A DNA stretch of 40,561 bases from a virus (taxonomy: Duplodnaviria; Heunggongvirae; Uroviricota; Caudoviricetes), in the IMG/VR virus record IMGVR_UViG_3300023371_000083. One strand, 5' to 3'. Numbering within the stretch: position 1 is the stretch's first letter; every line of letters starts with the position of its first letter. The notes beneath the pieces are model-generated. The model ran no database searches. It had not been told where the DNA came from and worked only from the letters and a program-made list of their open reading frames with translations. The position numbers were made by a program, and so were the translations under genes. Shown in pieces: positions 1 through 40,561 of this stretch.

Positions 1-2584
1 TTTTCGCATCAACTTCAGATCTTAATTCTGTTGCACGATTAAATAAGGTTTGATATGCAATGGATTGTTCCGCAGGATCAATAACAGAAAGTCTTGATGT
101 TAGATCAGAATATTTCGCCTGGTTGGTTATTTTATTCTTTGTTGCATAAGCATCTTGAATTTTATATTTTGTTGCCTATGACTCTACAAATGCCCTCGCA
201 TTTTCATCATAGGTTAATGTTAATTGGTCAATTACACCTTTTTCGTGTTCAAATTCGGCAATAATTGAATTTTCTGTTCTTTTAACAATATTATATCCAC
301 TATCTAAATTATCCGCCCAAGAAGTGAAGATGTTTTCATTTCTACCATTTAAACCATGAACATCATAAAGTTTATTTCCGCCTTTTAATAAGTCTAATAA
401 CTTCTCAGCTCTTTTTAATTCATCATCAGATATATCTGTAATTGCACCATTTGTACGAAGACCGATTGTATCAATTAAAGAGTTTAAACCACGCTTATCA
501 TAATTTACTGAACCATCAGAATTCATTAACGCATGAGCTTCTTTTTGAATTTCACGCATTCTTTTAGAATTTGCTGTATCAGATTTTAGTGATTTCAATA
601 GATTTTTAACATCGGCTTCATCTCTCAATGTATTGAATATATCGTCGGCATCTAAATAGTCCATACGATCTCTAGTTTGATACATTGAGCTTAATTTACT
701 CTGCGCTGTTGTTAACTTTTCTTCGAAAATAGAATCATATACTTCATCAACATTCGCTTGAATAATATTGTCTAACTCAGACATATATCCATAAAGCTTC
801 TTCTCTGATGGCAGATTATTTTTTAATGCCTGTAGAGGTAATTCACCTTCTTTGAATCTTTCTGTATAAACACTTCTACTAAACATCATTCCAGTTTCTC
901 TGTCAAAAGAGATATTTTCAACCTCATCCATTGCTGAATTGAGATGATAGAACAATGTCATATTAGGTGAATCAGAACTTGTTCTTTCCATATATGGCAT
1001 TTTAATATTTTTGCCACGCTCTTCTTTAATGTCCGCTAATTTTCTTGACGCTTCCTCTTCGGTTCTTATTCCTGTTTCAACAATCTGTAATTCTCCAGAA
1101 ACATGTTTTTGAAGCAGTCGAAGATTTTTAAACATAGACTGTTTAATATTATTCAGATTTAAGATTTCTTCTTGTGTTAAAGGGTTGTTAGCTTCTTGAT
1201 TTCTTAAATCAATAAATCCCTGAATTGCAGAATCCTGTGTATCTAAAATACTTTGTAATTCACTAGAAAGAGTTGTACCAGATTTTTTGATTTCATCTCT
1301 GATAGCAAGTGCATTCTGAAGTTCTTTATCAGAAATTACATTCTTAGGGTATTTTTTATCATCAAATGGCTTATTATTTACCTTCTTGGATTTTGATGAA
1401 CGAGAGGTGGAGGTTCCAGAACCACTAGGGGTTCCATCAGGATTTGCTGTTGGATTAGGAATATCTCCAGTCGCATCAATTTCTGCAACAATTTTGTATT
1501 TTCTTGAATTTAATTGTGTTTGAATGTTAGTTAATTCTTCATCAGAAATTTCAACTTTCGGACGAATTACTAGATCCTTTTGAGTATCTACAGTGTCTTC
1601 TATGCCAGAGGCACCAAGTTCTTGCAGTTTCTCATTTAATTTCTTTTTTTCTTGCTCAAGAGCTAAATTTTCTTTGACTAACAACCTTTCGGTTGCTTGA
1701 ATACGATTTTTAATGTGGTTTTCTTGATCTTTAAACATTGATTGAGCTCTCAAGAAAGGCTTAGTATCTTCATTTAAGAATGAGTCACGTTTTAGTTGAC
1801 TCATAACATCTTCATGTTTTTCGACAAAGGCTACTATATCTTGATATGAAGAAATAATTGAATCGTAATATCCACGAGCTTCTCTGTTTAAATCAGCATA
1901 TTGTTGTCTTTCATCCGCTTTGTCTGATGTCTCAAGTAACTTCGCTTTATTATTTAAAGTATCATATCTCTTTATCTTTTTTTCTAAATCACTTAAATAA
2001 CTATCAAATTTTTTCTGAACAGCATCATCGTCTGTAAAATCAAATTGTTCTAAAAACGGATCTTTCTTATCTCTTAATCTTGGTTTGCGTAAATTATTTA
2101 AGCGTGTTTCAAATTCAGCAATATTTCTTTTATATTTATTAATATTTTTTTGAATACCAAGAACATCTGGATCGAACATGCCAGCCATTTCGATTTTTGC
2201 TTCTTTTGCTTGATCAATAATTAAACTGGCCGCATTACAGAATGACACAGCAAGTTCTTCGTATCCACCAGCTTGAGGCATCATTTCTTTTAGGATTCTC
2301 ATTTCGCCTCTAAGTCTGCTAGTAAAATTATCAATACGTTTGTTTAGAGTTTTAAATGTTGTTTCATTTCCAGTGAAAGCATCTTCAATTGATTGTTTGA
2401 TATCTTCAATATCGCCCAATGCATCTCTTTTAAAATTACTAAAGTCCTTCTTTAATTCTTCGAAATCGGGTGCCCCGGCCATAGCAGAAAAGGCTTCCTC
2501 GATTTCTTTGGCTTTCTTATCAATATCCGTCATATCAGCCTTAAATTTAATAAGGACTTCACTTACACTGCTTTGTCTCGCCAA
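1..2584 (-). CDS. Tail tape-measure-like protein, N-terminal part (runs off the window; in-frame TAG at 176-178)
   Basis: Long coiled-coil protein at the end of the tail operon; frame stays open past the TAG (ES*ATKYKIQDAY...) to position 1. Confidence 0.65.
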
Positions 2585-2599
2585 TTATATCACCCCTTG

Positions 2600-3058
2600 T
2601 TAAAATAAATATGCCTAACCAGATTTTTTTGCAACATTAATTGCACGTTGTATGTACATTTCTGGATTAGCAATAATTTCATTTTGTTTATCTATCAATC
2701 TCTCCAAAGGAGATTCAGTAGTAATTTGAGATGTACCATGATAACCCATCATAGCCATAGATAATACATATTCTTTTGGATCTTTATATACTTCCTTCAT
2801 AGGTTCTGCGGAAACCAGTATACCACCTGTGTAAAATTTACCATGAGAATTTTTATAGTATTTAACATAGCCTTTATACAAATTAAAAAATCGGTTATAA
2901 TACACTGGATCATAAGCATTATAAAACATTTCTACAGCAAAATAGTATTCACCAGCAAGAACCTCTCGAACTTGTGTGGCACAGCTTTTACAAATTATAT
3001 CCGCAGCATCATAAATATCTGATATGATGCGATCCTTAATACCAATTTTTTTTGCCAA
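2600..3058 (-). CDS. Phage tail-region hypothetical protein (TAG at 2615-2617 read through)
   Basis: 147-aa ORF continues SG*AYLF to TAA at 2600. Confidence 0.7.
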
Positions 3059-3063
3059 TTACA

Positions 3064-3618
3064 TCACTTTACCTTTTCTGGTTTTAATAACATATTTTGG
3101 ATTTTTGTAAAATTCTTCATAAATTCTTTATTTTTAGCCAATTCATTTGCAATACCAGCGTGTTTTTCAACTACTTCCATTAATCTTGTAATTTGAGATG
3201 CGATGAACACATAATTATCTTTTTCATTTGCATATAAGTCAGATACCACCATTTTAAAAATGGCAGAAAATTCTTCTAAATCTCTGCCGATAGATTCTGT
3301 AATTTTATCAATTAGTCCGGATGCTCTTAGGCTATCATAATCTTCATGTGGACGTTCTTTGCTTACTTGCAAATCAGTATATAAAGAAATCACGGACATA
3401 ATATACATCAGATATTCATTTGGAGAATTATTTAATAACACACCGGAAACTCTGCGGGCATTTGTTTTTACAAGTGTCTCAGAGTGAATAACTTTTACCG
3501 AAAATGGCACATAGGTTTTAATATTAATAGAATTTAACAATTTTGTTTTTTCTACATCCGTTTTAGCAGACTGATATTTATTTACAAATTCCTGTACATT
3601 CATTTTTTTAGATTCCAT
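3064..3618 (-). CDS. Hypothetical phage protein (tail region)
   Basis: Intact 184-aa ORF, tightly packed in the operon. Confidence 0.75.
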   Translation of the reverse strand: MESKKMNVQEFVNKYQSAKTDVEKTKLLNSINIKTYVPFSVKVIHSETLVKTNARRVSGVLLNNSPNEYLMYIMSVISLYTDLQVSKERPHEDYDSLRASGLIDKITESIGRDLEEFSAIFKMVVSDLYANEKDNYVFIASQITRLMEVVEKHAGIANELAKNKEFMKNFTKIQNMLLKPEKVK

Positions 3619-4191
3619 TTATTCCATCTCCTTATATTTTAGGCAAGTTTTATTATTAATATCAGCTTGAATTTTTCCATTCAAAGCATTTTTTAATATA
3701 GAACAATTACGTGCATAACGCTTACAGCCAACACATTTATCAATAAAATTATTTTTTTCTGATATATCATCAAAAATACCAAAGTAAGGGGCATCATATA
3801 TTACAAGTTCAATTCTTGGATTTTTTGAATCATAATATATTCTATCAACACGCTCACAAACAAAATTGTCGTCATCCCAAACAACACGACTTTCAGTGAT
3901 TGAATCCAATAAAAGCTTAAACTAATTATTAGTATCCATATCAATTCTAGGAAAATAGAATATACAATCGACATACAAATGCCTTTCACCATTTCTAAAT
4001 TGCCAGCCTTGTTTTTCCGCTTCCTGTTTCACATAATCAATAAATTGCTTTTTATAATCTATTGATTCTCTTGTTTTATAACTCATCGCCATCTATCTAT
4101 TTCCTTTTTTAACAACCCTATAAGCCAAATAGTGATTAACACTTGGGGGAACAGGGGAGACGAGATATAATTTATCAGTATTCTAACTCAT
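3619..4191 (-). CDS. RusA-like Holliday junction resolvase (3 in-frame TAG: 4183, 4093, 3922)
   Basis: PVPPSVNHY N-terminal motif; DMDTNN*FKLLLDSI catalytic motif; WDDDN...PRIEL. Confidence 0.8.
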
Positions 4192-4405
4192 ACTTACACC
4201 ATCTATCATAAAGGTCTGTCATAAAATCATTCTTTTCATAAACAAAGACCATTTTATTTCTAATTTTACTTGGGCTATAAATTACATCTAAGATATAATC
4301 AACACCGCCATTTGCAAACTATGCAGACACCTGTTGCATATTGCTAATATACCAAACATGCTCTGGATCATATTCTTTTCCGGTAACTCTGCTCTTAACT
4401 AACAT
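4175..4405 (-). CDS. Small hypothetical protein, 76 aa (TAG at 4319-4321)
   Basis: AAGGAG RBS; MLVKSRVTGKEYDPE...QVSA*FANGG...RWCKYELEY, TGA stop; absent from the ORF track. Confidence 0.7.
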
Positions 4406-4421
4406 CCAATTATCTCCTTTC

Positions 4422-4466
4422 AAAAAAAATGGGACACGCAAATAAAATGAATAAGCGTATCCCATT
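4422..4466 (-). terminator. Rho-independent terminator
   Basis: ATGGGATACGC...GCGTGTCCCAT stem followed by a T-run on the minus strand. Confidence 0.65.
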
Positions 4467-4495
4467 AGATTACCTATTCACTATATTTTTTGATT

Positions 4496-4798
4496 TTACT
4501 CAGATTTTGTTTTTTTTGTTCTTTTAGAACCTTTTTTATTAACCATTTCATCAACAGTACATGCAATTTTTTCATTCGCTGTCTCAGATTCAAGTACACT
4601 CAGATCGCAATTCATTAAAGTTTGAATTGCTTCGTCTTCAGAAATGTGTTCAAAATATTTTTGGTTAATTGTTTCAAAAATTGTTTTGCAATTTTCATCA
4701 TGAAAAATAGTTCTCCATGCAGGTTCTTCAACATGACAATTATTGCAATAATGATATTGTTCACCACAAACAATACAAGTTCTATTTGCTTTTGCCAT
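4496..4798 (-). CDS. Small Zn-binding hypothetical protein
   Basis: CxxC...CxxC at the N-terminus; lies directly downstream of the tail tube gene. Confidence 0.7.
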   Translation of the reverse strand: MAKANRTCIVCGEQYHYCNNCHVEEPAWRTIFHDENCKTIFETINQKYFEHISEDEAIQTLMNCDLSVLESETANEKIACTVDEMVNKKGSKRTKKTKSE

Positions 4799-4823
4799 AT
4801 AAATCCCTCACTTTCAAATTAAT

Positions 4824-4847
4824 AAAAGGGGAGGGGTTAACCTCCCC
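4824..4847 (-). terminator. Rho-independent terminator after the tail tube gene
   Basis: GGGGAGG-TTAACC-CCTCCCC-TTTT. Confidence 0.75.
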
Positions 4848-4859
4848 ATAATGGTTTTA

Positions 4860-5651
4860 TTATTCAGCTTCGGGAATAACGATGTTGAACAGAACTTTTT
4901 TCTTATCGCAGTAAGCCTGTTGAGCTTTCATAGAGAAGGGGTGTTTGCCATCTGTTGTGAAGGACAGGTCAACATCAGAACTCAGTTTAGCGTTAGGGAA
5001 AATTACATATGCATATACCAGTGTTGTAGGATCACATACGTCACAACCCAGAACTTCCATGATAAATTTACCAGCTTTAGGGTAATTTACAGCAGAGTTT
5101 GTTACCTGAACAGCAGCAGCAGATTCTGTTTCGTATACTACGAAGAACTGTGTGCCATCTGCAACAGCTTCATTCAGTGTAACTTTCTTAGAAACAGAGT
5201 CGTAAGCAAATTCTGTTACACCAGGAGTGGATGTTGTTAATGTGTATTTCTGACCTGTTGTGCCGTCGCCTCTCAGTTCATAAATTTCAGAAATGGGAGC
5301 TTTAGGTTCTTTTACCAGAGAGAATGTTGCAGATTTTACTTCGCCTGTGAAGAATACGGGAGTTGTAATCTTTGCATCAGCAGAAGCGATTTCTTTTTCT
5401 GTACCCATCTGTGTAGCTAACAGGTTCAGGTCGAAGATAGAGTTGGAAGCAGAGAATTCAGCCTGTTTACCGTTCTGGAATGTCATGATAGGTGTGCCCA
5501 GAGCGTCAACAGCTTCTCTTTCTTCAGATGTACAATTCAGAGAGGGATCTTCGATCTGATTGATGGAATACATAACAGAACCATCTGCTGTGGATAACAT
5601 TACGCCTCTCAGTACGTGGTCAATAACAAAGTTGTTAATATCAAAAGCCAT
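4860..5651 (-). CDS. Probable major tail (tube) protein
   Basis: 263 aa, strong AGGAGG RBS, high-expression codon style, own terminator, position in the morphogenesis operon. Confidence 0.65.
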   Translation of the reverse strand: MAFDINNFVIDHVLRGVMLSTADGSVMYSINQIEDPSLNCTSEEREAVDALGTPIMTFQNGKQAEFSASNSIFDLNLLATQMGTEKEIASADAKITTPVFFTGEVKSATFSLVKEPKAPISEIYELRGDGTTGQKYTLTTSTPGVTEFAYDSVSKKVTLNEAVADGTQFFVVYETESAAAVQVTNSAVNYPKAGKFIMEVLGCDVCDPTTLVYAYVIFPNAKLSSDVDLSFTTDGKHPFSMKAQQAYCDKKKVLFNIVIPEAE

Positions 5652-5672
5652 ATTTGTTCCTCCTTTTGTAAT

Positions 5673-5703
5673 AAAAAAAAGAACACTGTCATTCAGTGCT
5701 CTT
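5673..5703 (-). terminator. Rho-independent terminator
   Basis: GAGCACTG-AATGA-CAGTGTTC followed by T8. Confidence 0.6.
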
Positions 5704-6444
5704 CATCCAATTAAATGCCTCTTTATCTATTTTTGATGTATCAATCATACCGCTGTAACTTCCCTGCAATAGCGCACAGGCACTCTTTTTTTTATTAATT
5801 TGTCTTATACTTTCAAATATTTCATATATCCCGACATTTTGAATGCTTTGGCTATTATATTTACATTCTTCGGTACAAATGAGTGATACAATTGTCGGTA
5901 GTAAAATAGAGGTTTGTTTTTTATCTGCATTTTTAAATTTTTTTTGCCTATCCAGTTCAATCAATTTTCTCTTGGTTAACTCGTTATACGATTTTTCGAT
6001 TTTTGGAATTATACCATGTACTTTTCTAATATAGTCAACGATTACTCTATATAATAATTTATCAATAACAATAGTCGAATCTTTGTTGATTAAAACCGGC
6101 TCTCCAGTAACTTTATCCACTGCAGGATCAAAACTGGATATATCCAAATTACAAAAAACGAATTTCGAACATTCTTCTGATAAAGTTCTTGTTAGCATTA
6201 TAAATAATTCAAAATCATCTATTTCTTCATAATCAATTCCCATATCCCAAAGGGTAGACTTCATATCACTTGGAATAGAACATATGGTGTAAATGAAATT
6301 AAAATATTCTTGTTCCCCAAAACTTGCAATTTCTCCAATTCTAGGTTGCTTTATTTTAATCATATTATTTACTTCATAATCCTACCCAAAAAACATTGAG
6401 AGCTCATCAAACTCTCTGACAGATGTCTCTAATGATAAATTCAT
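5689..6444 (-). CDS. Phage morphogenesis hypothetical protein (TAG at 6382-6384)
   Basis: Read-through extends the ORF to an ATG overlapping the upstream TGA (ATGA coupling). Confidence 0.7.
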
Positions 6445-7001
6445 TTACGCACCGTATTATTATAAACTCTACCTTTGTTCATTAAATCGGTTTTGATAAT
6501 TGAATTAGGTGACTGAATTTCATATTTTAATGTTCTGCAAGAATAATATGTATCAGTAACTGATTCTTTGTCCTATATTAATTTCGCCTGTTTTCCAAAT
6601 ATATGCGACCAATTAAAAATATCTTTCACTAAGTAGGCTAATAAATCATGTCTTGCAATACCATATTTTGTATTGATATTTTGTGATTCGCAGAAAATCA
6701 CAAAAGTAATGTTTGCTATTTTCATAGCATTGTTATGATAAGAATCCTCAACCAAATCAACTTGAAAACAAATATAATTTTTAACTTGATATTGAATATC
6801 TGGAATTCTTACAAACGGTAAAATACTTACTCCAATATATTCTTCTGGAGCATCCTCATCCAAATCAGGTGTTTCTAAAACATGGATGATTTCTGGAGAA
6901 TTGTATAGCTCTTCTTTAATGATTTCTTTAATGCGAATATTTTCGTCATTCACATTCTCACGTAAAGCAAACAATTTTGCTTCTTGCTCTTTAGTCATCA
7001 T
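6441..7001 (-). CDS. Putative tail terminator/neck protein (TAG at 6573-6575)
   Basis: Continues KLI*DKESVTDTYYSCRTLKYE... to TGA, exactly filling the gap to the next gene. Confidence 0.65.
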
Positions 7002-8101
7002 AAGCTAACCACCTCCAATTTGAATTTTTCGCATAATGAAGATCCATTAGCGTCAACAATATATATTTCTAAAACCTTTCCGACAAAATCATAACTTTCA
7101 GTTTTTATCGAAATTTTTGTTGGTTCTAAAAATTCAATATTAAAATCATTTGAAACATCTACACCGTCACACTCTATAATCCAATCAAACTGATCAATTA
7201 CATCATCAACAAATTCTACATAAAGTTTTTTTGCAACATTAGGGACTTTTATTGATGGAACTGTGCCAATCATTTTTAAGCTGGCTGTAAAAGAGGGTGG
7301 CGCTATATCAGGTTCTTCTAAGGGAATAGCACTTTTATAATAATCGGCATACATTTCCCCAGTTTCTATATTAACGTAATCTTTTTGCTCGTTGAATTTA
7401 TCTTGAGCTATCGTTAATTTATTAATCCCGAAAGGATGAATATTTTCAACTTTCGAAATTTTCCATGTAATAGGTTTCTCAATCAAAGCTGAAACAATAA
7501 TTCTATCTCCATAATAAAGCTTAGAACTAATATCATTCATTGGTAGCCAAATTTGATCTTGGTTTTCAACAATTGTTGTTAAATAGTCTGTCCACAAACC
7601 ACTATTGTAAGAGTTTCGCATACGGGCTATTCCCCACATAGAATATTTAATACCATCTAAAATCCATTTGAATTCATAATTGCATGGCAATACACTGTGT
7701 TTAACAAATTGTTGTTCTCTATCAGAAGAGCAAATCATCCATTTATGATAAATACCTTGTGCATCCGGAATATCAATATATAAACCGATAGGATAATCAG
7801 CATTGTATAATTTATTATATTCTTCATAATAGTCTAGAGGGCATTCACTCATTGGTCTGAACATAATATGATACTCAACTTGGTCTTTGCTTAATGAACC
7901 ATATTGGGTAACAATAAATTTAGCATCAATAGGTGTTTTTTCTCCATCTTTATCATGATAATAATCATAAATATAACATTTTTTACTCTGAATATCTCTG
8001 TCCCAGGTAGCATTCATAATCATATCTGCATTCCGTTTTTGGATTTGTCCAATCTGTTCACTTTGATTTGACAACATATTTTTATATTTCAAAAAATTCA
8101 T
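6998..8101 (-). CDS. Putative head-closure/neck protein
   Basis: Intact 367-aa ORF between head and tail genes; function inferred from position. Confidence 0.6.
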   Translation of the reverse strand: MNFLKYKNMLSNQSEQIGQIQKRNADMIMNATWDRDIQSKKCYIYDYYHDKDGEKTPIDAKFIVTQYGSLSKDQVEYHIMFRPMSECPLDYYEEYNKLYNADYPIGLYIDIPDAQGIYHKWMICSSDREQQFVKHSVLPCNYEFKWILDGIKYSMWGIARMRNSYNSGLWTDYLTTIVENQDQIWLPMNDISSKLYYGDRIIVSALIEKPITWKISKVENIHPFGINKLTIAQDKFNEQKDYVNIETGEMYADYYKSAIPLEEPDIAPPSFTASLKMIGTVPSIKVPNVAKKLYVEFVDDVIDQFDWIIECDGVDVSNDFNIEFLEPTKISIKTESYDFVGKVLEIYIVDANGSSLCEKFKLEVVSL

Positions 8102-8415
8102 TAATCTCCCTCCTTGATTTTGTCAATCAGGGAATGAGAATCTAAAATTAATTTTCTATATTTTTTAAAATCACAATCTTTTTTATTGGCTTCTTTTCGT
8201 GCTGTTTCTAATAAACTAATTAAAGTTACTAATTCTGGAGGATTGAATAATATATCATTCATCCCAGAAATTCTCCATAACAATGTCTCAAAATAATAAT
8301 CTAATTGTGGATAATTTTCTTCTTTATATATTAATAACCAATGGATAGAATTGTGTAATGAGCGTTTTTGCTCTTTGATTTGATCACTATTAAAAGTGCC
8401 ATATAAATGTTCCAT
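8101..8415 (-). CDS. Hypothetical phage protein
   Basis: 104-aa ORF, TAATG-coupled to both neighbours. Confidence 0.7.
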   Translation of the reverse strand: MEHLYGTFNSDQIKEQKRSLHNSIHWLLIYKEENYPQLDYYFETLLWRISGMNDILFNPPELVTLISLLETARKEANKKDCDFKKYRKLILDSHSLIDKIKEGD

Positions 8416-8879
8416 TATTCTTCACCATTAATCTAAGAATTAGCAATATATCCACGATCACGAATCATTTTTCTGAGCTCGACCTTGCAGTCTTTTAGTA
8501 AACTTTTAAGTTCGCTAAGATGCGCTGCCTGAGAATAAAATTTTTCTTCTTTACCACCGAACATTTGTAGCGTATGTAATACTGATTTTACTTGTGGTTC
8601 TAACCACTGAATAACCATTCCGATGGCTAAAATGTTTGTAACATAATCAATATCACCATTTTTAAAAATTTCATTTTTTAGTTCGTATGTTAAAGTCAAA
8701 ATTTCATCATCAAATGTTATTGAAGAAAAAATTTTAGAAATATAAGGTACTGCAACAGCAGAATGTAAATAGCCTTTCATCATTTCGTAAGCATCATTAG
8801 GATTCAATGATGCAAAGTTGTAATCTGTGATTTTAAGTAAAAATTTTGAGTAGATGTCATCATATAGAACGCTGTTCAC
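8415..8879 (-). CDS. Putative head-tail adaptor (TAG at 8433-8435)
   Basis: Ends IANS*INGEE-TAA, with the TAA overlapping the next ATG. Confidence 0.65.
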
Positions 8880-8893
8880 TCAATCACCGCCAC

Positions 8894-9475
8894 TCATCTA
8901 ATTAGGCACATTAAATCAGAACCAAGAATAGAGTCAACTGTTTTAATTTTTGTAATAGAATCAAAAGTGCCGTTTTCAACTCTTTCTGTGATTACAGTTT
9001 TCAGAGTATTTTGCATACTTTTAGGAACTTGTTTTAAAGCTTCTGAAAACTGAGCGTTAGGAAGATTTAGGATTTCATCAATATCCTGTTTTGTAAACGC
9101 ATTATCATATACAGCTTTTACTTTTTCCCATCCCTTAGAATCAATCAGATTATTATCTTCAATAATAAATCTAGGTTTAAACAGATAATTTGAGCGACTA
9201 TCTCTCATATATACAAGATCTTCATATCTAACATTTTCTGTATAACCATGATTTGCCCATTTATAAAGAATGCCGCTTTTTTTAGCAGAACAAAATAACT
9301 CACCAGCTGTCACAGAACGACAGGGGATTAGATCATCTGATTTGTATTCTTTTGCTTTTTTAACACTTTTTTTAGACACAGGAGCCTGTGTAGTTTCTTT
9401 TGTTTCTTCTACAATTACATTTTCAACAGCAACATCTTCAATAGTTGCTGATTTTTTTGCGGGTTTTGTCGCCAT
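8894..9475 (-). CDS. Hypothetical virion-assembly protein downstream of the capsid gene
   Basis: 193-aa ORF with AGGAGG RBS. Confidence 0.7.
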   Translation of the reverse strand: MATKPAKKSATIEDVAVENVIVEETKETTQAPVSKKSVKKAKEYKSDDLIPCRSVTAGELFCSAKKSGILYKWANHGYTENVRYEDLVYMRDSRSNYLFKPRFIIEDNNLIDSKGWEKVKAVYDNAFTKQDIDEILNLPNAQFSEALKQVPKSMQNTLKTVITERVENGTFDSITKIKTVDSILGSDLMCLIR

Positions 9476-9501
9476 ATTATTAATCCTCCTATTTTCTCCT
9501 T

Positions 9502-9529
9502 AAAAATAGGGTGCCCAGAAAGGACACCC
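9502..9529 (-). terminator. Terminator after the major capsid gene
   Basis: GGGTGTCC...GGGCACCC-TATTTT. Confidence 0.65.
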
Positions 9530-9548
9530 ATTGTATTTATAAATCAAA

Positions 9549-10625
9549 TTAAGCTTCGATTTCCCATGTACCGAATTTCTTGCCGATAACTGTAGCTACA
9601 CCCAGTTTCTGCTGATATTCAGCTTCAATAGACATATCTCTATTTGTATCTTTATCAGTTACTTCACTCATCTGAGCATCGCCTTCATCGTACAGTTTGA
9701 TGAATTTGTTATCGCCAACGGGCATAATCAGCAGTTTGCTATTATCAACCAGTTTTGTTGTTGTGTCATGAGGAGCGAATGCTTGGGGAATTTCAACCAG
9801 TCTTGTGCCTTCGAAATAACCCAGTCTACCTGTTGTATATCTTTCTTGTTTCATTTCATTAGAAACCCAATCAACTTCAGACATACCATTCAGTTTAGCC
9901 AGAGCAGATTTTGTACCCATGATAACAACTTCTTCACCTGTAGCTGTCTGAACATCTTCAATCAGTGTGATGAATGTGTCTCTCATAGAAGAATTCAGCT
10001 GACCTGTTTTAGCAAACTGAGATGTAGGCATTACTTTATCGCCAGCAGACATAACTGCTGCATATACCATATCGTTTACTTTTTTGTCAAATCCTTCATA
10101 GATTTTCTGAACAAAACCAGCCCAGTCAATTCTGCCAGCCATGAACAGTTCGTATTCAGCATAGATTTTTACACCATACCAGCTTGTTTTAACATTGAAT
10201 GTTTCGCCTTCAGCCAGTTTCTGTCTAATCAGGTTGTGATGATTACCAGACAGTTCGGATACAGTCAGGATACATTCATTAGGTGCATAGAATTCGTTTG
10301 TATCGCCAGCAGCCATAGATTTCATTTCTACGAATTCGTTGAAGAAAGGATTTTCACCCCAACCGGACACCAGCAGATCTGTTACTGTTTCTTCGATTAC
10401 TTCGTAAACTGCAACTTTATTTTTTCTAATTGCTTTTCTCAGTTCTTTTCTTGTGCAACCTTCATCAACACCTAGAACCTGGAACATTACTTCTCTAATT
10501 TTAGCGTTTGTATCTTCTTTAGATTTTTCATAAATGCCTTGAGCAGCATCAAACATCAGGTTTTTAAAACCATTCTATTCAAATGCAACAAATACGTTGT
10601 TTGTGCTATCGTTTGTGAATCTCAT
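9549..10625 (-). CDS. Major capsid protein (TAG at codon 17, 10575-10577)
   Basis: AGGAGG RBS before ATG 10625 (MRFTNDSTNNVFVAFE*NGFKNLMFD); size, codon style and position fit an SPbeta-type MCP. Confidence 0.8.
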
Positions 10626-10655
10626 TATAGTAGTCCTCCTTTCAGCAAGTAATTA

Positions 10656-11123
10656 TCAACCGATTGTCAGTTTTTTGTTAGCAACAGAAACTTTAGCGCC
10701 TTTTGCAACTTCGCCAGAGATTGCTTCTGCAGAAACTTCGAATCTATCATATTTCAGCAGTTCCATACATCTCATAATGTCACCCTGTGCATTGTAGAAA
10801 TTGGATTCATGCTGGCACTGTGTTGTGTATTCTTCATAAATCATAGGAACCTGTGCTACTAACCAGCAATTTTCAGCAGATGCTACGTCAATCAGCCAGT
10901 TACCATTTGCTGTTTTATCAATAATTGTACCAGCGAATGTACCAGCAGCAGCTTCAGCCTATACATCAGGTCTCAGATATTCGCCACAACCAACGATGCA
11001 ACCGTTGTCGATGTCTGCTGTAGCTTCGATGTTGCGGATGTGAGAACCGCCAATTGTAGACAGCAGTTCGCTTGTACCAACAACAGCGTGTTTGTTTTTA
11101 AAGTTTAAAAAATTTGTTGCCAT
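10656..11123 (-). CDS. Putative capsid decoration/cement protein, 155 aa (TAG at 10959-10961)
   Basis: AGGAGG RBS; MATNFLNFKNKHAVV...DIDNGCIVG..YLRPDV*AEAAAG; lies between scaffold and MCP. Confidence 0.7.
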
Positions 11124-11146
11124 TTAAATTTCCTCCTTTTTATAAT

Positions 11147-11167
11147 AAAAAAAGACCATGCGGTCTT
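11147..11167 (-). terminator. Terminator/attenuator hairpin
   Basis: AAGACC-GCAT-GGTCTT-TTTTT. Confidence 0.5.
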
Positions 11168-12758
11168 AGTCAAATAAATTACCATATCTTTTATTTGTAG
11201 TAGTTTTAACAGAAAAATTAATTTTGTTAGTTTCTTTTTCTTTACTATGTGTGAATGCTGTGGGGTTTTCATATACATAGTTAGAGAAAATAACTTTTGC
11301 TTTTTCTTCAACTTCTGTTACAGAATATTTATCAATATCTTTTTTCAGACAATTAAATTCTTCGTTGTCAGCAAGAACAGAGAATTTTTCATTACTAATA
11401 ATAGCTTGTTTTTCACTTCTTGCAACTTCTAAGTCATAATTATCTTTAAATGCTTTGAGTTCGTTATATGTAGCCTTCATTAAATCAAGAGCAACTTTTT
11501 CTTCTGCAGTAATAAATTCAGCAAATACTTCAATTTTATCGCCTTCAAAAGCGATGTTATCTCCATCAACCACATATCCCTGACGATAATATTTCATACC
11601 ATCTGTATAATCTTCGTAAATAAAATAAGAATCAAACACTTCTACAATCCAAACATTGTAATACTGTTGTTCATCAACACTTTCTCTTAAAATTGTATAT
11701 AAACCAGCACGAATGTCGTCATGAGAAATTTCATAAGAGATTACTTTACTTTCAAAGTTTTCGGGTTCATCTTCGGGCTGAGGATCAACTTCAGGCTGAG
11801 GGTCGACTTCAGGTTGTGGATCTGTTTCAGGTTCAGTTTCAGGAGCTGGCTCTGGTTCGCCTTCTTCAAAAGCATTCTCAAAAGCCTGTTCTAATTCTTC
11901 ATCTGTCAGTCCTTCAATTTCAAAAGTAATATCTTGTTCTGTCTTATTGTATTTTTCCAGTAATTCTTGCAGTTTCAAGTTTTCATATCCTCCTTTCTCA
12001 GTGTGCTTTCTAAAATCAGATAATAATGACTGGAATTCGGATAGAATACTCTTCAACTCATCATAGTCATTATTGTTTTCAAAAGTTTGCACAGTTGCTT
12101 TGGCTCCATCCATACCGGGTTTTACATGTGAACCTAGTAGAGTTACACCAAAGAAAGTAAATTCATCGATAGAGAGACGTTTATTTTTTGCATCAAAAGA
12201 AAATTTCTTGACATTTAATTCCACAGAAACATCAACAACACCACGTTTTTCTAAAATATCAGCAGCGTAGCTATATTCTCTAAAAACTAAACCATCAACG
12301 AAAACATATTTTTTATCAGATTGTTCATCTTCTACCAATTCAATATTATTATCTTTTGGAATAATGCCGACAATTTTTTCTATGTACTCGATACGTTCTT
12401 TGTCTGGATTCATTTTATCCTGAGCAATTACCATATCATGTCCATTAAAATCTAATGGTAAGTCGTCATTCCCATTTTGCACTTCAATTATAGATGCAAG
12501 GATAGGTTTCTCAGCAAAAGAGGGTAGGGCATTCGTCATAGATTCTTCAGAAATATAAGATCCATTCAAGTTTTCAAGCGTATGACAAGCCTTAAATCTG
12601 CAGGGAAGATAATGTTCATCATATTCGCCTTCAATAGCTGAAAAAGAAGCTGGCACTGAAACTAAAATACCATTTTCTTCTTTTGCTTCGTAATTCTACA
12701 CACTATTCTGAACACAATAATTGAACAGTTCGTGCATAGGAATACCTCTTAAATTCAT
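11166..12758 (-). CDS. Prohead protease/scaffold protein (TAG at 12696-12698)
   Basis: NLNGSYIS..., VDVSVEL and GVTLLG..V.PGM protease-like motifs; acidic PEPETDPQPEVDPQPE linker; AGGAGGTG RBS. Confidence 0.75.
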
Positions 12759-12793
12759 TACGCACATACACCTCCTTTCTAAAATTGATGAGC

Positions 12794-12973
12794 TTAAAAT
12801 GTTAAAATGTCTGAATAACAAACATTAGCATTTTCAAAATTAAATTTAACATTATTATCATTAATGAAAATATATTTAAATTCATCAGATGAAATCAGTA
12901 TAAAACCAGCAACAATCATTTTTTCTGCAGTAGTTTTATCTTTAACGATGATAAATGTATTATTACTTGACAT
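12794..12973 (-). CDS. Small hypothetical protein (59 aa)
   Basis: GAGGTGA RBS; MSSNNTFIIVKDKTTAEKM...; fills the portal-protease gap. Confidence 0.65.
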   Translation of the reverse strand: MSSNNTFIIVKDKTTAEKMIVAGFILISSDEFKYIFINDNNVKFNFENANVCYSDILTF

Positions 12974-12983
12974 TTATCTCACC

Positions 12984-14477
12984 TCACATAGAATTTTTTT
13001 CTTGTTCTTTGGTTTTTTCCCCTTCATCTGTTAATTCATCAGTATCTTTTTCATGTGATGTATCAGTAGATTGTGTATAACTTGTTTGGAAGGGTATCCA
13101 AGTTTTATGTAGTTGTAAAACTTCGTTTTCCAAGAAATCAAGACTCATGGTTTCTAAAGGACTAAAGCCATCCAATGCCGCTACCGCAAGCTTAACAGGA
13201 ACGCCGTTTTGTCCGGATTCTAACAATTCTTTTTTCTTTTTATTTTTTGTATAAGGTGACACTTCCATATATTTTACAAAAGCATGATCACCCAAAATAT
13301 ATCCAATATATCTATTCACCCAATTTTGAATCTGGGGTAAAAGTGGTTTCAATGCCGTTAAAGTATCAGATAAAATTTGAGCTTCGTAAATTGTTGTCCC
13401 AGTTTTATCATTATCTAAAACTTGTGAGCCGCCAGACATTTTTAACAAATTACTTTGGGCATTTGATAAAGAGTCAACATCCTGTGTCTGATTATCTTTA
13501 AATTCAATTGGTTCAATAGGAAGCGGGGAGATAACTGCATTTACCTGATCCGGTAAAGAATCTGCAAATTTATTAAAATATTCAATTGCAGTATCAACAT
13601 CAACCTCGAAATCATCTGGCTCATCAGTTCCAGATAAAACCTTTAATCGTGCGACAAGTAATTTATAAATTGATAATTCATCTTTAACAGCCTGAATTGA
13701 TTGTAAATCAATTAAATCAATTAATGACTCAAACAAACCAACGAAAGGTGGCATAGCCATAGTAGAGTCTTCAACATTAATTTTCAAACAAATGGTTCGC
13801 TCTATATCTAATTCTTGCCAACGTAAATTATTATCATTTTGATATTTATTCCATTTTGATTTAAATTCTTTATCCCAATATTCTAAATTGTCAGAGTATC
13901 TTCTAAAATAAGAGAAATCAAATGCAAAATTTAATGTGCCATCATAATTTACAGAGCTAACTCTACAATATTCAGAAGGAAGAGGCATTATATAAAAATT
14001 TTCATCGTCTTCATACACATAACCAAAAAAAGCGTCTTCAATCCAAGCGGATAGAACACACTTATAAATCTCATTTTGCAAATTCATTTTATGTAATTGT
14101 TTTAATGTGCTAGAATATTCTTTTAAAACATCTTCCCTAGATCTTGGTTCGTCTAAATTTTGTAAAGGAATAATAGACATATAATTTAAGTCAATCATTT
14201 CTGTATAATACTTAACCAATCTTCTATAAGGGTAGGATAATCTATATAAAAACCTACTTAGATTTCTGAGATTGGTTTCATTATTTTTAGGGTTTTTCAT
14301 ATAGTTTCTCAATAATGTTTTTGAGAAAATAGTGAAAGTTCTGTTTTCATTTTTTGTCAAATTTGCAAGCTGAATTATTTCTTTAGTTTTTGCAAAGGTT
14401 TCGTGACGTTCTTTGATGTCTTTAACGCTATATTGGCGATTCTTATTTTTTTGTTTTGGTTCTTTTTGTGCTCCCAA
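12984..14477 (-). CDS. Portal protein
   Basis: ~497 aa directly after the terminase; TTG start with GGCGGTGA RBS; no internal TAG. Confidence 0.75.
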   Translation of the reverse strand: MGAQKEPKQKNKNRQYSVKDIKERHETFAKTKEIIQLANLTKNENRTFTIFSKTLLRNYMKNPKNNETNLRNLSRFLYRLSYPYRRLVKYYTEMIDLNYMSIIPLQNLDEPRSREDVLKEYSSTLKQLHKMNLQNEIYKCVLSAWIEDAFFGYVYEDDENFYIMPLPSEYCRVSSVNYDGTLNFAFDFSYFRRYSDNLEYWDKEFKSKWNKYQNDNNLRWQELDIERTICLKINVEDSTMAMPPFVGLFESLIDLIDLQSIQAVKDELSIYKLLVARLKVLSGTDEPDDFEVDVDTAIEYFNKFADSLPDQVNAVISPLPIEPIEFKDNQTQDVDSLSNAQSNLLKMSGGSQVLDNDKTGTTIYEAQILSDTLTALKPLLPQIQNWVNRYIGYILGDHAFVKYMEVSPYTKNKKKKELLESGQNGVPVKLAVAALDGFSPLETMSLDFLENEVLQLHKTWIPFQTSYTQSTDTSHEKDTDELTDEGEKTKEQEKNSM

Positions 14478-14495
14478 CTTTTCACCGCCTTTCAA

Positions 14496-16511
14496 TTATA
14501 GTCCAGAGAATAGAGAGCTGCGAGTCCCAGTTCTCATTGGTAATTTTTGTGCTAAACTAACATTTGGAGTTTCTTTTTTCTTATTTCTAATTTGGGAAAC
14601 TCGTTTTTCACTCAAATACCAACCAAGCATTGCTAATGTGTAAGCACGGTCATCATGCAACGTGCCTTCACTAGCGCCGGTATCAGCATCTTTATGAGCA
14701 GGAAGTTTAAATGAGTCAGAGCCGCTATCACGTTTTACACGACAAATATTTACAATTTCTTCTTTCATCGCATCAATTTGTGATAAAGCAACTTCTTCAT
14801 CAGGTGATAATTTATACATAATTGTTTGAGCTGTATCTAATTTGTCTAGCTCATCTGCTAGACGTTCTTCATATTCTTTTGTTGGAAGATCTAATTTATC
14901 TAATTCAGCTCTAATTCTTTTTTCGTTTTCTTTAATTGTTTTTGTGTCAATCTGTAGCATATTTAAATAACCACGATTATCATACTTTTCTGGGAATGTA
15001 ATATAATCTCCTTCGACCATTTTAATTAATGCCTCAAACATTTGAGATTTATATTTTGCTGGTTCGAGCATTTTAATTTTATCAACAGCGTTGGGGAATT
15101 TTCTTATGTAGTCTTTAGAAAATTCTTTGTCAATAAATCCACGCTGTTTTTTCCCGGATTTATCCATCCAGTCCTCTAATAAAAAGTCTGGAATACTTTT
15201 ACCGCCACCGCCGGCACCAGCATCAATCATAATACATTCAATATTACCATATAAATCGGCATCTCCATTGTAATCTAAAATCAATTGTTTTAATTCGCTA
15301 ATTTGTTGTGGAGTTGTTTTGGGTGTTTTTTTTCTAGTACTTAAATCCATAAAATTAACACAATTAACAATATCCATCATCCAACCCTTCTCATCGTCAT
15401 AGCGTAATTCACCAACGCTAACAACAGAATTGTCAGTAGATCTTGCAGGGTCATATGCTAATACAAAAGTTCTTTTTCCTGTATCATTACTCATTACAGG
15501 AGGGCGAACATAAGAGTTTCGTGTAATTAATGCACGTTTAATAATTTGTCCGGAACCACCATCTTCCGTGAACACATTATAATATTCTCTTAATGCCTTT
15601 TCTTGATTAACACGCATTTCTGCATCAACAGTTTCCTGACGCAGTAGTGAAGCGGGATAAATTTTTCCGCCTTTTGTGCCTCTAATTACAACATCGCAGT
15701 TAATATCTGCAACAAAATAACGAGGATCGCCTAAAAGCATTTTCTTGGAAAAATCCCTATATTTAGAATAAAACGGTGTATCAATAGAAGATGCAGATGA
15801 AATCTAGACAAGTTGATTTGGAATTTCTCTGGGTAGAGTTCTAATATCCATATCTCCACCCATTTTAAAATCTTTATTTACGATGGTAAATGCACCATAT
15901 ACATTCATCATTTCTTCCGACAAGAAGCCACATTCATCAAATACAACCATATTGCCACGAGCACCTCTTTTGCGGTCAATATTTGAATTCAATGTCTTAG
16001 TAAAAGAACCATTATAAAGACTGTAAAAATGCCCAGATGGATTATGGACAAATCCTTCACCCATGCCATTTCTAATCTCTAATTCTTGTTTAAATACACC
16101 GGTTAACCCAGTCATAGATTCAATATTTCTATTTGCAATATTTTCTAGTGTTTTAAAAGTTGTGATAGCCTGATCGCCAGAGCCAGAGGCAATATATGCC
16201 CAATAGTTATTAAATAGCATACCTTTTGCCATTAACATTAAGTCTGTAATTGAAGATTTACCAAAACCACGACTACACACCCATAAGGAGTAGGGGGTGT
16301 TCCAAGTTTTCATAATAGCATACGCCTGTGCATCAAGTAATTCTGCGCCGATTACATCTTTGATAAATTTAATCGGGTTTTTCTGATACTAAGCACGAAT
16401 TTCAGCAAGTTTTTGAAAACTCTCCAATTTTCTTGTGGACATAGAGTATTCAGTTGGTTTTACAAAAATCTCATAATTCTTGGGGATAAATAATTTATTT
16501 TCATCATTCAT
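14496..16511 (-). CDS. Terminase large subunit, 671 aa (TAG at 16389 and 15804)
   Basis: Walker A SRGFGKS, Walker B VVFDE, motif III LV*ISSAS, nuclease AYDPAR and HDDRAY; three fragments joined in one frame. Confidence 0.9.
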
Positions 16512-17850
16512 TTAAATTACCCCCGTCTTCATCATTATGTTCTGGCATACTATAATCCATTGGAATATATTTATCTTCTTGTGATCCATTACTATACAAA
16601 ATAGTATCTTTTGATAAATTGGCTTTATCAAGATAACCAATTTCTTTTAAATAATCTTTTAAATCCATATTTTCACGCAACAAGATTCTTGCTTGTTCTT
16701 CACGCTCTTCAGCTAATTCAATGTATTTCTGTAAAAGTTCACGTTGTTCCGCAAGCATTTCAGAATAATCATTTTCATCAAGTTTAATTTTGTTTAAAAT
16801 CGACTGATTGCTGATATCTGCGACTTGACGCATACCACGACATGTGCCAATATCAAACCCATTAACTTCCGCTGCACGAAGATTCATATCTTTTAATTTT
16901 CTTGTTCTACCAGTGAATGTATCGTCGCCACGCTTAACATTCTTATTGTTTTTTAAAGAAATACAGCTTTCTGTAGCTAATTTTTGAATACTTGCTGTAA
17001 TCTTTGATTTTGTATCTTCAAGAGCCCTGATGGTAGATACATTTCTATCTAAATTTCTAGTATCGTTAATCAATACAGAAATAATATCGTTAATTTTTTC
17101 AATATGTAAAAACCCTTTTACAATTTCAATGATGGAGCTAATTCTCATCATATCTGCACTTGTATCTTCATCTAAATCACAATATCCAACAAACTGAGAA
17201 TATAAAAATGGCTTATCTTTTTCCTGTTCGGTTTCAAATGGATCATATCCAAGTAACCTTAAAGTATCAGCTTTATTTTTTTCATATTCCTCAAGCAATG
17301 TTTTGTTTTTTAATAAAGTTGCATCCGTTGGAATTAGTGCTATTTCAGGCTTAAATACATCGCCATCACGCCAGCGATAGCCAGCATATTGTTTCATAGC
17401 AATATTTTTTGTGTATGCAGTAAAAACATTGTTTTTAATTTTTTCATGTGTATTATTTGCAGCCTCAAGCAAACTAGATTCCCAAACACTTGTTAAAAAT
17501 GGTTTATCAACATATTCAAGATATGCTTTAACAGAATCAACTGTTGGAGCAGAGGCTACACCAGTATCAGGATCGACAGGCATAGCAATTTGATAACAAC
17601 ATTTTTTGCAAATTCTGCTTACGCTTGTTTTTGATAGTGGGTCTGTACATGCGAAAAATTCAGTGTGCGGATATACACCACCGCATAAATAACATGTATG
17701 ATAATCTCTACCTATCTTTAATTTTCTAAACAACTCAAGTTTCTATTGCTGTGGAATTGTTTCAATTTCTTTTACCAAATCATCAATTTGGTATTTTTGA
17801 TCCCGAAGTGGTTGTTTTACTTCTTTTGTTTTTTTCGCTGTCTTAGGCAA
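16504..17850 (-). CDS. Zn-finger protein upstream of the terminase (possible small subunit; TAG at 17743-17745)
   Basis: GGAGGTGG RBS and TTG start; CYLCG...ICKKC; position upstream of the terminase. Confidence 0.6.
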
Positions 17851-17869
17851 CAAACCACCTCCGTTTCAA

Positions 17870-19315
17870 TTACAATAATATTTTTGTTGACTTATTAGTA
17901 CAAATAACTTTTGTTGTTTTACAGCGATTTCCGAGTTCCGCTTCCAAATCATCCTTGAATTGTAATTTATTGTGATCGGAATGAACAAGATATACTCGTT
18001 CAGCGTTAATATCGGCATAATAATTAATTAAATCTTCTCTTTGCATATGTGAAGAGAAAGATGTTAAATTACAAATTTGAGCTCTATTTTTAAAAGGTTT
18101 GCCATTAATAGTGATTGTTTTTTGTGTATCACCATTTTTAATTTTATATGCTAAACTACCTTCTGTAGAATAACCACAAAAAAGAATACAATCATTCTCT
18201 ACAGGTAAAATACTTTCTGTCCATTTTACGCTTCGCCCAGCAGTTAACATACCAGAACTAGATAAAATGCATTTTGCACTCTTATCCATGACTGCAGCCT
18301 TGCTCTCTTCGGGATCTGTAATAAAAATAATATTTTTCCAATTCATCATGGTGTCAAATTTCTCTTTTGCGTCACCGGACAACAAATTAGAATAATGTTC
18401 TAATAATCTAATAGCAAGTGGGCTATCTATAACTATTGGAATATCAAAATTTTTATCATTCCCGAATATAGTAAAAATATTCCAAAGCATATATGGCATA
18501 CGGTCAAGGCTGAATGTTGGAATCAAAACACGCTGATTTCTATCTATGCAATATTGTTCAATAACACTTTTAATTTTTTGCATATCTAAATCATATGTTT
18601 TCTTTGTCATATCTCTGCCTTTCGCTGAATATGTGCATTCACCAATAACAATATTAGCTTTTTTGACAGGCTCAAATTCTTCAACAAATACATGTTGTTT
18701 TTGTGTGATAATATTACCCAAATCAGAGGTGAATAAAATTGTTCTTGGATGAACACCTCGTAAAATTACCTCTGTTTGTTGTGACAAGAAAATATGTCCA
18801 GCAGGAGTGTATCTGACAGACACATCTTCTGTTATCTCAAAAATTTGATGTGATTCATATTCCTCAATATATTTTAAAGCCATATGTACATCAGATTCAT
18901 CAAAGAGGGGAGGGATATATTTACCCGATTTTTGACTTAAATATTCTGCATCACGAACATTGATCCACGCACAATCTAACCACATTTCTTTAATAATAGG
19001 GGTAGAATTTTTAGGAACAATAATTCTTGCATTGCATTTACCGGTAGCATACAAGGCTGGAACCATACCAATATGATCTTGATGATTATGTGATAAAATA
19101 ATAATATCAACACGTTTTGGCTTGATTTTTTGTAGCATCACTTTATTTAAACTATAATTCTCAAGGACAGTTTTACCATCCATGATTAAACCACATTCAA
19201 ATAAATATGTTTTTCCATGCTACTCAATTTTTGTACAGCTACCAGTTACACCTTCGCAATTGTTTCCAATGATACTGATTTCGGCTTTTTCATTCTTCTT
19301 AGAAATAATAATCAT
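17870..19315 (-). CDS. MBL-fold beta-CASP family nuclease (TAG at 19220-19222)
   Basis: VTGSC..FECG, SHNHQDH, AGH, SDLG, ECTY, FSSH and LVH motifs; exact start uncertain. Confidence 0.85.
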
Positions 19316-19322
19316 CCCTTAC

Positions 19323-19544
19323 TTATTTTTGTTTTTGCAGCCACTCCTTGTAATCCTTATCATCTACATTTCTGCTCATAGCATTCCATACTTTAAATGC
19401 AAGTGTGTCAATCGCCCAATAAGTTTTTGCTCTGGGGTGTGTTTTGGATACTACAGTAATACCTTTACAACCAGCATTCAGGAATTCTTTTTCCCAACCC
19501 ATAGATTCAATATAATCTTTTTCTTGTCTTGTAATTTGTTTCAT
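19323..19544 (-). CDS. Small hypothetical protein
   Basis: 73-aa ORF with GGGAG RBS. Confidence 0.6.
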   Translation of the reverse strand: MKQITRQEKDYIESMGWEKEFLNAGCKGITVVSKTHPRAKTYWAIDTLAFKVWNAMSRNVDDKDYKEWLQKQK

Positions 19545-19563
19545 TAGTTTTCTCTCCCTTTAA

Positions 19564-20790
19564 TCAATTTAGCACAATTGTATATTCACAAACTTTACCT
19601 TTATCCTCTTCAAATACGACGAAAGAAGCGGTGGCATCAGCAGTTTTTCTGATTTTAATACTAAAATCATCAGACCCAACTATAGATCCAACACTAATGA
19701 CACCTTTTCTCACGCCTGTATTTTTAAAGGAGGTATGATGTGTATGTCCTGCAACAATCTAATCGATTTTTACGCCATAAACATGGGCATAATCTTTTAA
19801 GGCTGTTTCAAGATCAGACACTTCACCATGAATACCTAAAATGTTATATCCAGCAATATTTGTAAAAATAAAGCCAGTTTTGTTATAATATACTTGTAAA
19901 TTCTCATTCTTTTCATTAATAAGCTCAATACAAGTTCTTACAACTTTCTCAATATTATCATTTAAATGAGCACCTTTTCGCCCATCTAATAGTCTACATT
20001 CACCATGATTGCCAAATGTATCATAATACTCAACATTGACATAGCGAGATAATTCGTGTAACCAATTACCTATATATCTTCCGAAAATAATAGCACTATC
20101 AATAACACCATAACGCAATGTCCACGCCTGACTATGACGTAAAAATCCATCTAAAGCATCTCCTAAATTAAATACTTTGATAGAATTAAAATCTTCTTTT
20201 TTTACAATGCTGATAGTTTCAGAAAGCAGTAATTCCATTCGATTATAAAATATTTCCGGATTATATTCGTTTATGATCTGGTCATCAAATCCATAAATTT
20301 TAAAATCTTTACCAAAATGACAATCTGCGAAGTTTAATAATCCGAATTTTTTTGATGTTGTAATATCACGCTTTTCAATTTTAATAGGGTGGGGGAGACA
20401 TTCTTTGATTGAATTAATAACTTTTTCCTCAAAAGCTTCTTCTCTTGCTTGTTCTCTAAGCCACTCATTATATTCACGTTTTTCGTCTTGTAATTTAACA
20501 CGCTCAATTCTAATAGCACGTTCTTTTTCATTTAATTTTCTAATAAGCTCATCATTATCAATTCCATTTTTAATCTGGTTTTGATAATATTGCATGACAT
20601 TATAACCGCTAAATGATGTGACATTCGCTGCTTTTCTTAGGCTGTCTGGGTGACAATCTAAACCAAGTAAATCAACAATGTCGCTCCATTCAAGATCTGC
20701 AGGATTCTGTTCAACCTTTAATGTAATAAGGCGCAAACCATATTCCATAAAACTTTCATTTTCCTTTTGAATCTAATTATTAATATCCAT
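19564..20790 (-). CDS. Calcineurin-like metallophosphoesterase (TAG at 20773 and 19759)
   Basis: DCHFG, LGD, GNHG, IHG; the final GHTHH motif lies after the TAG (KID*IVAGHTHH). Confidence 0.85.
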
Positions 20791-20805
20791 TCATTCCCTT
20801 CACAT

Positions 20806-20832
20806 AAAAATAGCATGGCTAATTGCCATGCT
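20806..20832 (-). terminator. Terminator after the ArfA-like gene
   Basis: AGCATGGC-AATTA-GCCATGCT-ATTTTT. Confidence 0.7.
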
Positions 20833-20835
20833 TGA

Positions 20836-20982
20836 TTATTCTTCATATCTTTTGTTTTTATGTTTCTCTTTTCTTTTATAGGAGCCTTTTCCTTTTTTGT
20901 TTTTTACAACAAAACCTCGTTTACGATAAGTTAAATATTCCTGCAATTCATCCTTATCCATTTTAAACATTCGTCTATCCAC
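20836..20982 (-). CDS. arfA: ArfA-like alternative ribosome-rescue peptide (48 aa)
   Basis: AAGGAGTGA RBS and GTG start; ...GFVVKNKKGKGSYKRKEKHK matches the ArfA KNKKGKGSYxRKxKH motif. Confidence 0.7.
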   Translation of the reverse strand: MDRRMFKMDKDELQEYLTYRKRGFVVKNKKGKGSYKRKEKHKNKRYEE

Positions 20983-21008
20983 TTAAATCACTCCTTATAA
21001 ATTAAAAA

Positions 21009-21090
21009 TGCGGATGACAGGAATCGAACCTGCACGAGTTTACTCGCCAGAGCCTAAATCTGGTGCGTCTTCCAGTTCCGCCACATCCGC
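21009..21090 (-). tRNA. tRNA-Leu (anticodon TAG)
   Basis: Cloverleaf, CCAGA-TT TAG GC-TCTGG, long variable arm. Confidence 0.9.
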
Positions 21091-21095
21091 ATAAA

Positions 21096-21167
21096 AGCAC
21101 AAGAGGGGAATCGAACCCCCATATTCAGCTTGGAAGGCTGACATCATAGCCTTTAGATCACTTATGC
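21096..21167 (-). tRNA. tRNA-Gly (TCC)
   Basis: TCAGC-CT TCC AA-GCTGA; GGTTCGATTCC T-arm. Confidence 0.9.
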
Positions 21168-21259
21168 ACACAGTAATTAATCAAGAGAAAGGTAAGACTG
21201 ACGGAATATGTATGACCTTTCATTATCTGGACGATAATCTCTTAATTTAATTACTGAAA

Positions 21260-21345
21260 CGCCATAGGTAGGATTTGAACCTACGCACGATTTCTCGCCT
21301 AACTCCTTAGCAGGGAGCCCTCTTCAGCCTCTTGAGTACTACGGC
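21260..21345 (-). tRNA. tRNA-Ser (GCT)
   Basis: CT GCT AA loop, long variable arm, G73. Confidence 0.9.
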
Positions 21346-21351
21346 ATAGAA

Positions 21352-21425
21352 TTGGGGTAGAGGGAATCGAACCCTCGACCACTGGCTTATAAGGCCAGCC
21401 CTCTAACCTACTGAGGTACACCCCG
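21352..21425 (-). tRNA. tRNA-Ile (TAT)
   Basis: CTGGC-CT TAT AA-GCCAG; canonical D and T arms; C1-A72 mismatch. Confidence 0.85.
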
Positions 21426-21645
21426 ATAACAAATAACACTTTTAGATGTGTGATGGCGTTCCACCCAGTCGTTACAGTTTACGACACTGCACCGACAACG
21501 GTTATGGATACGCCTCACTGATCCAAATACCTCAAATTTGAAGTGTGTGTACACATGGTATCACAAGCCCTGCGTCCAGCAGAAATTTCTGTCTTCACAA
21601 TTAAATAGCGATGCATTTCAACTATAAAGATACAAGCAATACCAA

Positions 21646-22187
21646 AGCTGATAATAGGACTTGAACCTAAATAACGATTTTTATAATACATTAGATGTTA
21701 GCATTATCAATAAGATCCAACTGTTTTGCTAATATATAATCTTTTGCAAAAGACACACCTTTTGTTTGCCCGTTCTTTGGTGAAGAAAATCTTAAAGTTT
21801 TTGATGATGCACATTCAAATACTGGGATCAAATAGCATTCACCATCATAAAATGTTGCAAAATAATCTGTATCATCCGATGTATAATAAACATTTTTAAC
21901 ACTCGAACAATTAACATGTGTGCTTCTACAAGAAATAATAATAGCATTATCGCCATCTAATAATGCAGCAGATTTAACTTGAACACGAAATATTTTTCTG
22001 CCTGTATCAACAATCATGTCCTATTTTGCATTATCACCAAAAGGAATGCTAACCTGACAACCATGTTGATAAAATGCTGTGATGCATTGTAACTCTGTAA
22101 TATTCCCTTTTTGTTTAGTAGTTAAATCCATATATTCACCTATTCTATTATAAAAATCATGCGCTCTGCCAATTGAGCTATACCAGC
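21646..22187 (-). other. tRNA (Thr-like body) split at the anticodon arm by an endonuclease ORF
   Basis: 5' half GCTGGTATAGCTCAATTGGCAGAGCG at 22187-22162; 3' half TAGGTTCAAGTCCTATTATCAGC at 21669-21647; acceptor strands pair. Confidence 0.75.
21691..22131 (-). CDS. PD-(D/E)XK homing-type endonuclease, 146 aa (TAG at 22021-22023)
   Basis: KGNITE...SIPFGDNAK*DMIVD...RVQVKS...DYFA motifs. Confidence 0.85.
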
Positions 22188-22195
22188 ATGATAAA

Positions 22196-22277
22196 TGAGT
22201 GATACTTGATTCGAACAAGTTCAGCAATTGCAACAGATTTACAGTCTGCCCCGGCTCTCCAACTCCGGCGATCACCC
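22196..22277 (-). tRNA. tRNA-Tyr (GTA)
   Basis: GCAGA-CT GTA AA-TCTGT, long variable arm, A73. Confidence 0.85.
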
Positions 22278-22409
22278 ATATTGGTGGCATGGCTGAGTTT
22301 TTTTAGGGTTTGCTCAAGCGTTGCCAACTGTTCATCCCTACGAGCCTAAAGCCCAATTCACGAGGCTAAACCTCCGAAATACAAACTATCTGTGTTATTA
22401 CCACAGTGA

Positions 22410-22483
22410 TTGCAGCGACAAGATTCGAACTTGTGATTTCAGAGTTATGAGCCCTGACGGATAGACCACTTCCATACGCTGCG
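22410..22483 (-). tRNA. tRNA-Met (CAT), initiator-like
   Basis: CT CAT AA loop, C1-A72 mismatch, GGG on the 5' side of the anticodon stem. Confidence 0.85.
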
Positions 22484-22494
22484 ATATTAAAAAA

Positions 22495-22566
22495 CAGGAG
22501 GGCAGTGACTCGAACACTGAACTTCAGTTTTGGAGACTGGTGTTTTACCAGTTAAACTAACCTCCT
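22495..22566 (-). tRNA. tRNA-Trp (CCA)
   Basis: CT CCA AA loop, cloverleaf. Confidence 0.85.
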
Positions 22567-22572
22567 AAAAAA

Positions 22573-22645
22573 TTGCAGAGAGGGGAGTCGAACCCCTAAC
22601 CTCTGGATTATGAGTCCAGGAATCTTCCATTGATAGTACTCTGCG
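22573..22645 (-). tRNA. tRNA with CAT anticodon (Met or Ile2)
   Basis: CTGGA-CT CAT AA-TCCAG; C1-A72 mismatch. Confidence 0.85.
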
Positions 22646-22657
22646 TTAATAATATAG

Positions 22658-22741
22658 TGCAGGAGAGGAGATTCGAACTCCCAATCCCTCACGGGCGGCG
22701 GATTTTAAGTCCGCATCGTATACCAGTTCCGACACTCCTGC
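22658..22741 (-). tRNA. tRNA-Leu (TAA)
   Basis: GCGGA-CT TAA AA-TCCGC, long variable arm. Confidence 0.9.
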
Positions 22742-22747
22742 ACATTT

Positions 22748-22927
22748 ATATCCAAGAATAACTTAATGAGATGAAAAATATTGGAACATTACGAAAGGAT
22801 TAACTGAATATCCTTCAACCAATGTTTCTGTGTCTTTAAATGTGTAATCTGTATAAAACTTTTATATCATCATAGTTTTCTATAATTAAATCCTCAAAGA
22901 AGTAACTCATTAAACTGCATTGGATAT
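22748..22927 (-). ncRNA. Y-RNA-like unit 1
   Basis: Terminal stem + ATGCAG...stem...TTACTTC...stem...ATTCT motif shared with five other units. Confidence 0.65.
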
Positions 22928-22955
22928 AATAAGAGAATATTATGACCTATTTTAT

Positions 22956-23095
22956 AATTCTGAGTATAACTGAAATAGAAATTTTTAGCGCTCTCCCAAT
23001 TGAGCTACGGTGCACAACTTAGTACACCGACAGGACTCGAACCCGCAACCTCTCGATTAACCAGTCGAAGTAACTATTTCAACTGCATCAGAATT
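22956..23095 (-). ncRNA. Y-RNA-like unit 2 (YrlA-type, permuted tRNA-mimic domain)
   Basis: Shared motif; internal order is T-arm (GCGGGTTCGAGTCCTGT), capped acceptor hairpin, D-arm (TAGCTCAATTGGGAGAGC). Confidence 0.8.
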
Positions 23096-23109
23096 TTATT
23101 GCATTTTTA

Positions 23110-23238
23110 AGCCGAGAATGTCGTGAATAGTGAAAAAAGTCTATCGCTCTACCAATTGAGCTACCATATTAACCGCAATATAGAATAGATTTGAACTATT
23201 AACACATAGATGAAGTAACTATTCACACTGCATCAGCT
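23110..23238 (-). ncRNA. Y-RNA-like unit 3 (YrlA-type)
   Basis: Shared motif; T-arm AATAGTTCAAATCTATT, then hairpin, then D-arm TAGCTCAATTGGTAGAGC. Confidence 0.75.
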
Positions 23239-23253
23239 ATATTTACTTATTAA

Positions 23254-23337
23254 ATCAGAGAATAACTTATATGGTGTTAGCGTTTTCTGAAGCAAATATG
23301 GAGTATTTACGAAGTAACCATATAAACTGCATCTGAT
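23254..23337 (-). ncRNA. Y-RNA-like unit 4 (short)
   Basis: ATCAGATGCAGTTTATATGGTTACTTC...CCATATAAGTTATTCTCTGAT. Confidence 0.65.
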
Positions 23338-23354
23338 ATATATTTTTTATTAAA

Positions 23355-23488
23355 AGCATCTCTGAGAAGAGGTGACGAGTGCTATTGAGTTGGAAGCTGG
23401 ATTCGAACCAGCGTTTTCACCGTAAAAGGGTAATGTCTTATCCTCTTGACTATTCCGAAGTAACCCGTCTAACTGCATCAGAGATGCT
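23355..23488 (-). ncRNA. Y-RNA-like unit 5 (contains a non-permuted tRNA body)
   Basis: 12-bp terminal stem and shared motif; internal D, anticodon and T arms in normal order. Confidence 0.7.
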
Positions 23489-23494
23489 ATTCAA

Positions 23495-25126
23495 TTACTG
23501 TTTATTTTTGTTTTCAATTTCATTCCACAGTTCAATCATTCTGGAAGCAAAAATACTTTCTTTGCCTGTCCAACCAGTCATGATATTTGTTCTATATGCA
23601 TATTCTGGAATCAGAATGTTGTTATATCCTGCAGTCTGAATAGAGAATACATTTACTTTTGGATTAACCGCCTTACGGTAATCCTGGATTAGCTTAAATA
23701 CATTTACATGATTATAAGCGCATCCATATTTTTCATGATACTCAGAAACATCTTTGCCTGTACCATACAAGCCGCCATGACCAGCCTGTTGATCGGAATA
23801 AATAAAAATGTTATCCCAGTGTTCTTTATTAGCAATTGCATCTCTAAAGAACTTCCAAATGCCACCTTCTGTTGAGCCGCCAACATCACTATATCTGCTT
23901 TTTGTAATATCTTCAGACTGCTTCAGAATGCCATGTCTTTTGCTGATAGGATATGTTTTTAATCTGTCACCAAATTTACCAACATAACCCTCTTCGGAAC
24001 AAGCTGCAGTAATCACAGAGGAGAGATTATCAATTTCTGCAATACATACACTGCCATATTCTGAAGTAATTGTACCCCATGCAGAACCAGAGTTATCAGA
24101 CAGGCACATTGTTTTGCCTTTCAGCTTTGGCATATTCTGAATAGAAATATCCATACATTCTTCCAAAGCATCGATAATCTGAGGTTTATGATGGCATTTG
24201 CTACCAGATACCGCTTTCAGTGCAGAGTAATATCTGAAAGGGAATTGTTTGCCTTTCAGTACACCAGAAGTTAGTTTTGTAAGGTATTCTTTGCAGAATT
24301 CTGCATCGTCAACTTCTGTAAATACGCCACGCAGATTTCTTAACAAAGCCATATGACCCATATTCGTTGTTCTGAAAATTTCTTTCCAGCCCATACCAGA
24401 GGATCTTAGTGTTTCCCATGTTTTCTGGTCATCATCAACTTTCAGCGTATCATGCATCAGTTTATCCAGAGTAGGGGAGTTTGCGTGAGTGATACGAACT
24501 GCATTAATCATGCCGATTTCGCTATTTTTATATTTGTTTACCTCGTATTCTCTCAGATTGCTAAGTTTAGAAGCAATAGAACGCTTCAGAATACTAGGGA
24601 TATTATTTTTCTGACCTTTATTCAAGAACATATAATAAGCCAGCTGAGTCATTGGCTCATCAGCTCGTCTCATAACCTGTTCATTGATTTTATTGAACAT
24701 GCCATTGTATTCTGCGGAGAACACTTTTCTTTTAGGGTGAATGGCAGCACGAACCATGATAATCTGTGGATTCAGTCTCATGTTGTACTCATTTCTTAAC
24801 TCAACGGCAAGATTCAGAGTACCCATAAAGTCGTAGTCCAAAGCGTTATCTACACATTCTTCCATAATCTGAGTGGTTGTTTTACCATCAGAAAATTTCA
24901 GAACCAGGCTGTCTCGCACAATACGATCCAGATAAGATTTACCATCTCTAACTGCTGGTCTATAATAAGACGCTTCGCCAAAAATGGAAGATGCCATTAC
25001 CATTTTCAGTGTATCAAGAGGATTGATAACATAGCTATCTCCACCCATGAAGTTTGTCACTGTTTCATCTCTACGAAGCTTTGCTTCTTCGTGCATGAAC
25101 TTTACACTTTTACTCATTTTGCTCAT
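23495..25126 (-). CDS. rsr: Ro60/TROVE-domain RNA-binding protein (543 aa)
   Basis: NFMGGDSY, MALLRNL, QFPFRYYSA, vWA MIDAS DNSGS; AAGGAGG RBS before ATG 25126. Confidence 0.9.
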   Translation of the reverse strand: MSKMSKSVKFMHEEAKLRRDETVTNFMGGDSYVINPLDTLKMVMASSIFGEASYYRPAVRDGKSYLDRIVRDSLVLKFSDGKTTTQIMEECVDNALDYDFMGTLNLAVELRNEYNMRLNPQIIMVRAAIHPKRKVFSAEYNGMFNKINEQVMRRADEPMTQLAYYMFLNKGQKNNIPSILKRSIASKLSNLREYEVNKYKNSEIGMINAVRITHANSPTLDKLMHDTLKVDDDQKTWETLRSSGMGWKEIFRTTNMGHMALLRNLRGVFTEVDDAEFCKEYLTKLTSGVLKGKQFPFRYYSALKAVSGSKCHHKPQIIDALEECMDISIQNMPKLKGKTMCLSDNSGSAWGTITSEYGSVCIAEIDNLSSVITAACSEEGYVGKFGDRLKTYPISKRHGILKQSEDITKSRYSDVGGSTEGGIWKFFRDAIANKEHWDNIFIYSDQQAGHGGLYGTGKDVSEYHEKYGCAYNHVNVFKLIQDYRKAVNPKVNVFSIQTAGYNNILIPEYAYRTNIMTGWTGKESIFASRMIELWNEIENKNKQ

Positions 25127-25167
25127 AATTAAGCCTCCTTTTAATCCGGTGACTCTGCTTATGCAAA

Positions 25168-25256
25168 GTCGAGAATGCTTGCTAAGGCGATAAACATGGC
25201 CAGAATATGATATTAAAAGTATCATCCTAAGAAGTAGCCCTAGCATCTGCATCGAC
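25168..25256 (-). ncRNA. Y-RNA-like unit 6 (upstream of Ro60)
   Basis: GTCGATGCAGATGCTAGGGCTACTTC...CCTTAGCAAGCATTCTCGAC. Confidence 0.65.
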
Positions 25257-25265
25257 AATATATAG

Positions 25266-25355
25266 CGGAGCGAGTGAGGTTCGAACTCACACACGACATC
25301 CCTGCCGCCTAATGGTTTTCAAGACCATCCTCTTAGCCAATTTGAGTATCGCTCC
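25266..25355 (-). tRNA. tRNA-Ser (TGA)
   Basis: ATGGT-CT TGA AA-ACCAT, long variable arm, G73. Confidence 0.9.
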
Positions 25356-26058
25356 AAAATAATTCGTCAAAATTTATTTTTAATTTTTGTTCATCTGGGA
25401 TGTCTCTCCAATATCTCCATAAAAACCCAAATGCTGTTGTGTTTTCACCTCTACGATTACTTAATGAATCGCATATAGCACCACTATTTGGATTTTTATT
25501 AAATCGTCTATTTGCCTCAGATTTACTCTTATAAATAGAGATAATTGAATATGTAAAAGGATCTATTTGACATAAAAAACCACCATTTTCTTTAATTAAT
25601 AAATCTCTACATTCGTCACATGTTAGCCATTTTATATTATGTTTAGCTAAAATTTTTTTGACTGATTTTGGATCTATATTAAAATAACTAGCAGTCCTAC
25701 CTGCAACATATTTTGCAATAGAGCAATGATATTCAATAATTTCATTATCTGTAAATTGAATATATGGTTTTCCATCACCACCAATTGTCGCATTATACCC
25801 ATTAGATCCATATGTGTTTAGCTATTGAATCCAATATTTTTCTCTTGATTCAATATCATCTGTTTCCTCGATTATTTCAAATGAAAAATTGTCTATGCCA
25901 TATTTGTTCATTGCGCTCTACAAAGGACGCTTTTCGCATCTTCTTGTTTTGCTATCTTTTATATGTTCTTTAAAACGGTCATTTGGATTTAAATGATTTG
26001 TTTTGCCAACATATTGTTTTCCATTAATTTTATTAGTGATAACATAAATCTAACCCAA
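25333..26058 (-). CDS. GIY-YIG homing endonuclease A with NUMOD1-like C-terminus (TAG at 26050, 25918, 25822)
   Basis: GGAGG RBS and TTG start; MG*IYVITNKINGKQYVGKT...GYNATIGGDG...TAFGFLWRY; missed by the ORF track; 3' end overlaps tRNA-Ser. Confidence 0.85.
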
Positions 26059-26127
26059 ATTAACGCCTCCAGAAAATACATTATAATCCCCATTTTGTTA
26101 TAGACCTAATGGGCAAGCTGTCTGAAG

Positions 26128-26201
26128 CGGGCAATATGGGATTCGAACCCATGACCTTTCGGTTAACAGCCGAATGCTCTAACCAACTGAGCTAATAACC
26201 C
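26128..26201 (-). tRNA. tRNA-Asn (GTT)
   Basis: TTCGG-CT GTT AA-CCGAA. Confidence 0.9.
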
Positions 26202-26234
26202 GATAATATGATAAAACTATAAATTTTATCATAA

Positions 26235-26885
26235 TTATTTTTTTAAATAAGACCATTTATATCCCTAAGCGTGTTTATTTTTTCCTCTCAAAACTTCATA
26301 TATTGCCGAAGAAGTTCTGCTTTTGCCAAATGCTTCATTGGCGTCTGCGACACTGTTAAACTGCGCAATAATTTCATTACTTTTACAATCAATCTGACAA
26401 ACAATATTTCCACGCTCAGAGATTAATACCTGATTAACTTCATCAGAATTTAAATGATGAATATTATATTTATCTAAAATAGTATTAACGGTTTTGGGAT
26501 CAAGGTGAAAATAACGAGCAGTTCTCGCAGATATATATTTTGCTTCTGTACAATGCTAAATAATTATATCTTGATCACTATAAGGCACATAAGAACGCCC
26601 ATCTCCTCCACGGGTAGCATTATACCCATTCGATCCATAAGTACCGAATTTTTGAATATAATACATTTCTCTATCTTCTGGGGAGTATGTTTCTTCGATT
26701 ATTTCAAAAACAAAATTCTCAACACCATATTTATTAAATGCTCTATAAAGAGGGCGGTTTTTGCAACGATCTTTTTTACTATCTTTTATATGCTGATAAA
26801 ATCTCTCAATAGGATTTGTTTTTTCTGTTTTTCCTATCTATTTTTTACCATTAATTAAATTTGTAATAGAATATATGTAAGCCAA
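26235..26885 (-). CDS. GIY-YIG homing endonuclease B, paralog of A (TAG at 26838, 26556, 26265)
   Basis: AAGGTGG RBS and TTG start; MAYIYSITNLINGKK*IGKT...GYNATRGGDG...HA*GYKWSY. Confidence 0.85.
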
Positions 26886-26910
26886 ATTAAAACCACCTTA
26901 GATTTAAAAA

Positions 26911-26994
26911 TGGGTTATGAAGGTACTGCCCCTCCCTGGCTACAATAGCAATTGATTTAGAGTCAACCCGGCCTCTTTATCCGTCTAATAACCC
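26911..26994 (-). tRNA. Amber suppressor tRNA (anticodon CTA), tRNA-Tyr-like
   Basis: Perfect 7-bp acceptor GGGTTAT/ATAACCC, A73, GTTGA-CT CTA AA-TCAAT, long variable arm; non-canonical T-loop GGCAGTA. Confidence 0.85.
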
Positions 26995-27003
26995 GAAAAT
27001 TAG

Positions 27004-27074
27004 CTACCCTGCGTGGATTCGAACCACGACCGTAAGAATCAAAATCTCATGTGCTACCATTACACCACAAGGCA
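27004..27074 (-). tRNA. tRNA-Gln (TTG)
   Basis: TGAGA-TT TTG AT-TCTTA, U1-A72, G73. Confidence 0.9.
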
Positions 27075-27165
27075 TCAATATACAGCAGGGGCTGGAGATA
27101 CATGATTTGAAATGAAACAACATAAATGTGTAATATTTGGAAGGATGGTGCCCCTGCTGTGTCAA

Positions 27166-27510
27166 TTATTCAATTTTATCTTTTCTTTCTTTATTTACAC
27201 GAATTTCATAGTGATCTGTGCAAATAGGATAGATTTTTAACTTATCTGGAACAGTTCTTTCTTCGCCAAACAGAGCAATATATTCTGTATAACCATCTCT
27301 TGGTTTAAGTTCAATATTAATACCATCAAGAATTTTAATTGTAGTATTTTTGTCCTTTGGAGAATTTACAATCATTTCGTGTAATACTTCTCTGAAAGCG
27401 TCATACATCAAATTAACATCTTTCTGATAAAAATCGCATTTTTTAGCTACTGCTCTTACAATATCTTTCTGACGAATAAAAACCGTTTCTTTTTCTTGGT
27501 TTTCTTTCAT
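27166..27510 (-). CDS. HU/IHF-like DNA-binding protein
   Basis: KDIVRAVAKKCDFYQKDV helix followed by a beta-arm; HU sits near the RNAP gene in SPbeta too. Confidence 0.7.
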   Translation of the reverse strand: MKENQEKETVFIRQKDIVRAVAKKCDFYQKDVNLMYDAFREVLHEMIVNSPKDKNTTIKILDGINIELKPRDGYTEYIALFGEERTVPDKLKIYPICTDHYEIRVNKERKDKIE

Positions 27511-27514
27511 TTAA

Positions 27515-28171
27515 TCACTCCTTGAAAATATCCTCTACATTTGTAACAATTTCATCACAAACACCGAGTTCTTTTGCTTCAGACGCAGAAATAAACCATT
27601 CAGAACCAAATTTTTCATCCATCATCTCTTGTGGAATATTAGTTCTTTTCATAATATAAGCTTCCATTTCTTCCATCTGACGCTGATACTCCAAGATATG
27701 AGCAATAATTTCATCATAAGTTCCTTGAAAATTACCACTGCCTTTATGAATTAAGAAAGTGGCACTAGGCATAGCGTATCTCTTATGGCAAGCAAGATAC
27801 ATCATGCATCCTGCACTATATGCCATACCCATATTTACACCAATTACTGGAGTTTTAGATGTTTCAATCAAATCAATCATTGCATTATTAACATCTAATG
27901 AACCGCCAGGGCTGAAGAACAGTAAATAAATTGGTTTTCTATTTTCAACTGGTAAACCTGTATCATCTTTATTCCACATCATGATATATTTACCAAATTC
28001 AAGAAAGCCATCTGTTACATCCATATCCAGCCAGAGAATACGATTCTCTAGGTTTTTATACTATGTAAGTAATTCTGGAGAGGGGAGCTGTAAATTCTCA
28101 ACATATTTAGGAATTAAAGCTTGAATCAGCTGTTCCTCTGTCATAATTTGTTTTTGATTATTATTATCCAT
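27515..28171 (-). CDS. clpP: ClpP-like peptidase (TAG at 28061-28063)
   Basis: SPGGS, GMAYSAG, FLIH, EAKELG motifs; AAGGAG RBS before ATG 28171. Confidence 0.85.
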
Positions 28172-28247
28172 AGTTCTCCTTTTTGCTGACAATATTTTTT
28201 AGTTTAGAGTTGTTTAAAAAAATATCGCTCAACTAACTTACAAACTT

Positions 28248-28276
28248 ATTATATCATAGATCGTTTAGATTGTCAA
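28248..28276 (-). promoter_or_regulatory. Consensus sigmaA/sigma70 promoter upstream of clpP-HU-tRNA island
   Basis: TTGACA-17 nt-TATAAT with extended -10 TG and an A-rich UP region. Confidence 0.85.
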
Positions 28277-28329
28277 CAGTATTTTTTAATTTAAACAATA
28301 TTTTTTTATTTAAAATTTTGGTAGATAGA

Positions 28330-28349
28330 AGCAGGGGAGTACCCCTGCT
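28330..28349 (-). terminator. Hairpin closing the RNAP operon
   Basis: AGCAGGGG-TACT-CCCCTGCT; weak T-tail. Confidence 0.45.
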
Positions 28350-28419
28350 ATATTTCTTATCCTACCATATTAGAAAAATGAAAAACGATTTCCTAAAACA
28401 CACGGAATCTACATATGTT

Positions 28420-29331
28420 TTATTCAAATTCATCATTTTCTGGTCTGTGGACATTTTTTATACTATCTCGTTGCAAAGCTTTTTGTTTTGTATAATAATT
28501 TTTCCGATAAACAGTATAACAATCACTACATCTCTCGGATCTTGTATCTTTAATGCTTGTCTCAAATAGTTTTCCGCAGTCGATACAAACGATATATTTC
28601 GTAGTAACAGGCGATAACTTAGAGCATTGTTTACAAATCTTAGAATGAGACGAACCTTTGCTTTTTATTTTTTGTTTTGGAAACTTTTCATATTTGCCAC
28701 ATACATTACAGAAGAATCCTTTTCCAGATAAAACCATATACTGATTACCAAGATCAACAAGACTGGTGATAGGGTAGTTTTCTCCATCAGACATAATTTC
28801 AACTTTAATGTTTGTATTACTACATTTAAGTGATAATGAAATTTGTCCAGAATTCTTTAAGTAATGAATTTTAAGCATTTTAGATTTTTTATCACCATTC
28901 ATATTAGCAAGCTTAAATAATTTTACCCAATCCACATTAACCCAGTTTGAGTTCTCTGGTCTGGCAGCATTATACTATTTAGCAAGACATAGACAAGTGA
29001 ACATTAATTTTTCAGCTTGATCGTCACATAAAGATTGTATTTCATCAAGCTCTGAATCACTAATATAAATAGTGTCCACCTCTAATAATGGCTATTTTTT
29101 TGCGTTGTTGATATATTTACAAACAACATCATACCATTCGTCAGAATTATATCCCGAATAGTTTTTCATCATAAATTCATCAATTTTTTGAAGAATGATT
29201 TTCTTTCTATATCCAGAAATATGCCAAAAATATCTGACGAGTAACTGCACTGTGGCTGAAGGCTTCTTGTCAACAATTCCTTGCTCCAGAATTTTTTCAG
29301 CCTATTTTCTTTCATTTAACAATAATTCCAT
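28420..29331 (-). CDS. Conserved hypothetical protein with C-terminal Zn fingers, coupled to the RNAP gene (TAG at 29302, 29092, 28975)
   Basis: Read-through reaches an ATG overlapping the RNAP TGA; four CxxC pairs. Confidence 0.75.
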
Positions 29332-32075
29332 CAAATATCACCTCCCGAAATAACCTTTTCTTTAATTGCAAATCGCTCACCGCAATAAACAATATCACCA
29401 TCGGCATCTTTAGCAGGGTATTTGATTGTCATATTATTTTTTTCAAGCAAATTAGATAGGATAGTGCTACCACATAAATCCCATGCAAATTGTTTAGACT
29501 TGTTATTTGTATAGCAAAGATCAATTACAATATTACATAAGCGTTTTGCATTAGGACAAATTTCATAACATTCTCTAACAAAAATATCTTGAAACATTTG
29601 CCTTGCAACTTTTCTGCTTTCTTCATCTATGTTGTCAACTTTAACATCCTGTGCATACTGTTGAACACGCTTACCATATTCAAGGTATATATTTTTAATT
29701 TTCTCAAATTCATCTGCTGTGTATTCAACATCTGATTTTAAAATAGATGCATCAAATTCTGGATATACATAATCAAAATCTGGATAATGTTCTACTTTAT
29801 GACAAATGCGATTTACAACACAGTCAGTATCAGTAACAGGAATGTTATTATGATAATACATTAGGAATATTTCTTCATCTGTGGTTCTATCATCAGAACT
29901 CAATAAATCATTTAATGATTTCCCAAACGATCCCCAACATTTCATATCACAAGCATTAACATATTTATCATAATCACTTTTCAGATAATCATAATTCTAC
30001 ATGAAGAAATAGGGTTTCTTACACGCTGCCGTTCTCTGATAGATCATCTTCAACTCTTTTACATCATCTGGATCATCATCATTGATACGGTTAACCTTAT
30101 TGTCATACCAGTGTCTAGGCATGGGTTTTGCAATAATCCCTTTTGCTTTATCAATTTGGTTTTGTTGCTCCAACTGCCCACAAATAATACGCTATTGTAG
30201 CACTTCATACTCTGGGCTTCCTTCTGGATACATTGCTTGTAAACAAATCTGAGAAGTAATAATGTTTGTAGTTGAACCGATGGCGTCACCAAAGCTCAAC
30301 TTATTTGAAGTAATTAAATCTTCCTCAGTTGGAATTTTCTTTTCTGCTTTACGCTGAATACACTGAATTACAGGAAGATTTTTTGTATTCCGTAATAAAA
30401 TTTCTGAATTAGTGGTATAAAACATATCGCCATCATGATCACTACCATTTAATGCTTCTGCGGTTGTATCCCAACTGTTTAATAGCATACATGTGGTAAT
30501 CTATTTATACCAATAATCTATTTCTGCGTTTGATACAGGCTTCATTTTTCTGATATTGTATTCAGAAGACATTGGTGCTCTGAAGCAGACAATTTCTTCT
30601 ACATTTCTATCAGACCAGTACTTATGCTAACATTCACCTTTTTTCAAAAGCCCAGTAACTTCTAACCCAAACATATTTTGTGCCAATGAATAAGGATCTC
30701 CGCCGGTAACAGCAAAGTTCGCATCAAGTTTAAGTACACCAATTTTTGCCTGTTTGATTTTTTTCTTTACCATGTGGTAGATTTTGCTTCTGATAAACGG
30801 ATCGTTAATCAGTCTGCTGTCAACCATCAGCGCTTTTGCGAAATCAAAAAAATCATCAGAGAATACATTTTTATCATTAATGCCAAATCCACAAAGGAAC
30901 AGTGCCGACTTTCTCCAATCCATACCCATTACATCACAGATTTCGTCCATAGTAGGTTTGATGAGTGCATCAACTTCTACATCAGAAAGTTTCTAGTTCT
31001 GTAAAAATTGATAATTTGTTTCACGGACGCTATCTAATTCGTAAGGTGTAACTTTAGAAACAGCAAAACTATATCCGTTTTCTATGGTATTAATCCAATA
31101 ATCCTCCCAAGATGAATAATGATCCCATAACTTTAACATTGAAGCAGTCAAAATAACTTCTGCGTCTCTAACATCTCGTTTTGTACCCCAAACATCTATG
31201 ATTTCATATGTTCCTGCAACTTTTTCTGCAAAATCAATAAAATCAAATGTAAAGAGCATTCCTTTAGACCAGGGTAAACCCCTTGTGTTTACGCCAGAAA
31301 TATATTTGCCATATTCTCCACCAAGTTCAATATTCCAACGAAAGGATAAGGAAGGGAGCATAAAACCATACCCATCGCTATCAACCAAGGATATTTCTTG
31401 ATTTTTTAAAAAGGAAAGGGTGGGCTCTTCACCTTCGCTATCATCGACCCGAATGATGTCCTCAAAGAATTTTGTTTCGCAATCCGGCACAACAATAATA
31501 CCATTTGGATTTGATACAGGAATAGATCCACTACAAACCAACGCTTGGTATGCCTCCAGCTTTGCGGGGACAATAGGAATTTCTTTGTTTCTGCCATTGT
31601 CAATTCTTCGCTTTAACTCTGGGTACAAACGCTCACTGACATAAACAATTGTGGAGTTTTTAATACCACCATTTGTGCCAAGTAATCGTTTATACTGAAC
31701 ACCATTAATAGAAAAACCTTTATTGGCTCGATCATAATCAGAATCTCTATCAATAATCAAACACATATAATCTTCTTGAAATTGTGTTTCCTATAAGGCT
31801 TTCTATAGGCGTTTCATGTGTTCTTTATTCTCTTGTGAAGTTTCTTGTCTTCTTAATCTTTTAATTTCGTTTTTTAGCATTTTAGCTTTTGCATCAGTGT
31901 TTACACAGTTCAACTCGTCGATGAACCGTAAAATCTGACTATCAGAAAGAGCGATAACATCTGTTTTGTTCTTTAGTGCTACATCAAGAGGTAGCTCTAA
32001 ATCCCATTTTGCCTTTCTAAGACGGCTGCTATGCAGTTTGTAAATCTACTTATGGCAAGCCTTTTGTTTAGCTAT
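29331..32075 (-). CDS. yonO: YonO-like single-subunit (double-psi beta-barrel) RNA polymerase, ~914 aa, 8 in-frame TAG
   Basis: NGSDHDGD catalytic motif plus DSDGYG, KGML, FRAPM, IDKAKG; fragments joined in one frame; apparent ATA start. Confidence 0.85.
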
Positions 32076-32135
32076 TACTATTCATCCTTTCTACATGTAA
32101 ACCATATCAGTTTAAAAGTACCCCCATTTTTTAGG

Positions 32136-32480
32136 TTTGGCTGGATAATTTTTGCATTTAATTTTTCAGATGAGGAATTCCTTAACTTAAACCAGTTATC
32201 TCAAATTCCTTCCAGTCAAACTCAAAATTCTGGGGTAAAACACCCATTCTAGTCAAAAAGTTACACTGAAAATTTTGTTTAGATGAAAAGTTTTAGGATT
32301 GCCGAATCAAATCAGTGTAACTAGCAACAATGTGAATCCTCAATTTACATATGTTATAATGATTTATTACATGCTAACAATATTTTTTAGTTTGGCTGGA
32401 TAAAAAAATAAATCAACCCCTCAGATGAGGAATTGGTCATCCTTGAGCTGTTACCCTTAAAATTTAGGGTTTGGCTGGGA
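32136..32480. repeat. Imperfect direct repeats upstream of the RNAP gene
   Basis: GTTTGGCTGG three times; TCAGATGAGGAATT twice, at the same distance from a TTTGGCTGGATAA copy. Confidence 0.55.
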
Positions 32481-32511
32481 GATTTTCGGCTAAAAAGGGC
32501 ATTCTGAACAT

Positions 32512-32784
32512 TTAGTTACATTTACGCTGTGCATTTACTGCCAACATCCGTTCAGCTTGCTCTGGCGGAACATCTCTAATCTTACTTCTGATGGTGATTA
32601 ATCTTTTGGGAAACTTATAGGTTTTGCCATAAGCATCCTCTGAGTAAATACTAAATAGGGAAGGGTTGGCTTCGACCAGTTTCTCCATTTTAGTGATCCA
32701 TGTAGTATCAGAACAGTATAGCTATGCATATTCGTCTGTCCGCATTGCGGTGATATGCATTTCTTGTTCATCTTTTTGAACCAT
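32512..32784 (-). CDS. Small hypothetical protein, 90 aa (TAG at 32722-32724)
   Basis: GAGGTGA RBS; MVQKDEQEMHI...DEYA*LYCSDTTWITKMEKL...GKTYKFPKRLITIRSK. Confidence 0.75.
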
Positions 32785-32837
32785 TGTGCTCACCTCGTTT
32801 TGTTTCGCATTGATGTGCGGAATCAACGCTTAATGTG

Positions 32838-32866
32838 ATTATAGCAGAAGTCTTGTGAAATATCAA
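32838..32866 (-). promoter_or_regulatory. sigmaA-type promoter
   Basis: TTGATA-17 nt-TATAAT with extended -10 TG. Confidence 0.7.
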
Positions 32867-32894
32867 CAATTTGAAGCCAAAAGGTTGTTGCATA

Positions 32895-33300
32895 ATTGTA
32901 CTATTATATCTAATTATAATTATATATATTATATAATTTATTAAATTTATAATTATTATATCTATAACTAATATCTATTGTATTATATATATTAATATAT
33001 ATATTATATATATTATAATATTTATATATTATATATAAATAATGTTTACTAATAATATCTTTAAGTAGATATTATAGATTATTGTTTACTAATATATATA
33101 TTTATTTAGATATATTATAACATTGTTTAATAATCTCTTTTGTTTTTTAGATACGATTTTTTAAATTGTGTTAACAATTTAAAAAGAATATAGAATAGTA
33201 AACCAAGATTATTAGTAAACCTTTTTATTAGTAAACCATGTTTAATATTAAGCTATATAGTTAAACAATGTTTAATAATAAGCTATATATAATAATATAA
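32895..33300. other. Extremely AT-rich non-coding tract with short repeats at the strand switch
   Basis: Near-pure A/T; TAGTAAAC/GTTTACTA five times; ATGTTTAATAnTAAGCTATATA twice. Confidence 0.7.
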
Positions 33301-34122
33301 CGATTTTCTCTTTTCTTGCGAATGTCGCAAGGAATGAGAAAGAGGAGTACCACTACAATGTAAGGTTGCCAGAAAAGAGAATATGTGGTACGAACTCAGC
33401 TAAGATCTCATTTGTTAAATTATATCTGTTGTTGTTAACACACAAAGCACTTTTCCAACTGATGGATTTTTCGGCCATGTTGATCAGTGAAAAGATGCTT
33501 TGCTGTTTTTCGCTCTGCTGTAGCAGCGCTCAATGAAAAAACAAATCATTGAATAAGGTTCTCCTGTTTCATATTGCTTTCTCCTTGGTTTATCGGGTAT
33601 TCATTTTTTAGCAAACCAATATTTCAACAGGAGAACTCCGTGTGTTTTCTGATCATCGAGCTTCAATGATATGTGTTTTTCCGCTTTTTATCTAATTTTT
33701 TAAAATTTATACTTATTTACCGTTTGTTTTTAAGGGTATGCTTGGAATTTCCCTAGTTTTTTGTAGGGGTATTCTAGCATACCTTTTTTTAATTTGTTTT
33801 CGATATTTAGGACGCATTTGCCGAAAATCTATCAAATGATGAAAACATGAGGGTGAAGATGAGGAGATTTGGACGGAAGTTGAGATTTTGGGTGAGTTTG
33901 TGGAGGGACTAGCTCCCCCTGTATATATAAAAAGCCCGGAAAATCAAGGTTTTTTGTACCCCCGGTTACGCTCCTAAAATTTTCGTAAAATGCCCATTTT
34001 TCGACCCTCAAAATTTTGCAAGACAGCCTCGATTTTCGGTACTATGTACCTGCCACCGACGGCGGTGGTAGAAACTATATAACTATCCCATTGAGGGACA
34101 TCGAAGAAAAGAGGTTTTAAGT

Positions 34123-34617
34123 ATGACAAACACAACAAACAACAACACAACAAACAACAACGAAGTAACAAGAAACGATGTAGTCAACACACTGAAAAAA
34201 ATGAAAAAAGATGAGTTAATCAATAGCATGATTACACTCATGGAAGTAACAAACAATCTGCAAAAACAGATTGACGAATTGAAAGCCGACAAGGTTTCTG
34301 CTAAAGCAGAAAAGCCTAGCAAGAAAGCAGAGCCTAAAAAAGAGTACGGCGAAAGTAATACAATTACTTTCACAAAACTCGGCAAAAATGGTATCGAATA
34401 CGAATATGCCGATGGCGGTTATGTAAGACATAAAGGCTTCAGAATGTATATCAATTCCGTACTTAAAAACAACGGAGCAAAGTGGAATAAAGATGCGAAA
34501 GAATGGCGTTTTGATACCACTAAAGCTCGTGACGCCTTCATGAAAGCCAACAAGGGCGAATTGGTATTCACAACAAAACAAGTCGATGAATATTTTGCAG
34601 GACTGCCTCAGAAATGA
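34123..34617 (+). CDS. Hypothetical early-type protein
   Basis: AGAGG RBS, 164 aa, followed by a terminator. Confidence 0.75.
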   Translation: MTNTTNNNTTNNNEVTRNDVVNTLKKMKKDELINSMITLMEVTNNLQKQIDELKADKVSAKAEKPSKKAEPKKEYGESNTITFTKLGKNGIEYEYADGGYVRHKGFRMYINSVLKNNGAKWNKDAKEWRFDTTKARDAFMKANKGELVFTTKQVDEYFAGLPQK

Positions 34618-34631
34618 GTGCAACCAAAGTC

Positions 34632-34660
34632 GAGGGGTGTAAAAACCCCTCACTTTTTTT
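34632..34660 (+). terminator. Rho-independent terminator
   Basis: GAGGGG-TGTAAAAA-CCCCTC-ACTTTTTTT. Confidence 0.7.
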
Positions 34661-35358
34661 ATGCCATTTTATTCCGGATCAACTCCATAGTTGGTCAATT
34701 TTTTTCGCTCTCTGTCGGTACAGTTTTGCAGGGTTCAACTCCCTAGGAGCGATTTAATAAAAACCGTCACTCCACCCTATTTTGAGGGGCGGTTAATAAA
34801 CAGCCGAAATCTGATGTGTGTTTTATGCTAGGCGTTGCCGTAATCAGATTGCAACTCGGTTGGTACTTGCATGACAAGTACAACAGCACATTGACAATAA
34901 AGATTTCCGCAATAGATGACTACAAGAAATTGAGGGCTTCTAGGAAATCGGAATAAATGCTTGTAGGGATAACAGTGAACCTATACATCTTTGGCAGTGA
35001 GGAAAAATTGCCAGTACACAAGACGCATCAATACTGTTGGGTGCGTTGCAGGTGAAACCGCTGATGACACACTTAGCATGGGAAGGAGTGAATAATAATA
35101 ATGCTAAACAACATCAGCCGTTAGCGTCACCTCGTACAGAAGATGCACACGGCGGAGAAGGACGCTAGGAAGGGGAAGAAGCATGAGCATGATTGTGGTT
35201 TGGTTGTAAGTATTCAGCTTTATACCTATATATGCATCAGTATATGGTGTTAATGTATATATACATACACTATATATTGATAAGTATATAGGTATATGGG
35301 TGTATACATACACCTCAATAATATTACTCAACTATATACATGAAAGGTGGTCGTCATT

Positions 35359-36207
35359 ATGACAACAACAGACAAAACAAAAACAACAACAACAAAAAAA
35401 TCCACAACAAAAACAACTAAGACAACAAAGATGCAGACAGTTGGTAGAGTACACATGAGAGTGAAGAAAGTTGATTTCTCCAATGTCACTCAGTTGACAA
35501 TCCAGTACCTCAAAACTTATCAGGTGCTGTATCTTGCTCAGGCTCGACTGGCTAATCACTACACAAATGTTGTGGCTGGTCTGATGAAACAGATTGAAAC
35601 CATCGACGAAAGATGTGCGACAGAGGACAATAGACCTCGTACACCTGAAGAAGAAGAAGCAGTACACGCAATTAAATTAAAACTGACACAGGAAGAAACA
35701 AAAAATACTGACCGCAAGAGCAAAATCAACGAGGAGAAAAAGAAAGTAATGAATTACTTTTTCAAGGATCGTGAATATGAATACGACCTGTTCAACGCCT
35801 ATAAAAAGATGGTGGAAAACGGAAGAAACGCAGATGCAACAGGAAGATGGGAATATATCCATGCTTGTGTAGACTTCCTGAAAAAAATGGGTTGCATCGA
35901 CAAATATGACAACAAGGCAAATAGCGGTTCCGCTGAAATCAGAAGAATTGCGGATATCCTGCATGATGCAGTCGGCTATAAAATGCAGTCTGGTAAATTC
36001 CTGTTAGAAAATCCTGATACAGAAATGCTGACAACCAACATGAATAAAAATGCCTTCCAGACAATCTTCTTAGCAACATTCAGAGATATTCTGGTATCCA
36101 ATAATGTTCTGGAGTACAAAGAAGACCAGAATATGCGTACAAAATTCTGGGCAGAACTGCTGGGTAGTGATATCGCAGTATATCCCGCTGCTGGTCAGTC
36201 CAAATAA
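35359..36207 (+). CDS. Hypothetical protein (282 aa)
   Basis: AAAGGTGG RBS before ATG 35359; Thr/Lys-rich N-terminus. Confidence 0.75.
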   Translation: MTTTDKTKTTTTKKSTTKTTKTTKMQTVGRVHMRVKKVDFSNVTQLTIQYLKTYQVLYLAQARLANHYTNVVAGLMKQIETIDERCATEDNRPRTPEEEEAVHAIKLKLTQEETKNTDRKSKINEEKKKVMNYFFKDREYEYDLFNAYKKMVENGRNADATGRWEYIHACVDFLKKMGCIDKYDNKANSGSAEIRRIADILHDAVGYKMQSGKFLLENPDTEMLTTNMNKNAFQTIFLATFRDILVSNNVLEYKEDQNMRTKFWAELLGSDIAVYPAAGQSK

Positions 36208-36306
36208 TCTCGGCACGGCGTAAGGGAAATTGGCTTGGCGTAAGGGAAATAAACCTTAAACGGCAAAGCCGAAATCAGAAATGAATATATACAAGGGAAA
36301 TTACAG

Positions 36307-36338
36307 CCGGAGCCAAAAAAAGGTTCCGGTTTTAATTT
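36307..36338 (+). terminator. Terminator-like hairpin
   Basis: CCGGAGCC-A7-GGTTCCGG-TTTT. Confidence 0.55.
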
Positions 36339-36362
36339 CAGCATAAAAAAGGAGAATGCATT

Positions 36363-36806
36363 ATGAATAAAAATATTACACCTACAAATTCCAGTTGGGA
36401 CACAAGATACGAAGAAATCGTTGATGAAATCAATAAAGTGTTTGCACTTTCTCCATTGTACGGTGGTTATGATGATGAGCAATTAATAGAGATTTTTGGC
36501 ACAGAAAATCTGGAAGAAATCTCCGTCAATAAAACAATCTGGGAGATTTATAAAAAAATTAGAGAATGGAAACTCAGAAATTCTTTCAAAGTTGGCTCTA
36601 TCGTAATTTGTCACGATAGTTTTGATGCGGAAACTAAAGGTGTAGTCATTGAAATAGATAGTGACATCCTCTCCATTCTTGCAAGAGATGGTGTACATCA
36701 TTGTGTGTCAGCAATGGTAACAAATACTGGTATCTGTATCGACATGGACAACACATTCAGAACTGTTGATGTGACAGTAAAAAATTATAAAAGGGGGCTG
36801 ATTTAA
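36363..36806 (+). CDS. Hypothetical protein
   Basis: AAGGAG RBS; resembles the ORF at 40101 (EIFG...WK...K/R-V/I-G). Confidence 0.7.
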   Translation: MNKNITPTNSSWDTRYEEIVDEINKVFALSPLYGGYDDEQLIEIFGTENLEEISVNKTIWEIYKKIREWKLRNSFKVGSIVICHDSFDAETKGVVIEIDSDILSILARDGVHHCVSAMVTNTGICIDMDNTFRTVDVTVKNYKRGLI

Positions 36807-36807
36807 T

Positions 36808-36954
36808 ATGAAAAATAGACTGGAATATGAATACGAAAAACCGAGAACGGAAAATGATAATGAACCCATCACAGAAGAAATGTTTATGATGGGACAGACG
36901 GAAATCAATAGTATCATCCGTAAGGCTGATAATTGTACACACAGATAGTATTGA
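36808..36954 (+). CDS. Small hypothetical protein (ends TAG-TAT-TGA)
   Basis: AGGGGG RBS; MKNRLEYEYEKPRTEND...; followed by a terminator. Confidence 0.5.
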
Positions 36955-36955
36955 T

Positions 36956-36988
36956 CCCCTGCTTGAATTATTGAGCAGGGGCTTTTTT
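36956..36988 (+). terminator. Rho-independent terminator
   Basis: CCCCTGCTT...GAGCAGGGG-CTTTTTT. Confidence 0.7.
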
Positions 36989-37006
36989 ATGTCAGGAGTT
37001 GAGCAA

Positions 37007-37138
37007 ATGGAAATTAAAAAGAAATACATACCAGACGGAAATCAGGGACATTGGTTATTGTTTTCAAACGGTAAATTCCTGTGTAGTTGTGATGACTCTG
37101 AATTAAGTGAAACATTAAGAGAAATTGAAGGGAGATAA
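37007..37138 (+). CDS. Small hypothetical protein (43 aa)
   Basis: AGGAG RBS; MEIKKKYIPDGNQGHWLLFSNGKFLCSCDD... Confidence 0.6.
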   Translation: MEIKKKYIPDGNQGHWLLFSNGKFLCSCDDSELSETLREIEGR

Positions 37139-37143
37139 AAATT

Positions 37144-37365
37144 ATGAGTATCATGGAAAGAAAAATTCGTAGAGCAAAAAAAGCAAGGGAAAATGCGTTA
37201 CTGAAACAGAGGGTAACAGGTTTGTTTCTGATTTTTGCAAGTGCTATGTTGCTGTGGCTGGATAATGATATTACTGGACTGATATGCCTGTCCCCGTTTT
37301 ATCTTCCTGCAATTCTGGCAAAAGAGCCTTTTATGTTTAACGAAAATGAGGTGAATGACAGATGA
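37144..37365 (+). CDS. Small membrane protein
   Basis: Two hydrophobic segments; GGGAG RBS. Confidence 0.65.
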   Translation: MSIMERKIRRAKKARENALLKQRVTGLFLIFASAMLLWLDNDITGLICLSPFYLPAILAKEPFMFNENEVNDR

Positions 37366-37571
37366 AAACATATTATTTCAGCGTTAGTAAGAAAAATATG
37401 ATGGTTGCAGTTAAGTTCTGTAATAGAATTGGCGTCAGATTTTCATGTTCTGCACAAGCGGAAGAAGAAAGATGCTTTTTTGTTGTAGAAGTTGATAAAA
37501 AAGAAAAGACAGCTAAAACAAGTGCGTTATCCAACATTCTCGAAGGGATTGGTGAAACACTTTATTGCTAA
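37362..37571 (+). CDS. Hypothetical protein
   Basis: ATGA overlap; GAGGTG RBS. Confidence 0.6.
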   Translation: MKTYYFSVSKKNMMVAVKFCNRIGVRFSCSAQAEEERCFFVVEVDKKEKTAKTSALSNILEGIGETLYC

Positions 37572-37583
37572 AGGGGTGAAAAA

Positions 37584-37847
37584 ATGACTGATTTGACAAC
37601 ATATATTGGCAAATGCTTTAAGCGTGGCTATGAATATAGAAAAATCACAAAAGTATTCGCAAATGGATCTGTAAGAGTAACGGAAATTGATTTAAGTGAT
37701 GATGCAAGAGAAATTCATAACTGTTGGACTTGCGGAATTTACGGATATGAATTTATGAGAACTTGGGATGAAATTCCTGAATGTGAATATAACAAAGCAG
37801 CCGGAGAAGTATTAACAGACATCAGAAAATTCCTAATTGGCTATTAA
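37584..37847 (+). CDS. Hypothetical protein
   Basis: AGGGGTGA RBS, 87 aa. Confidence 0.65.
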   Translation: MTDLTTYIGKCFKRGYEYRKITKVFANGSVRVTEIDLSDDAREIHNCWTCGIYGYEFMRTWDEIPECEYNKAAGEVLTDIRKFLIGY

Positions 37848-37859
37848 AGGGGGATACAA

Positions 37860-38093
37860 ATGGAATTTAGCAAAGAAATAATTGAGGTATTTGAATATCT
37901 CGGAAACCAGATGGGTATTGCTGTAGACTGGACTTCTGAAAATGTTATGCCATACATTACAGAACTTTGCGGAAAATACATTGATTGGGAAATCGCAACT
38001 TCTGTGGCTTGGTTTGTGATGGCTTTCATTATGTTACTTGGAGCTATTTGGTTTGCAAAAAGGTATGTTTTATATTGTAGACGGCTGGGGTAG
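37860..38093 (+). CDS. Membrane protein, probably C-terminally truncated
   Basis: Good RBS; GIAVDWTSENVMPY followed by one TM helix; runs out of frame into the next gene. Confidence 0.55.
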   Translation: MEFSKEIIEVFEYLGNQMGIAVDWTSENVMPYITELCGKYIDWEIATSVAWFVMAFIMLLGAIWFAKRYVLYCRRLG

Positions 38094-38676
38094 ATTTATG
38101 GCGAGTAATATGCTTGATACCCCCAAAACAGAACTGGAATGTCAGATTGATTTTGATGCTCCAACAGATATTCGTGCAAGAAAACTGATGGAAGCAAGAC
38201 TGTTTGCGGAACAGACACAGGATTTGGAAACAGTAAAACCTATTCAGAAACATAAAGCAAACCTGCTTCTGGGCGACAGAACAGCAACAATTCTGGAAAA
38301 CGCATGTAATGAATATGGTGTTTTGATTGTGGCAAACACAGGTCAGAGAGGCGTAAGAACACTTGGCTCTTATTCTGATTGCTATAAACTGGCAAGATCT
38401 ATTGGCGAAGATAATGTAAAACTGCTGTTTGAAACAATCGCTAGACTGGGTTGGCATGAAGAAAAGAACGGTTATTCTCGTTGCGTCATGACAGGTCTTG
38501 GCAAAGCTATTGCTGGTGCTGGTGATAAAGCGGAAGCCCAGAGAAGAATTGTTGATATGCTGAGAGAAACAACACCTGAAAGACTGAGAGCAAATGCTGT
38601 TACAAGATATCCTCAGCGTCACGATACAACAGCATCTGTTCTGTATGTTGAAGATATTGTAAACGGAGTGATTTGA
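38038..38676 (+). CDS. ParB/Srx-like domain protein, apparently lacking its N-terminus
   Basis: FYIVDGWGRF motif only ~10 aa from the start; no RBS. Confidence 0.5.
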   Translation: MELFGLQKGMFYIVDGWGRFMASNMLDTPKTELECQIDFDAPTDIRARKLMEARLFAEQTQDLETVKPIQKHKANLLLGDRTATILENACNEYGVLIVANTGQRGVRTLGSYSDCYKLARSIGEDNVKLLFETIARLGWHEEKNGYSRCVMTGLGKAIAGAGDKAEAQRRIVDMLRETTPERLRANAVTRYPQRHDTTASVLYVEDIVNGVI

Positions 38677-38891
38677 TGGGACATGTTTATGACTACGGAG
38701 CCATTTTAAGATGTGTTCCAGAGGACTTAGCAAGGGAAATCAAAAGTCTGGATTACAATAAAAAAACACGCTGCATTATTCTTCTGGAGTTGGGTATTAA
38801 CCTGACTCTGGAAGATGTCCAATATATTAAATCTTTGAAAAATGAAACTCAGCTTTCAAATTATGCAAGAAAATTAATTTTTTCTTGTTGA
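38676..38891 (+). CDS. Hypothetical protein
   Basis: TGATG coupling; GGAGTGA RBS. Confidence 0.6.
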   Translation: MGHVYDYGAILRCVPEDLAREIKSLDYNKKTRCIILLELGINLTLEDVQYIKSLKNETQLSNYARKLIFSC

Positions 38892-38953
38892 CATTTTTGC
38901 AGGCTTTTGATAATGTAATCCTAAATTAAAAAATATTGTTGAGGTGAAAAATC

Positions 38954-39127
38954 ATGTATTGCGGAAAATATTATGTAATTAATATTATGCCTGATTGTGA
39001 ACATCCGGGGGCTAAAATGGAAATTTATGTGCCAGATGACAGAGAAGCAGAGGAGTATATTAATTGGTATCTGAAAGGGATCTTACGTGATAATATTTGT
39101 CACAGCATTGAATGGGATTTTGTGTAA
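38954..39127 (+). CDS. Small hypothetical protein (57 aa)
   Basis: GAGGTGA RBS; MYCGKYYVINIMPD...EIYVPDDREAEEYI. Confidence 0.6.
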   Translation: MYCGKYYVINIMPDCEHPGAKMEIYVPDDREAEEYINWYLKGILRDNICHSIEWDFV

Positions 39128-39176
39128 TTTTTTTGCGAAATTCTAAACTAAAAAATATTGTAGAAGGAGAGTTGTT

Positions 39177-39764
39177 ATGCCAAATTGGTGTTATACAAAA
39201 ATTGATATCATAAGCCAAAACAAAAATCAACTTAGTGAACTACACCGATTACTTAATGAATGGACAAGTAAAAATTTCATGGAAAACGGCTTTGGTCTTA
39301 ATTGGCTTGGAAATATCGTTGGACATTCTGGTATCGGAACTGTTGACACAGGCGATGCAAATGAATTGAGGTGTCGTGGAACATTAGATTACAACGATTT
39401 AGAAAATGGAATTCTACACATTGATACATGTACCGCTTGGGCTCCGATGTTGAAAATGTGGCGAAAACTTATTGAGAAATATGTTCCTGATGCGGAAATC
39501 ATCTATGCAGCGGAAGAACCTGGTTGTGAATTATTTGAAACAAATGATCCAGATTATATTGGGTTATATATTATTGATTCTATGAGAGAAGATGTTTGCA
39601 GTGATTATGAAGCAACAGAAGAAGATGTAATTCTTGTGCTGCAACAAATTCTTAACACAACAGAAAATGACTTAGATGATTTGTTATGGGAACTTACAGA
39701 CTCGAATATTGACGACATTTATATTCATAAATGGCAAAACGGAAACATTGAAGATTGGGATTAA
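39177..39764 (+). CDS. DUF1281/Api92-like (YubB ferredoxin-like domain) protein
   Basis: MPNWC N-terminus, TAWAP, EEPG motifs. Confidence 0.65.
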   Translation: MPNWCYTKIDIISQNKNQLSELHRLLNEWTSKNFMENGFGLNWLGNIVGHSGIGTVDTGDANELRCRGTLDYNDLENGILHIDTCTAWAPMLKMWRKLIEKYVPDAEIIYAAEEPGCELFETNDPDYIGLYIIDSMREDVCSDYEATEEDVILVLQQILNTTENDLDDLLWELTDSNIDDIYIHKWQNGNIEDWD

Positions 39765-39777
39765 AAGAGGTAAAACA

Positions 39778-40104
39778 ATGGTTCAAATTGGAGATAGATA
39801 TGGGCGACTTGTTGTTATTGAGGAAGTCCCCAAAATTCATAGACACAGAAGATATTTATGCAGATGTGATTGTGGCAATATGCATGAAGTTGATACCCAC
39901 AATTTAGAGCATGGACAGACAAAATCATGTGGATGTTTAGCGACTGAAACGAGAAAGAAAAATGCCAAAAAGATAGGGTATGGCAATCTAAAATATGTGG
40001 GTTGTAGATGGTGCGATTGCGACAAACATTATGCAAAAGGACTTTGCAAAAAATGTTACCAAAAAGCATTGAACGAAAAACAAAGAGAGGTAAAAAGCAA
40101 ATGA
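39778..40104 (+). CDS. Zn-binding protein of the type found N-terminal to HNH/AP2 nucleases
   Basis: GDRYGRLVVI...CRCDCGN...SCGC plus HYAKGLCKKCY; AGAGG RBS. Confidence 0.65.
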   Translation: MVQIGDRYGRLVVIEEVPKIHRHRRYLCRCDCGNMHEVDTHNLEHGQTKSCGCLATETRKKNAKKIGYGNLKYVGCRWCDCDKHYAKGLCKKCYQKALNEKQREVKSK

Positions 40105-40561
40105 TGAACAAATTATATAATACAATGATGAAAATTTATAACTCTGACAAAGAGGGTGGTTTTACCTCTAAAGAATTGGGTGAAATTTTCGGGAAAAATA
40201 TGAAGAAAAAAGATATTTTGAGTCTGAATTATCAGACAATTCTTGAACTGGTTGATGTCTGGAAAGAGAAAAAAACAATTCGTATTGGTGATGTAGTAAA
40301 AATTAAACCTTTTGGTGATCTTGGCGTTTGTATTGGCAGAAAAGATGATAATTCTATTAATGTCCTGCTTCCTAATGGCGACATGTTGTTTGGAGAGTCT
40401 GATTTTATTAAAGTATATAGTCAGGCTGTTGATATTAAAGGGTTTATGAATCTTGTAAAAGAAGCCTGTATTGAAACAATGCCGGTAAAAGAAATGATGC
40501 AAGCGAAACCTAAAATGACATTCAAAAAAGGTCAATATGTTACAGCAGCCGATCCATCTTG
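40101..40561 (+). CDS. Hypothetical protein, partial (runs off the window)
   Basis: ATGA overlap; frame open to the window end. Confidence 0.65.
   Translation, partial: MMNKLYNTMMKIYNSDKEGGFTSKELGEIFGKNMKKKDILSLNYQTILELVDVWKEKKTIRIGDVVKIKPFGDLGVCIGRKDDNSINVLLPNGDMLFGESDFIKVYSQAVDIKGFMNLVKEACIETMPVKEMMQAKPKMTFKKGQYVTAADPS

Follow-up and report, generated by a model that had tools for sequence, protein, structure and literature searches.

Gene content of the locus

The window, i.e. the whole stretch of 40,561 nucleotides analysed here, belongs to an SPbeta-like gut phage and carries a minus-strand arm and the start of a plus-strand early arm. Its features are listed below with their in-frame TAG codons and, in several cases, the corresponding codon of a second phage (G001), whose terminase is 79% identical and which is classed as a provirus.

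1..19315, minus: other morphogenesis-arm genes, one TAG each (176, 2615, 4319, 6382, 6573, 8433, 10959, 17743, 19220)
3619..4191, minus: RusA-like resolvase; three TAGs, one common to G001 and two TAT in G001
9549..10625, minus: probable major capsid protein, a label based on size and location (PHROG 4088 carries no name); codon 17 is TAG both here and in G001
11166..12737, minus: probable head protease/scaffold gene, a putative label (PHROG 3313 carries no name); codon 14 is TAG here and TAT in G001, the column being variable in distant relatives
14496..16511, minus: terminase large subunit (PHROG 2); TAG at codons 41 and 236, with a Tyr majority among homologues at both
19564..20790, minus: metallophosphoesterase/exonuclease; two TAGs
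21691..22131, minus: nuclease-like gene (PHROG 5018, unnamed; the PD-(D/E)XK label comes from the preliminary description only); one TAG
22195..22278, minus: ordinary tRNA-Tyr(GUA), one of the 13 ARAGORN-called tRNAs of the phage
25333..26885, minus: two GIY-YIG homing endonucleases inside the tRNA cluster; three TAGs each
26911..26994, minus: candidate amber-suppressor tRNA of the tRNA-Tyr type, anticodon CUA at 26958-26960, read from the sequence
27515..28171, minus: ClpP-like protease; TAG at codon 37, likewise TAG in G001
28248..28276, minus: sigma-70-type promoter of perfect consensus, upstream of the ClpP-like gene, a 114-aa gene, tRNA-Gln and the CUA tRNA
28420..29331, minus: conserved gene downstream of the RNA polymerase; three TAGs, all TAT in G001
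29331..32075, minus: YonO-like single-subunit RNA polymerase (RNAP), 914 aa, probably starting at ATA; eight TAGs, at codons 10, 91, 95, 361, 483, 525, 628 and 693
32512..32784, minus: opening gene of the minus arm; codon 21 is TAG here and TTC (Phe) in G001
34123..40561, plus: start of the early arm, which runs on to about 76,900 (window-extended coordinates); no supported in-frame TAG

Using TBLASTN, the RNAP matched genes annotated yonO and Clostridium and Enterocloster phages at 38-40% identity, these two genera being the hosts of the cultured phages with the nearest RNAP. A close cultured phage was not found. A scan of GTDB for the host returned contigs from MAGs of mixed phyla, pointing to no host, and the bins containing relatives were mixed as well.

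Census of in-frame amber codons

The preliminary description had counted 38 in-frame TAGs in 21 minus-strand genes, and a recount with refined gene starts returned identical numbers (21 of 33 genes, minus strand, 176-32724). Their lowest plus-strand bases are as follows.

176, 2615, 3922, 4093, 4183, 4319, 6382, 6573, 8433, 10575
10959, 12696, 15804, 16389, 17743, 19220, 19759, 20773, 22021, 25822
25918, 26050, 26265, 26556, 26838, 28061, 28975, 29092, 29302, 29997
30192, 30501, 30627, 30993, 31791, 31803, 32046, 32722

The TAG at 7005 follows a ribosome-binding site and precedes the corresponding ATG, and was left out as non-coding. The TAG at 32046 was counted because the RNAP frame begins 54 codons before the first common start. 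No in-frame TAA or TGA was present in the minus-arm genes, and the TAG-bearing genes contained no frameshift. All six TAG-bearing motifs quoted earlier (GIY-YIG, metallophosphoesterase, PD-(D/E)XK, RusA, terminase and RNAP) were found in the sequence. The recoding had been placed across the late arm, where the 38 TAGs do reside; it is nevertheless not limited to this arm, as TAG also occurs in the Sak gene and its preceding neighbour, which belong to a replication module on the plus strand beyond the window. Tyr codons of the minus-arm genes are distributed as 397 TAT, 76 TAC and, if counted as such, 38 TAG (7%). No sequence motif flanking the TAGs was apparent among the 37 sites tabulated.

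As described previously, all 32 complete minus-strand genes end in TAA (20) or TGA (12), which is weak evidence alone because it is partly built in by the read-through. Coverage of the window by ORFs of at least 100 aa rises from 0.671 under code 11 to 0.780 when TAG is read through, compared to 0.724 for a TGA read-through control. On the tiled 82-kb record the gain is modest, about 5 points (0.860 to 0.910).

Residue identity at the amber codons

The residues occupying the TAG positions in homologues were tabulated for 39 sites (the 38 above and Sak), of which 30 had alignment columns and 9 had none. The majority residue was mostly Tyr (19/30) and not Gln (1/30), with a residue other than Tyr at 11/30. 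This miss rate equals that of the TAT/TAC control, for which a Tyr majority was obtained at 227 of 363 codons; CAA/CAG codons gave a Gln majority at 86 of 227. The column log-likelihoods were 0 for Tyr, -24.5 for Phe, -55.2 for Gln and -66.9 for Lys. Within the RNAP, seven of the eight TAG sites have a Tyr majority and the remaining one Leu, at a position where G001 has TAT. The same procedure returned Tyr for G001 (Gln, -30.3) and Gln for the distant relatives L103 and L106, which served as positive controls for Gln; for L100 and L101 the sites were too few to call a residue.

Direct comparison with G001 was also informative. Opposite 28 TAGs of the window phage, G001 displays TAT 17 times, TAC once, TAG 7 times and other codons 3 times, with CAA/CAG in 0/28. 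Conversely, 25 TAGs of G001 face 12 TAT, 3 TAC, 7 TAG and 3 other codons, with CAA/CAG in 1/25. The exchange between TAG and TAT/TAC therefore runs both ways. The ordinary code 15, where TAG encodes Gln, is the usual phage amber code, it is used by L103 and L106, and mischarging of CUA tRNAs with Gln is known; given the column scores, the near absence of Gln codons opposite TAG and the Tyr type of the CUA tRNA, this reading is nonetheless highly improbable for the present phage.

The conservation of TAG between both phages (7/25) is not clearly above a control of four-fold G sites (21/110), so that this comparison does not demonstrate selection on individual TAGs. Within the first 50 codons the figures are 6 of 10 against 3 of 15 for the control, a difference that is suggestive only.

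Strain contigs and related lineages

Contigs of several sequencing runs were compared with the window; X1, a candidate source run, was left out as it covered little of the stretch, and none of the runs listed for the stretch was of RNA. At 30501 and 30627 the contigs of X9 and X10 carry TAT, whereas X8 has TAG at 30627. Over 27354-30428 the X8 contig retains 6/6 TAGs, all of its 29 listed differences falling elsewhere. At the contig level, independently assembled contigs of X7, X8 and X11, which originate from several studies, retain the TAGs.

These data bear on two trivial explanations. A sequencing or assembly artefact, such as base-calling errors at modified bases, could be feared for a single uncultured assembly known at the contig level. 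It has an almost negligible probability, since the independent contigs carry the TAGs, no motif flanks them, and errors would neither spare the early arm nor favour gene starts (see below). Decay of a prophage by nonsense mutation would require one substitution only from TAT or TAC to TAG, and G001 is classed as a provirus. Decay is however extremely unlikely: 38 of 38 stops are TAG, frameshifts are absent, a second lineage has TAGs of its own, strains from several studies retain theirs, and both the 5' bias and the suppressor tRNA would be left unexplained.

Two species-level lineages recoding to Tyr were seen, L001, L043, L044, L056 and L151 constituting a single one. A capsid-based scan returned 15 loci beyond G001, with an internal TAG in none. 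In one phage family, amber is assigned to Tyr in one lineage and to Gln in another, according to a terminase tree that was built as a quick tree.

A tRNA with a CUA anticodon

The CUA tRNA was absent from the preliminary description and was found by reading the sequence directly. It was missed by ARAGORN, using default and relaxed thresholds, and by Rfam (E up to 1). Its acceptor (7/7), anticodon (5/5) and T (5/5) stems are fully paired, and it possesses G1-C72, A73, U35 and a variable region of 15 nt that includes a 4-bp stem. Its T loop (GGCAGUA) is non-canonical, and the D-loop GG has A instead of G at its first position. The minimum free energy fold is the cloverleaf, but with a z of only -0.40, i.e. 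no folding signal above shuffles. Given the odd loops and this folding level, the tRNA may function poorly.

Homologues are present in G001, L043 and L044. In that of G001 the T loop is normal, the T stem contains a U-U mismatch and the variable region measures 16 nt. The acceptor stem is common to the window and G001 tRNAs, whose anticodon stems differ by three double changes and whose D stems differ by one. Their mutual match aside, both resemble tRNA-Tyr(GUA) best among 178 ARAGORN-called phage tRNAs, tRNA-Gln ranking low among the isotypes. The Tyr identity elements named in the available text of PMC9976931 are A73, U35, bacterial G1-C72 and a class II shape. The supF-type set of G1-C72, A73, U35 and a class II long variable arm is found in the CUA tRNAs of both phages; A73 and a long arm are typical of tRNA-Leu too. 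The reading of TAG as Tyr and not Gln, put forward in the preliminary description, is hence supported by the homologue columns, the codon exchange with G001, the TAG-to-TAT changes between strains and this tRNA-Tyr-like CUA tRNA. The phage very probably reads TAG as Tyr.

Further copies of the suppressor were searched in IMG/VR. An acceptor-stem pattern retrieved only G001; a D-loop pattern retrieved G001 and 11 non-tRNA matches; an anticodon-arm pattern retrieved 28 loci, of which four or five were unrelated CUA tRNAs and most were chance hits to coding sequence.

ARAGORN labels the CUA tRNA of G001 'Pyl', and pyrrolysine at TAG was considered; its probability is tiny. The variable loop of tRNA-Pyl is short, as opposed to the 15-16 nt observed here, the Lys log-likelihood is -66.9, and the CUA tRNA of the Gln-recoding L103 receives the same label. 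G1-C72 is common to tRNA-Pyl, and A73, found here in place of the usual G73, occurs in a few of them, as far as described in PMC9976931.

The promoter at 28248..28276 is the sole 12/12 match in 20500-34500, the overall promoter count (68 versus 64.4) being at chance level. It is a candidate promoter for transcription of the suppressor by the host RNAP.

The phage also possesses the ordinary tRNA-Tyr(GUA). Decoding of TAG could be due mainly to near-cognate reading by this tRNA, or to an RF1-disabling factor encoded in the third of the genome that lies beyond the record, with the CUA tRNA in a minor role. The non-canonical T and D loops and the 64% completeness of the genome favour such a scheme. 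Against it, both Tyr-recoding phages retain the CUA tRNA, with compensatory changes; near-cognate reading could hardly cope with the eight TAGs of a single essential gene; and ARAGORN finds CUA tRNAs in none of 94 loci lacking an internal TAG, although these are partial and the program missed the one in the window. The sequenced parts contain no release factor or class Ib synthetase domain (PF00472 is absent from the window phage record, and PF00579 from this record and G001, which are 64% and 45% complete). We regard this scheme as unlikely. A release factor or synthetase, which recoded phages may or may not carry, could be located in the part missing from the 64% complete record.

Placement of the amber codons

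The TAGs are unevenly distributed. In the early arm, supported in-frame TAGs amount to 0 for 768 Tyr codons (86 ORFs) versus 38/511 in the minus arm (p = 3e-16). In the window phage, 18 of 38 TAGs are located within the first 50 codons, compared to 79 of 473 TAT/TAC codons (p = 3e-5); in G001 the figures are 23/53 and 105/756 (p = 6e-7). The two tests have 7 TAG sites in common, and the gene starts of G001 were picked automatically. None of ten other rare-codon classes was significantly enriched at the 5' end.

Three early ORFs end in TAG: one has a TGA two codons further, one lies at a rearrangement junction and one is a shadow ORF. In the 82 kb examined, no confident native gene terminates at a lone TAG, as would be expected if the host bacterium itself read TAG as Tyr and the phage followed the host code. 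About 57 TAGs would then be anticipated among the 768 early Tyr codons, where none is supported; the phage moreover has its own suppressor tRNA, and amber reassignment is stated to be absent from bacteria in the available text of Pfennig et al. A recoded host is therefore very unlikely. The 5' clustering and the TAG-free early arm suggest that suppression is conditional, as opposed to a code of the host. The 5' bias further suggests an ambiguous codon, read as stop or as Tyr, in place of full reassignment.

Proposed mechanism

There is a high probability that TAGs at Tyr positions of middle and late genes are read as Tyr by the CUA tRNA of the phage itself. This tRNA could have originated from the phage tRNA-Tyr(GUA) by a G34-to-C change, as in the laboratory suppressor supF. 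The prediction is that the tyrosyl-tRNA synthetase of the host charges it and that it competes with host release factor 1. The host, probably a clostridium, would use the standard code, so that early genes could be made at once. Host RNA polymerase would transcribe the suppressor from the promoter at 28276, and accumulation of the CUA tRNA would lead to full-length Sak, YonO-like RNAP with its eight TAGs, terminase and capsid. Incomplete suppression would allow TAGs to be tolerated, or even favoured, near gene starts. TAG=Tyr may also operate as a timed switch, whereby a repressor-controlled, host-transcribed tRNA-Tyr(CUA) unlocks sak, the late RNAP and the virion genes, the 5' ambers acting as purposeful gates; this proposal is tentative, with somewhat less than an even chance of being right, and the gate function is its uncertain part.

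Comparison with known systems

NCBI table 29 (Mesodinium) assigns both TAA and TAG to Tyr. It was rejected here, as TAA ends 20 of 32 genes and never occurs in frame. Mgcod's modelled code 101 has TAA=Tyr and, like table 29, differs from the window phage, where TAA is the main stop. UAG is read as Tyr in calcareous sponge mitochondria, as summarized in part of PMC4695839. In these three eukaryotic cases a stop is read as Tyr, as is probable here, but they are not phages.

E. coli supF (su3) is a tRNA-Tyr amber suppressor with a CUA anticodon, charged by the bacterial TyrRS. An RF1-less E. coli reading UAG as Tyr has been engineered (PMC4695839, in the available text). Both are laboratory mutants or engineered strains, whereas the window phage is natural and would depend on its suppressor at dozens of sites.

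The TAG=Gln gut phages (crAss-like, Lak, phAss-1) are similar in several respects, as far as described: in-frame TAG in structural and late genes, early genes compatible with the standard code, a phage-borne CUA tRNA, usually no phage synthetase, and low GC (10.1101/2021.08.26.457843; PMC10607447; PMC11210395; see also PMC9523058). In the window phage, by contrast, the residue is probably Tyr, and TAG is sparse, present in the phage RNA polymerase too, and biased to gene starts. The late operon of SPbeta is transcribed by YonO, according to the available text of PMC5467207, and in the window phage the gene for the YonO-like RNAP likewise lies upstream of those for terminase, portal and capsid. 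Its RNAP is however distant (25% identity to SPbeta YonO), and the RNAP gene itself would need amber suppression.

For phages whose code is unlike that of the host, only TAG-to-Gln and TGA-to-Trp are reported as observed in the available text of Borges et al. (10.1101/2021.08.26.457843). The preliminary description had similarly considered TAG=Tyr as not known from phages. No such phage was found in the papers searched, but Gln is not the sole phage amber code: amber-to-Ser phages with a matching CUA tRNA and RF2 have been published (review PMC4695839, available in part, citing Ivanova et al. 2014). These also combine a non-Gln amber code with a CUA tRNA, differing in residue and tRNA type; RF2 was not found in the 64% complete record of the window phage. 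The window phage likely uses a genetic-code variant, TAG=Tyr, which may be undescribed for phages.

Significance

Phage annotation tools offer Gln for TAG, so that the proteins of such phages would be truncated or mistranslated. The density gain of about 5 points over the record is below the 10% threshold of at least one survey, and such phages can be missed. A TAG=Tyr phage contradicts the idea that phages can recode through the Gln and Trp synthetases alone, and the presence of Tyr and Gln lineages in one family suggests that the residue depends on which tRNA happened to mutate. The 5' bias provides a quantifiable signature of incomplete suppression, which makes the question of why phages recode (regulation versus drift) testable across recoded phages. 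The CUA tRNA, as a predicted natural amber suppressor, can be assayed in a laboratory strain.

Genome context and in-frame TAG codons

The window is part of G000, a linear virus record of 82,047 bases with an estimated completeness of 64%. Its minus-strand arm carries genes for an RNA polymerase, a ClpP-like protease, a tRNA cluster, terminase, portal, head and tail proteins, and the beginning of the plus-strand early arm is also included. For the YonO-like single-subunit polymerase (29331-32075, minus strand), the match is about 25% to genes that carry the annotation yonO in SPbeta-like phages and 38-40% to homologues of Clostridium and Enterocloster phages; according to PMC5467207, YonO transcribes the SPbeta late operon. 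Phage DNA is present in animal faecal and gut metagenome runs, and we infer that the host is probably a clostridium. The minus arm further encodes:

23495-25126, minus strand: RNA-binding protein, PHROG 850

This protein is presumably Ro60/TROVE-like, and its gene is followed by two Y-RNA-like matches (22951-23225, minus strand) scoring below the Rfam gathering score. A tRNA repair set, consisting of RtcB, a tRNA-His guanylyltransferase match and a Pth2-like gene, lies elsewhere in the record.

Gene starts were refined using ribosome-binding sites and homologues. The preliminary description had counted 38 in-frame TAGs in 21 minus-strand genes, and the same count was obtained with the refined starts, among 33 genes whose tyrosine codons amount to 397 TAT, 76 TAC and 38 TAG. 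The TAG at 7005 was left out because it lies between the ribosome-binding site and its ATG, while that at 32046 was included because homologues extend the polymerase frame 54 codons further upstream. The polymerase start codon is probably an ATA at 32075 (minus strand), judging from the AAAGGA preceding it and the homologues that align from there. The phage also encodes a tRNA-Ile with anticodon TAT (21351-21426). Neither an in-frame TAA or TGA in the minus-arm genes nor a sequence motif around the in-frame TAGs was found, and under code 11 just 4166 of 9618 codons precede the first TAG of each gene. Of the 38 TAGs, 7 lie in three nuclease genes that have inserted between tRNA genes (21691-22131, 25333-26058 and 26235-26885, minus strand); these mobile-type genes have therefore adopted the code.

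Assembled contigs from other sequencing runs served as an artefact check. Two contigs of run X8, from a different study and year, span 27354-30428 with 29 substitutions, none of them at the six TAGs located there. Pieces from X7 and X11 are consistent with the window TAGs wherever they overlap. The more divergent contigs of X9 and X10 display TAT at 30501 and 30627, and X8 has TAG at the latter position.

Probable residue at TAG

Protein scans of IMG/VR (three), metagenomes (one) and GTDB (one) supplied the related loci. The resulting 103 loci, many of them redundant, were reduced to 94 reference loci by excluding 9 with internal TAGs. The replication-module gene sak, on the plus strand outside the window, provided a 39th TAG, and 30 of the 39 had columns at a local identity of at least 0.3. 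The reading of TAG as Tyr proposed in the preliminary description was supported: Tyr is the majority residue at 19/30 TAG sites, the same rate as at control TAT/TAC sites (227/363), and Gln at 1/30, versus 86/227 CAA/CAG sites. The majority at the remaining ten is Ser, Gly, Cys, Glu, Val, Thr, Lys or Leu, in mostly thin or variable columns. An empirical likelihood over 20 residues ranked Tyr (0) ahead of Phe (-24.5), Trp (-37.4), Gln (-55.2) and Lys (-66.9). The method does discriminate, because Gln was called for two distant relatives, L103 and L106, in an earlier run with 79 reference loci; two others, L100 and L101, had too few sites for a call in that run. The terminases of these four relatives match at 39-41%. 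For a suppressor of the Gln type, the CUA tRNA of L103 (6958-7045) is unusual in its long variable region.

Recoding is also seen in a second phage (G001, IMGVR_UViG_3300045988_185107), 72% identical to the window in the polymerase and 79% in the terminase: of its 48 automatically called genes, 32 contain TAGs, about 53 in all. In codon alignments excluding the tape measure and hits under 40%, the window TAGs (n=28) stand opposite TAT 17 times, TAC once, TAG 7 times and other codons 3 times; the G001 TAGs (n=25) face 12 TAT, 3 TAC, 7 TAG and 3 other codons. In both directions, TAG therefore behaves as if synonymous with TAT/TAC. The probable lysin gene of G001 (L130:13809-14471) contains two TAGs, both in its second half, and the three putative membrane genes ahead of it (12496-13803) contain none.

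Origin and earlier records of recoding

A quick tree built from 42 terminase rows pairs the window with G001 (SH-aLRT 98) amid relatives without internal TAG and places the Gln-recoding group far from them. The simplest reading of this tree, rooted at midpoint only, would be two separate origins for Tyr and Gln recoding.

The literature considered included Borges et al., PMC10607447, PMC11210395, PMC13037316 and 10.1101/2023.08.07.552389. Mgcod models Tyr for TAA only, and PMC4695839 records phage amber codons read as Ser and as Gln, and, for sponge mitochondria and engineered strains of E. coli, UAG read as Tyr. No phage reading TAG as Tyr was found in the literature searched, which covers main texts, mostly from outside subscription journals; a Tyr case could sit elsewhere. 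The in-frame TAGs are confirmed as an observation and the Tyr interpretation supported; amber recoding in phages is already known, and its variant with Tyr as the residue and a suppressor of Tyr type was not found in print.

Probable suppressor tRNA

The arm contains a tRNA gene missed by both ARAGORN and Rfam:

26911-26994, minus strand: probable suppressor tRNA, an 84-nt cloverleaf flanked by tRNA-Gln and a GIY-YIG gene; anticodon loop CU-CUA-AA

Its acceptor (7/7), anticodon (5/5) and T (5/5) stems are fully paired. G1-C72, A73 and the long variable region (15 nt) agree with bacterial Tyr identity as given in PMC9976931. A homologue occurs in G001 and its near copies L043 and L044; compared with the window copy, its acceptor stem is identical, its anticodon stem has three double changes and its D stem has one. 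Among 178 distinct tRNAs of the fetched loci, the nearest to the suppressors, after each other, are the tRNA-Tyr(GUA) of L044, of L096 and of the window; an uncommon four-base link ahead of the D stem is common to both suppressors and the L044 and L096 Tyr tRNAs. One X10 contig spans the gene with 1 difference somewhere in 171 bases. Against function stand the T loop GGCAGUA and the D-loop GG without its first G, and the fold is no better than shuffles (z -0.40; ordinary tRNA-Tyr -0.87). The unusual T loop coincides with the loss of that G, C56 and the second G being retained; this may possibly represent a compensated elbow, masking the gene from tRNA finders. Rfam also overlooks the ordinary tRNA-Tyr at 22195-22278. 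The sequenced parts of the 64%-complete record yielded neither a release factor nor a class Ib synthetase. Four unrelated phage contigs (L017:10001, L029:10001, L036:2035 and L037:10001) have CUA tRNAs with the same 17-base anticodon arm, and read-through raises the coding density of L017 from 0.34 to 0.73.

Distribution of TAG and proposed mechanism

The early arm, whose 86 ORFs between 33.9 and 76.9 kb contain 768 Tyr codons, has no supported in-frame TAG (p 3e-16, or 7e-13 counting three doubtful cases). Under code 11, TAG terminates three early ORFs, of which one has a TGA two codons on, one lies at a rearrangement junction and one is a shadow ORF. At 37860-38676 (plus strand), an ORF seemingly without its N-terminus, which we take to be ParB-like, overlaps out of frame with a short membrane-protein ORF; this is likely a deletion junction. 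TAG appears again in the replication module, at sak codon 4 and at two codons of the preceding gene, and a near-consensus promoter lies ahead of these genes.

Within genes, 18/38 window TAGs fall in the first 50 codons versus 79/473 TAT/TAC (p 3e-5), a bias matched by 0/20,000 within-gene permutations. The same holds in G001 (23/53 vs 105/756, p 6e-7), the two tests overlapping in seven sites, and no significant 5' enrichment appears in any of ten control codon classes. On general grounds, failed suppression should be more costly late in a gene than early, and the bias therefore fits incomplete suppression; it also fits a deliberate gate. TAG conservation between both phages, 7/25 against 21/110 for the four-fold control and so without a clear excess, does not separate the two.

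A perfect consensus promoter (28276-28248, minus strand) lies upstream of the suppressor. Around it are three copies of an operator-like motif of 17 bp, AAACTAAAAAATATTGT, which recurs at promoters and is present upstream of the polymerase gene and of the replication module as well:

28189-28205, 28276-28292, 28295-28311 and 32377-32393, minus strand: motif, window
38923-38939 and 39145-39161, plus strand: motif, window
45944, 66285, 76938 and 77024: motif, window-extended genome coordinates

The window holds 6 matches versus 0.09 expected, and the record seven exact 14-base cores; the motif is a candidate operator for a repressor or regulator. In the proposed mechanism, the suppressor would be transcribed from this promoter by the host polymerase, charged by the host TyrRS and would then compete with RF1 at TAG. 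Its presence would make Sak, the polymerase (eight TAGs), the terminase and the capsid translatable.

Follow-up and report, generated by a model that had tools for sequence, protein, structure and literature searches.

The stretch of DNA analysed here (the window, 40,561 nucleotides) is part of a phage record (G000) of 82 kb, with 33% GC and about 64% completeness; it contains terminase and portal genes, a tRNA cluster, and a homologue of the YonO RNA polymerase of phage SPbeta. Two paralogous GIY-YIG endonuclease genes sit among the tRNA genes, and it is this location that suggests a homing role for them. Both occupy the minus-strand positions at which an earlier, sequence-only reading of this DNA had placed them: gene B (26885-26235) has a TTG start, encodes 216 amino acids when TAG is read through, and ends on TAA; gene A (26058-25333) also begins with TTG and ends on TAA, after 241 amino acids. 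In-frame TAGs occur at codons 16, 110, and 207 of gene B and at codons 3, 47, and 79 of gene A. A tRNA-Asn(GUU) gene (26127..26201, minus strand) lies between the two, and the 3' end of gene A overlaps a tRNA-Ser(UGA) gene. Located 25 nt upstream of gene B is a feature that the sequence-only reading had missed, an 84-nt, type II amber-suppressor tRNA gene with the anticodon CUA (26994-26911, minus strand); tRNA-Gln(UUG) (27003..27074, minus strand) lies directly upstream of it.

From the reciprocal positions of these TAGs in the two paralogs, the sequence-only reading had proposed that TAG behaves as a third tyrosine codon, a variant of TAT and TAC. Its count of four TAGs facing Tyr, one facing Phe, one facing Lys, and none facing Gln was retained in a pairwise protein alignment of A and B (MAFFT; 53% identity), where the six TAGs stand opposite TAC, TAT, TAT, TAT (Tyr), AAA (Lys), and TTT (Phe), with Gln at 0/6. 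Given a Tyr background of 7.2% of the aligned A/B columns, at least four Tyr matches among six would arise by chance with P = 3.5e-4. Substitutions between the two genes peak at the third codon position (111, vs. 70 and 57 at the other two), and neither gene contains an internal TAA or TGA or a frameshift, which agrees with what had been claimed. The pairwise pattern is real; the accompanying assertion that it needs no database is slightly overstated, since six sites in two mobile genes cannot separate recoding from decay. TAT and TAC are a single change away from TAG, homing endonucleases often decay, and genome-wide evidence was needed because the A/B comparison alone cannot exclude TAT/TAC-to-TAG nonsense mutations in decaying genes.

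Both proteins match the Pfam GIY-YIG family (PF01541) above cut-off and align with I-TevI's catalytic domain; the motif residues Y5, G18, R28, H32, E73, and N89 are intact in A as well as in B. The first TAG of gene B (codon 16; 26838..26840, minus strand) falls on the tyrosine of the YIG motif, in the column of I-TevI Tyr17, and the full GIY-YIG catalytic set (Tyr, Tyr, Gly, Arg, His, Glu, Asn) is complete if this codon is read as Tyr. Homologues were collected from 1.84 billion representatives with a query in which B was translated with TAG as Gln, and which was thus biased against Tyr; the best 149 were aligned, leaving out a top match identical to B. In the column of B16, all of the 143 homologues carry Tyr (Gln 0/143); at A47, Tyr is found in 139/145 and Gln in 2/145. 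Tyr occupies the A3 column in 86/142 and the B207 column in 83/145 homologues; the two remaining columns are mixed (A79: K 49, Y 31, and Q 18 of 149; B110: L 40, Y 28, and Q 0 of 148). A public protein, P0001, is identical to B residues 74-216 and shows Q at both TAGs that it spans, as it should under ordinary genetic code 15; this Q most likely reflects table-15 annotation, in other words a mistranslation. A and B are predicted to be intact, free-standing homing endonucleases of the SegB kind that obey the local code: they are indicators of it, not its cause.

In-frame TAGs extend to conserved phage genes on the same strand. The gene for the terminase large subunit (14496..16511, minus strand) has two, and its codon 236 aligns with Y in 67/69 homologue rows; the probable major capsid protein (9549..10625, minus strand; designated by gene order only, in a PHROG of unknown function) has one at codon 17; and in a ClpP-like gene (27515..28192, minus strand), TAG44 faces Y in 15/20 homologue rows. 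The YonO-like single-subunit RNA polymerase (29331..32075, minus strand; the start near 32075 is inferred from the closest relative, G001) has eight. This protein contains the DxDGD motif and shares 26% identity with annotated yonO over 57% of the query (E about 1e-18); Tyr is found at six of its seven scored TAG columns and Leu at the seventh (18-19 homologues), and the eighth TAG, in an N-terminal extension revealed by G001, faces Tyr there. Its reading frame continues upstream of the first TTG for about 55 codons (window 32075-32090, minus strand), to an apparent and unusual ATA start that follows a strong Shine-Dalgarno-like sequence. The idea that nonsense mutations at Tyr codons have made pseudogenes of A and B, or that the TAGs are assembly errors, has next to no probability: TAGs occur in terminase, capsid, and polymerase genes as well, the endonucleases retain their catalytic residues and lack internal TAA and TGA, a cognate tRNA is present, and eight TAG sites are common to G001, which was assembled separately. 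It is only through such other assemblies that assembly error appears to be excluded.

A PD-(D/E)XK endonuclease gene (21691-22131, minus strand) carries one TAG; it splits a tRNA-like gene at the anticodon loop (window 21648-22186, minus strand), with no Rfam intron match. A TROVE (Ro60-like) gene (23495-25294) is flanked by six repeats with a common starting motif (window 22700-23480 and 25253, minus strand), two of which weakly match Rfam YrlA (34 and 30 bits, cut-off 69); the repeats and this gene probably represent a Y RNA-like array and its Ro60 partner.

With TAG read through, the coding coverage of the window rises from 72% to 83% (ORFs of at least 80 amino acids). The 29 curated window proteins contain 36 TAGs, and 32 of these could be scored against homologue columns from 116 non-recoded loci; Tyr is the plurality residue at 17/32, compared to 206/332 at TAT sites, and the rate at which another residue prevails in distant homologues (15/32) resembles that of TAT and TAC. 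An initial pass covered 67 loci, recoded ones included; there, Tyr stood opposite TAG in 51% of aligned rows, opposite TAT in 54%, and opposite TAC in 50%, while Gln stood opposite CAA/CAG in 26-28%. The summed log10 likelihood at TAG sites is 0 for Tyr, -10.3 for His, and -22.7 for Gln; the scoring is simple, works site by site, and was trained on these very genes, which makes the margin a rough figure. TAG corresponds to tyrosine. Ordinary code 15, with TAG read as Gln, is the published norm for recoded phages (Borges et al., 10.1101/2021.08.26.457843; Peters et al., PMC9523058; both as far as the accessible text goes) and is used by the relatives L062 and L065; for this genome it is scarcely credible and already refuted at the sequence level, with Gln 10^22.7 times less likely than Tyr, nearly or wholly missing from the columns of A47 and B16, and a suppressor tRNA whose body is of the Tyr type.

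Phe, Leu, Lys, or Glu appears in some TAG columns, and the A73 and long variable arm of tRNA-Tyr are also features of tRNA-Leu; TAG could then be a mixed codon, ambiguously charged with Tyr plus Leu, Gln, or another residue. This is very improbable, as TAG and TAT/TAC have matching residue profiles, B16 falls in an invariant Tyr column, and the best non-CUA match of the tRNA is Tyr.

The TAGs are distributed unevenly. In the late region they make up 35 of 473 Tyr-type codons (28 genes), in the early region 2 of 672 (59 ORFs; p=4e-12). As a terminator under the standard code, TAG is found in 0/59 early ORFs vs. 39/219 in 13 standard-code relatives, whose ORFs were crudely called (p=7e-5); TAA ends 16/28 late genes and 38/59 early ORFs. 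TAG is thus nearly absent from early genes and from gene ends. Within the window genes, TAGs are enriched in the first 50 codons (17/36, vs. 68/439; p=2e-5), and in G001, where the starts are uncurated, 25/58 TAGs fall there vs. 114/798; in the window late genes and in G001 the enrichment of TAG over TAT/TAC is about 4-5 times. These features, in-frame stops in conserved essential genes, late enrichment, and depletion of TAG as a stop, are those by which recoded phages of the Borges type are recognised; the alignments and likelihoods do not show the TAG-to-Gln assignment of genetic code 15, and the genome does not read both TAG and TAA as Tyr, the mark of genetic code 29.

The suppressor tRNA gene of the window was found because a CUA tRNA in the closest relative, G001, led to its orthologue here; ARAGORN (default and relaxed, -ps90) and Rfam returned no CUA tRNA in the window, and a very relaxed ARAGORN intron scan of the window gave noise. 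This gene comes out first within window positions 15000-40561, at 55 bits, under a covariance model derived from eight other tRNAs. It has a G1-C72 pair, A73, a CUCUAAA anticodon loop, and a long variable arm followed by three unpaired nucleotides. Bacterial tRNA-Tyr is characterised by G1-C72, A73, U35-A36, a long variable arm, and three unpaired nucleotides before the T stem; by sequence, alignment, and nearest isotype, the suppressor shows all of these. Among 211 distinct tRNAs from the fetched loci, tRNA-Tyr(GUA) was the best non-CUA match for the copies of the window, L001, and L132 (scores 57.5, 93, and 102.5, with the next isotype at 41.5, 61, and 69, respectively), and the window copy thus scores lower against Tyr tRNAs than its orthologues; the D and T arms of the L132 suppressor are identical to those of the tRNA-Tyr of L123. 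The window itself has an ordinary tRNA-Tyr(GUA) (22196..22277, minus strand), a paralogue of the suppressor. Judged by these alignments, the suppressor is of tRNA-Tyr ancestry. The orthologues were labelled tRNA-Pyl by ARAGORN; tRNA-Pyl has a short variable loop and G73, and this assignment was rejected on account of the long variable arm, A73, and the Tyr columns of the TAGs. With TAG columns, essential phage genes, and a Tyr-type CUA tRNA beside gene B in agreement, the proposal of a third Tyr codon has been substantiated.

The window copy of the suppressor lacks the canonical G18-G19 and the T-loop UUCRANY, which are present in L001, L132, and L243; its D-loop has A in place of G18, and its T-loop reads GGCAGUA. 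This non-canonical pair is the most likely cause of the miss by ARAGORN and Rfam. It also leaves room for the reading that TAG is Tyr but that this tRNA, with its odd elbow, is defective, and that suppression comes from the host or from a tRNA encoded where the genome, about 64% complete, is missing. Such an arrangement is improbable: all stems pair and covary with the orthologues, tRNAs with ordinary anticodons share the same D/T-loop pair, and the avoidance of TAG in early genes fits a standard-code host. Two-sided changes were found at 11 of the 20 base pairs, a count reached by none of 500 shuffles, in an alignment of five related rows, one of them misaligned in the acceptor stem. Free-energy folding was uninformative (z -0.5), with similar values for a bona fide tRNA-Tyr.

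A scan of viral sequences for the T-loop GGCAGUA returned at least 117 matches. Among the matches listed, 31 pair in both the T stem and the acceptor stem, some of these being tmRNA-like; these 31 include Tyr(GUA) tRNAs with the same D-loop, plus Lys and Ile tRNAs. The combination of A18 and GGCAGUA is seen in phage tRNAs with ordinary anticodons at L266, L272, L288, L307, L317, L327, L355, and others (L289 was disregarded in this comparison). Decay as the source of the odd T-loop was rejected, given this recurrence in tRNAs with ordinary anticodons. No paper on this D/T-loop pair was found in the literature searched. GGCAGUA is presumably the T-loop of alphaproteobacterial tmRNA; confirmation in print was looked for and not found, and the resemblance is not used as evidence.

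The closest relative, G001 (loci L001 and L015), shares about 70-79% protein identity with the window. Window TAGs stand opposite TAT (16), TAG (8), TAC (1), and other codons (4) in G001 (n=29); conversely, G001 TAGs stand opposite TAT (12), TAG (7), TAC (3), and five others, including one CAA (n=27), and a Gln codon faces TAG in 1/56 pairings. Between G001 and a near-identical assembly, L123, TAG pairs with TAT twice, with TAC once, and with TGG once. Against distant references the signal of G001 is weaker, with Tyr at 14/33 sites and 4/7 conserved columns in uncurated ORFs; an NlpC/P60 gene beside its holin carries two TAGs. G001 is classed as a provirus with a flank of only two genes, and a GTDB scan yielded seven phage-like contigs in genomes of mixed taxa. 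The nearest isolated phages by the YonO-like gene infect Clostridium and Enterocloster (about 40%), from which a clostridial host would be inferred.

The suppressor family of the window is also found in G001, L123, L132/L120, and L243; a pattern scan of metagenomes gave 61 matches, and only L120, L123, and L132 represent this tRNA. In L132, six TAG sites could be scored, and at four of them one or more of the five nearest homologues has Tyr. In an integrase-family gene of L132 (L132:10229-11266), one TAG stands opposite Tyr; by contrast, the integrases described for recoded prophages are free of TAG. L243 has the tRNA and, of its ten ORFs, seven have homologues and contain no TAG; its two TAGs sit in an ORF without homologues that lies over a tRNA gene, a pattern that would fit acquisition of the tRNA before the codon change. 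In a quick portal tree (90 rows), the window, G001, and L123 form a clade with support of 100; L132 stands apart, among standard-code and Gln phages, despite its window-family tRNA, and transfer of the suppressor between phages may be inferred from this placement.

Other recoded lineages serve as controls. At least three in-frame TAGs occur in 16 of the 133 loci with at least 500 aligned residues, and these 16 trace back to the window, G001/L123, L132, L059, and the two records from which L062 and L065 derive. The approach discriminates between codes: L062 and L065 give Gln (at 9/29 and 7/36 sites, respectively), and the unrelated phage L244 gives Leu at 11/16 sites and has a CUA tRNA with a D arm resembling that of the tRNA-Leu of the window. 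Sequence context had suggested TAG = Tyr for L244, a guess rejected by the alignment; context alone misleads. The L244 lineage, including L384-L390, has Leu-like CUA tRNAs. The suppressor of L062 is unlike the family of the window; this CUA tRNA (L062:6958-7045) is closest to tRNA-Trp, though the TAGs of L062 align with Gln. In L194-L197, L222, L225, L234, and L062, CUA tRNAs open with a U1-A72 (or A1-U72) pair and have long variable regions; families combining G1-C72, A73, and a long variable arm occur in L240, L241, L245, L254, L257, and L261; in L242, L246, L262, and L263; in L252 and L259; and in L260.

Very probably, then, TAG in late genes is read as Tyr by a CUA tRNA derived from tRNA-Tyr and likely charged by the host synthetase, while TAA and TGA remain stops. 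The early genes would be translated by unmodified host machinery. A perfect match (12/12) to the sigma-70/sigma-A-type promoter consensus with an extended -10 (28248..28276, minus strand) is the only perfect site among 52 and is followed by clpP as the first gene, a 114-aa ORF, tRNA-Gln, the suppressor tRNA, and gene B; G001 has a weaker site (10/12, with TG, read by eye) in the same place. This consensus match predicts a promoter that would serve the host polymerase for transcription of the suppressor, which the host TyrRS would charge in the manner of E. coli supF. The charged tRNA would allow full-length synthesis of the YonO-like polymerase with its eight TAGs, of terminase and capsid, and of both GIY-YIG endonucleases. 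The late programme would thus depend on the suppressor, and the nucleases would stay silent up to that point. YonO itself presumably acts in late transcription. Neither TyrRS (PF00579) nor a release factor (PF00472) that might account for overcoming RF1 competition at the eight polymerase TAGs was found in four incomplete records, G000 included.

The neighbourhood of suppressor and endonucleases also invites a more elaborate scenario, built on the homing endonuclease SegB, which recognises a motif of the tRNA T-arm and causes the tRNA region to spread (PMC2330249, accessible text), and which A and B resemble in family and position. Suppressor and gene B could form a self-spreading code switch, in which the nuclease depends on the tRNA to obtain its active-site tyrosine, cuts the tRNA T-arms of rivals as SegB does, and spares its own neighbour by the GGCAGUA T-loop, while homing carries TAG=Tyr between distant SPbeta-like phages and comes to gate the late RNA polymerase. 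As a whole, this chain is doubtful. In G001, L123, and L132 the tRNA is present, yet the sequence compared contains no GIY-YIG match; the other called tRNAs of the window mostly have canonical T-loops, and the variant loop is widespread, which counts against the T-loop as nuclease immunity.

Recoding of TAG by phage suppressors is already known; tyrosine as the residue appears to be new in the searchable literature, apart from an isotype hint. In the accessible parts of their texts, Borges et al. (10.1101/2021.08.26.457843) describe only TAG-to-Gln and TGA-to-Trp in phages that differ from the host code, and suppressors in 40% of TAG-recoded genomes; Pfennig et al. (10.1101/2022.06.29.495998) align TAG with Gln and find TAA-to-Tyr unsupported; Peters et al. 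(PMC9523058) validate Gln in two crAss-like phages; and Lou et al. assume code 15. Of 180 phage suppressor tRNAs in a further study, 1.1% were predicted to be of the Tyr isotype; in the accessible text this is an isotype prediction without codon alignment (PMC10879173). No paper showing TAG-to-Tyr in a phage was found in the literature searched, which was largely without subscription journals.

The A/B finding samples a TAG=Tyr code that extends across the phage and has a concealed cognate tRNA; the sequence evidence for this code is strong. It points to a genetic code without an NCBI table, in which TAG is Tyr and TAA and TGA are stops (among the table definitions checked, none combines TAG=Tyr with TAA as stop), and it runs counter to the published view that code-differing phages repurpose only Gln and Trp charging. 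Table-15 pipelines place Gln at active-site tyrosines, P0001 being an example; a suppressor hidden from ARAGORN and Rfam offers one concrete explanation for the 40% figure of Borges et al., as given in the accessible text. Standard, Gln, and Tyr readings of TAG within one phage family provide a natural series for code change, and the proposed gating of late genes is open to direct test through the eight TAGs of the YonO-like polymerase.

The window shares with code-15 gut phages a low GC content, late and structural in-frame TAGs, the absence of TAG from gene ends, a phage CUA tRNA, and standard-code relatives; it differs in that the residue is Tyr and not Gln, that the tRNA descends from tRNA-Tyr(GUA), and that the late-gene RNA polymerase homologue itself has eight TAGs. 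TAG = Tyr is common to this phage and to NCBI table 29 (Mesodinium nuclear), where UAA and UAG are both Tyr (PMC11687900, accessible text); table 29 is eukaryotic and reads TAA as Tyr too, whereas TAA is the main stop here. The GIY-YIG motif of A and B is that of the I-TevI catalytic domain (PDB 1LN0, 1MK0), and like T4 SegB (PMC2330249), they have a GIY-YIG domain with intact motif residues in a gene between tRNA genes; unlike SegB, there are two paralogues, both needing amber read-through, and the likeness is one of family and position. The window polymerase is a distant homologue of YonO of Bacillus phage SPbeta. E. coli supF is an amber suppressor tRNA-Tyr charged by TyrRS, in which C replaces G34; it has G1-C72, A73, and a long variable arm. 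The window tRNA likewise combines a tRNA-Tyr body with CUA, G1-C72, A73, and a long variable arm; unlike supF, it occurs naturally, is carried by a phage, is conserved in several phages, and has its counterpart in codon use throughout the genome, with a non-canonical D/T-loop pair in the window copy.

Follow-up and report, generated by a model that had tools for sequence, protein, structure and literature searches.

A putative tyrosine-inserting amber suppressor tRNA, missed by tRNA scanners, in a phage whose late genes appear to read TAG as tyrosine

A CUA tRNA gene in a phage tRNA cluster

The window analysed here, a stretch of 40,561 nt of phage DNA, belongs to an 82-kb source record (G000, ~64% complete) and carries a tRNA cluster, in which ARAGORN called 13 tRNA genes, along with genes for a YonO-like RNA polymerase, two homing endonucleases and the terminase large subunit (Table 1). 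Inside the cluster lies a further tRNA gene of 84 nt, which reads from 26994 to 26911 and forms a class II cloverleaf: a 7-bp acceptor stem with G1-C72 as first pair and A73 as discriminator, a 4-nt linker, a CGG/CCG D-stem with a 7-nt loop, a 5-bp anticodon stem with the loop CU-CUA-AA, a 15-nt variable region holding a stem of 3–4 bp (a long variable arm), and a 5-bp T-stem closing the loop GGCAGUA. An earlier, sequence-only reading had described this cloverleaf with its CT-CTA-AA loop, G1-C72, A73 and long variable arm, and we confirmed it on the minus strand; the non-canonical T-loop it reported was recovered in the 7-nt register, and an alternative 6-nt register, the one chosen by RNAfold, pairs equally well.

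Table 1 Features of the locus, in window positions.
Feature	Position	Strand	Remarks
tRNA(CUA), tRNA-Tyr body	26911..26994	-	acceptor 26994-26988 / 26918-26912; A73 at 26911; CCA not encoded
CUA anticodon	26958..26960	-	loop CU-CUA-AA = 26962-26956
T-loop GGCAGUA, non-canonical	26924..26930	-	5/7 positions unlike the orthologue's canonical loop; C56 retained
D-loop, 7 nt	26973..26979	-	A replaces first G of the orthologue's GG (G18->A; G19 retained; numbering inferred)
tRNA-Gln(UUG)	27003..27074	-	8 nt upstream of the CUA tRNA
Ordinary tRNA-Tyr(GUA) of the phage	22196..22277	-	ARAGORN; D-arm type unlike that of the CUA tRNA
Sigma-70/sigma-A type promoter	28248..28276	-	extended -10, perfect; ~1.25 kb upstream of the CUA tRNA
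YonO-like single-chain RNA polymerase	29331..32078	-	8 in-frame TAG; start codon uncertain
ClpP-like gene	27515..28171	-	first gene past the promoter; one TAG, codon 37, TAG in sister too
Small DNA-binding protein gene	27166..27510	-	weak PHROG match; no TAG
GIY-YIG homing endonuclease	26235..26885	-	directly downstream of the CUA tRNA; 3 TAG
Second GIY-YIG endonuclease	25333..26058	-	3 TAG
Terminase large subunit	14496..16511	-	2 TAG
Probable major capsid protein	9549..10625	-	presumed from position; no named match; one TAG, codon 17, TAG in sister too

The gene has the bacterial tRNA-Tyr features A73, G1-C72, U35 and a long variable arm, the first three of which are described as bacterial Tyr determinants (PMC9976931). 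Its anticodon is CUA in place of the G34-bearing GUA of an ordinary tRNA-Tyr isoacceptor, and it would be a derived suppressor rather than such an isoacceptor. When aligned with it, four tRNA-Tyr genes gave z 4.2–6.5 and 12 non-Tyr tRNAs all gave z 2.4 or less, which bears out the tRNA-Tyr-like body proposed earlier; the neighbouring tRNA-Gln, from which it had been said to differ, gave z -0.5. A resemblance to the D-stem of the phage's own tRNA-Tyr, also proposed, held for the CGG/CCG stem but not for the type of D-arm, which in the window's tRNA-Tyr has a C8-G9 linker and a 10-nt loop vs. the 4-nt linker and 7-nt loop of the CUA tRNA. The tRNA-Gln(UUG) and the CUA tRNA likely share one common precursor.

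Scanners had been expected to score the gene poorly, and both of those used missed it: ARAGORN did not call it by default or at -ps90, -ps85 or -ps80, and Rfam gave no match at the gathering score or at E up to 10. Folding energy is uninformative for this element, which did not stand above shuffles (z -0.52); two true phage tRNAs were likewise unremarkable (z -0.86 and -0.85). A covariance model trained on five tRNA-Tyr(GUA) genes and the CUA tRNA of a sister phage, with the element left out, matched exactly 26911-26994 (50.9 bits, rough E 1e-11); a second model, R1, contained the element and was excluded from the evidence. A cloverleaf descriptor, drawn up after the element had been seen, returned the element and 6 of the 13 ARAGORN tRNAs in the window, and on 40 shuffled windows gave a mean of 0.175 matches with no CTA match. 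The element is the sole instance in the 82 kb of a CU-CUA-AA loop with a full 5-bp stem and cloverleaf, and no other CUA cloverleaf was found there.

The two GIY-YIG endonuclease genes flank a tRNA-Asn beside the CUA tRNA. By analogy to T4 SegB, such endonucleases could spread the tRNA region between phages.

Decoding and distribution of TAG

The phage is SPbeta-like and probably temperate, judging from its YonO-like polymerase, terminase, portal, integrase and MrpR-like protein. The nearest cultured matches of the polymerase are Clostridium and Enterocloster phages (~40%), and we infer a Clostridia host; a flank gene of the sister record (G001, ~45% complete) points only to Bacillota (score 0.85). 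At its end (G001 C1 54967-57561), that provirus record has an IS256 transposase gene and a hypothetical gene of Bacillota type. No locus related through the polymerase was present in the genome collection, and none was found through the ClpP-like protein.

The code that the tRNA would implement was seen independently, in the alignment columns occupied by TAG. In the polymerase, all seven TAG at conserved sites lie on columns that are Tyr in 106–120 of 120 homologues, with a mean Tyr fraction of 0.96 in TAG columns vs. 0.64 in TAT and 0.63 in TAC columns; the column of the eighth TAG, near codon 11, is variable (among the 120, F 45, L 22 and Tyr 17). Both terminase TAG columns are Tyr (112/120 and 119/120 homologues), and one TAG of the endonuclease gene directly downstream of the CUA tRNA occupies the Tyr of the YIG motif (Tyr in 14/14 aligned homologues). 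Reading TAG through joins the late genes. Compared with standard-code relatives, their 26 TAG columns had a mean Tyr fraction of 0.55 and a Gln fraction of 0.04, and in the same alignments TAT and TAC columns averaged 0.60 and 0.56 Tyr. The majority residue was other than Tyr in 12 of the 26 (L, G and S twice each; Q, F, W, T, D and P once each), some of these columns resting on one aligned sequence. A repeat independent of start codons gave a Tyr majority in 20/30 TAG columns of the window phage and, less cleanly, in 11/24 of the sister record.

The cleanest test of the meaning of TAG is the codon comparison with the sister phage, whose polymerase is 72% identical. Opposite 26 window TAG, the sister has 16 Tyr codons, 8 TAG, 2 Phe codons and no Gln codon; opposite 25 TAG of the sister, the window phage has 15 Tyr codons, 8 TAG, 1 Gln and 1 Lys. 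Two strains ~99% alike differ at two TAG positions, both TAT/TAG. By these comparisons, it is close to certain that TAG stands for Tyr in this phage.

Database entries carry a different residue at these sites. In the public polymerases P0121 and P0124, Gln occupies exactly those seven positions at which the window has its conserved TAG, and P0001 and three cluster mates have Gln at five Tyr columns; among terminases, P0160 and P0161 have Gln at 3 and 1 Tyr columns, respectively. Because none of 3701 (polymerase) and 3638 (terminase) conserved-Tyr cells in more distant homologues holds Gln, these residues most likely reflect translation under code 15 by the gene caller. The public polymerase entries with Gln at TAG sites would thus be a concrete annotation error, and close relatives bear the same signature. 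In a polymerase tree, built as a quick version only, one clade of 11 includes the window phage, P0001/P0121, the sister phage (G001/L135), P0002-6 and P0129; the six proteins P0002-6 and P0129 have no Gln at Tyr columns, one terminase at 82% identity has a single Gln at a Tyr column, and recoding in this clade may have had either one origin or several.

TAG is unevenly distributed between the two arms of the genome. With ORFs taken from a simple purpose-built gene picker, the late arm has 33 TAG vs. 433 TAT/TAC (28 ORFs) and the early arm 4 TAG vs. 799 TAT/TAC (81 ORFs), making sense TAG ~15-fold rarer in early genes (P 2.6e-11). The integrase and MrpR-like genes have no TAG, and TAG is a possible stop for no more than 2 of the 81 early ORFs. 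Recoding would reach at least one replication or recombination gene, as the Sak annealing gene (G000 C1 3284-3880, minus strand), which lies farthest out in the early arm, has a TAG at codon 4. Within genes, TAG is over-represented among the first 50 aligned codons (17/36 vs. 64/402 in the window; 15/31 vs. 51/399 in the sister), a 5' bias that is not unique to it, CGC and TTT being also 5'-biased. TAG sites are retained at 7/23 vs. 15/275, which is partly inheritance, as other rare codons are retained too. The polymerase frame extends ~55 codons upstream of the first ATG/GTG/TTG (~32078, minus strand), and an unusual start codon is therefore probably used.

Origin of the tRNA and its elbow

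An orthologue of the CUA tRNA was found in all three sister records, those with TAG-interrupted genes, and is labelled tRNA-Pyl by ARAGORN. The five ARAGORN CUA calls over the loci examined are one identical sequence, so none comes from the standard-code relatives, of which the flanks were covered. The orthologue, whose acceptor stem is the same as that of the window tRNA, whose T-loop is canonical and whose D-loop has GG, is the best alignment of the window tRNA (58/85, z 10.7), and its own closest relative is the tRNA-Tyr(GUA) of its genome (59/85 identical, z 11.1). Both CUA tRNAs and the sister tRNA-Tyr have a 4-nt linker and a 7-nt D-loop. When these three are compared, both partners differ in 11 of 21 pairs and 93.7% of cells are paired; with three sequences and a structure drawn from them, the count lends support without being a probability. 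By the shared acceptor stem, the similarity to tRNA-Tyr(GUA) and the two-sided pair changes, the source of the suppressor was likely a phage tRNA-Tyr with a 4-nt linker rather than the tRNA-Tyr that the window now carries.

In the window lineage, five T-loop positions and G18 have changed, and G19 and C56 are kept. In the 7-nt register the T-loop is without U54, U55 and A58, which together with G18 form the normal tRNA elbow (PMC7609411). With these three missing and G18 replaced, the copy in the window may function weakly or not at all; the elbow change may be adaptation, tolerated drift or damage. Series of functional suppressors with altered T-loops have reportedly been described. The element is known as a single copy: an exact 22-nt search, over a collection that may lack records very near the window's genome, gave no matches, a loose pattern of anticodon loop and T-loop over viral contigs gave 120 loci, none with tRNA context, and a pattern for the acceptor stem matched at 8 loci in viral contigs and 35 in genomes, of which one (1/43) has a 5-bp anticodon stem and is the sister record already known. 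The non-canonical and canonical T-loops of the two orthologues offer a natural pair for asking which properties of the elbow bacterial translation requires.

Proposed mechanism, alternatives and known systems

The reading we favour, with a probability of about 0.8, is that the CUA tRNA is transcribed by the host, charged by host TyrRS and reads late-gene TAG as Tyr; it draws on the cloverleaf, the Tyr determinants, the orthologue, TAG at Tyr columns, the promoter consensus and a TAG usage largely limited to the late arm, all established by sequence and comparison. Two sites in the 82 kb score 12/12, the promoter upstream being one of them, and the sister phage has a 10/12 site at the same place; promoter-like sites overall are no commoner than in shuffles (44 vs. 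42.4). Host RNA polymerase would transcribe the tRNA from this host-type promoter, and host enzymes would process it and add CCA. Charging with tyrosine by host TyrRS is the simplest reading, given that the Tyr determinants are present and that neither incomplete record yielded a TyrRS. The search for TyrRS (PF00579) and release factor families, which had been suggested for the rest of the genome, could be run on the 82 kb (~64% complete) and on the sister record (45%), and matched neither family; a synthetase, release factor or second suppressor may lie in the unseen parts.

The charged tRNA would compete with RF1, and readthrough would be partial. Eight readthroughs would be needed for the YonO-like polymerase, one to three for most morphogenesis genes, and none for the MrpR-like protein, the integrase or almost any early gene. 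YonO transcribes the late genes of SPbeta (PMC5467207), and by analogy the CUA tRNA could gate the late programme at the level of translation. As the host polymerase could make the tRNA ahead of all TAG decoding, a late polymerase that takes eight readthroughs itself would pose no circularity, and TAG near gene starts would let late proteins abort cheaply. A broader proposal, whose parts taken jointly we put at somewhat worse than even odds, is that a clade of SPbeta-like gut phages uses a TAG = Tyr code, undescribed in the bacterial world, as a switch; that its tRNA, with a rebuilt elbow (A18 and G55 for G18 and U55; G19-C56 kept), is invisible to scanners and driven by a host promoter; that the tRNA unlocks the late RNA polymerase via eight successive readthroughs; and that TAGs are kept near gene starts for cheap abortion until the tRNA accumulates.

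Two alternatives accept TAG as Tyr and assign the tRNA another part. The window tRNA could be a decayed or minor copy, with decoding by a second, unseen CUA tRNA or by near-cognate reading with tRNA-Tyr(GUA) while RF1 is held down. The changes at five of seven T-loop positions and the loss of G18 would fit such decay, the genome is 64% complete, and the phage has its own tRNA-Tyr(GUA). Random decay, however, would not be expected to keep all stems through two-sided changes or to leave the acceptor identical to that of the orthologue, the 82 kb hold no second CUA cloverleaf, and eight TAG in an essential polymerase would be hard to pass by near-cognate reading; we regard this explanation as improbable. 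Equally low is our estimate for a functional tRNA that is charged or matured by an unseen phage enzyme, the odd elbow marking a partly orthogonal pair. The phage does have genes for tRNA handling, and Jade phages are reported to have a synthetase beside their suppressor (Borges preprint). Against this, PF00579 is unmatched in both records, the orthologue has a canonical T-loop, and the host Tyr determinants are all present.

The remaining two alternatives fare far worse. Ordinary code 15, with TAG as Gln, is the described rule; the database entries show Gln at these sites, and G2-C71, G3-C70 and U35 are reportedly common to the element and the Gln determinants; a pyrrolysine tRNA is what ARAGORN prints for the orthologue. 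Both are already contradicted by the TAG columns, with no Gln codon in the sister at 26 window TAG and none in the distant conserved-Tyr cells, and we consider them very unlikely. The short variable arm and one-base linker of tRNA-Pyl (PMC7609411) are both missing from the element, and no PylRS or pyl genes were among 84 proteins scanned against Pfam. That the host itself reads TAG as Tyr, with the phage following its code, would suit the scarcity of early ORFs that could end in TAG, but is scarcely credible beside the rarity of sense TAG in early genes and a phage that brings its own CUA tRNA; the early/late split is the pattern described for phages switching code in a standard host (Borges et al.).

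E. coli supF is a chromosomal point mutant of tRNA-Tyr, an amber suppressor charged by TyrRS. The phage tRNA is like it in its tRNA-Tyr body, G34->C change, long variable arm, G1-C72 and A73; unlike supF, which has canonical D- and T-loops, it occurs naturally in a phage as a diverged paralogue whose elbow is remodelled, and the genome would depend on it. TAG-recoded gut phages with code 15 (Gln) include crAss-like, Lak, phAss-1 and other phages (10.1101/2021.08.26.457843, PMC9523058, PMC10607447, 10.1101/2022.06.29.495998). As in the descriptions of these phages, the present one carries a CUA tRNA of its own close to where the recoded strand begins, uses TAG in its late genes and avoids it in early genes and integrase, and no synthetase was found in it; it differs in the residue, which here would be Tyr and not Gln, in the class II tRNA with a Tyr body, and in being an SPbeta-like phage with a YonO-like polymerase. 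The arrangement thus appears to be a known one for phage recoding, and Tyr as the TAG residue appears to be new. phAss-1 was considered as a relative and set aside: it is absent from the 39 polymerase matches; its paper reports Gln, and the accessible text has no mention of 'RNA polymerase' or 'Tyr'.

Phage CUA tRNAs have been tied to tyrosine before: 1.1% of 180 phage tRNA-Sup were predicted to be of Tyr isotype (PMC10879173), and tRNA-CUA-27 inserts Tyr with a Prevotella-clade TyrRS in a cell-free system (PMC12636597). Unlike the present case, neither report, in its accessible text, shows a phage genome that decodes TAG as Tyr. The sequence of tRNA-CUA-27, a short-arm tRNA, differs from that of the element, and the element's 3' acceptor strand and T-loop are absent from the sequence table of that library (PMC12636597). 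The element is like tRNA-Pyl (PMC7609411) in its CUA anticodon and in missing canonical T-loop residues and G18; unlike tRNA-Pyl, with its 6-bp anticodon stem and short arm, it has a long arm, a 4-nt linker and a 5-bp stem, keeps C56 and G19, and is matched by TAG columns that decode as Tyr. The polymerase resembles SPbeta YonO (~26% identity over 57% of the query) as a single chain encoded ahead of the morphogenesis genes, and differs in that its gene is untranslatable in the standard code.

In the accessible text of Borges et al., only TAG->Gln and TGA->Trp are reported where the phage code differs from that of its host. No phage genome with TAG as Tyr was found in the literature openly available. 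TAG read as Tyr would break the Gln-only rule for TAG in phages of standard-code hosts, and with that rule would fall the explanation that hijacking is open to GlnRS and TrpRS alone. A report of 'no suppressor found' can mean scanner failure, and hidden suppressors, if this holds, could account for some of the recoded phages in which no suppressor tRNA was reported.

Several minor observations concern tRNAs and their surroundings. The early arm encodes RtcB, Pth2, Thg1 and an RlaP-like nucleotidyltransferase (G000 C1 8599-10276, 29326-30195 and 31527-32555, minus strand); as a speculation, Pth2 could matter if amber readthrough triggers drop-off. At 21646-22187 (minus strand), a tRNA gene that neither ARAGORN nor Rfam calls is split in the anticodon loop by ~470 nt, an insertion with a PD-(D/E)XK endonuclease ORF (one TAG) and with complementary ends that lengthen the anticodon stem. 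The stretches 22280-22400 and 21430-21640 (minus strand) between tRNAs are non-coding and appear structured by eye, and they match no Rfam family at threshold. Near-identical sister strains differ in their tRNA clusters, and all of them keep the CUA tRNA; tRNA-Tyr(GUA), Leu(UAA) and a second Pro of L135 are not called by ARAGORN in L136/L121. A tRNA-Ile with a UAU anticodon occurs in both recoded phages (window 21351-21426, minus strand; L135 11577-11672), with a long extra arm in the sister. A TROVE/Ro60-like gene (23495-25126) is followed by two sub-threshold YrlA (Y RNA-like) matches (22951-23225, minus strand) and, among the tRNAs, by a short motif repeated about five times.

Follow-up and report, generated by a model that had tools for sequence, protein, structure and literature searches.

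A tyrosine amber-suppressor tRNA as a possible leak lock on the YonO-like RNA polymerase of an SPbeta-like gut phage

Gut phages that reassign TAG ("code 15") and carry suppressor tRNAs include crAss-like, Lak, Garnet, Topaz and Agate phages, among others (10.1101/2021.08.26.457843; PMC7886860; PMC9523058; 10.1101/2022.06.29.495998). For phages whose code is unlike that of their host, one survey reports, in its available text, no reassignments other than TAG to Gln and TGA to Trp (10.1101/2021.08.26.457843). Recoding as a late-gene timer or a lysogeny lock has been proposed from such genome surveys, without a mechanism for turning the suppressor on. In SPbeta, the only phage for which this has been demonstrated, the polymerase YonO transcribes the late genes (PMC5467207), and the promoters to which the repressor MrpR binds through a repeated element include that of yonP, just upstream of yonO (PMC10516654). 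A synthetic suppressor-tRNA "leak dampener" has been built in E. coli as a feed-forward loop, in which one regulator placed over both a stop-bearing gene and its tRNA cuts leak (PMC7969014). These accounts are cited here and below for the parts of their text that were available.

The window, by which we mean the whole 40,561-nt stretch of DNA analysed, comes from an 82-kb phage record (G000; 127 genes called, 64% complete) of an SPbeta-like gut phage that is probably temperate; features lie on its minus strand unless stated otherwise. We propose, with a probability of about 0.5, that amber codons act in this phage as an on/off leak lock on the polymerase, through a suppressor tRNA held off by a repressor, and not as a steep switch of eight steps. 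The main comparison is with a 72%-identical relative (G001; record 45% complete), reached via the capsid protein; polymerase-seeded scans of viral, metagenome and genome contigs, and two DNA patterns, returned no close relatives with DNA.

In-frame TAG codons and the suppressor tRNA

The gene for the YonO-like single-chain RNA polymerase (29331..32075; 914 aa, ATA start) has a DxDGD motif at residues 546-550, and its product aligns with SPbeta yonO at 25% identity over residues 115-655 (E 3e-17), which bears out the homology proposed in an earlier, sequence-only reading. That reading's tally of TAG codons also agrees with the sequence: the polymerase has eight, at codons 10 (32048), 91 (31805), 95 (31793), 361 (30995), 483 (30629), 525 (30503), 628 (30194) and 693 (29999), the highest count among the 127 genes called, and the coupled partner gene (28420..29331; phrog_30716, 303 aa), which overlaps the polymerase stop, has three, at codons 10, 80 and 119 (34 and 163 in G001). 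The polymerase query itself matched nothing in Pfam or NCBIfam, and no solved structure was found by sequence. The TAGs are not assembly errors, because two separately deposited proteins, 99% identical to the polymerase, have all seven internal sites as well; the start called for them falls after codon 10, and a read tally of run X16 that shows the third base of this codon leaves it unchanged. Six of the TAGs precede the DxDGD motif, and an active enzyme therefore requires suppression; with eight in-frame TAGs and a tRNA to read them, synthesis of the polymerase would have to wait for that tRNA. Two further ideas were rejected. The ATA start is not a second brake special to recoded phages, as the non-recoded G003 and G020 also start at ATA and four relatives at 44% identity at TTG; and the 362- and 554-residue fragments in 58% clusters do not mark the codon-361 TAG, since the break falls at the catalytic motif.

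At seven of the eight polymerase TAG columns, tyrosine is found in 107-120 of 120 homologues, and the log-odds summed over the columns are +22.0 for Tyr and -19.7 for Gln. The two TAG columns of the terminase large subunit (14496..16511; codons 41 and 236) hold Tyr in 112/120 and 119/120, and the single TAG of the probable major capsid protein (9549..10625; codon 17), a gene named by position and size and by none of the libraries searched, falls in a column with Tyr in 85/120. Across 26 orthologue pairs with G001, 26 TAGs of G000 face 17 TAT/TAC, six TAG, two Phe, one Asn and no Gln codons, and one of 28 G001 TAGs faces Gln in G000; furthermore, a contig of run X20 has TAT at polymerase codons 91 and 95. 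The signal for tyrosine is far beyond chance, and to judge from these alignments TAG is almost certainly read as Tyr. Glutamine (genetic code 15) is rejected by its log-odds and by its absence from the 26 sites. As in other stop-codon-recoded phages, the in-frame stops lie at conserved residues of intact genes.

The TAG codons are confined to one genome arm far beyond chance. The early arm (93 genes) has one internal TAG against 840 TAT/TAC, whereas the arm with the polymerase and virion genes (33 genes) has 38 TAGs among 521 Tyr codons (between-arm p=1e-15), a sparse recoding of about 7%. It is limited to late and structural genes, and the integrase, MrpR-like and replication genes are free of TAG. 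The sole early-arm exception is codon 4 of Sak; the idea that Sak alone has an amber there because it follows the early arm's only strong promoter is weakened by a second 12/12 promoter on that arm, which leads to TAG-free genes. Beside the polymerase operon, a 90-aa ORF (32512..32784; phrog_1709) has TAG at codon 21 and a G001 orthologue with none, and the ClpP-like protease gene (27515..28171) has TAG at codon 37, still TAG in G001. The HU-like DNA-binding protein gene (27166..27510; phrog_379, E 2e-4), the positional equivalent of SPbeta yonN, has none. The late operon after the polymerase follows the SPbeta order, with homologues of YonJ (E 1e-43), YonG (E 3e-9), YonF (E 3e-10) and YonE (E 6e-4); the YonJ homologue (19564..20790), the first large gene of the structural operon, has TAG near codon 344 and, should translation begin at the upstream ATG, also at codon 6.

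The tyrosine-type amber-suppressor tRNA(CUA) (26911..26994; anticodon CTA at 26960..26958) lies in a cluster of 14 tRNAs that begins with tRNA-Gln(UUG) (27003..27074; ARAGORN, Rfam). It has G1:C72, A73, a long variable arm and an atypical T loop, and resembles the phage's ordinary tRNA-Tyr(GUA) (22196..22278) in acceptor stem, anticodon loop and discriminator base. In G000 it is not called by ARAGORN, nor by Rfam at E<=0.1, and its free fold is no better than that of shuffles (z=0.0). The evidence for a phage tRNA with the matching anticodon comes through its homologues in two other phages (G001 and L191), which are called as CTA tRNAs and have the acceptor stem and CUA loop in common with compensatory stem changes; over the three copies all counted pairs are kept, with two-sided changes in 7/22. 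Bacterial tRNA-Tyr identity is set by G1:C72, A73, U35-A36 and the long variable arm, and all three copies have these elements. We infer that the tRNA is very probably a suppressor tyrosylated by the host tyrosyl-tRNA synthetase. As to the code-change module of Jade phages, which joins tRNA, synthetase and release factor, no PF00579 was found in G000 or G001 (records 64% and 45% complete), and no PF00472 in G000 (64% complete). L191 has the tRNA, yet no in-frame TAG in its 11 main genes. A 15-nt anticodon pattern hit 118 loci, one with any similarity to G000, and a tRNA pattern hit 12 genome loci, with no tRNA and no related phage among them.

A host-type promoter, a repeated element and a candidate repressor

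The sequence-only reading placed the suppressor about 1.25 kb downstream of a perfect sigmaA promoter, and the tRNA indeed lies 1,254 nt from the -10 box of such a site (28248..28276; TTGACA-17-TATAAT, extended TG, 12/12), the only 12/12 match among 77 promoter-like sites between 20 and 36 kb. G001 has a 10/12 extended sigmaA-type site at the same position ahead of its tRNA cluster. Another sigmaA-type promoter (32838..32866; 11/12, extended -10) is located upstream of the small ORF and polymerase operon. The intergenic stretches examined revealed no shared late-promoter motif.

A 17-bp element occurs on both sides of the promoter that precedes the tRNA. Two copies with two mismatches each (28311..28295 and 28292..28276) lie on one side, the second overlapping the first base of the -35 box, and an exact copy (28189..28205) lies on the other, before the ribosome-binding site of the ClpP-like gene; an 8-bp hairpin (28330..28349, no strand assigned) separates the partner gene from the promoter. 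A further exact copy, also a candidate operator, is found in the polymerase leader (32377..32393), just downstream of a terminator-like hairpin (32435..32414), and no copy occurs within 110 nt of the promoter at 32866. At <=2 mismatches there are 14 copies, 14/14 intergenic, against a shuffled mean of 0.1, for an element that was picked after a few copies had been seen. The copies are often just ahead of ribosome-binding sites. G001 has its own 16-nt element, which abuts the -35 box of the corresponding promoter. The phage encodes an integrase (E 1e-35) and an MrpR-like protein, with PF22822 (MrpR N-terminal domain) at E 1e-10, above the cut-off, and PF22823 at E 1e-4, below it. As with MrpR and its SPBRE element, the copies of the repeat are intergenic and stand at early promoters and ahead of the polymerase gene. 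The element is somewhat more probably than not the operator of this MrpR-like repressor; it could alternatively be an activator site or an RNA-level signal.

The element around the tRNA promoter, together with an encoded MrpR-like repressor, suggests a repressor-controlled leak lock. The suppressor tRNA would be switched on from the host-type promoter, likely held off by the phage repressor, and, likely charged by the host tyrosyl-tRNA synthetase, would be needed for full-length polymerase. Translation of polymerase and late mRNAs that leak through in a lysogen, or at the very start of infection, would abort within 10-60 codons. Upon derepression the tRNA would accumulate, the polymerase and its partner would be made, and the late genes would then be licensed at transcription and translation both; extra ambers would give a deeper off state and a later onset with a response that is hardly sharper. 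In its fullest form the proposal, which we offer tentatively, is a genetic-code switch wired into the lysis-lysogeny circuit of a clade of temperate gut phages: the master repressor would hold off the Tyr amber-suppressor tRNA, a selected amber would stand in the first dozen codons of the polymerase and others at the start of terminase, capsid and partner genes, and the late programme would require derepression and a code change, with a possible positive loop if the polymerase transcribes the tRNA.

Ambers at gene starts and alternative readings

In the four lineages with a visible polymerase start, an amber falls within the first 12 codons in 4/4, at codon 10 in G000, codon 12 in G001 and codon 10 in P0004 and P0131, in the last two as inferred from Gln at that column. 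The first terminase amber shifts among relatives (codon 41, 42 or 64), and the capsid codon-17 TAG is common to G000 and G001 and absent in a 79% clade. More generally, 19 of 38 late-gene TAGs in G000 lie within 60 codons of the start, where 9.2 are expected, and 28 of 55 in G001, where 13.4 are expected. The rare codon CGG has a similar 5' tilt. Along G000 genes the TAG share falls smoothly (22, 12, 6, 4, 4, 5%), which a cost-of-truncation model predicts equally. Retention of 5' ambers is 5/10 (odds ratio 7.0), not significant against the neutral transversion ratio of 2.35 (P=0.14), and the spreading of one amber per gene is marginal (P=0.08 and 0.20, combined 0.037); six genes of at least 150 aa in G000, including the portal gene, and 11 in G001 are TAG-free. 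The evidence for selection on the 5' amber is weak, and whether it is kept by selection as a lock, with internal ambers merely tolerated, we regard as an even question.

The alternative that survives best is that no gate was selected. After the suppressor was acquired, TAG would have become a third, failure-prone Tyr codon. It would drift towards a neutral level where failure costs little, near gene starts and in genes of weak expression (the polymerase and homing endonucleases among them), and be purged where costly, deep in genes or in those whose expression precedes that of the tRNA; the need for the tRNA would be real but incidental. The polymerase share of 8/53 is indeed no different from a crude neutral 10% (p=0.25), nor is 4/50 in G001 from 12%; TAG is depleted past codon 60 (19/405 and 27/665, p<1e-4), internal retention between the two phages is neutral-like (1/13, odds ratio 2.5), and two GIY-YIG genes carry 3/21 and 3/16. 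The internal TAG share drops with codon adaptation in G000 (rho -0.46, p=0.04, n=20), but G001 has no such trend (rho 0.02, n=33). Furthermore, the share in the first 30 codons exceeds the crude neutral 10% in G000 (11/49, p=0.009), whereas in G001 (16/79) it is close to the local neutral 18% and exceeds the genome-wide value (p=0.03). Polymerase and terminase retain a 5' amber at shifting codons, and strongly adapted structural genes still have one (capsid codon 17, scaffold/protease codon 21). On balance we consider this by-product account unlikely, though it is the most serious competitor of the leak lock.

A positive feedback is less probable still. The tRNA cluster would be transcribed mainly by the phage polymerase, a trickle from the host promoter would prime the loop, and polymerase and suppressor would amplify each other; such a loop could behave as a switch, which serial read-through does not. 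The cluster occupies the stretch from the HU-like gene to the YonJ homologue, equivalent to the interval where SPbeta's YonO promoter starts, and an 11-bp G+C-rich stem with a long loop (27081..27160) follows the HU-like gene and precedes the first tRNA. Against the feedback, short words of this stretch, compared with those of SPbeta, G001 and G003, gave only tRNA and endonuclease matches, no terminator-like site was called from the sigmaA promoter to the tRNA, and the suppressor is the second tRNA, 170 nt past the HU-like stop, in G000 but farther downstream in G001. We know of no YonO promoter motif to look for.

The sequence-only reading had the polymerase specially loaded with its eight ambers, so that late transcription would be a steep function of suppression efficiency. 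Its yield would fall as p^8, giving a very deep off state, and the polymerase of an 88% clade independently has about six TAGs, mostly at different sites. The block that runs from the small ORF to the end of the tRNA cluster is also richer than the structural block (20/168 versus 18/353, p=0.007). The claimed excess in the polymerase, however, stands nominally (8/53 versus 30/468 Tyr codons, p=0.029) and is lost after correction (family-wise P=0.37), against its own neighbours (12/115, p=0.44) and in G001 (4/50 versus 51/802, p=0.41). The load varies among relatives' polymerases from about one to seven TAGs, with one or two in a 74-76% clade; what recurs instead is the TAG near the start. Eight serial read-throughs would not make a steep switch either: under simple competition between tRNA and release factor, the effective Hill coefficient is 1.36 at n=8 and 1.41 at n=50. 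The relatives appear already to have largely refuted the eight-step switch, which we hold to be highly improbable.

That the host itself reads TAG as Tyr, the phage following its code with nothing gated, is very improbable: no G000 gene clearly needs a TAG stop (three early-arm ends are ambiguous), but the 93 early-arm genes avoid TAG almost completely, the phage brings a CUA tRNA of its own, TAG terminates genes in non-recoded relatives at 44-59% identity and long ORFs in candidate host-family genome stretches (1/15 and 2/13, a crude count), and 0/113 candidate host-family genomes match the suppressor pattern. Indirect hints of a standard host code concern G001 only. Among the same 113 genomes, scored for two candidates each, no spacer-like match was found, and phage contigs in G020 and G097 are not recoded.

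Comparison with known systems

In public protein collections these genes appear in fragments or with Gln where Tyr is conserved, and standard finders miss the tRNA; sparse recoders are therefore likely to be mis-annotated and under-counted. The phage offers a few small named parts: a tRNA, a promoter flanked by a candidate operator, a repressor, and a polymerase whose codon 10 is an amber. With it, the range of phage codes widens past TAG=Gln. As a tool, too, a natural amber tRNA-Tyr functional in gut Clostridia might be of use. E. coli supF is an amber suppressor tRNA-Tyr in which G34 is changed to C and which the host synthetase charges, a laboratory mutant, and ciliate nuclear code 29, with UAG as Tyr, is a whole-genome eukaryotic code; unlike these, the tRNA described here is a conserved natural phage tRNA with a partial, probably timed reassignment.

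As in the available accounts of code 15 gut phages, TAG is limited to structural and late genes, with early genes and the integrase free of it, and a phage CUA tRNA lies ahead of the recoded block. Those phages have no synthetase of their own, and no PF00579 came up here in records 64% and 45% complete; for them, too, a role in controlling late expression and lysogeny has been proposed. In contrast to those phages, TAG here stands for Tyr, is sparse and 5'-biased, and extends to the likely late-gene polymerase itself, and the tRNA promoter is bracketed by a candidate repressor operator. The polymerase shares the DxDGD motif with SPbeta YonO (PMC5467207) and is followed by homologues of the HU-like protein, YonJ, YonG, terminase and portal with their order kept. 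The match to SPbeta yonO is a single unbroken piece that gives no hint of recoding, and that gene has no coupled partner, whereas here the partner, the ClpP-like gene and the 14-tRNA cluster are inserted. The likeness to the SPbeta MrpR system is one of placement, the intergenic repeat being found at promoters, ahead of the polymerase gene and in the leader of the repressor gene itself (PMC10516654); the suppressor tRNA is a candidate target here, and the available sections of that account make no mention of one for SPbeta MrpR. The proposed phage lock would be a natural counterpart of the engineered leak dampener (PMC7969014), acting on a phage RNA polymerase.

Probable tyrosine decoding by a phage suppressor tRNA

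The gene for the YonO-like single-chain RNA polymerase (32075..29331, minus strand) carries TAG at codons 10, 91, 95, 361, 483, 525, 628 and 693, and its coupled partner gene carries three more; gene reading thus bears out the counts and positions of the sequence-only reading. The same seven internal sites occur in two other deposited proteins, which are 99% identical. At codons 91 to 693, Tyr occupies 120, 107, 118, 115, 119, 118 and 117 of 120 homologues, while the codon 10 column is mixed (Phe 55, Leu 24, Tyr 23, gap 11, Met 5, Gln 1, Arg 1), and log-odds summed over the polymerase TAG columns reach +22.0 for Tyr vs −19.7 for Gln. Tyr also stands at two terminase TAG columns (112/120 and 119/120 homologues) and at a capsid TAG column (85/120). 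Between G000, the 82-kb virus record holding the window, and G001, a recoded relative, 26 G000 TAGs lie opposite TAT/TAC (17), TAG (6), Phe (2) and Asn (1), and 28 G001 TAGs opposite TAT/TAC (15), TAG (6), gap (3), Met (2), Gln (1) and Lys (1). One contig of sequencing run X20 has TAT at polymerase codons 91 and 95. The capsid homologue P0367 (64% identity) carries Gln in place of an aromatic residue at columns 17 and 25, which suggests another lineage reading TAG as Tyr beyond the close clade.

The CUA tRNA (26994..26911, minus strand) is not among the 13 tRNAs listed by ARAGORN, is not called by Rfam and has a free fold of z=0.0. Its homologues in G001 and in the distant phage locus L191 are called as CTA tRNAs; across the three copies, 65 of 65 counted cells pair, with two-sided changes in 7 of 22 pairs, a count that is supportive rather than a probability, as it comes from three sequences and a structure drawn from the same alignment. 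With a G1:C72 pair, A73 and a long variable arm, the tRNA shows identity features of tRNA-Tyr, and it is similar to the phage's ordinary tRNA-Tyr. A search of the incomplete phage records for a release factor or class Ib synthetase found none, so charging would fall to a host enzyme. In L191 (tRNA at 8959..8874, minus strand; 13.7-kb record), the same suppressor family accompanies 11 main genes with no in-frame TAG, possibly the state before recoding.

Distribution of TAG along the genome and within genes

G000 is a linear record of 82,047 bases, 64% complete, and the window sequence occurs, whole or in part, in 20 listed runs, all of animal gut or faeces DNA and none of RNA. Gene calling by codon score and ribosome-binding site, with TAG treated as neutral, gave 127 genes, 93 on the early arm (replication, tRNA repair, MrpR-like repressor, integrase) and 34 on the other, reduced to 33 by removal of a 35-codon call overlapping tRNAs; three starts were shifted upstream manually, guided by G001. 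On the early arm a single internal TAG stands against 840 TAT/TAC, with three gene ends ambiguous, and on the other arm 38 of 521 are TAG (p=1e-15). This scarcity argues against a host that itself reads TAG as Tyr, a possibility that the sequence-only reading had raised. A host search for G000 gave no match, and the hints concern G001: an IS256 transposase at its record end shares 96% identity with a transposase from an Anaerotignum genome bin, and its capsid protein is labelled 'Firmicutes bacterium CAG:466' in one source. A non-recoded YonO prophage is present in a genome of the genus Anaerotignum.

The sole internal early-arm TAG is codon 4 of the Sak gene (L154, a locus on that arm, 3880..3284, minus strand). 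Sak comes first among the replication genes and follows a sigmaA promoter flanked by the repeated element described below; of 29 homologues found, 22 were listed, and at this codon 11 of the 22 have Tyr and none Gln. A possible small ORF upstream of Sak carries two more TAGs. The early arm also encodes a rich tRNA repair set of RtcB, Pth2, Thg1 and an RlaP-like nucleotidyltransferase (G000 8599..10276, 29326..30195, 31527..32555). In the window, coding strand and GC skew switch at an extremely A+T-rich, repetitive stretch (32890..33300), a candidate replication origin.

The polymerase does not stand out as specially loaded. Its TAG share (8/53 vs 30/468 in other genes) is nominally high (p=0.029), but the excess is not significant once the choice of the richest among 33 genes is allowed for (P=0.37), nor in comparison with adjacent genes (12/115, p=0.44); its partner (3/20) and the pair of GIY-YIG endonucleases (3/21 and 3/16) are as rich. 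In G000, the TAG share is higher in the block that closes with the tRNA cluster than in the structural block (20/168 vs 18/353, p=0.007); the corresponding G001 counts are 9/96 and 38/653. Nor is the load conserved among relatives. In G001 the polymerase (72% identity) carries TAG at four codons (12, 91, 433, 705; 4/50 vs 51/802, p=0.41). Other relatives are represented by proteins only, those of the clade coming from contigs of 107-161 kb; Gln standing in a Tyr column is here taken for TAG because the collection stores G000's own genes as table-15 translations. On this basis, an 88% clade would have six (128, 145, 361, 486, 693, 769; first 33 residues not called), P0004 two (10, 506), P0131 one (10), and eight further 73-76% polymerases zero from their called start (residue 30-66) to the end. 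In a quick tree of 24 rows picked among top hits, eight such polymerase rows form a single clade (SH-aLRT 100), three of the eight labelled by truncated starts alone. In the 58% clusters (P0135-P0143, P0147, P0151, P0156), the polymerase comes as two pieces of 554 and 362 aa that part at the catalytic motif; an intron is the probable cause.

Position within genes is more regular. An amber lies within the first 12 polymerase codons in all four lineages with a visible start. The first terminase amber is at codon 41, 42 or 64, depending on the relative; a 70-residue terminase fragment stops exactly at 64, and two terminase proteins, called from residue 24, have no such amber. In G000, 19 of 38 TAGs fall within 60 codons of the start vs 9.2 expected from within-gene shuffles (P=5e-5), and with this cut-off, chosen on G000, the bias repeats in G001 (28/55 vs 13.4; p=2e-8 by rank test). 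The two genomes have five 5′ sites in common. Wrong gene starts do not account for the bias, since all 13 G000 5′ TAGs in orthologue pairs lie in aligned sequence. Ranked by 5′ bias, TAG is first among codons in G001 and second after CGG in G000. The weakly conserved G001 HU-like orthologue (L174, a G001 locus, 10394..10726, plus strand) has two TAGs and the G000 gene none.

The main rival explanation, which we consider possible but rather unlikely, is that the ambers reflect tolerated drift rather than a selected gate. Consistent with drift, the polymerase TAG share agrees with the neutral share (p=0.25), TAG is absent from the G000 portal and the 79%-clade capsid, and 5′ retention (5/10, odds ratio 7.0) does not significantly exceed the neutral 2.35 (P=0.14). 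The first 30 codons in G001 (16/79) are close to the local neutral value of 18%. Two results favour selection: in G000 the first 30 codons lie above a crude neutral share (11/49 against 10%, p=0.009), and the number of genes holding a 5′ amber is a little above expectation (17 against 14.5 and 24 against 22.0; combined P=0.037). In G000, internal TAGs become fewer as codon adaptation rises (rho −0.46, p=0.04), as drift would have it; G001 shows no such trend. The tests of gate vs tolerance are mixed.

The promoter, a repeated element and the tRNA cluster

A sigmaA-type promoter matching at 12/12 positions (28276..28248, minus strand) is the only such match among 77 sites in 20-36 kb and one of two in G000. 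The suppressor tRNA lies 1,254 nt from its −10 box, in agreement with the earlier estimate of about 1.25 kb. A 17-bp element, AAACTAAAAAATATTGT, first picked by eye, has 14 copies at ≤2 mismatches, all 14 intergenic, vs a mean of 0.1 in 40 block shuffles. Three copies bracket this promoter, one lies in the polymerase leader and one in the leader of the MrpR-like protein gene (G000 14937-15866, early arm); four are at two early-arm sigmaA promoters and five precede ribosome-binding sites. The element is absent from G001, where a different 16-nt element adjoins the −35 box of the corresponding promoter and has a second exact copy upstream. The 440-nt polymerase leader also contains a 24-nt repeat three times and a 33-nt repeat twice (window 32486..32129); both are absent from the rest of G000, and G001 lacks them.

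In SPbeta, according to the accessible text, MrpR has ten binding sites that share a 15-bp repeated element, the yonP promoter being among them (PMC10516654); yonP directly precedes yonO. By analogy, the MrpR-like repressor, acting at the candidate operator, would hold the suppressor off in the lysogen and release it after induction. The phage polymerase itself may also transcribe the tRNA: according to the accessible text, the YonO late transcript of SPbeta starts upstream of yonK (PMC5467207), and in G000 the matching interval, bounded by the HU-like gene and the YonJ homologue, is occupied by the tRNA cluster.

A tRNA gene, probably Lys (UUU), at 22187..21646 (minus strand) is interrupted in its anticodon loop by ~460 nt encoding a 146-aa PD-(D/E)XK endonuclease with TAG at codon 37; the insert ends form a long helix, leaving no space for a group I core, and the same phage encodes RtcB. 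Two GIY-YIG endonuclease genes between tRNAs (26885..26235 and 26058..25333, minus strand) have three TAGs each, the first at codons 16 and 3. Within the tRNA cluster, a TROVE/Ro60-like gene with no TAG lies beside two Y RNA-like (YrlA) matches scoring below the gathering score (25126..23495, 23225..22951, minus strand). Immediately after the cluster, in the position of SPbeta yonK, a 48-aa ORF (20982..20836, minus strand) matches ArfA (ribosome rescue factor A, PF03889) above cut-off.

A proposed leak lock and the literature on recoded phages

Of the code-gated cascade proposed in the sequence-only reading, the dependence of the polymerase on the phage tRNA-Tyr(CUA) is well founded, whereas the steep eight-step switch finds no support. 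With read-through per codon modelled as s/(s+K), the effective Hill coefficient is 1.0, 1.30, 1.36 and 1.41 for n=1, 4, 8 and 50 codons; as ambers are added, the half-point rises from 1 to 11 K and the off state becomes deeper, and 10% full-length polymerase requires ~75% read-through per codon. A far lower efficiency would imply that the phage also weakens release factor 1 or can do with very little enzyme. Under this model, eight ambers would provide delay and silencing and no sharpening. The best reading, to which we give a probability of about one half, is a repressor-linked leak lock based on 5′ ambers.

The literature searched, mostly outside subscription journals, contains in the portions available no description of TAG read as Tyr in a phage, a 5′ amber bias or a repressor-controlled suppressor (10.1101/2021.08.26.457843, 10.1101/2022.06.29.495998, 10.1101/2023.08.07.552389, 10.64898/2026.08.21.746148, PMC5467207, PMC9523058, PMC10516654, PMC7886860, PMC7969014). 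For phages differing from the host code, the accessible text of one study gives no reassignments other than TAG to Gln and TGA to Trp, and proposes that recoding controls late genes and lysogeny (10.1101/2021.08.26.457843). TAG inside RNA polymerase genes is reported, in the text available, for crAss-like phages (10.64898/2026.08.21.746148, PMC7886860).
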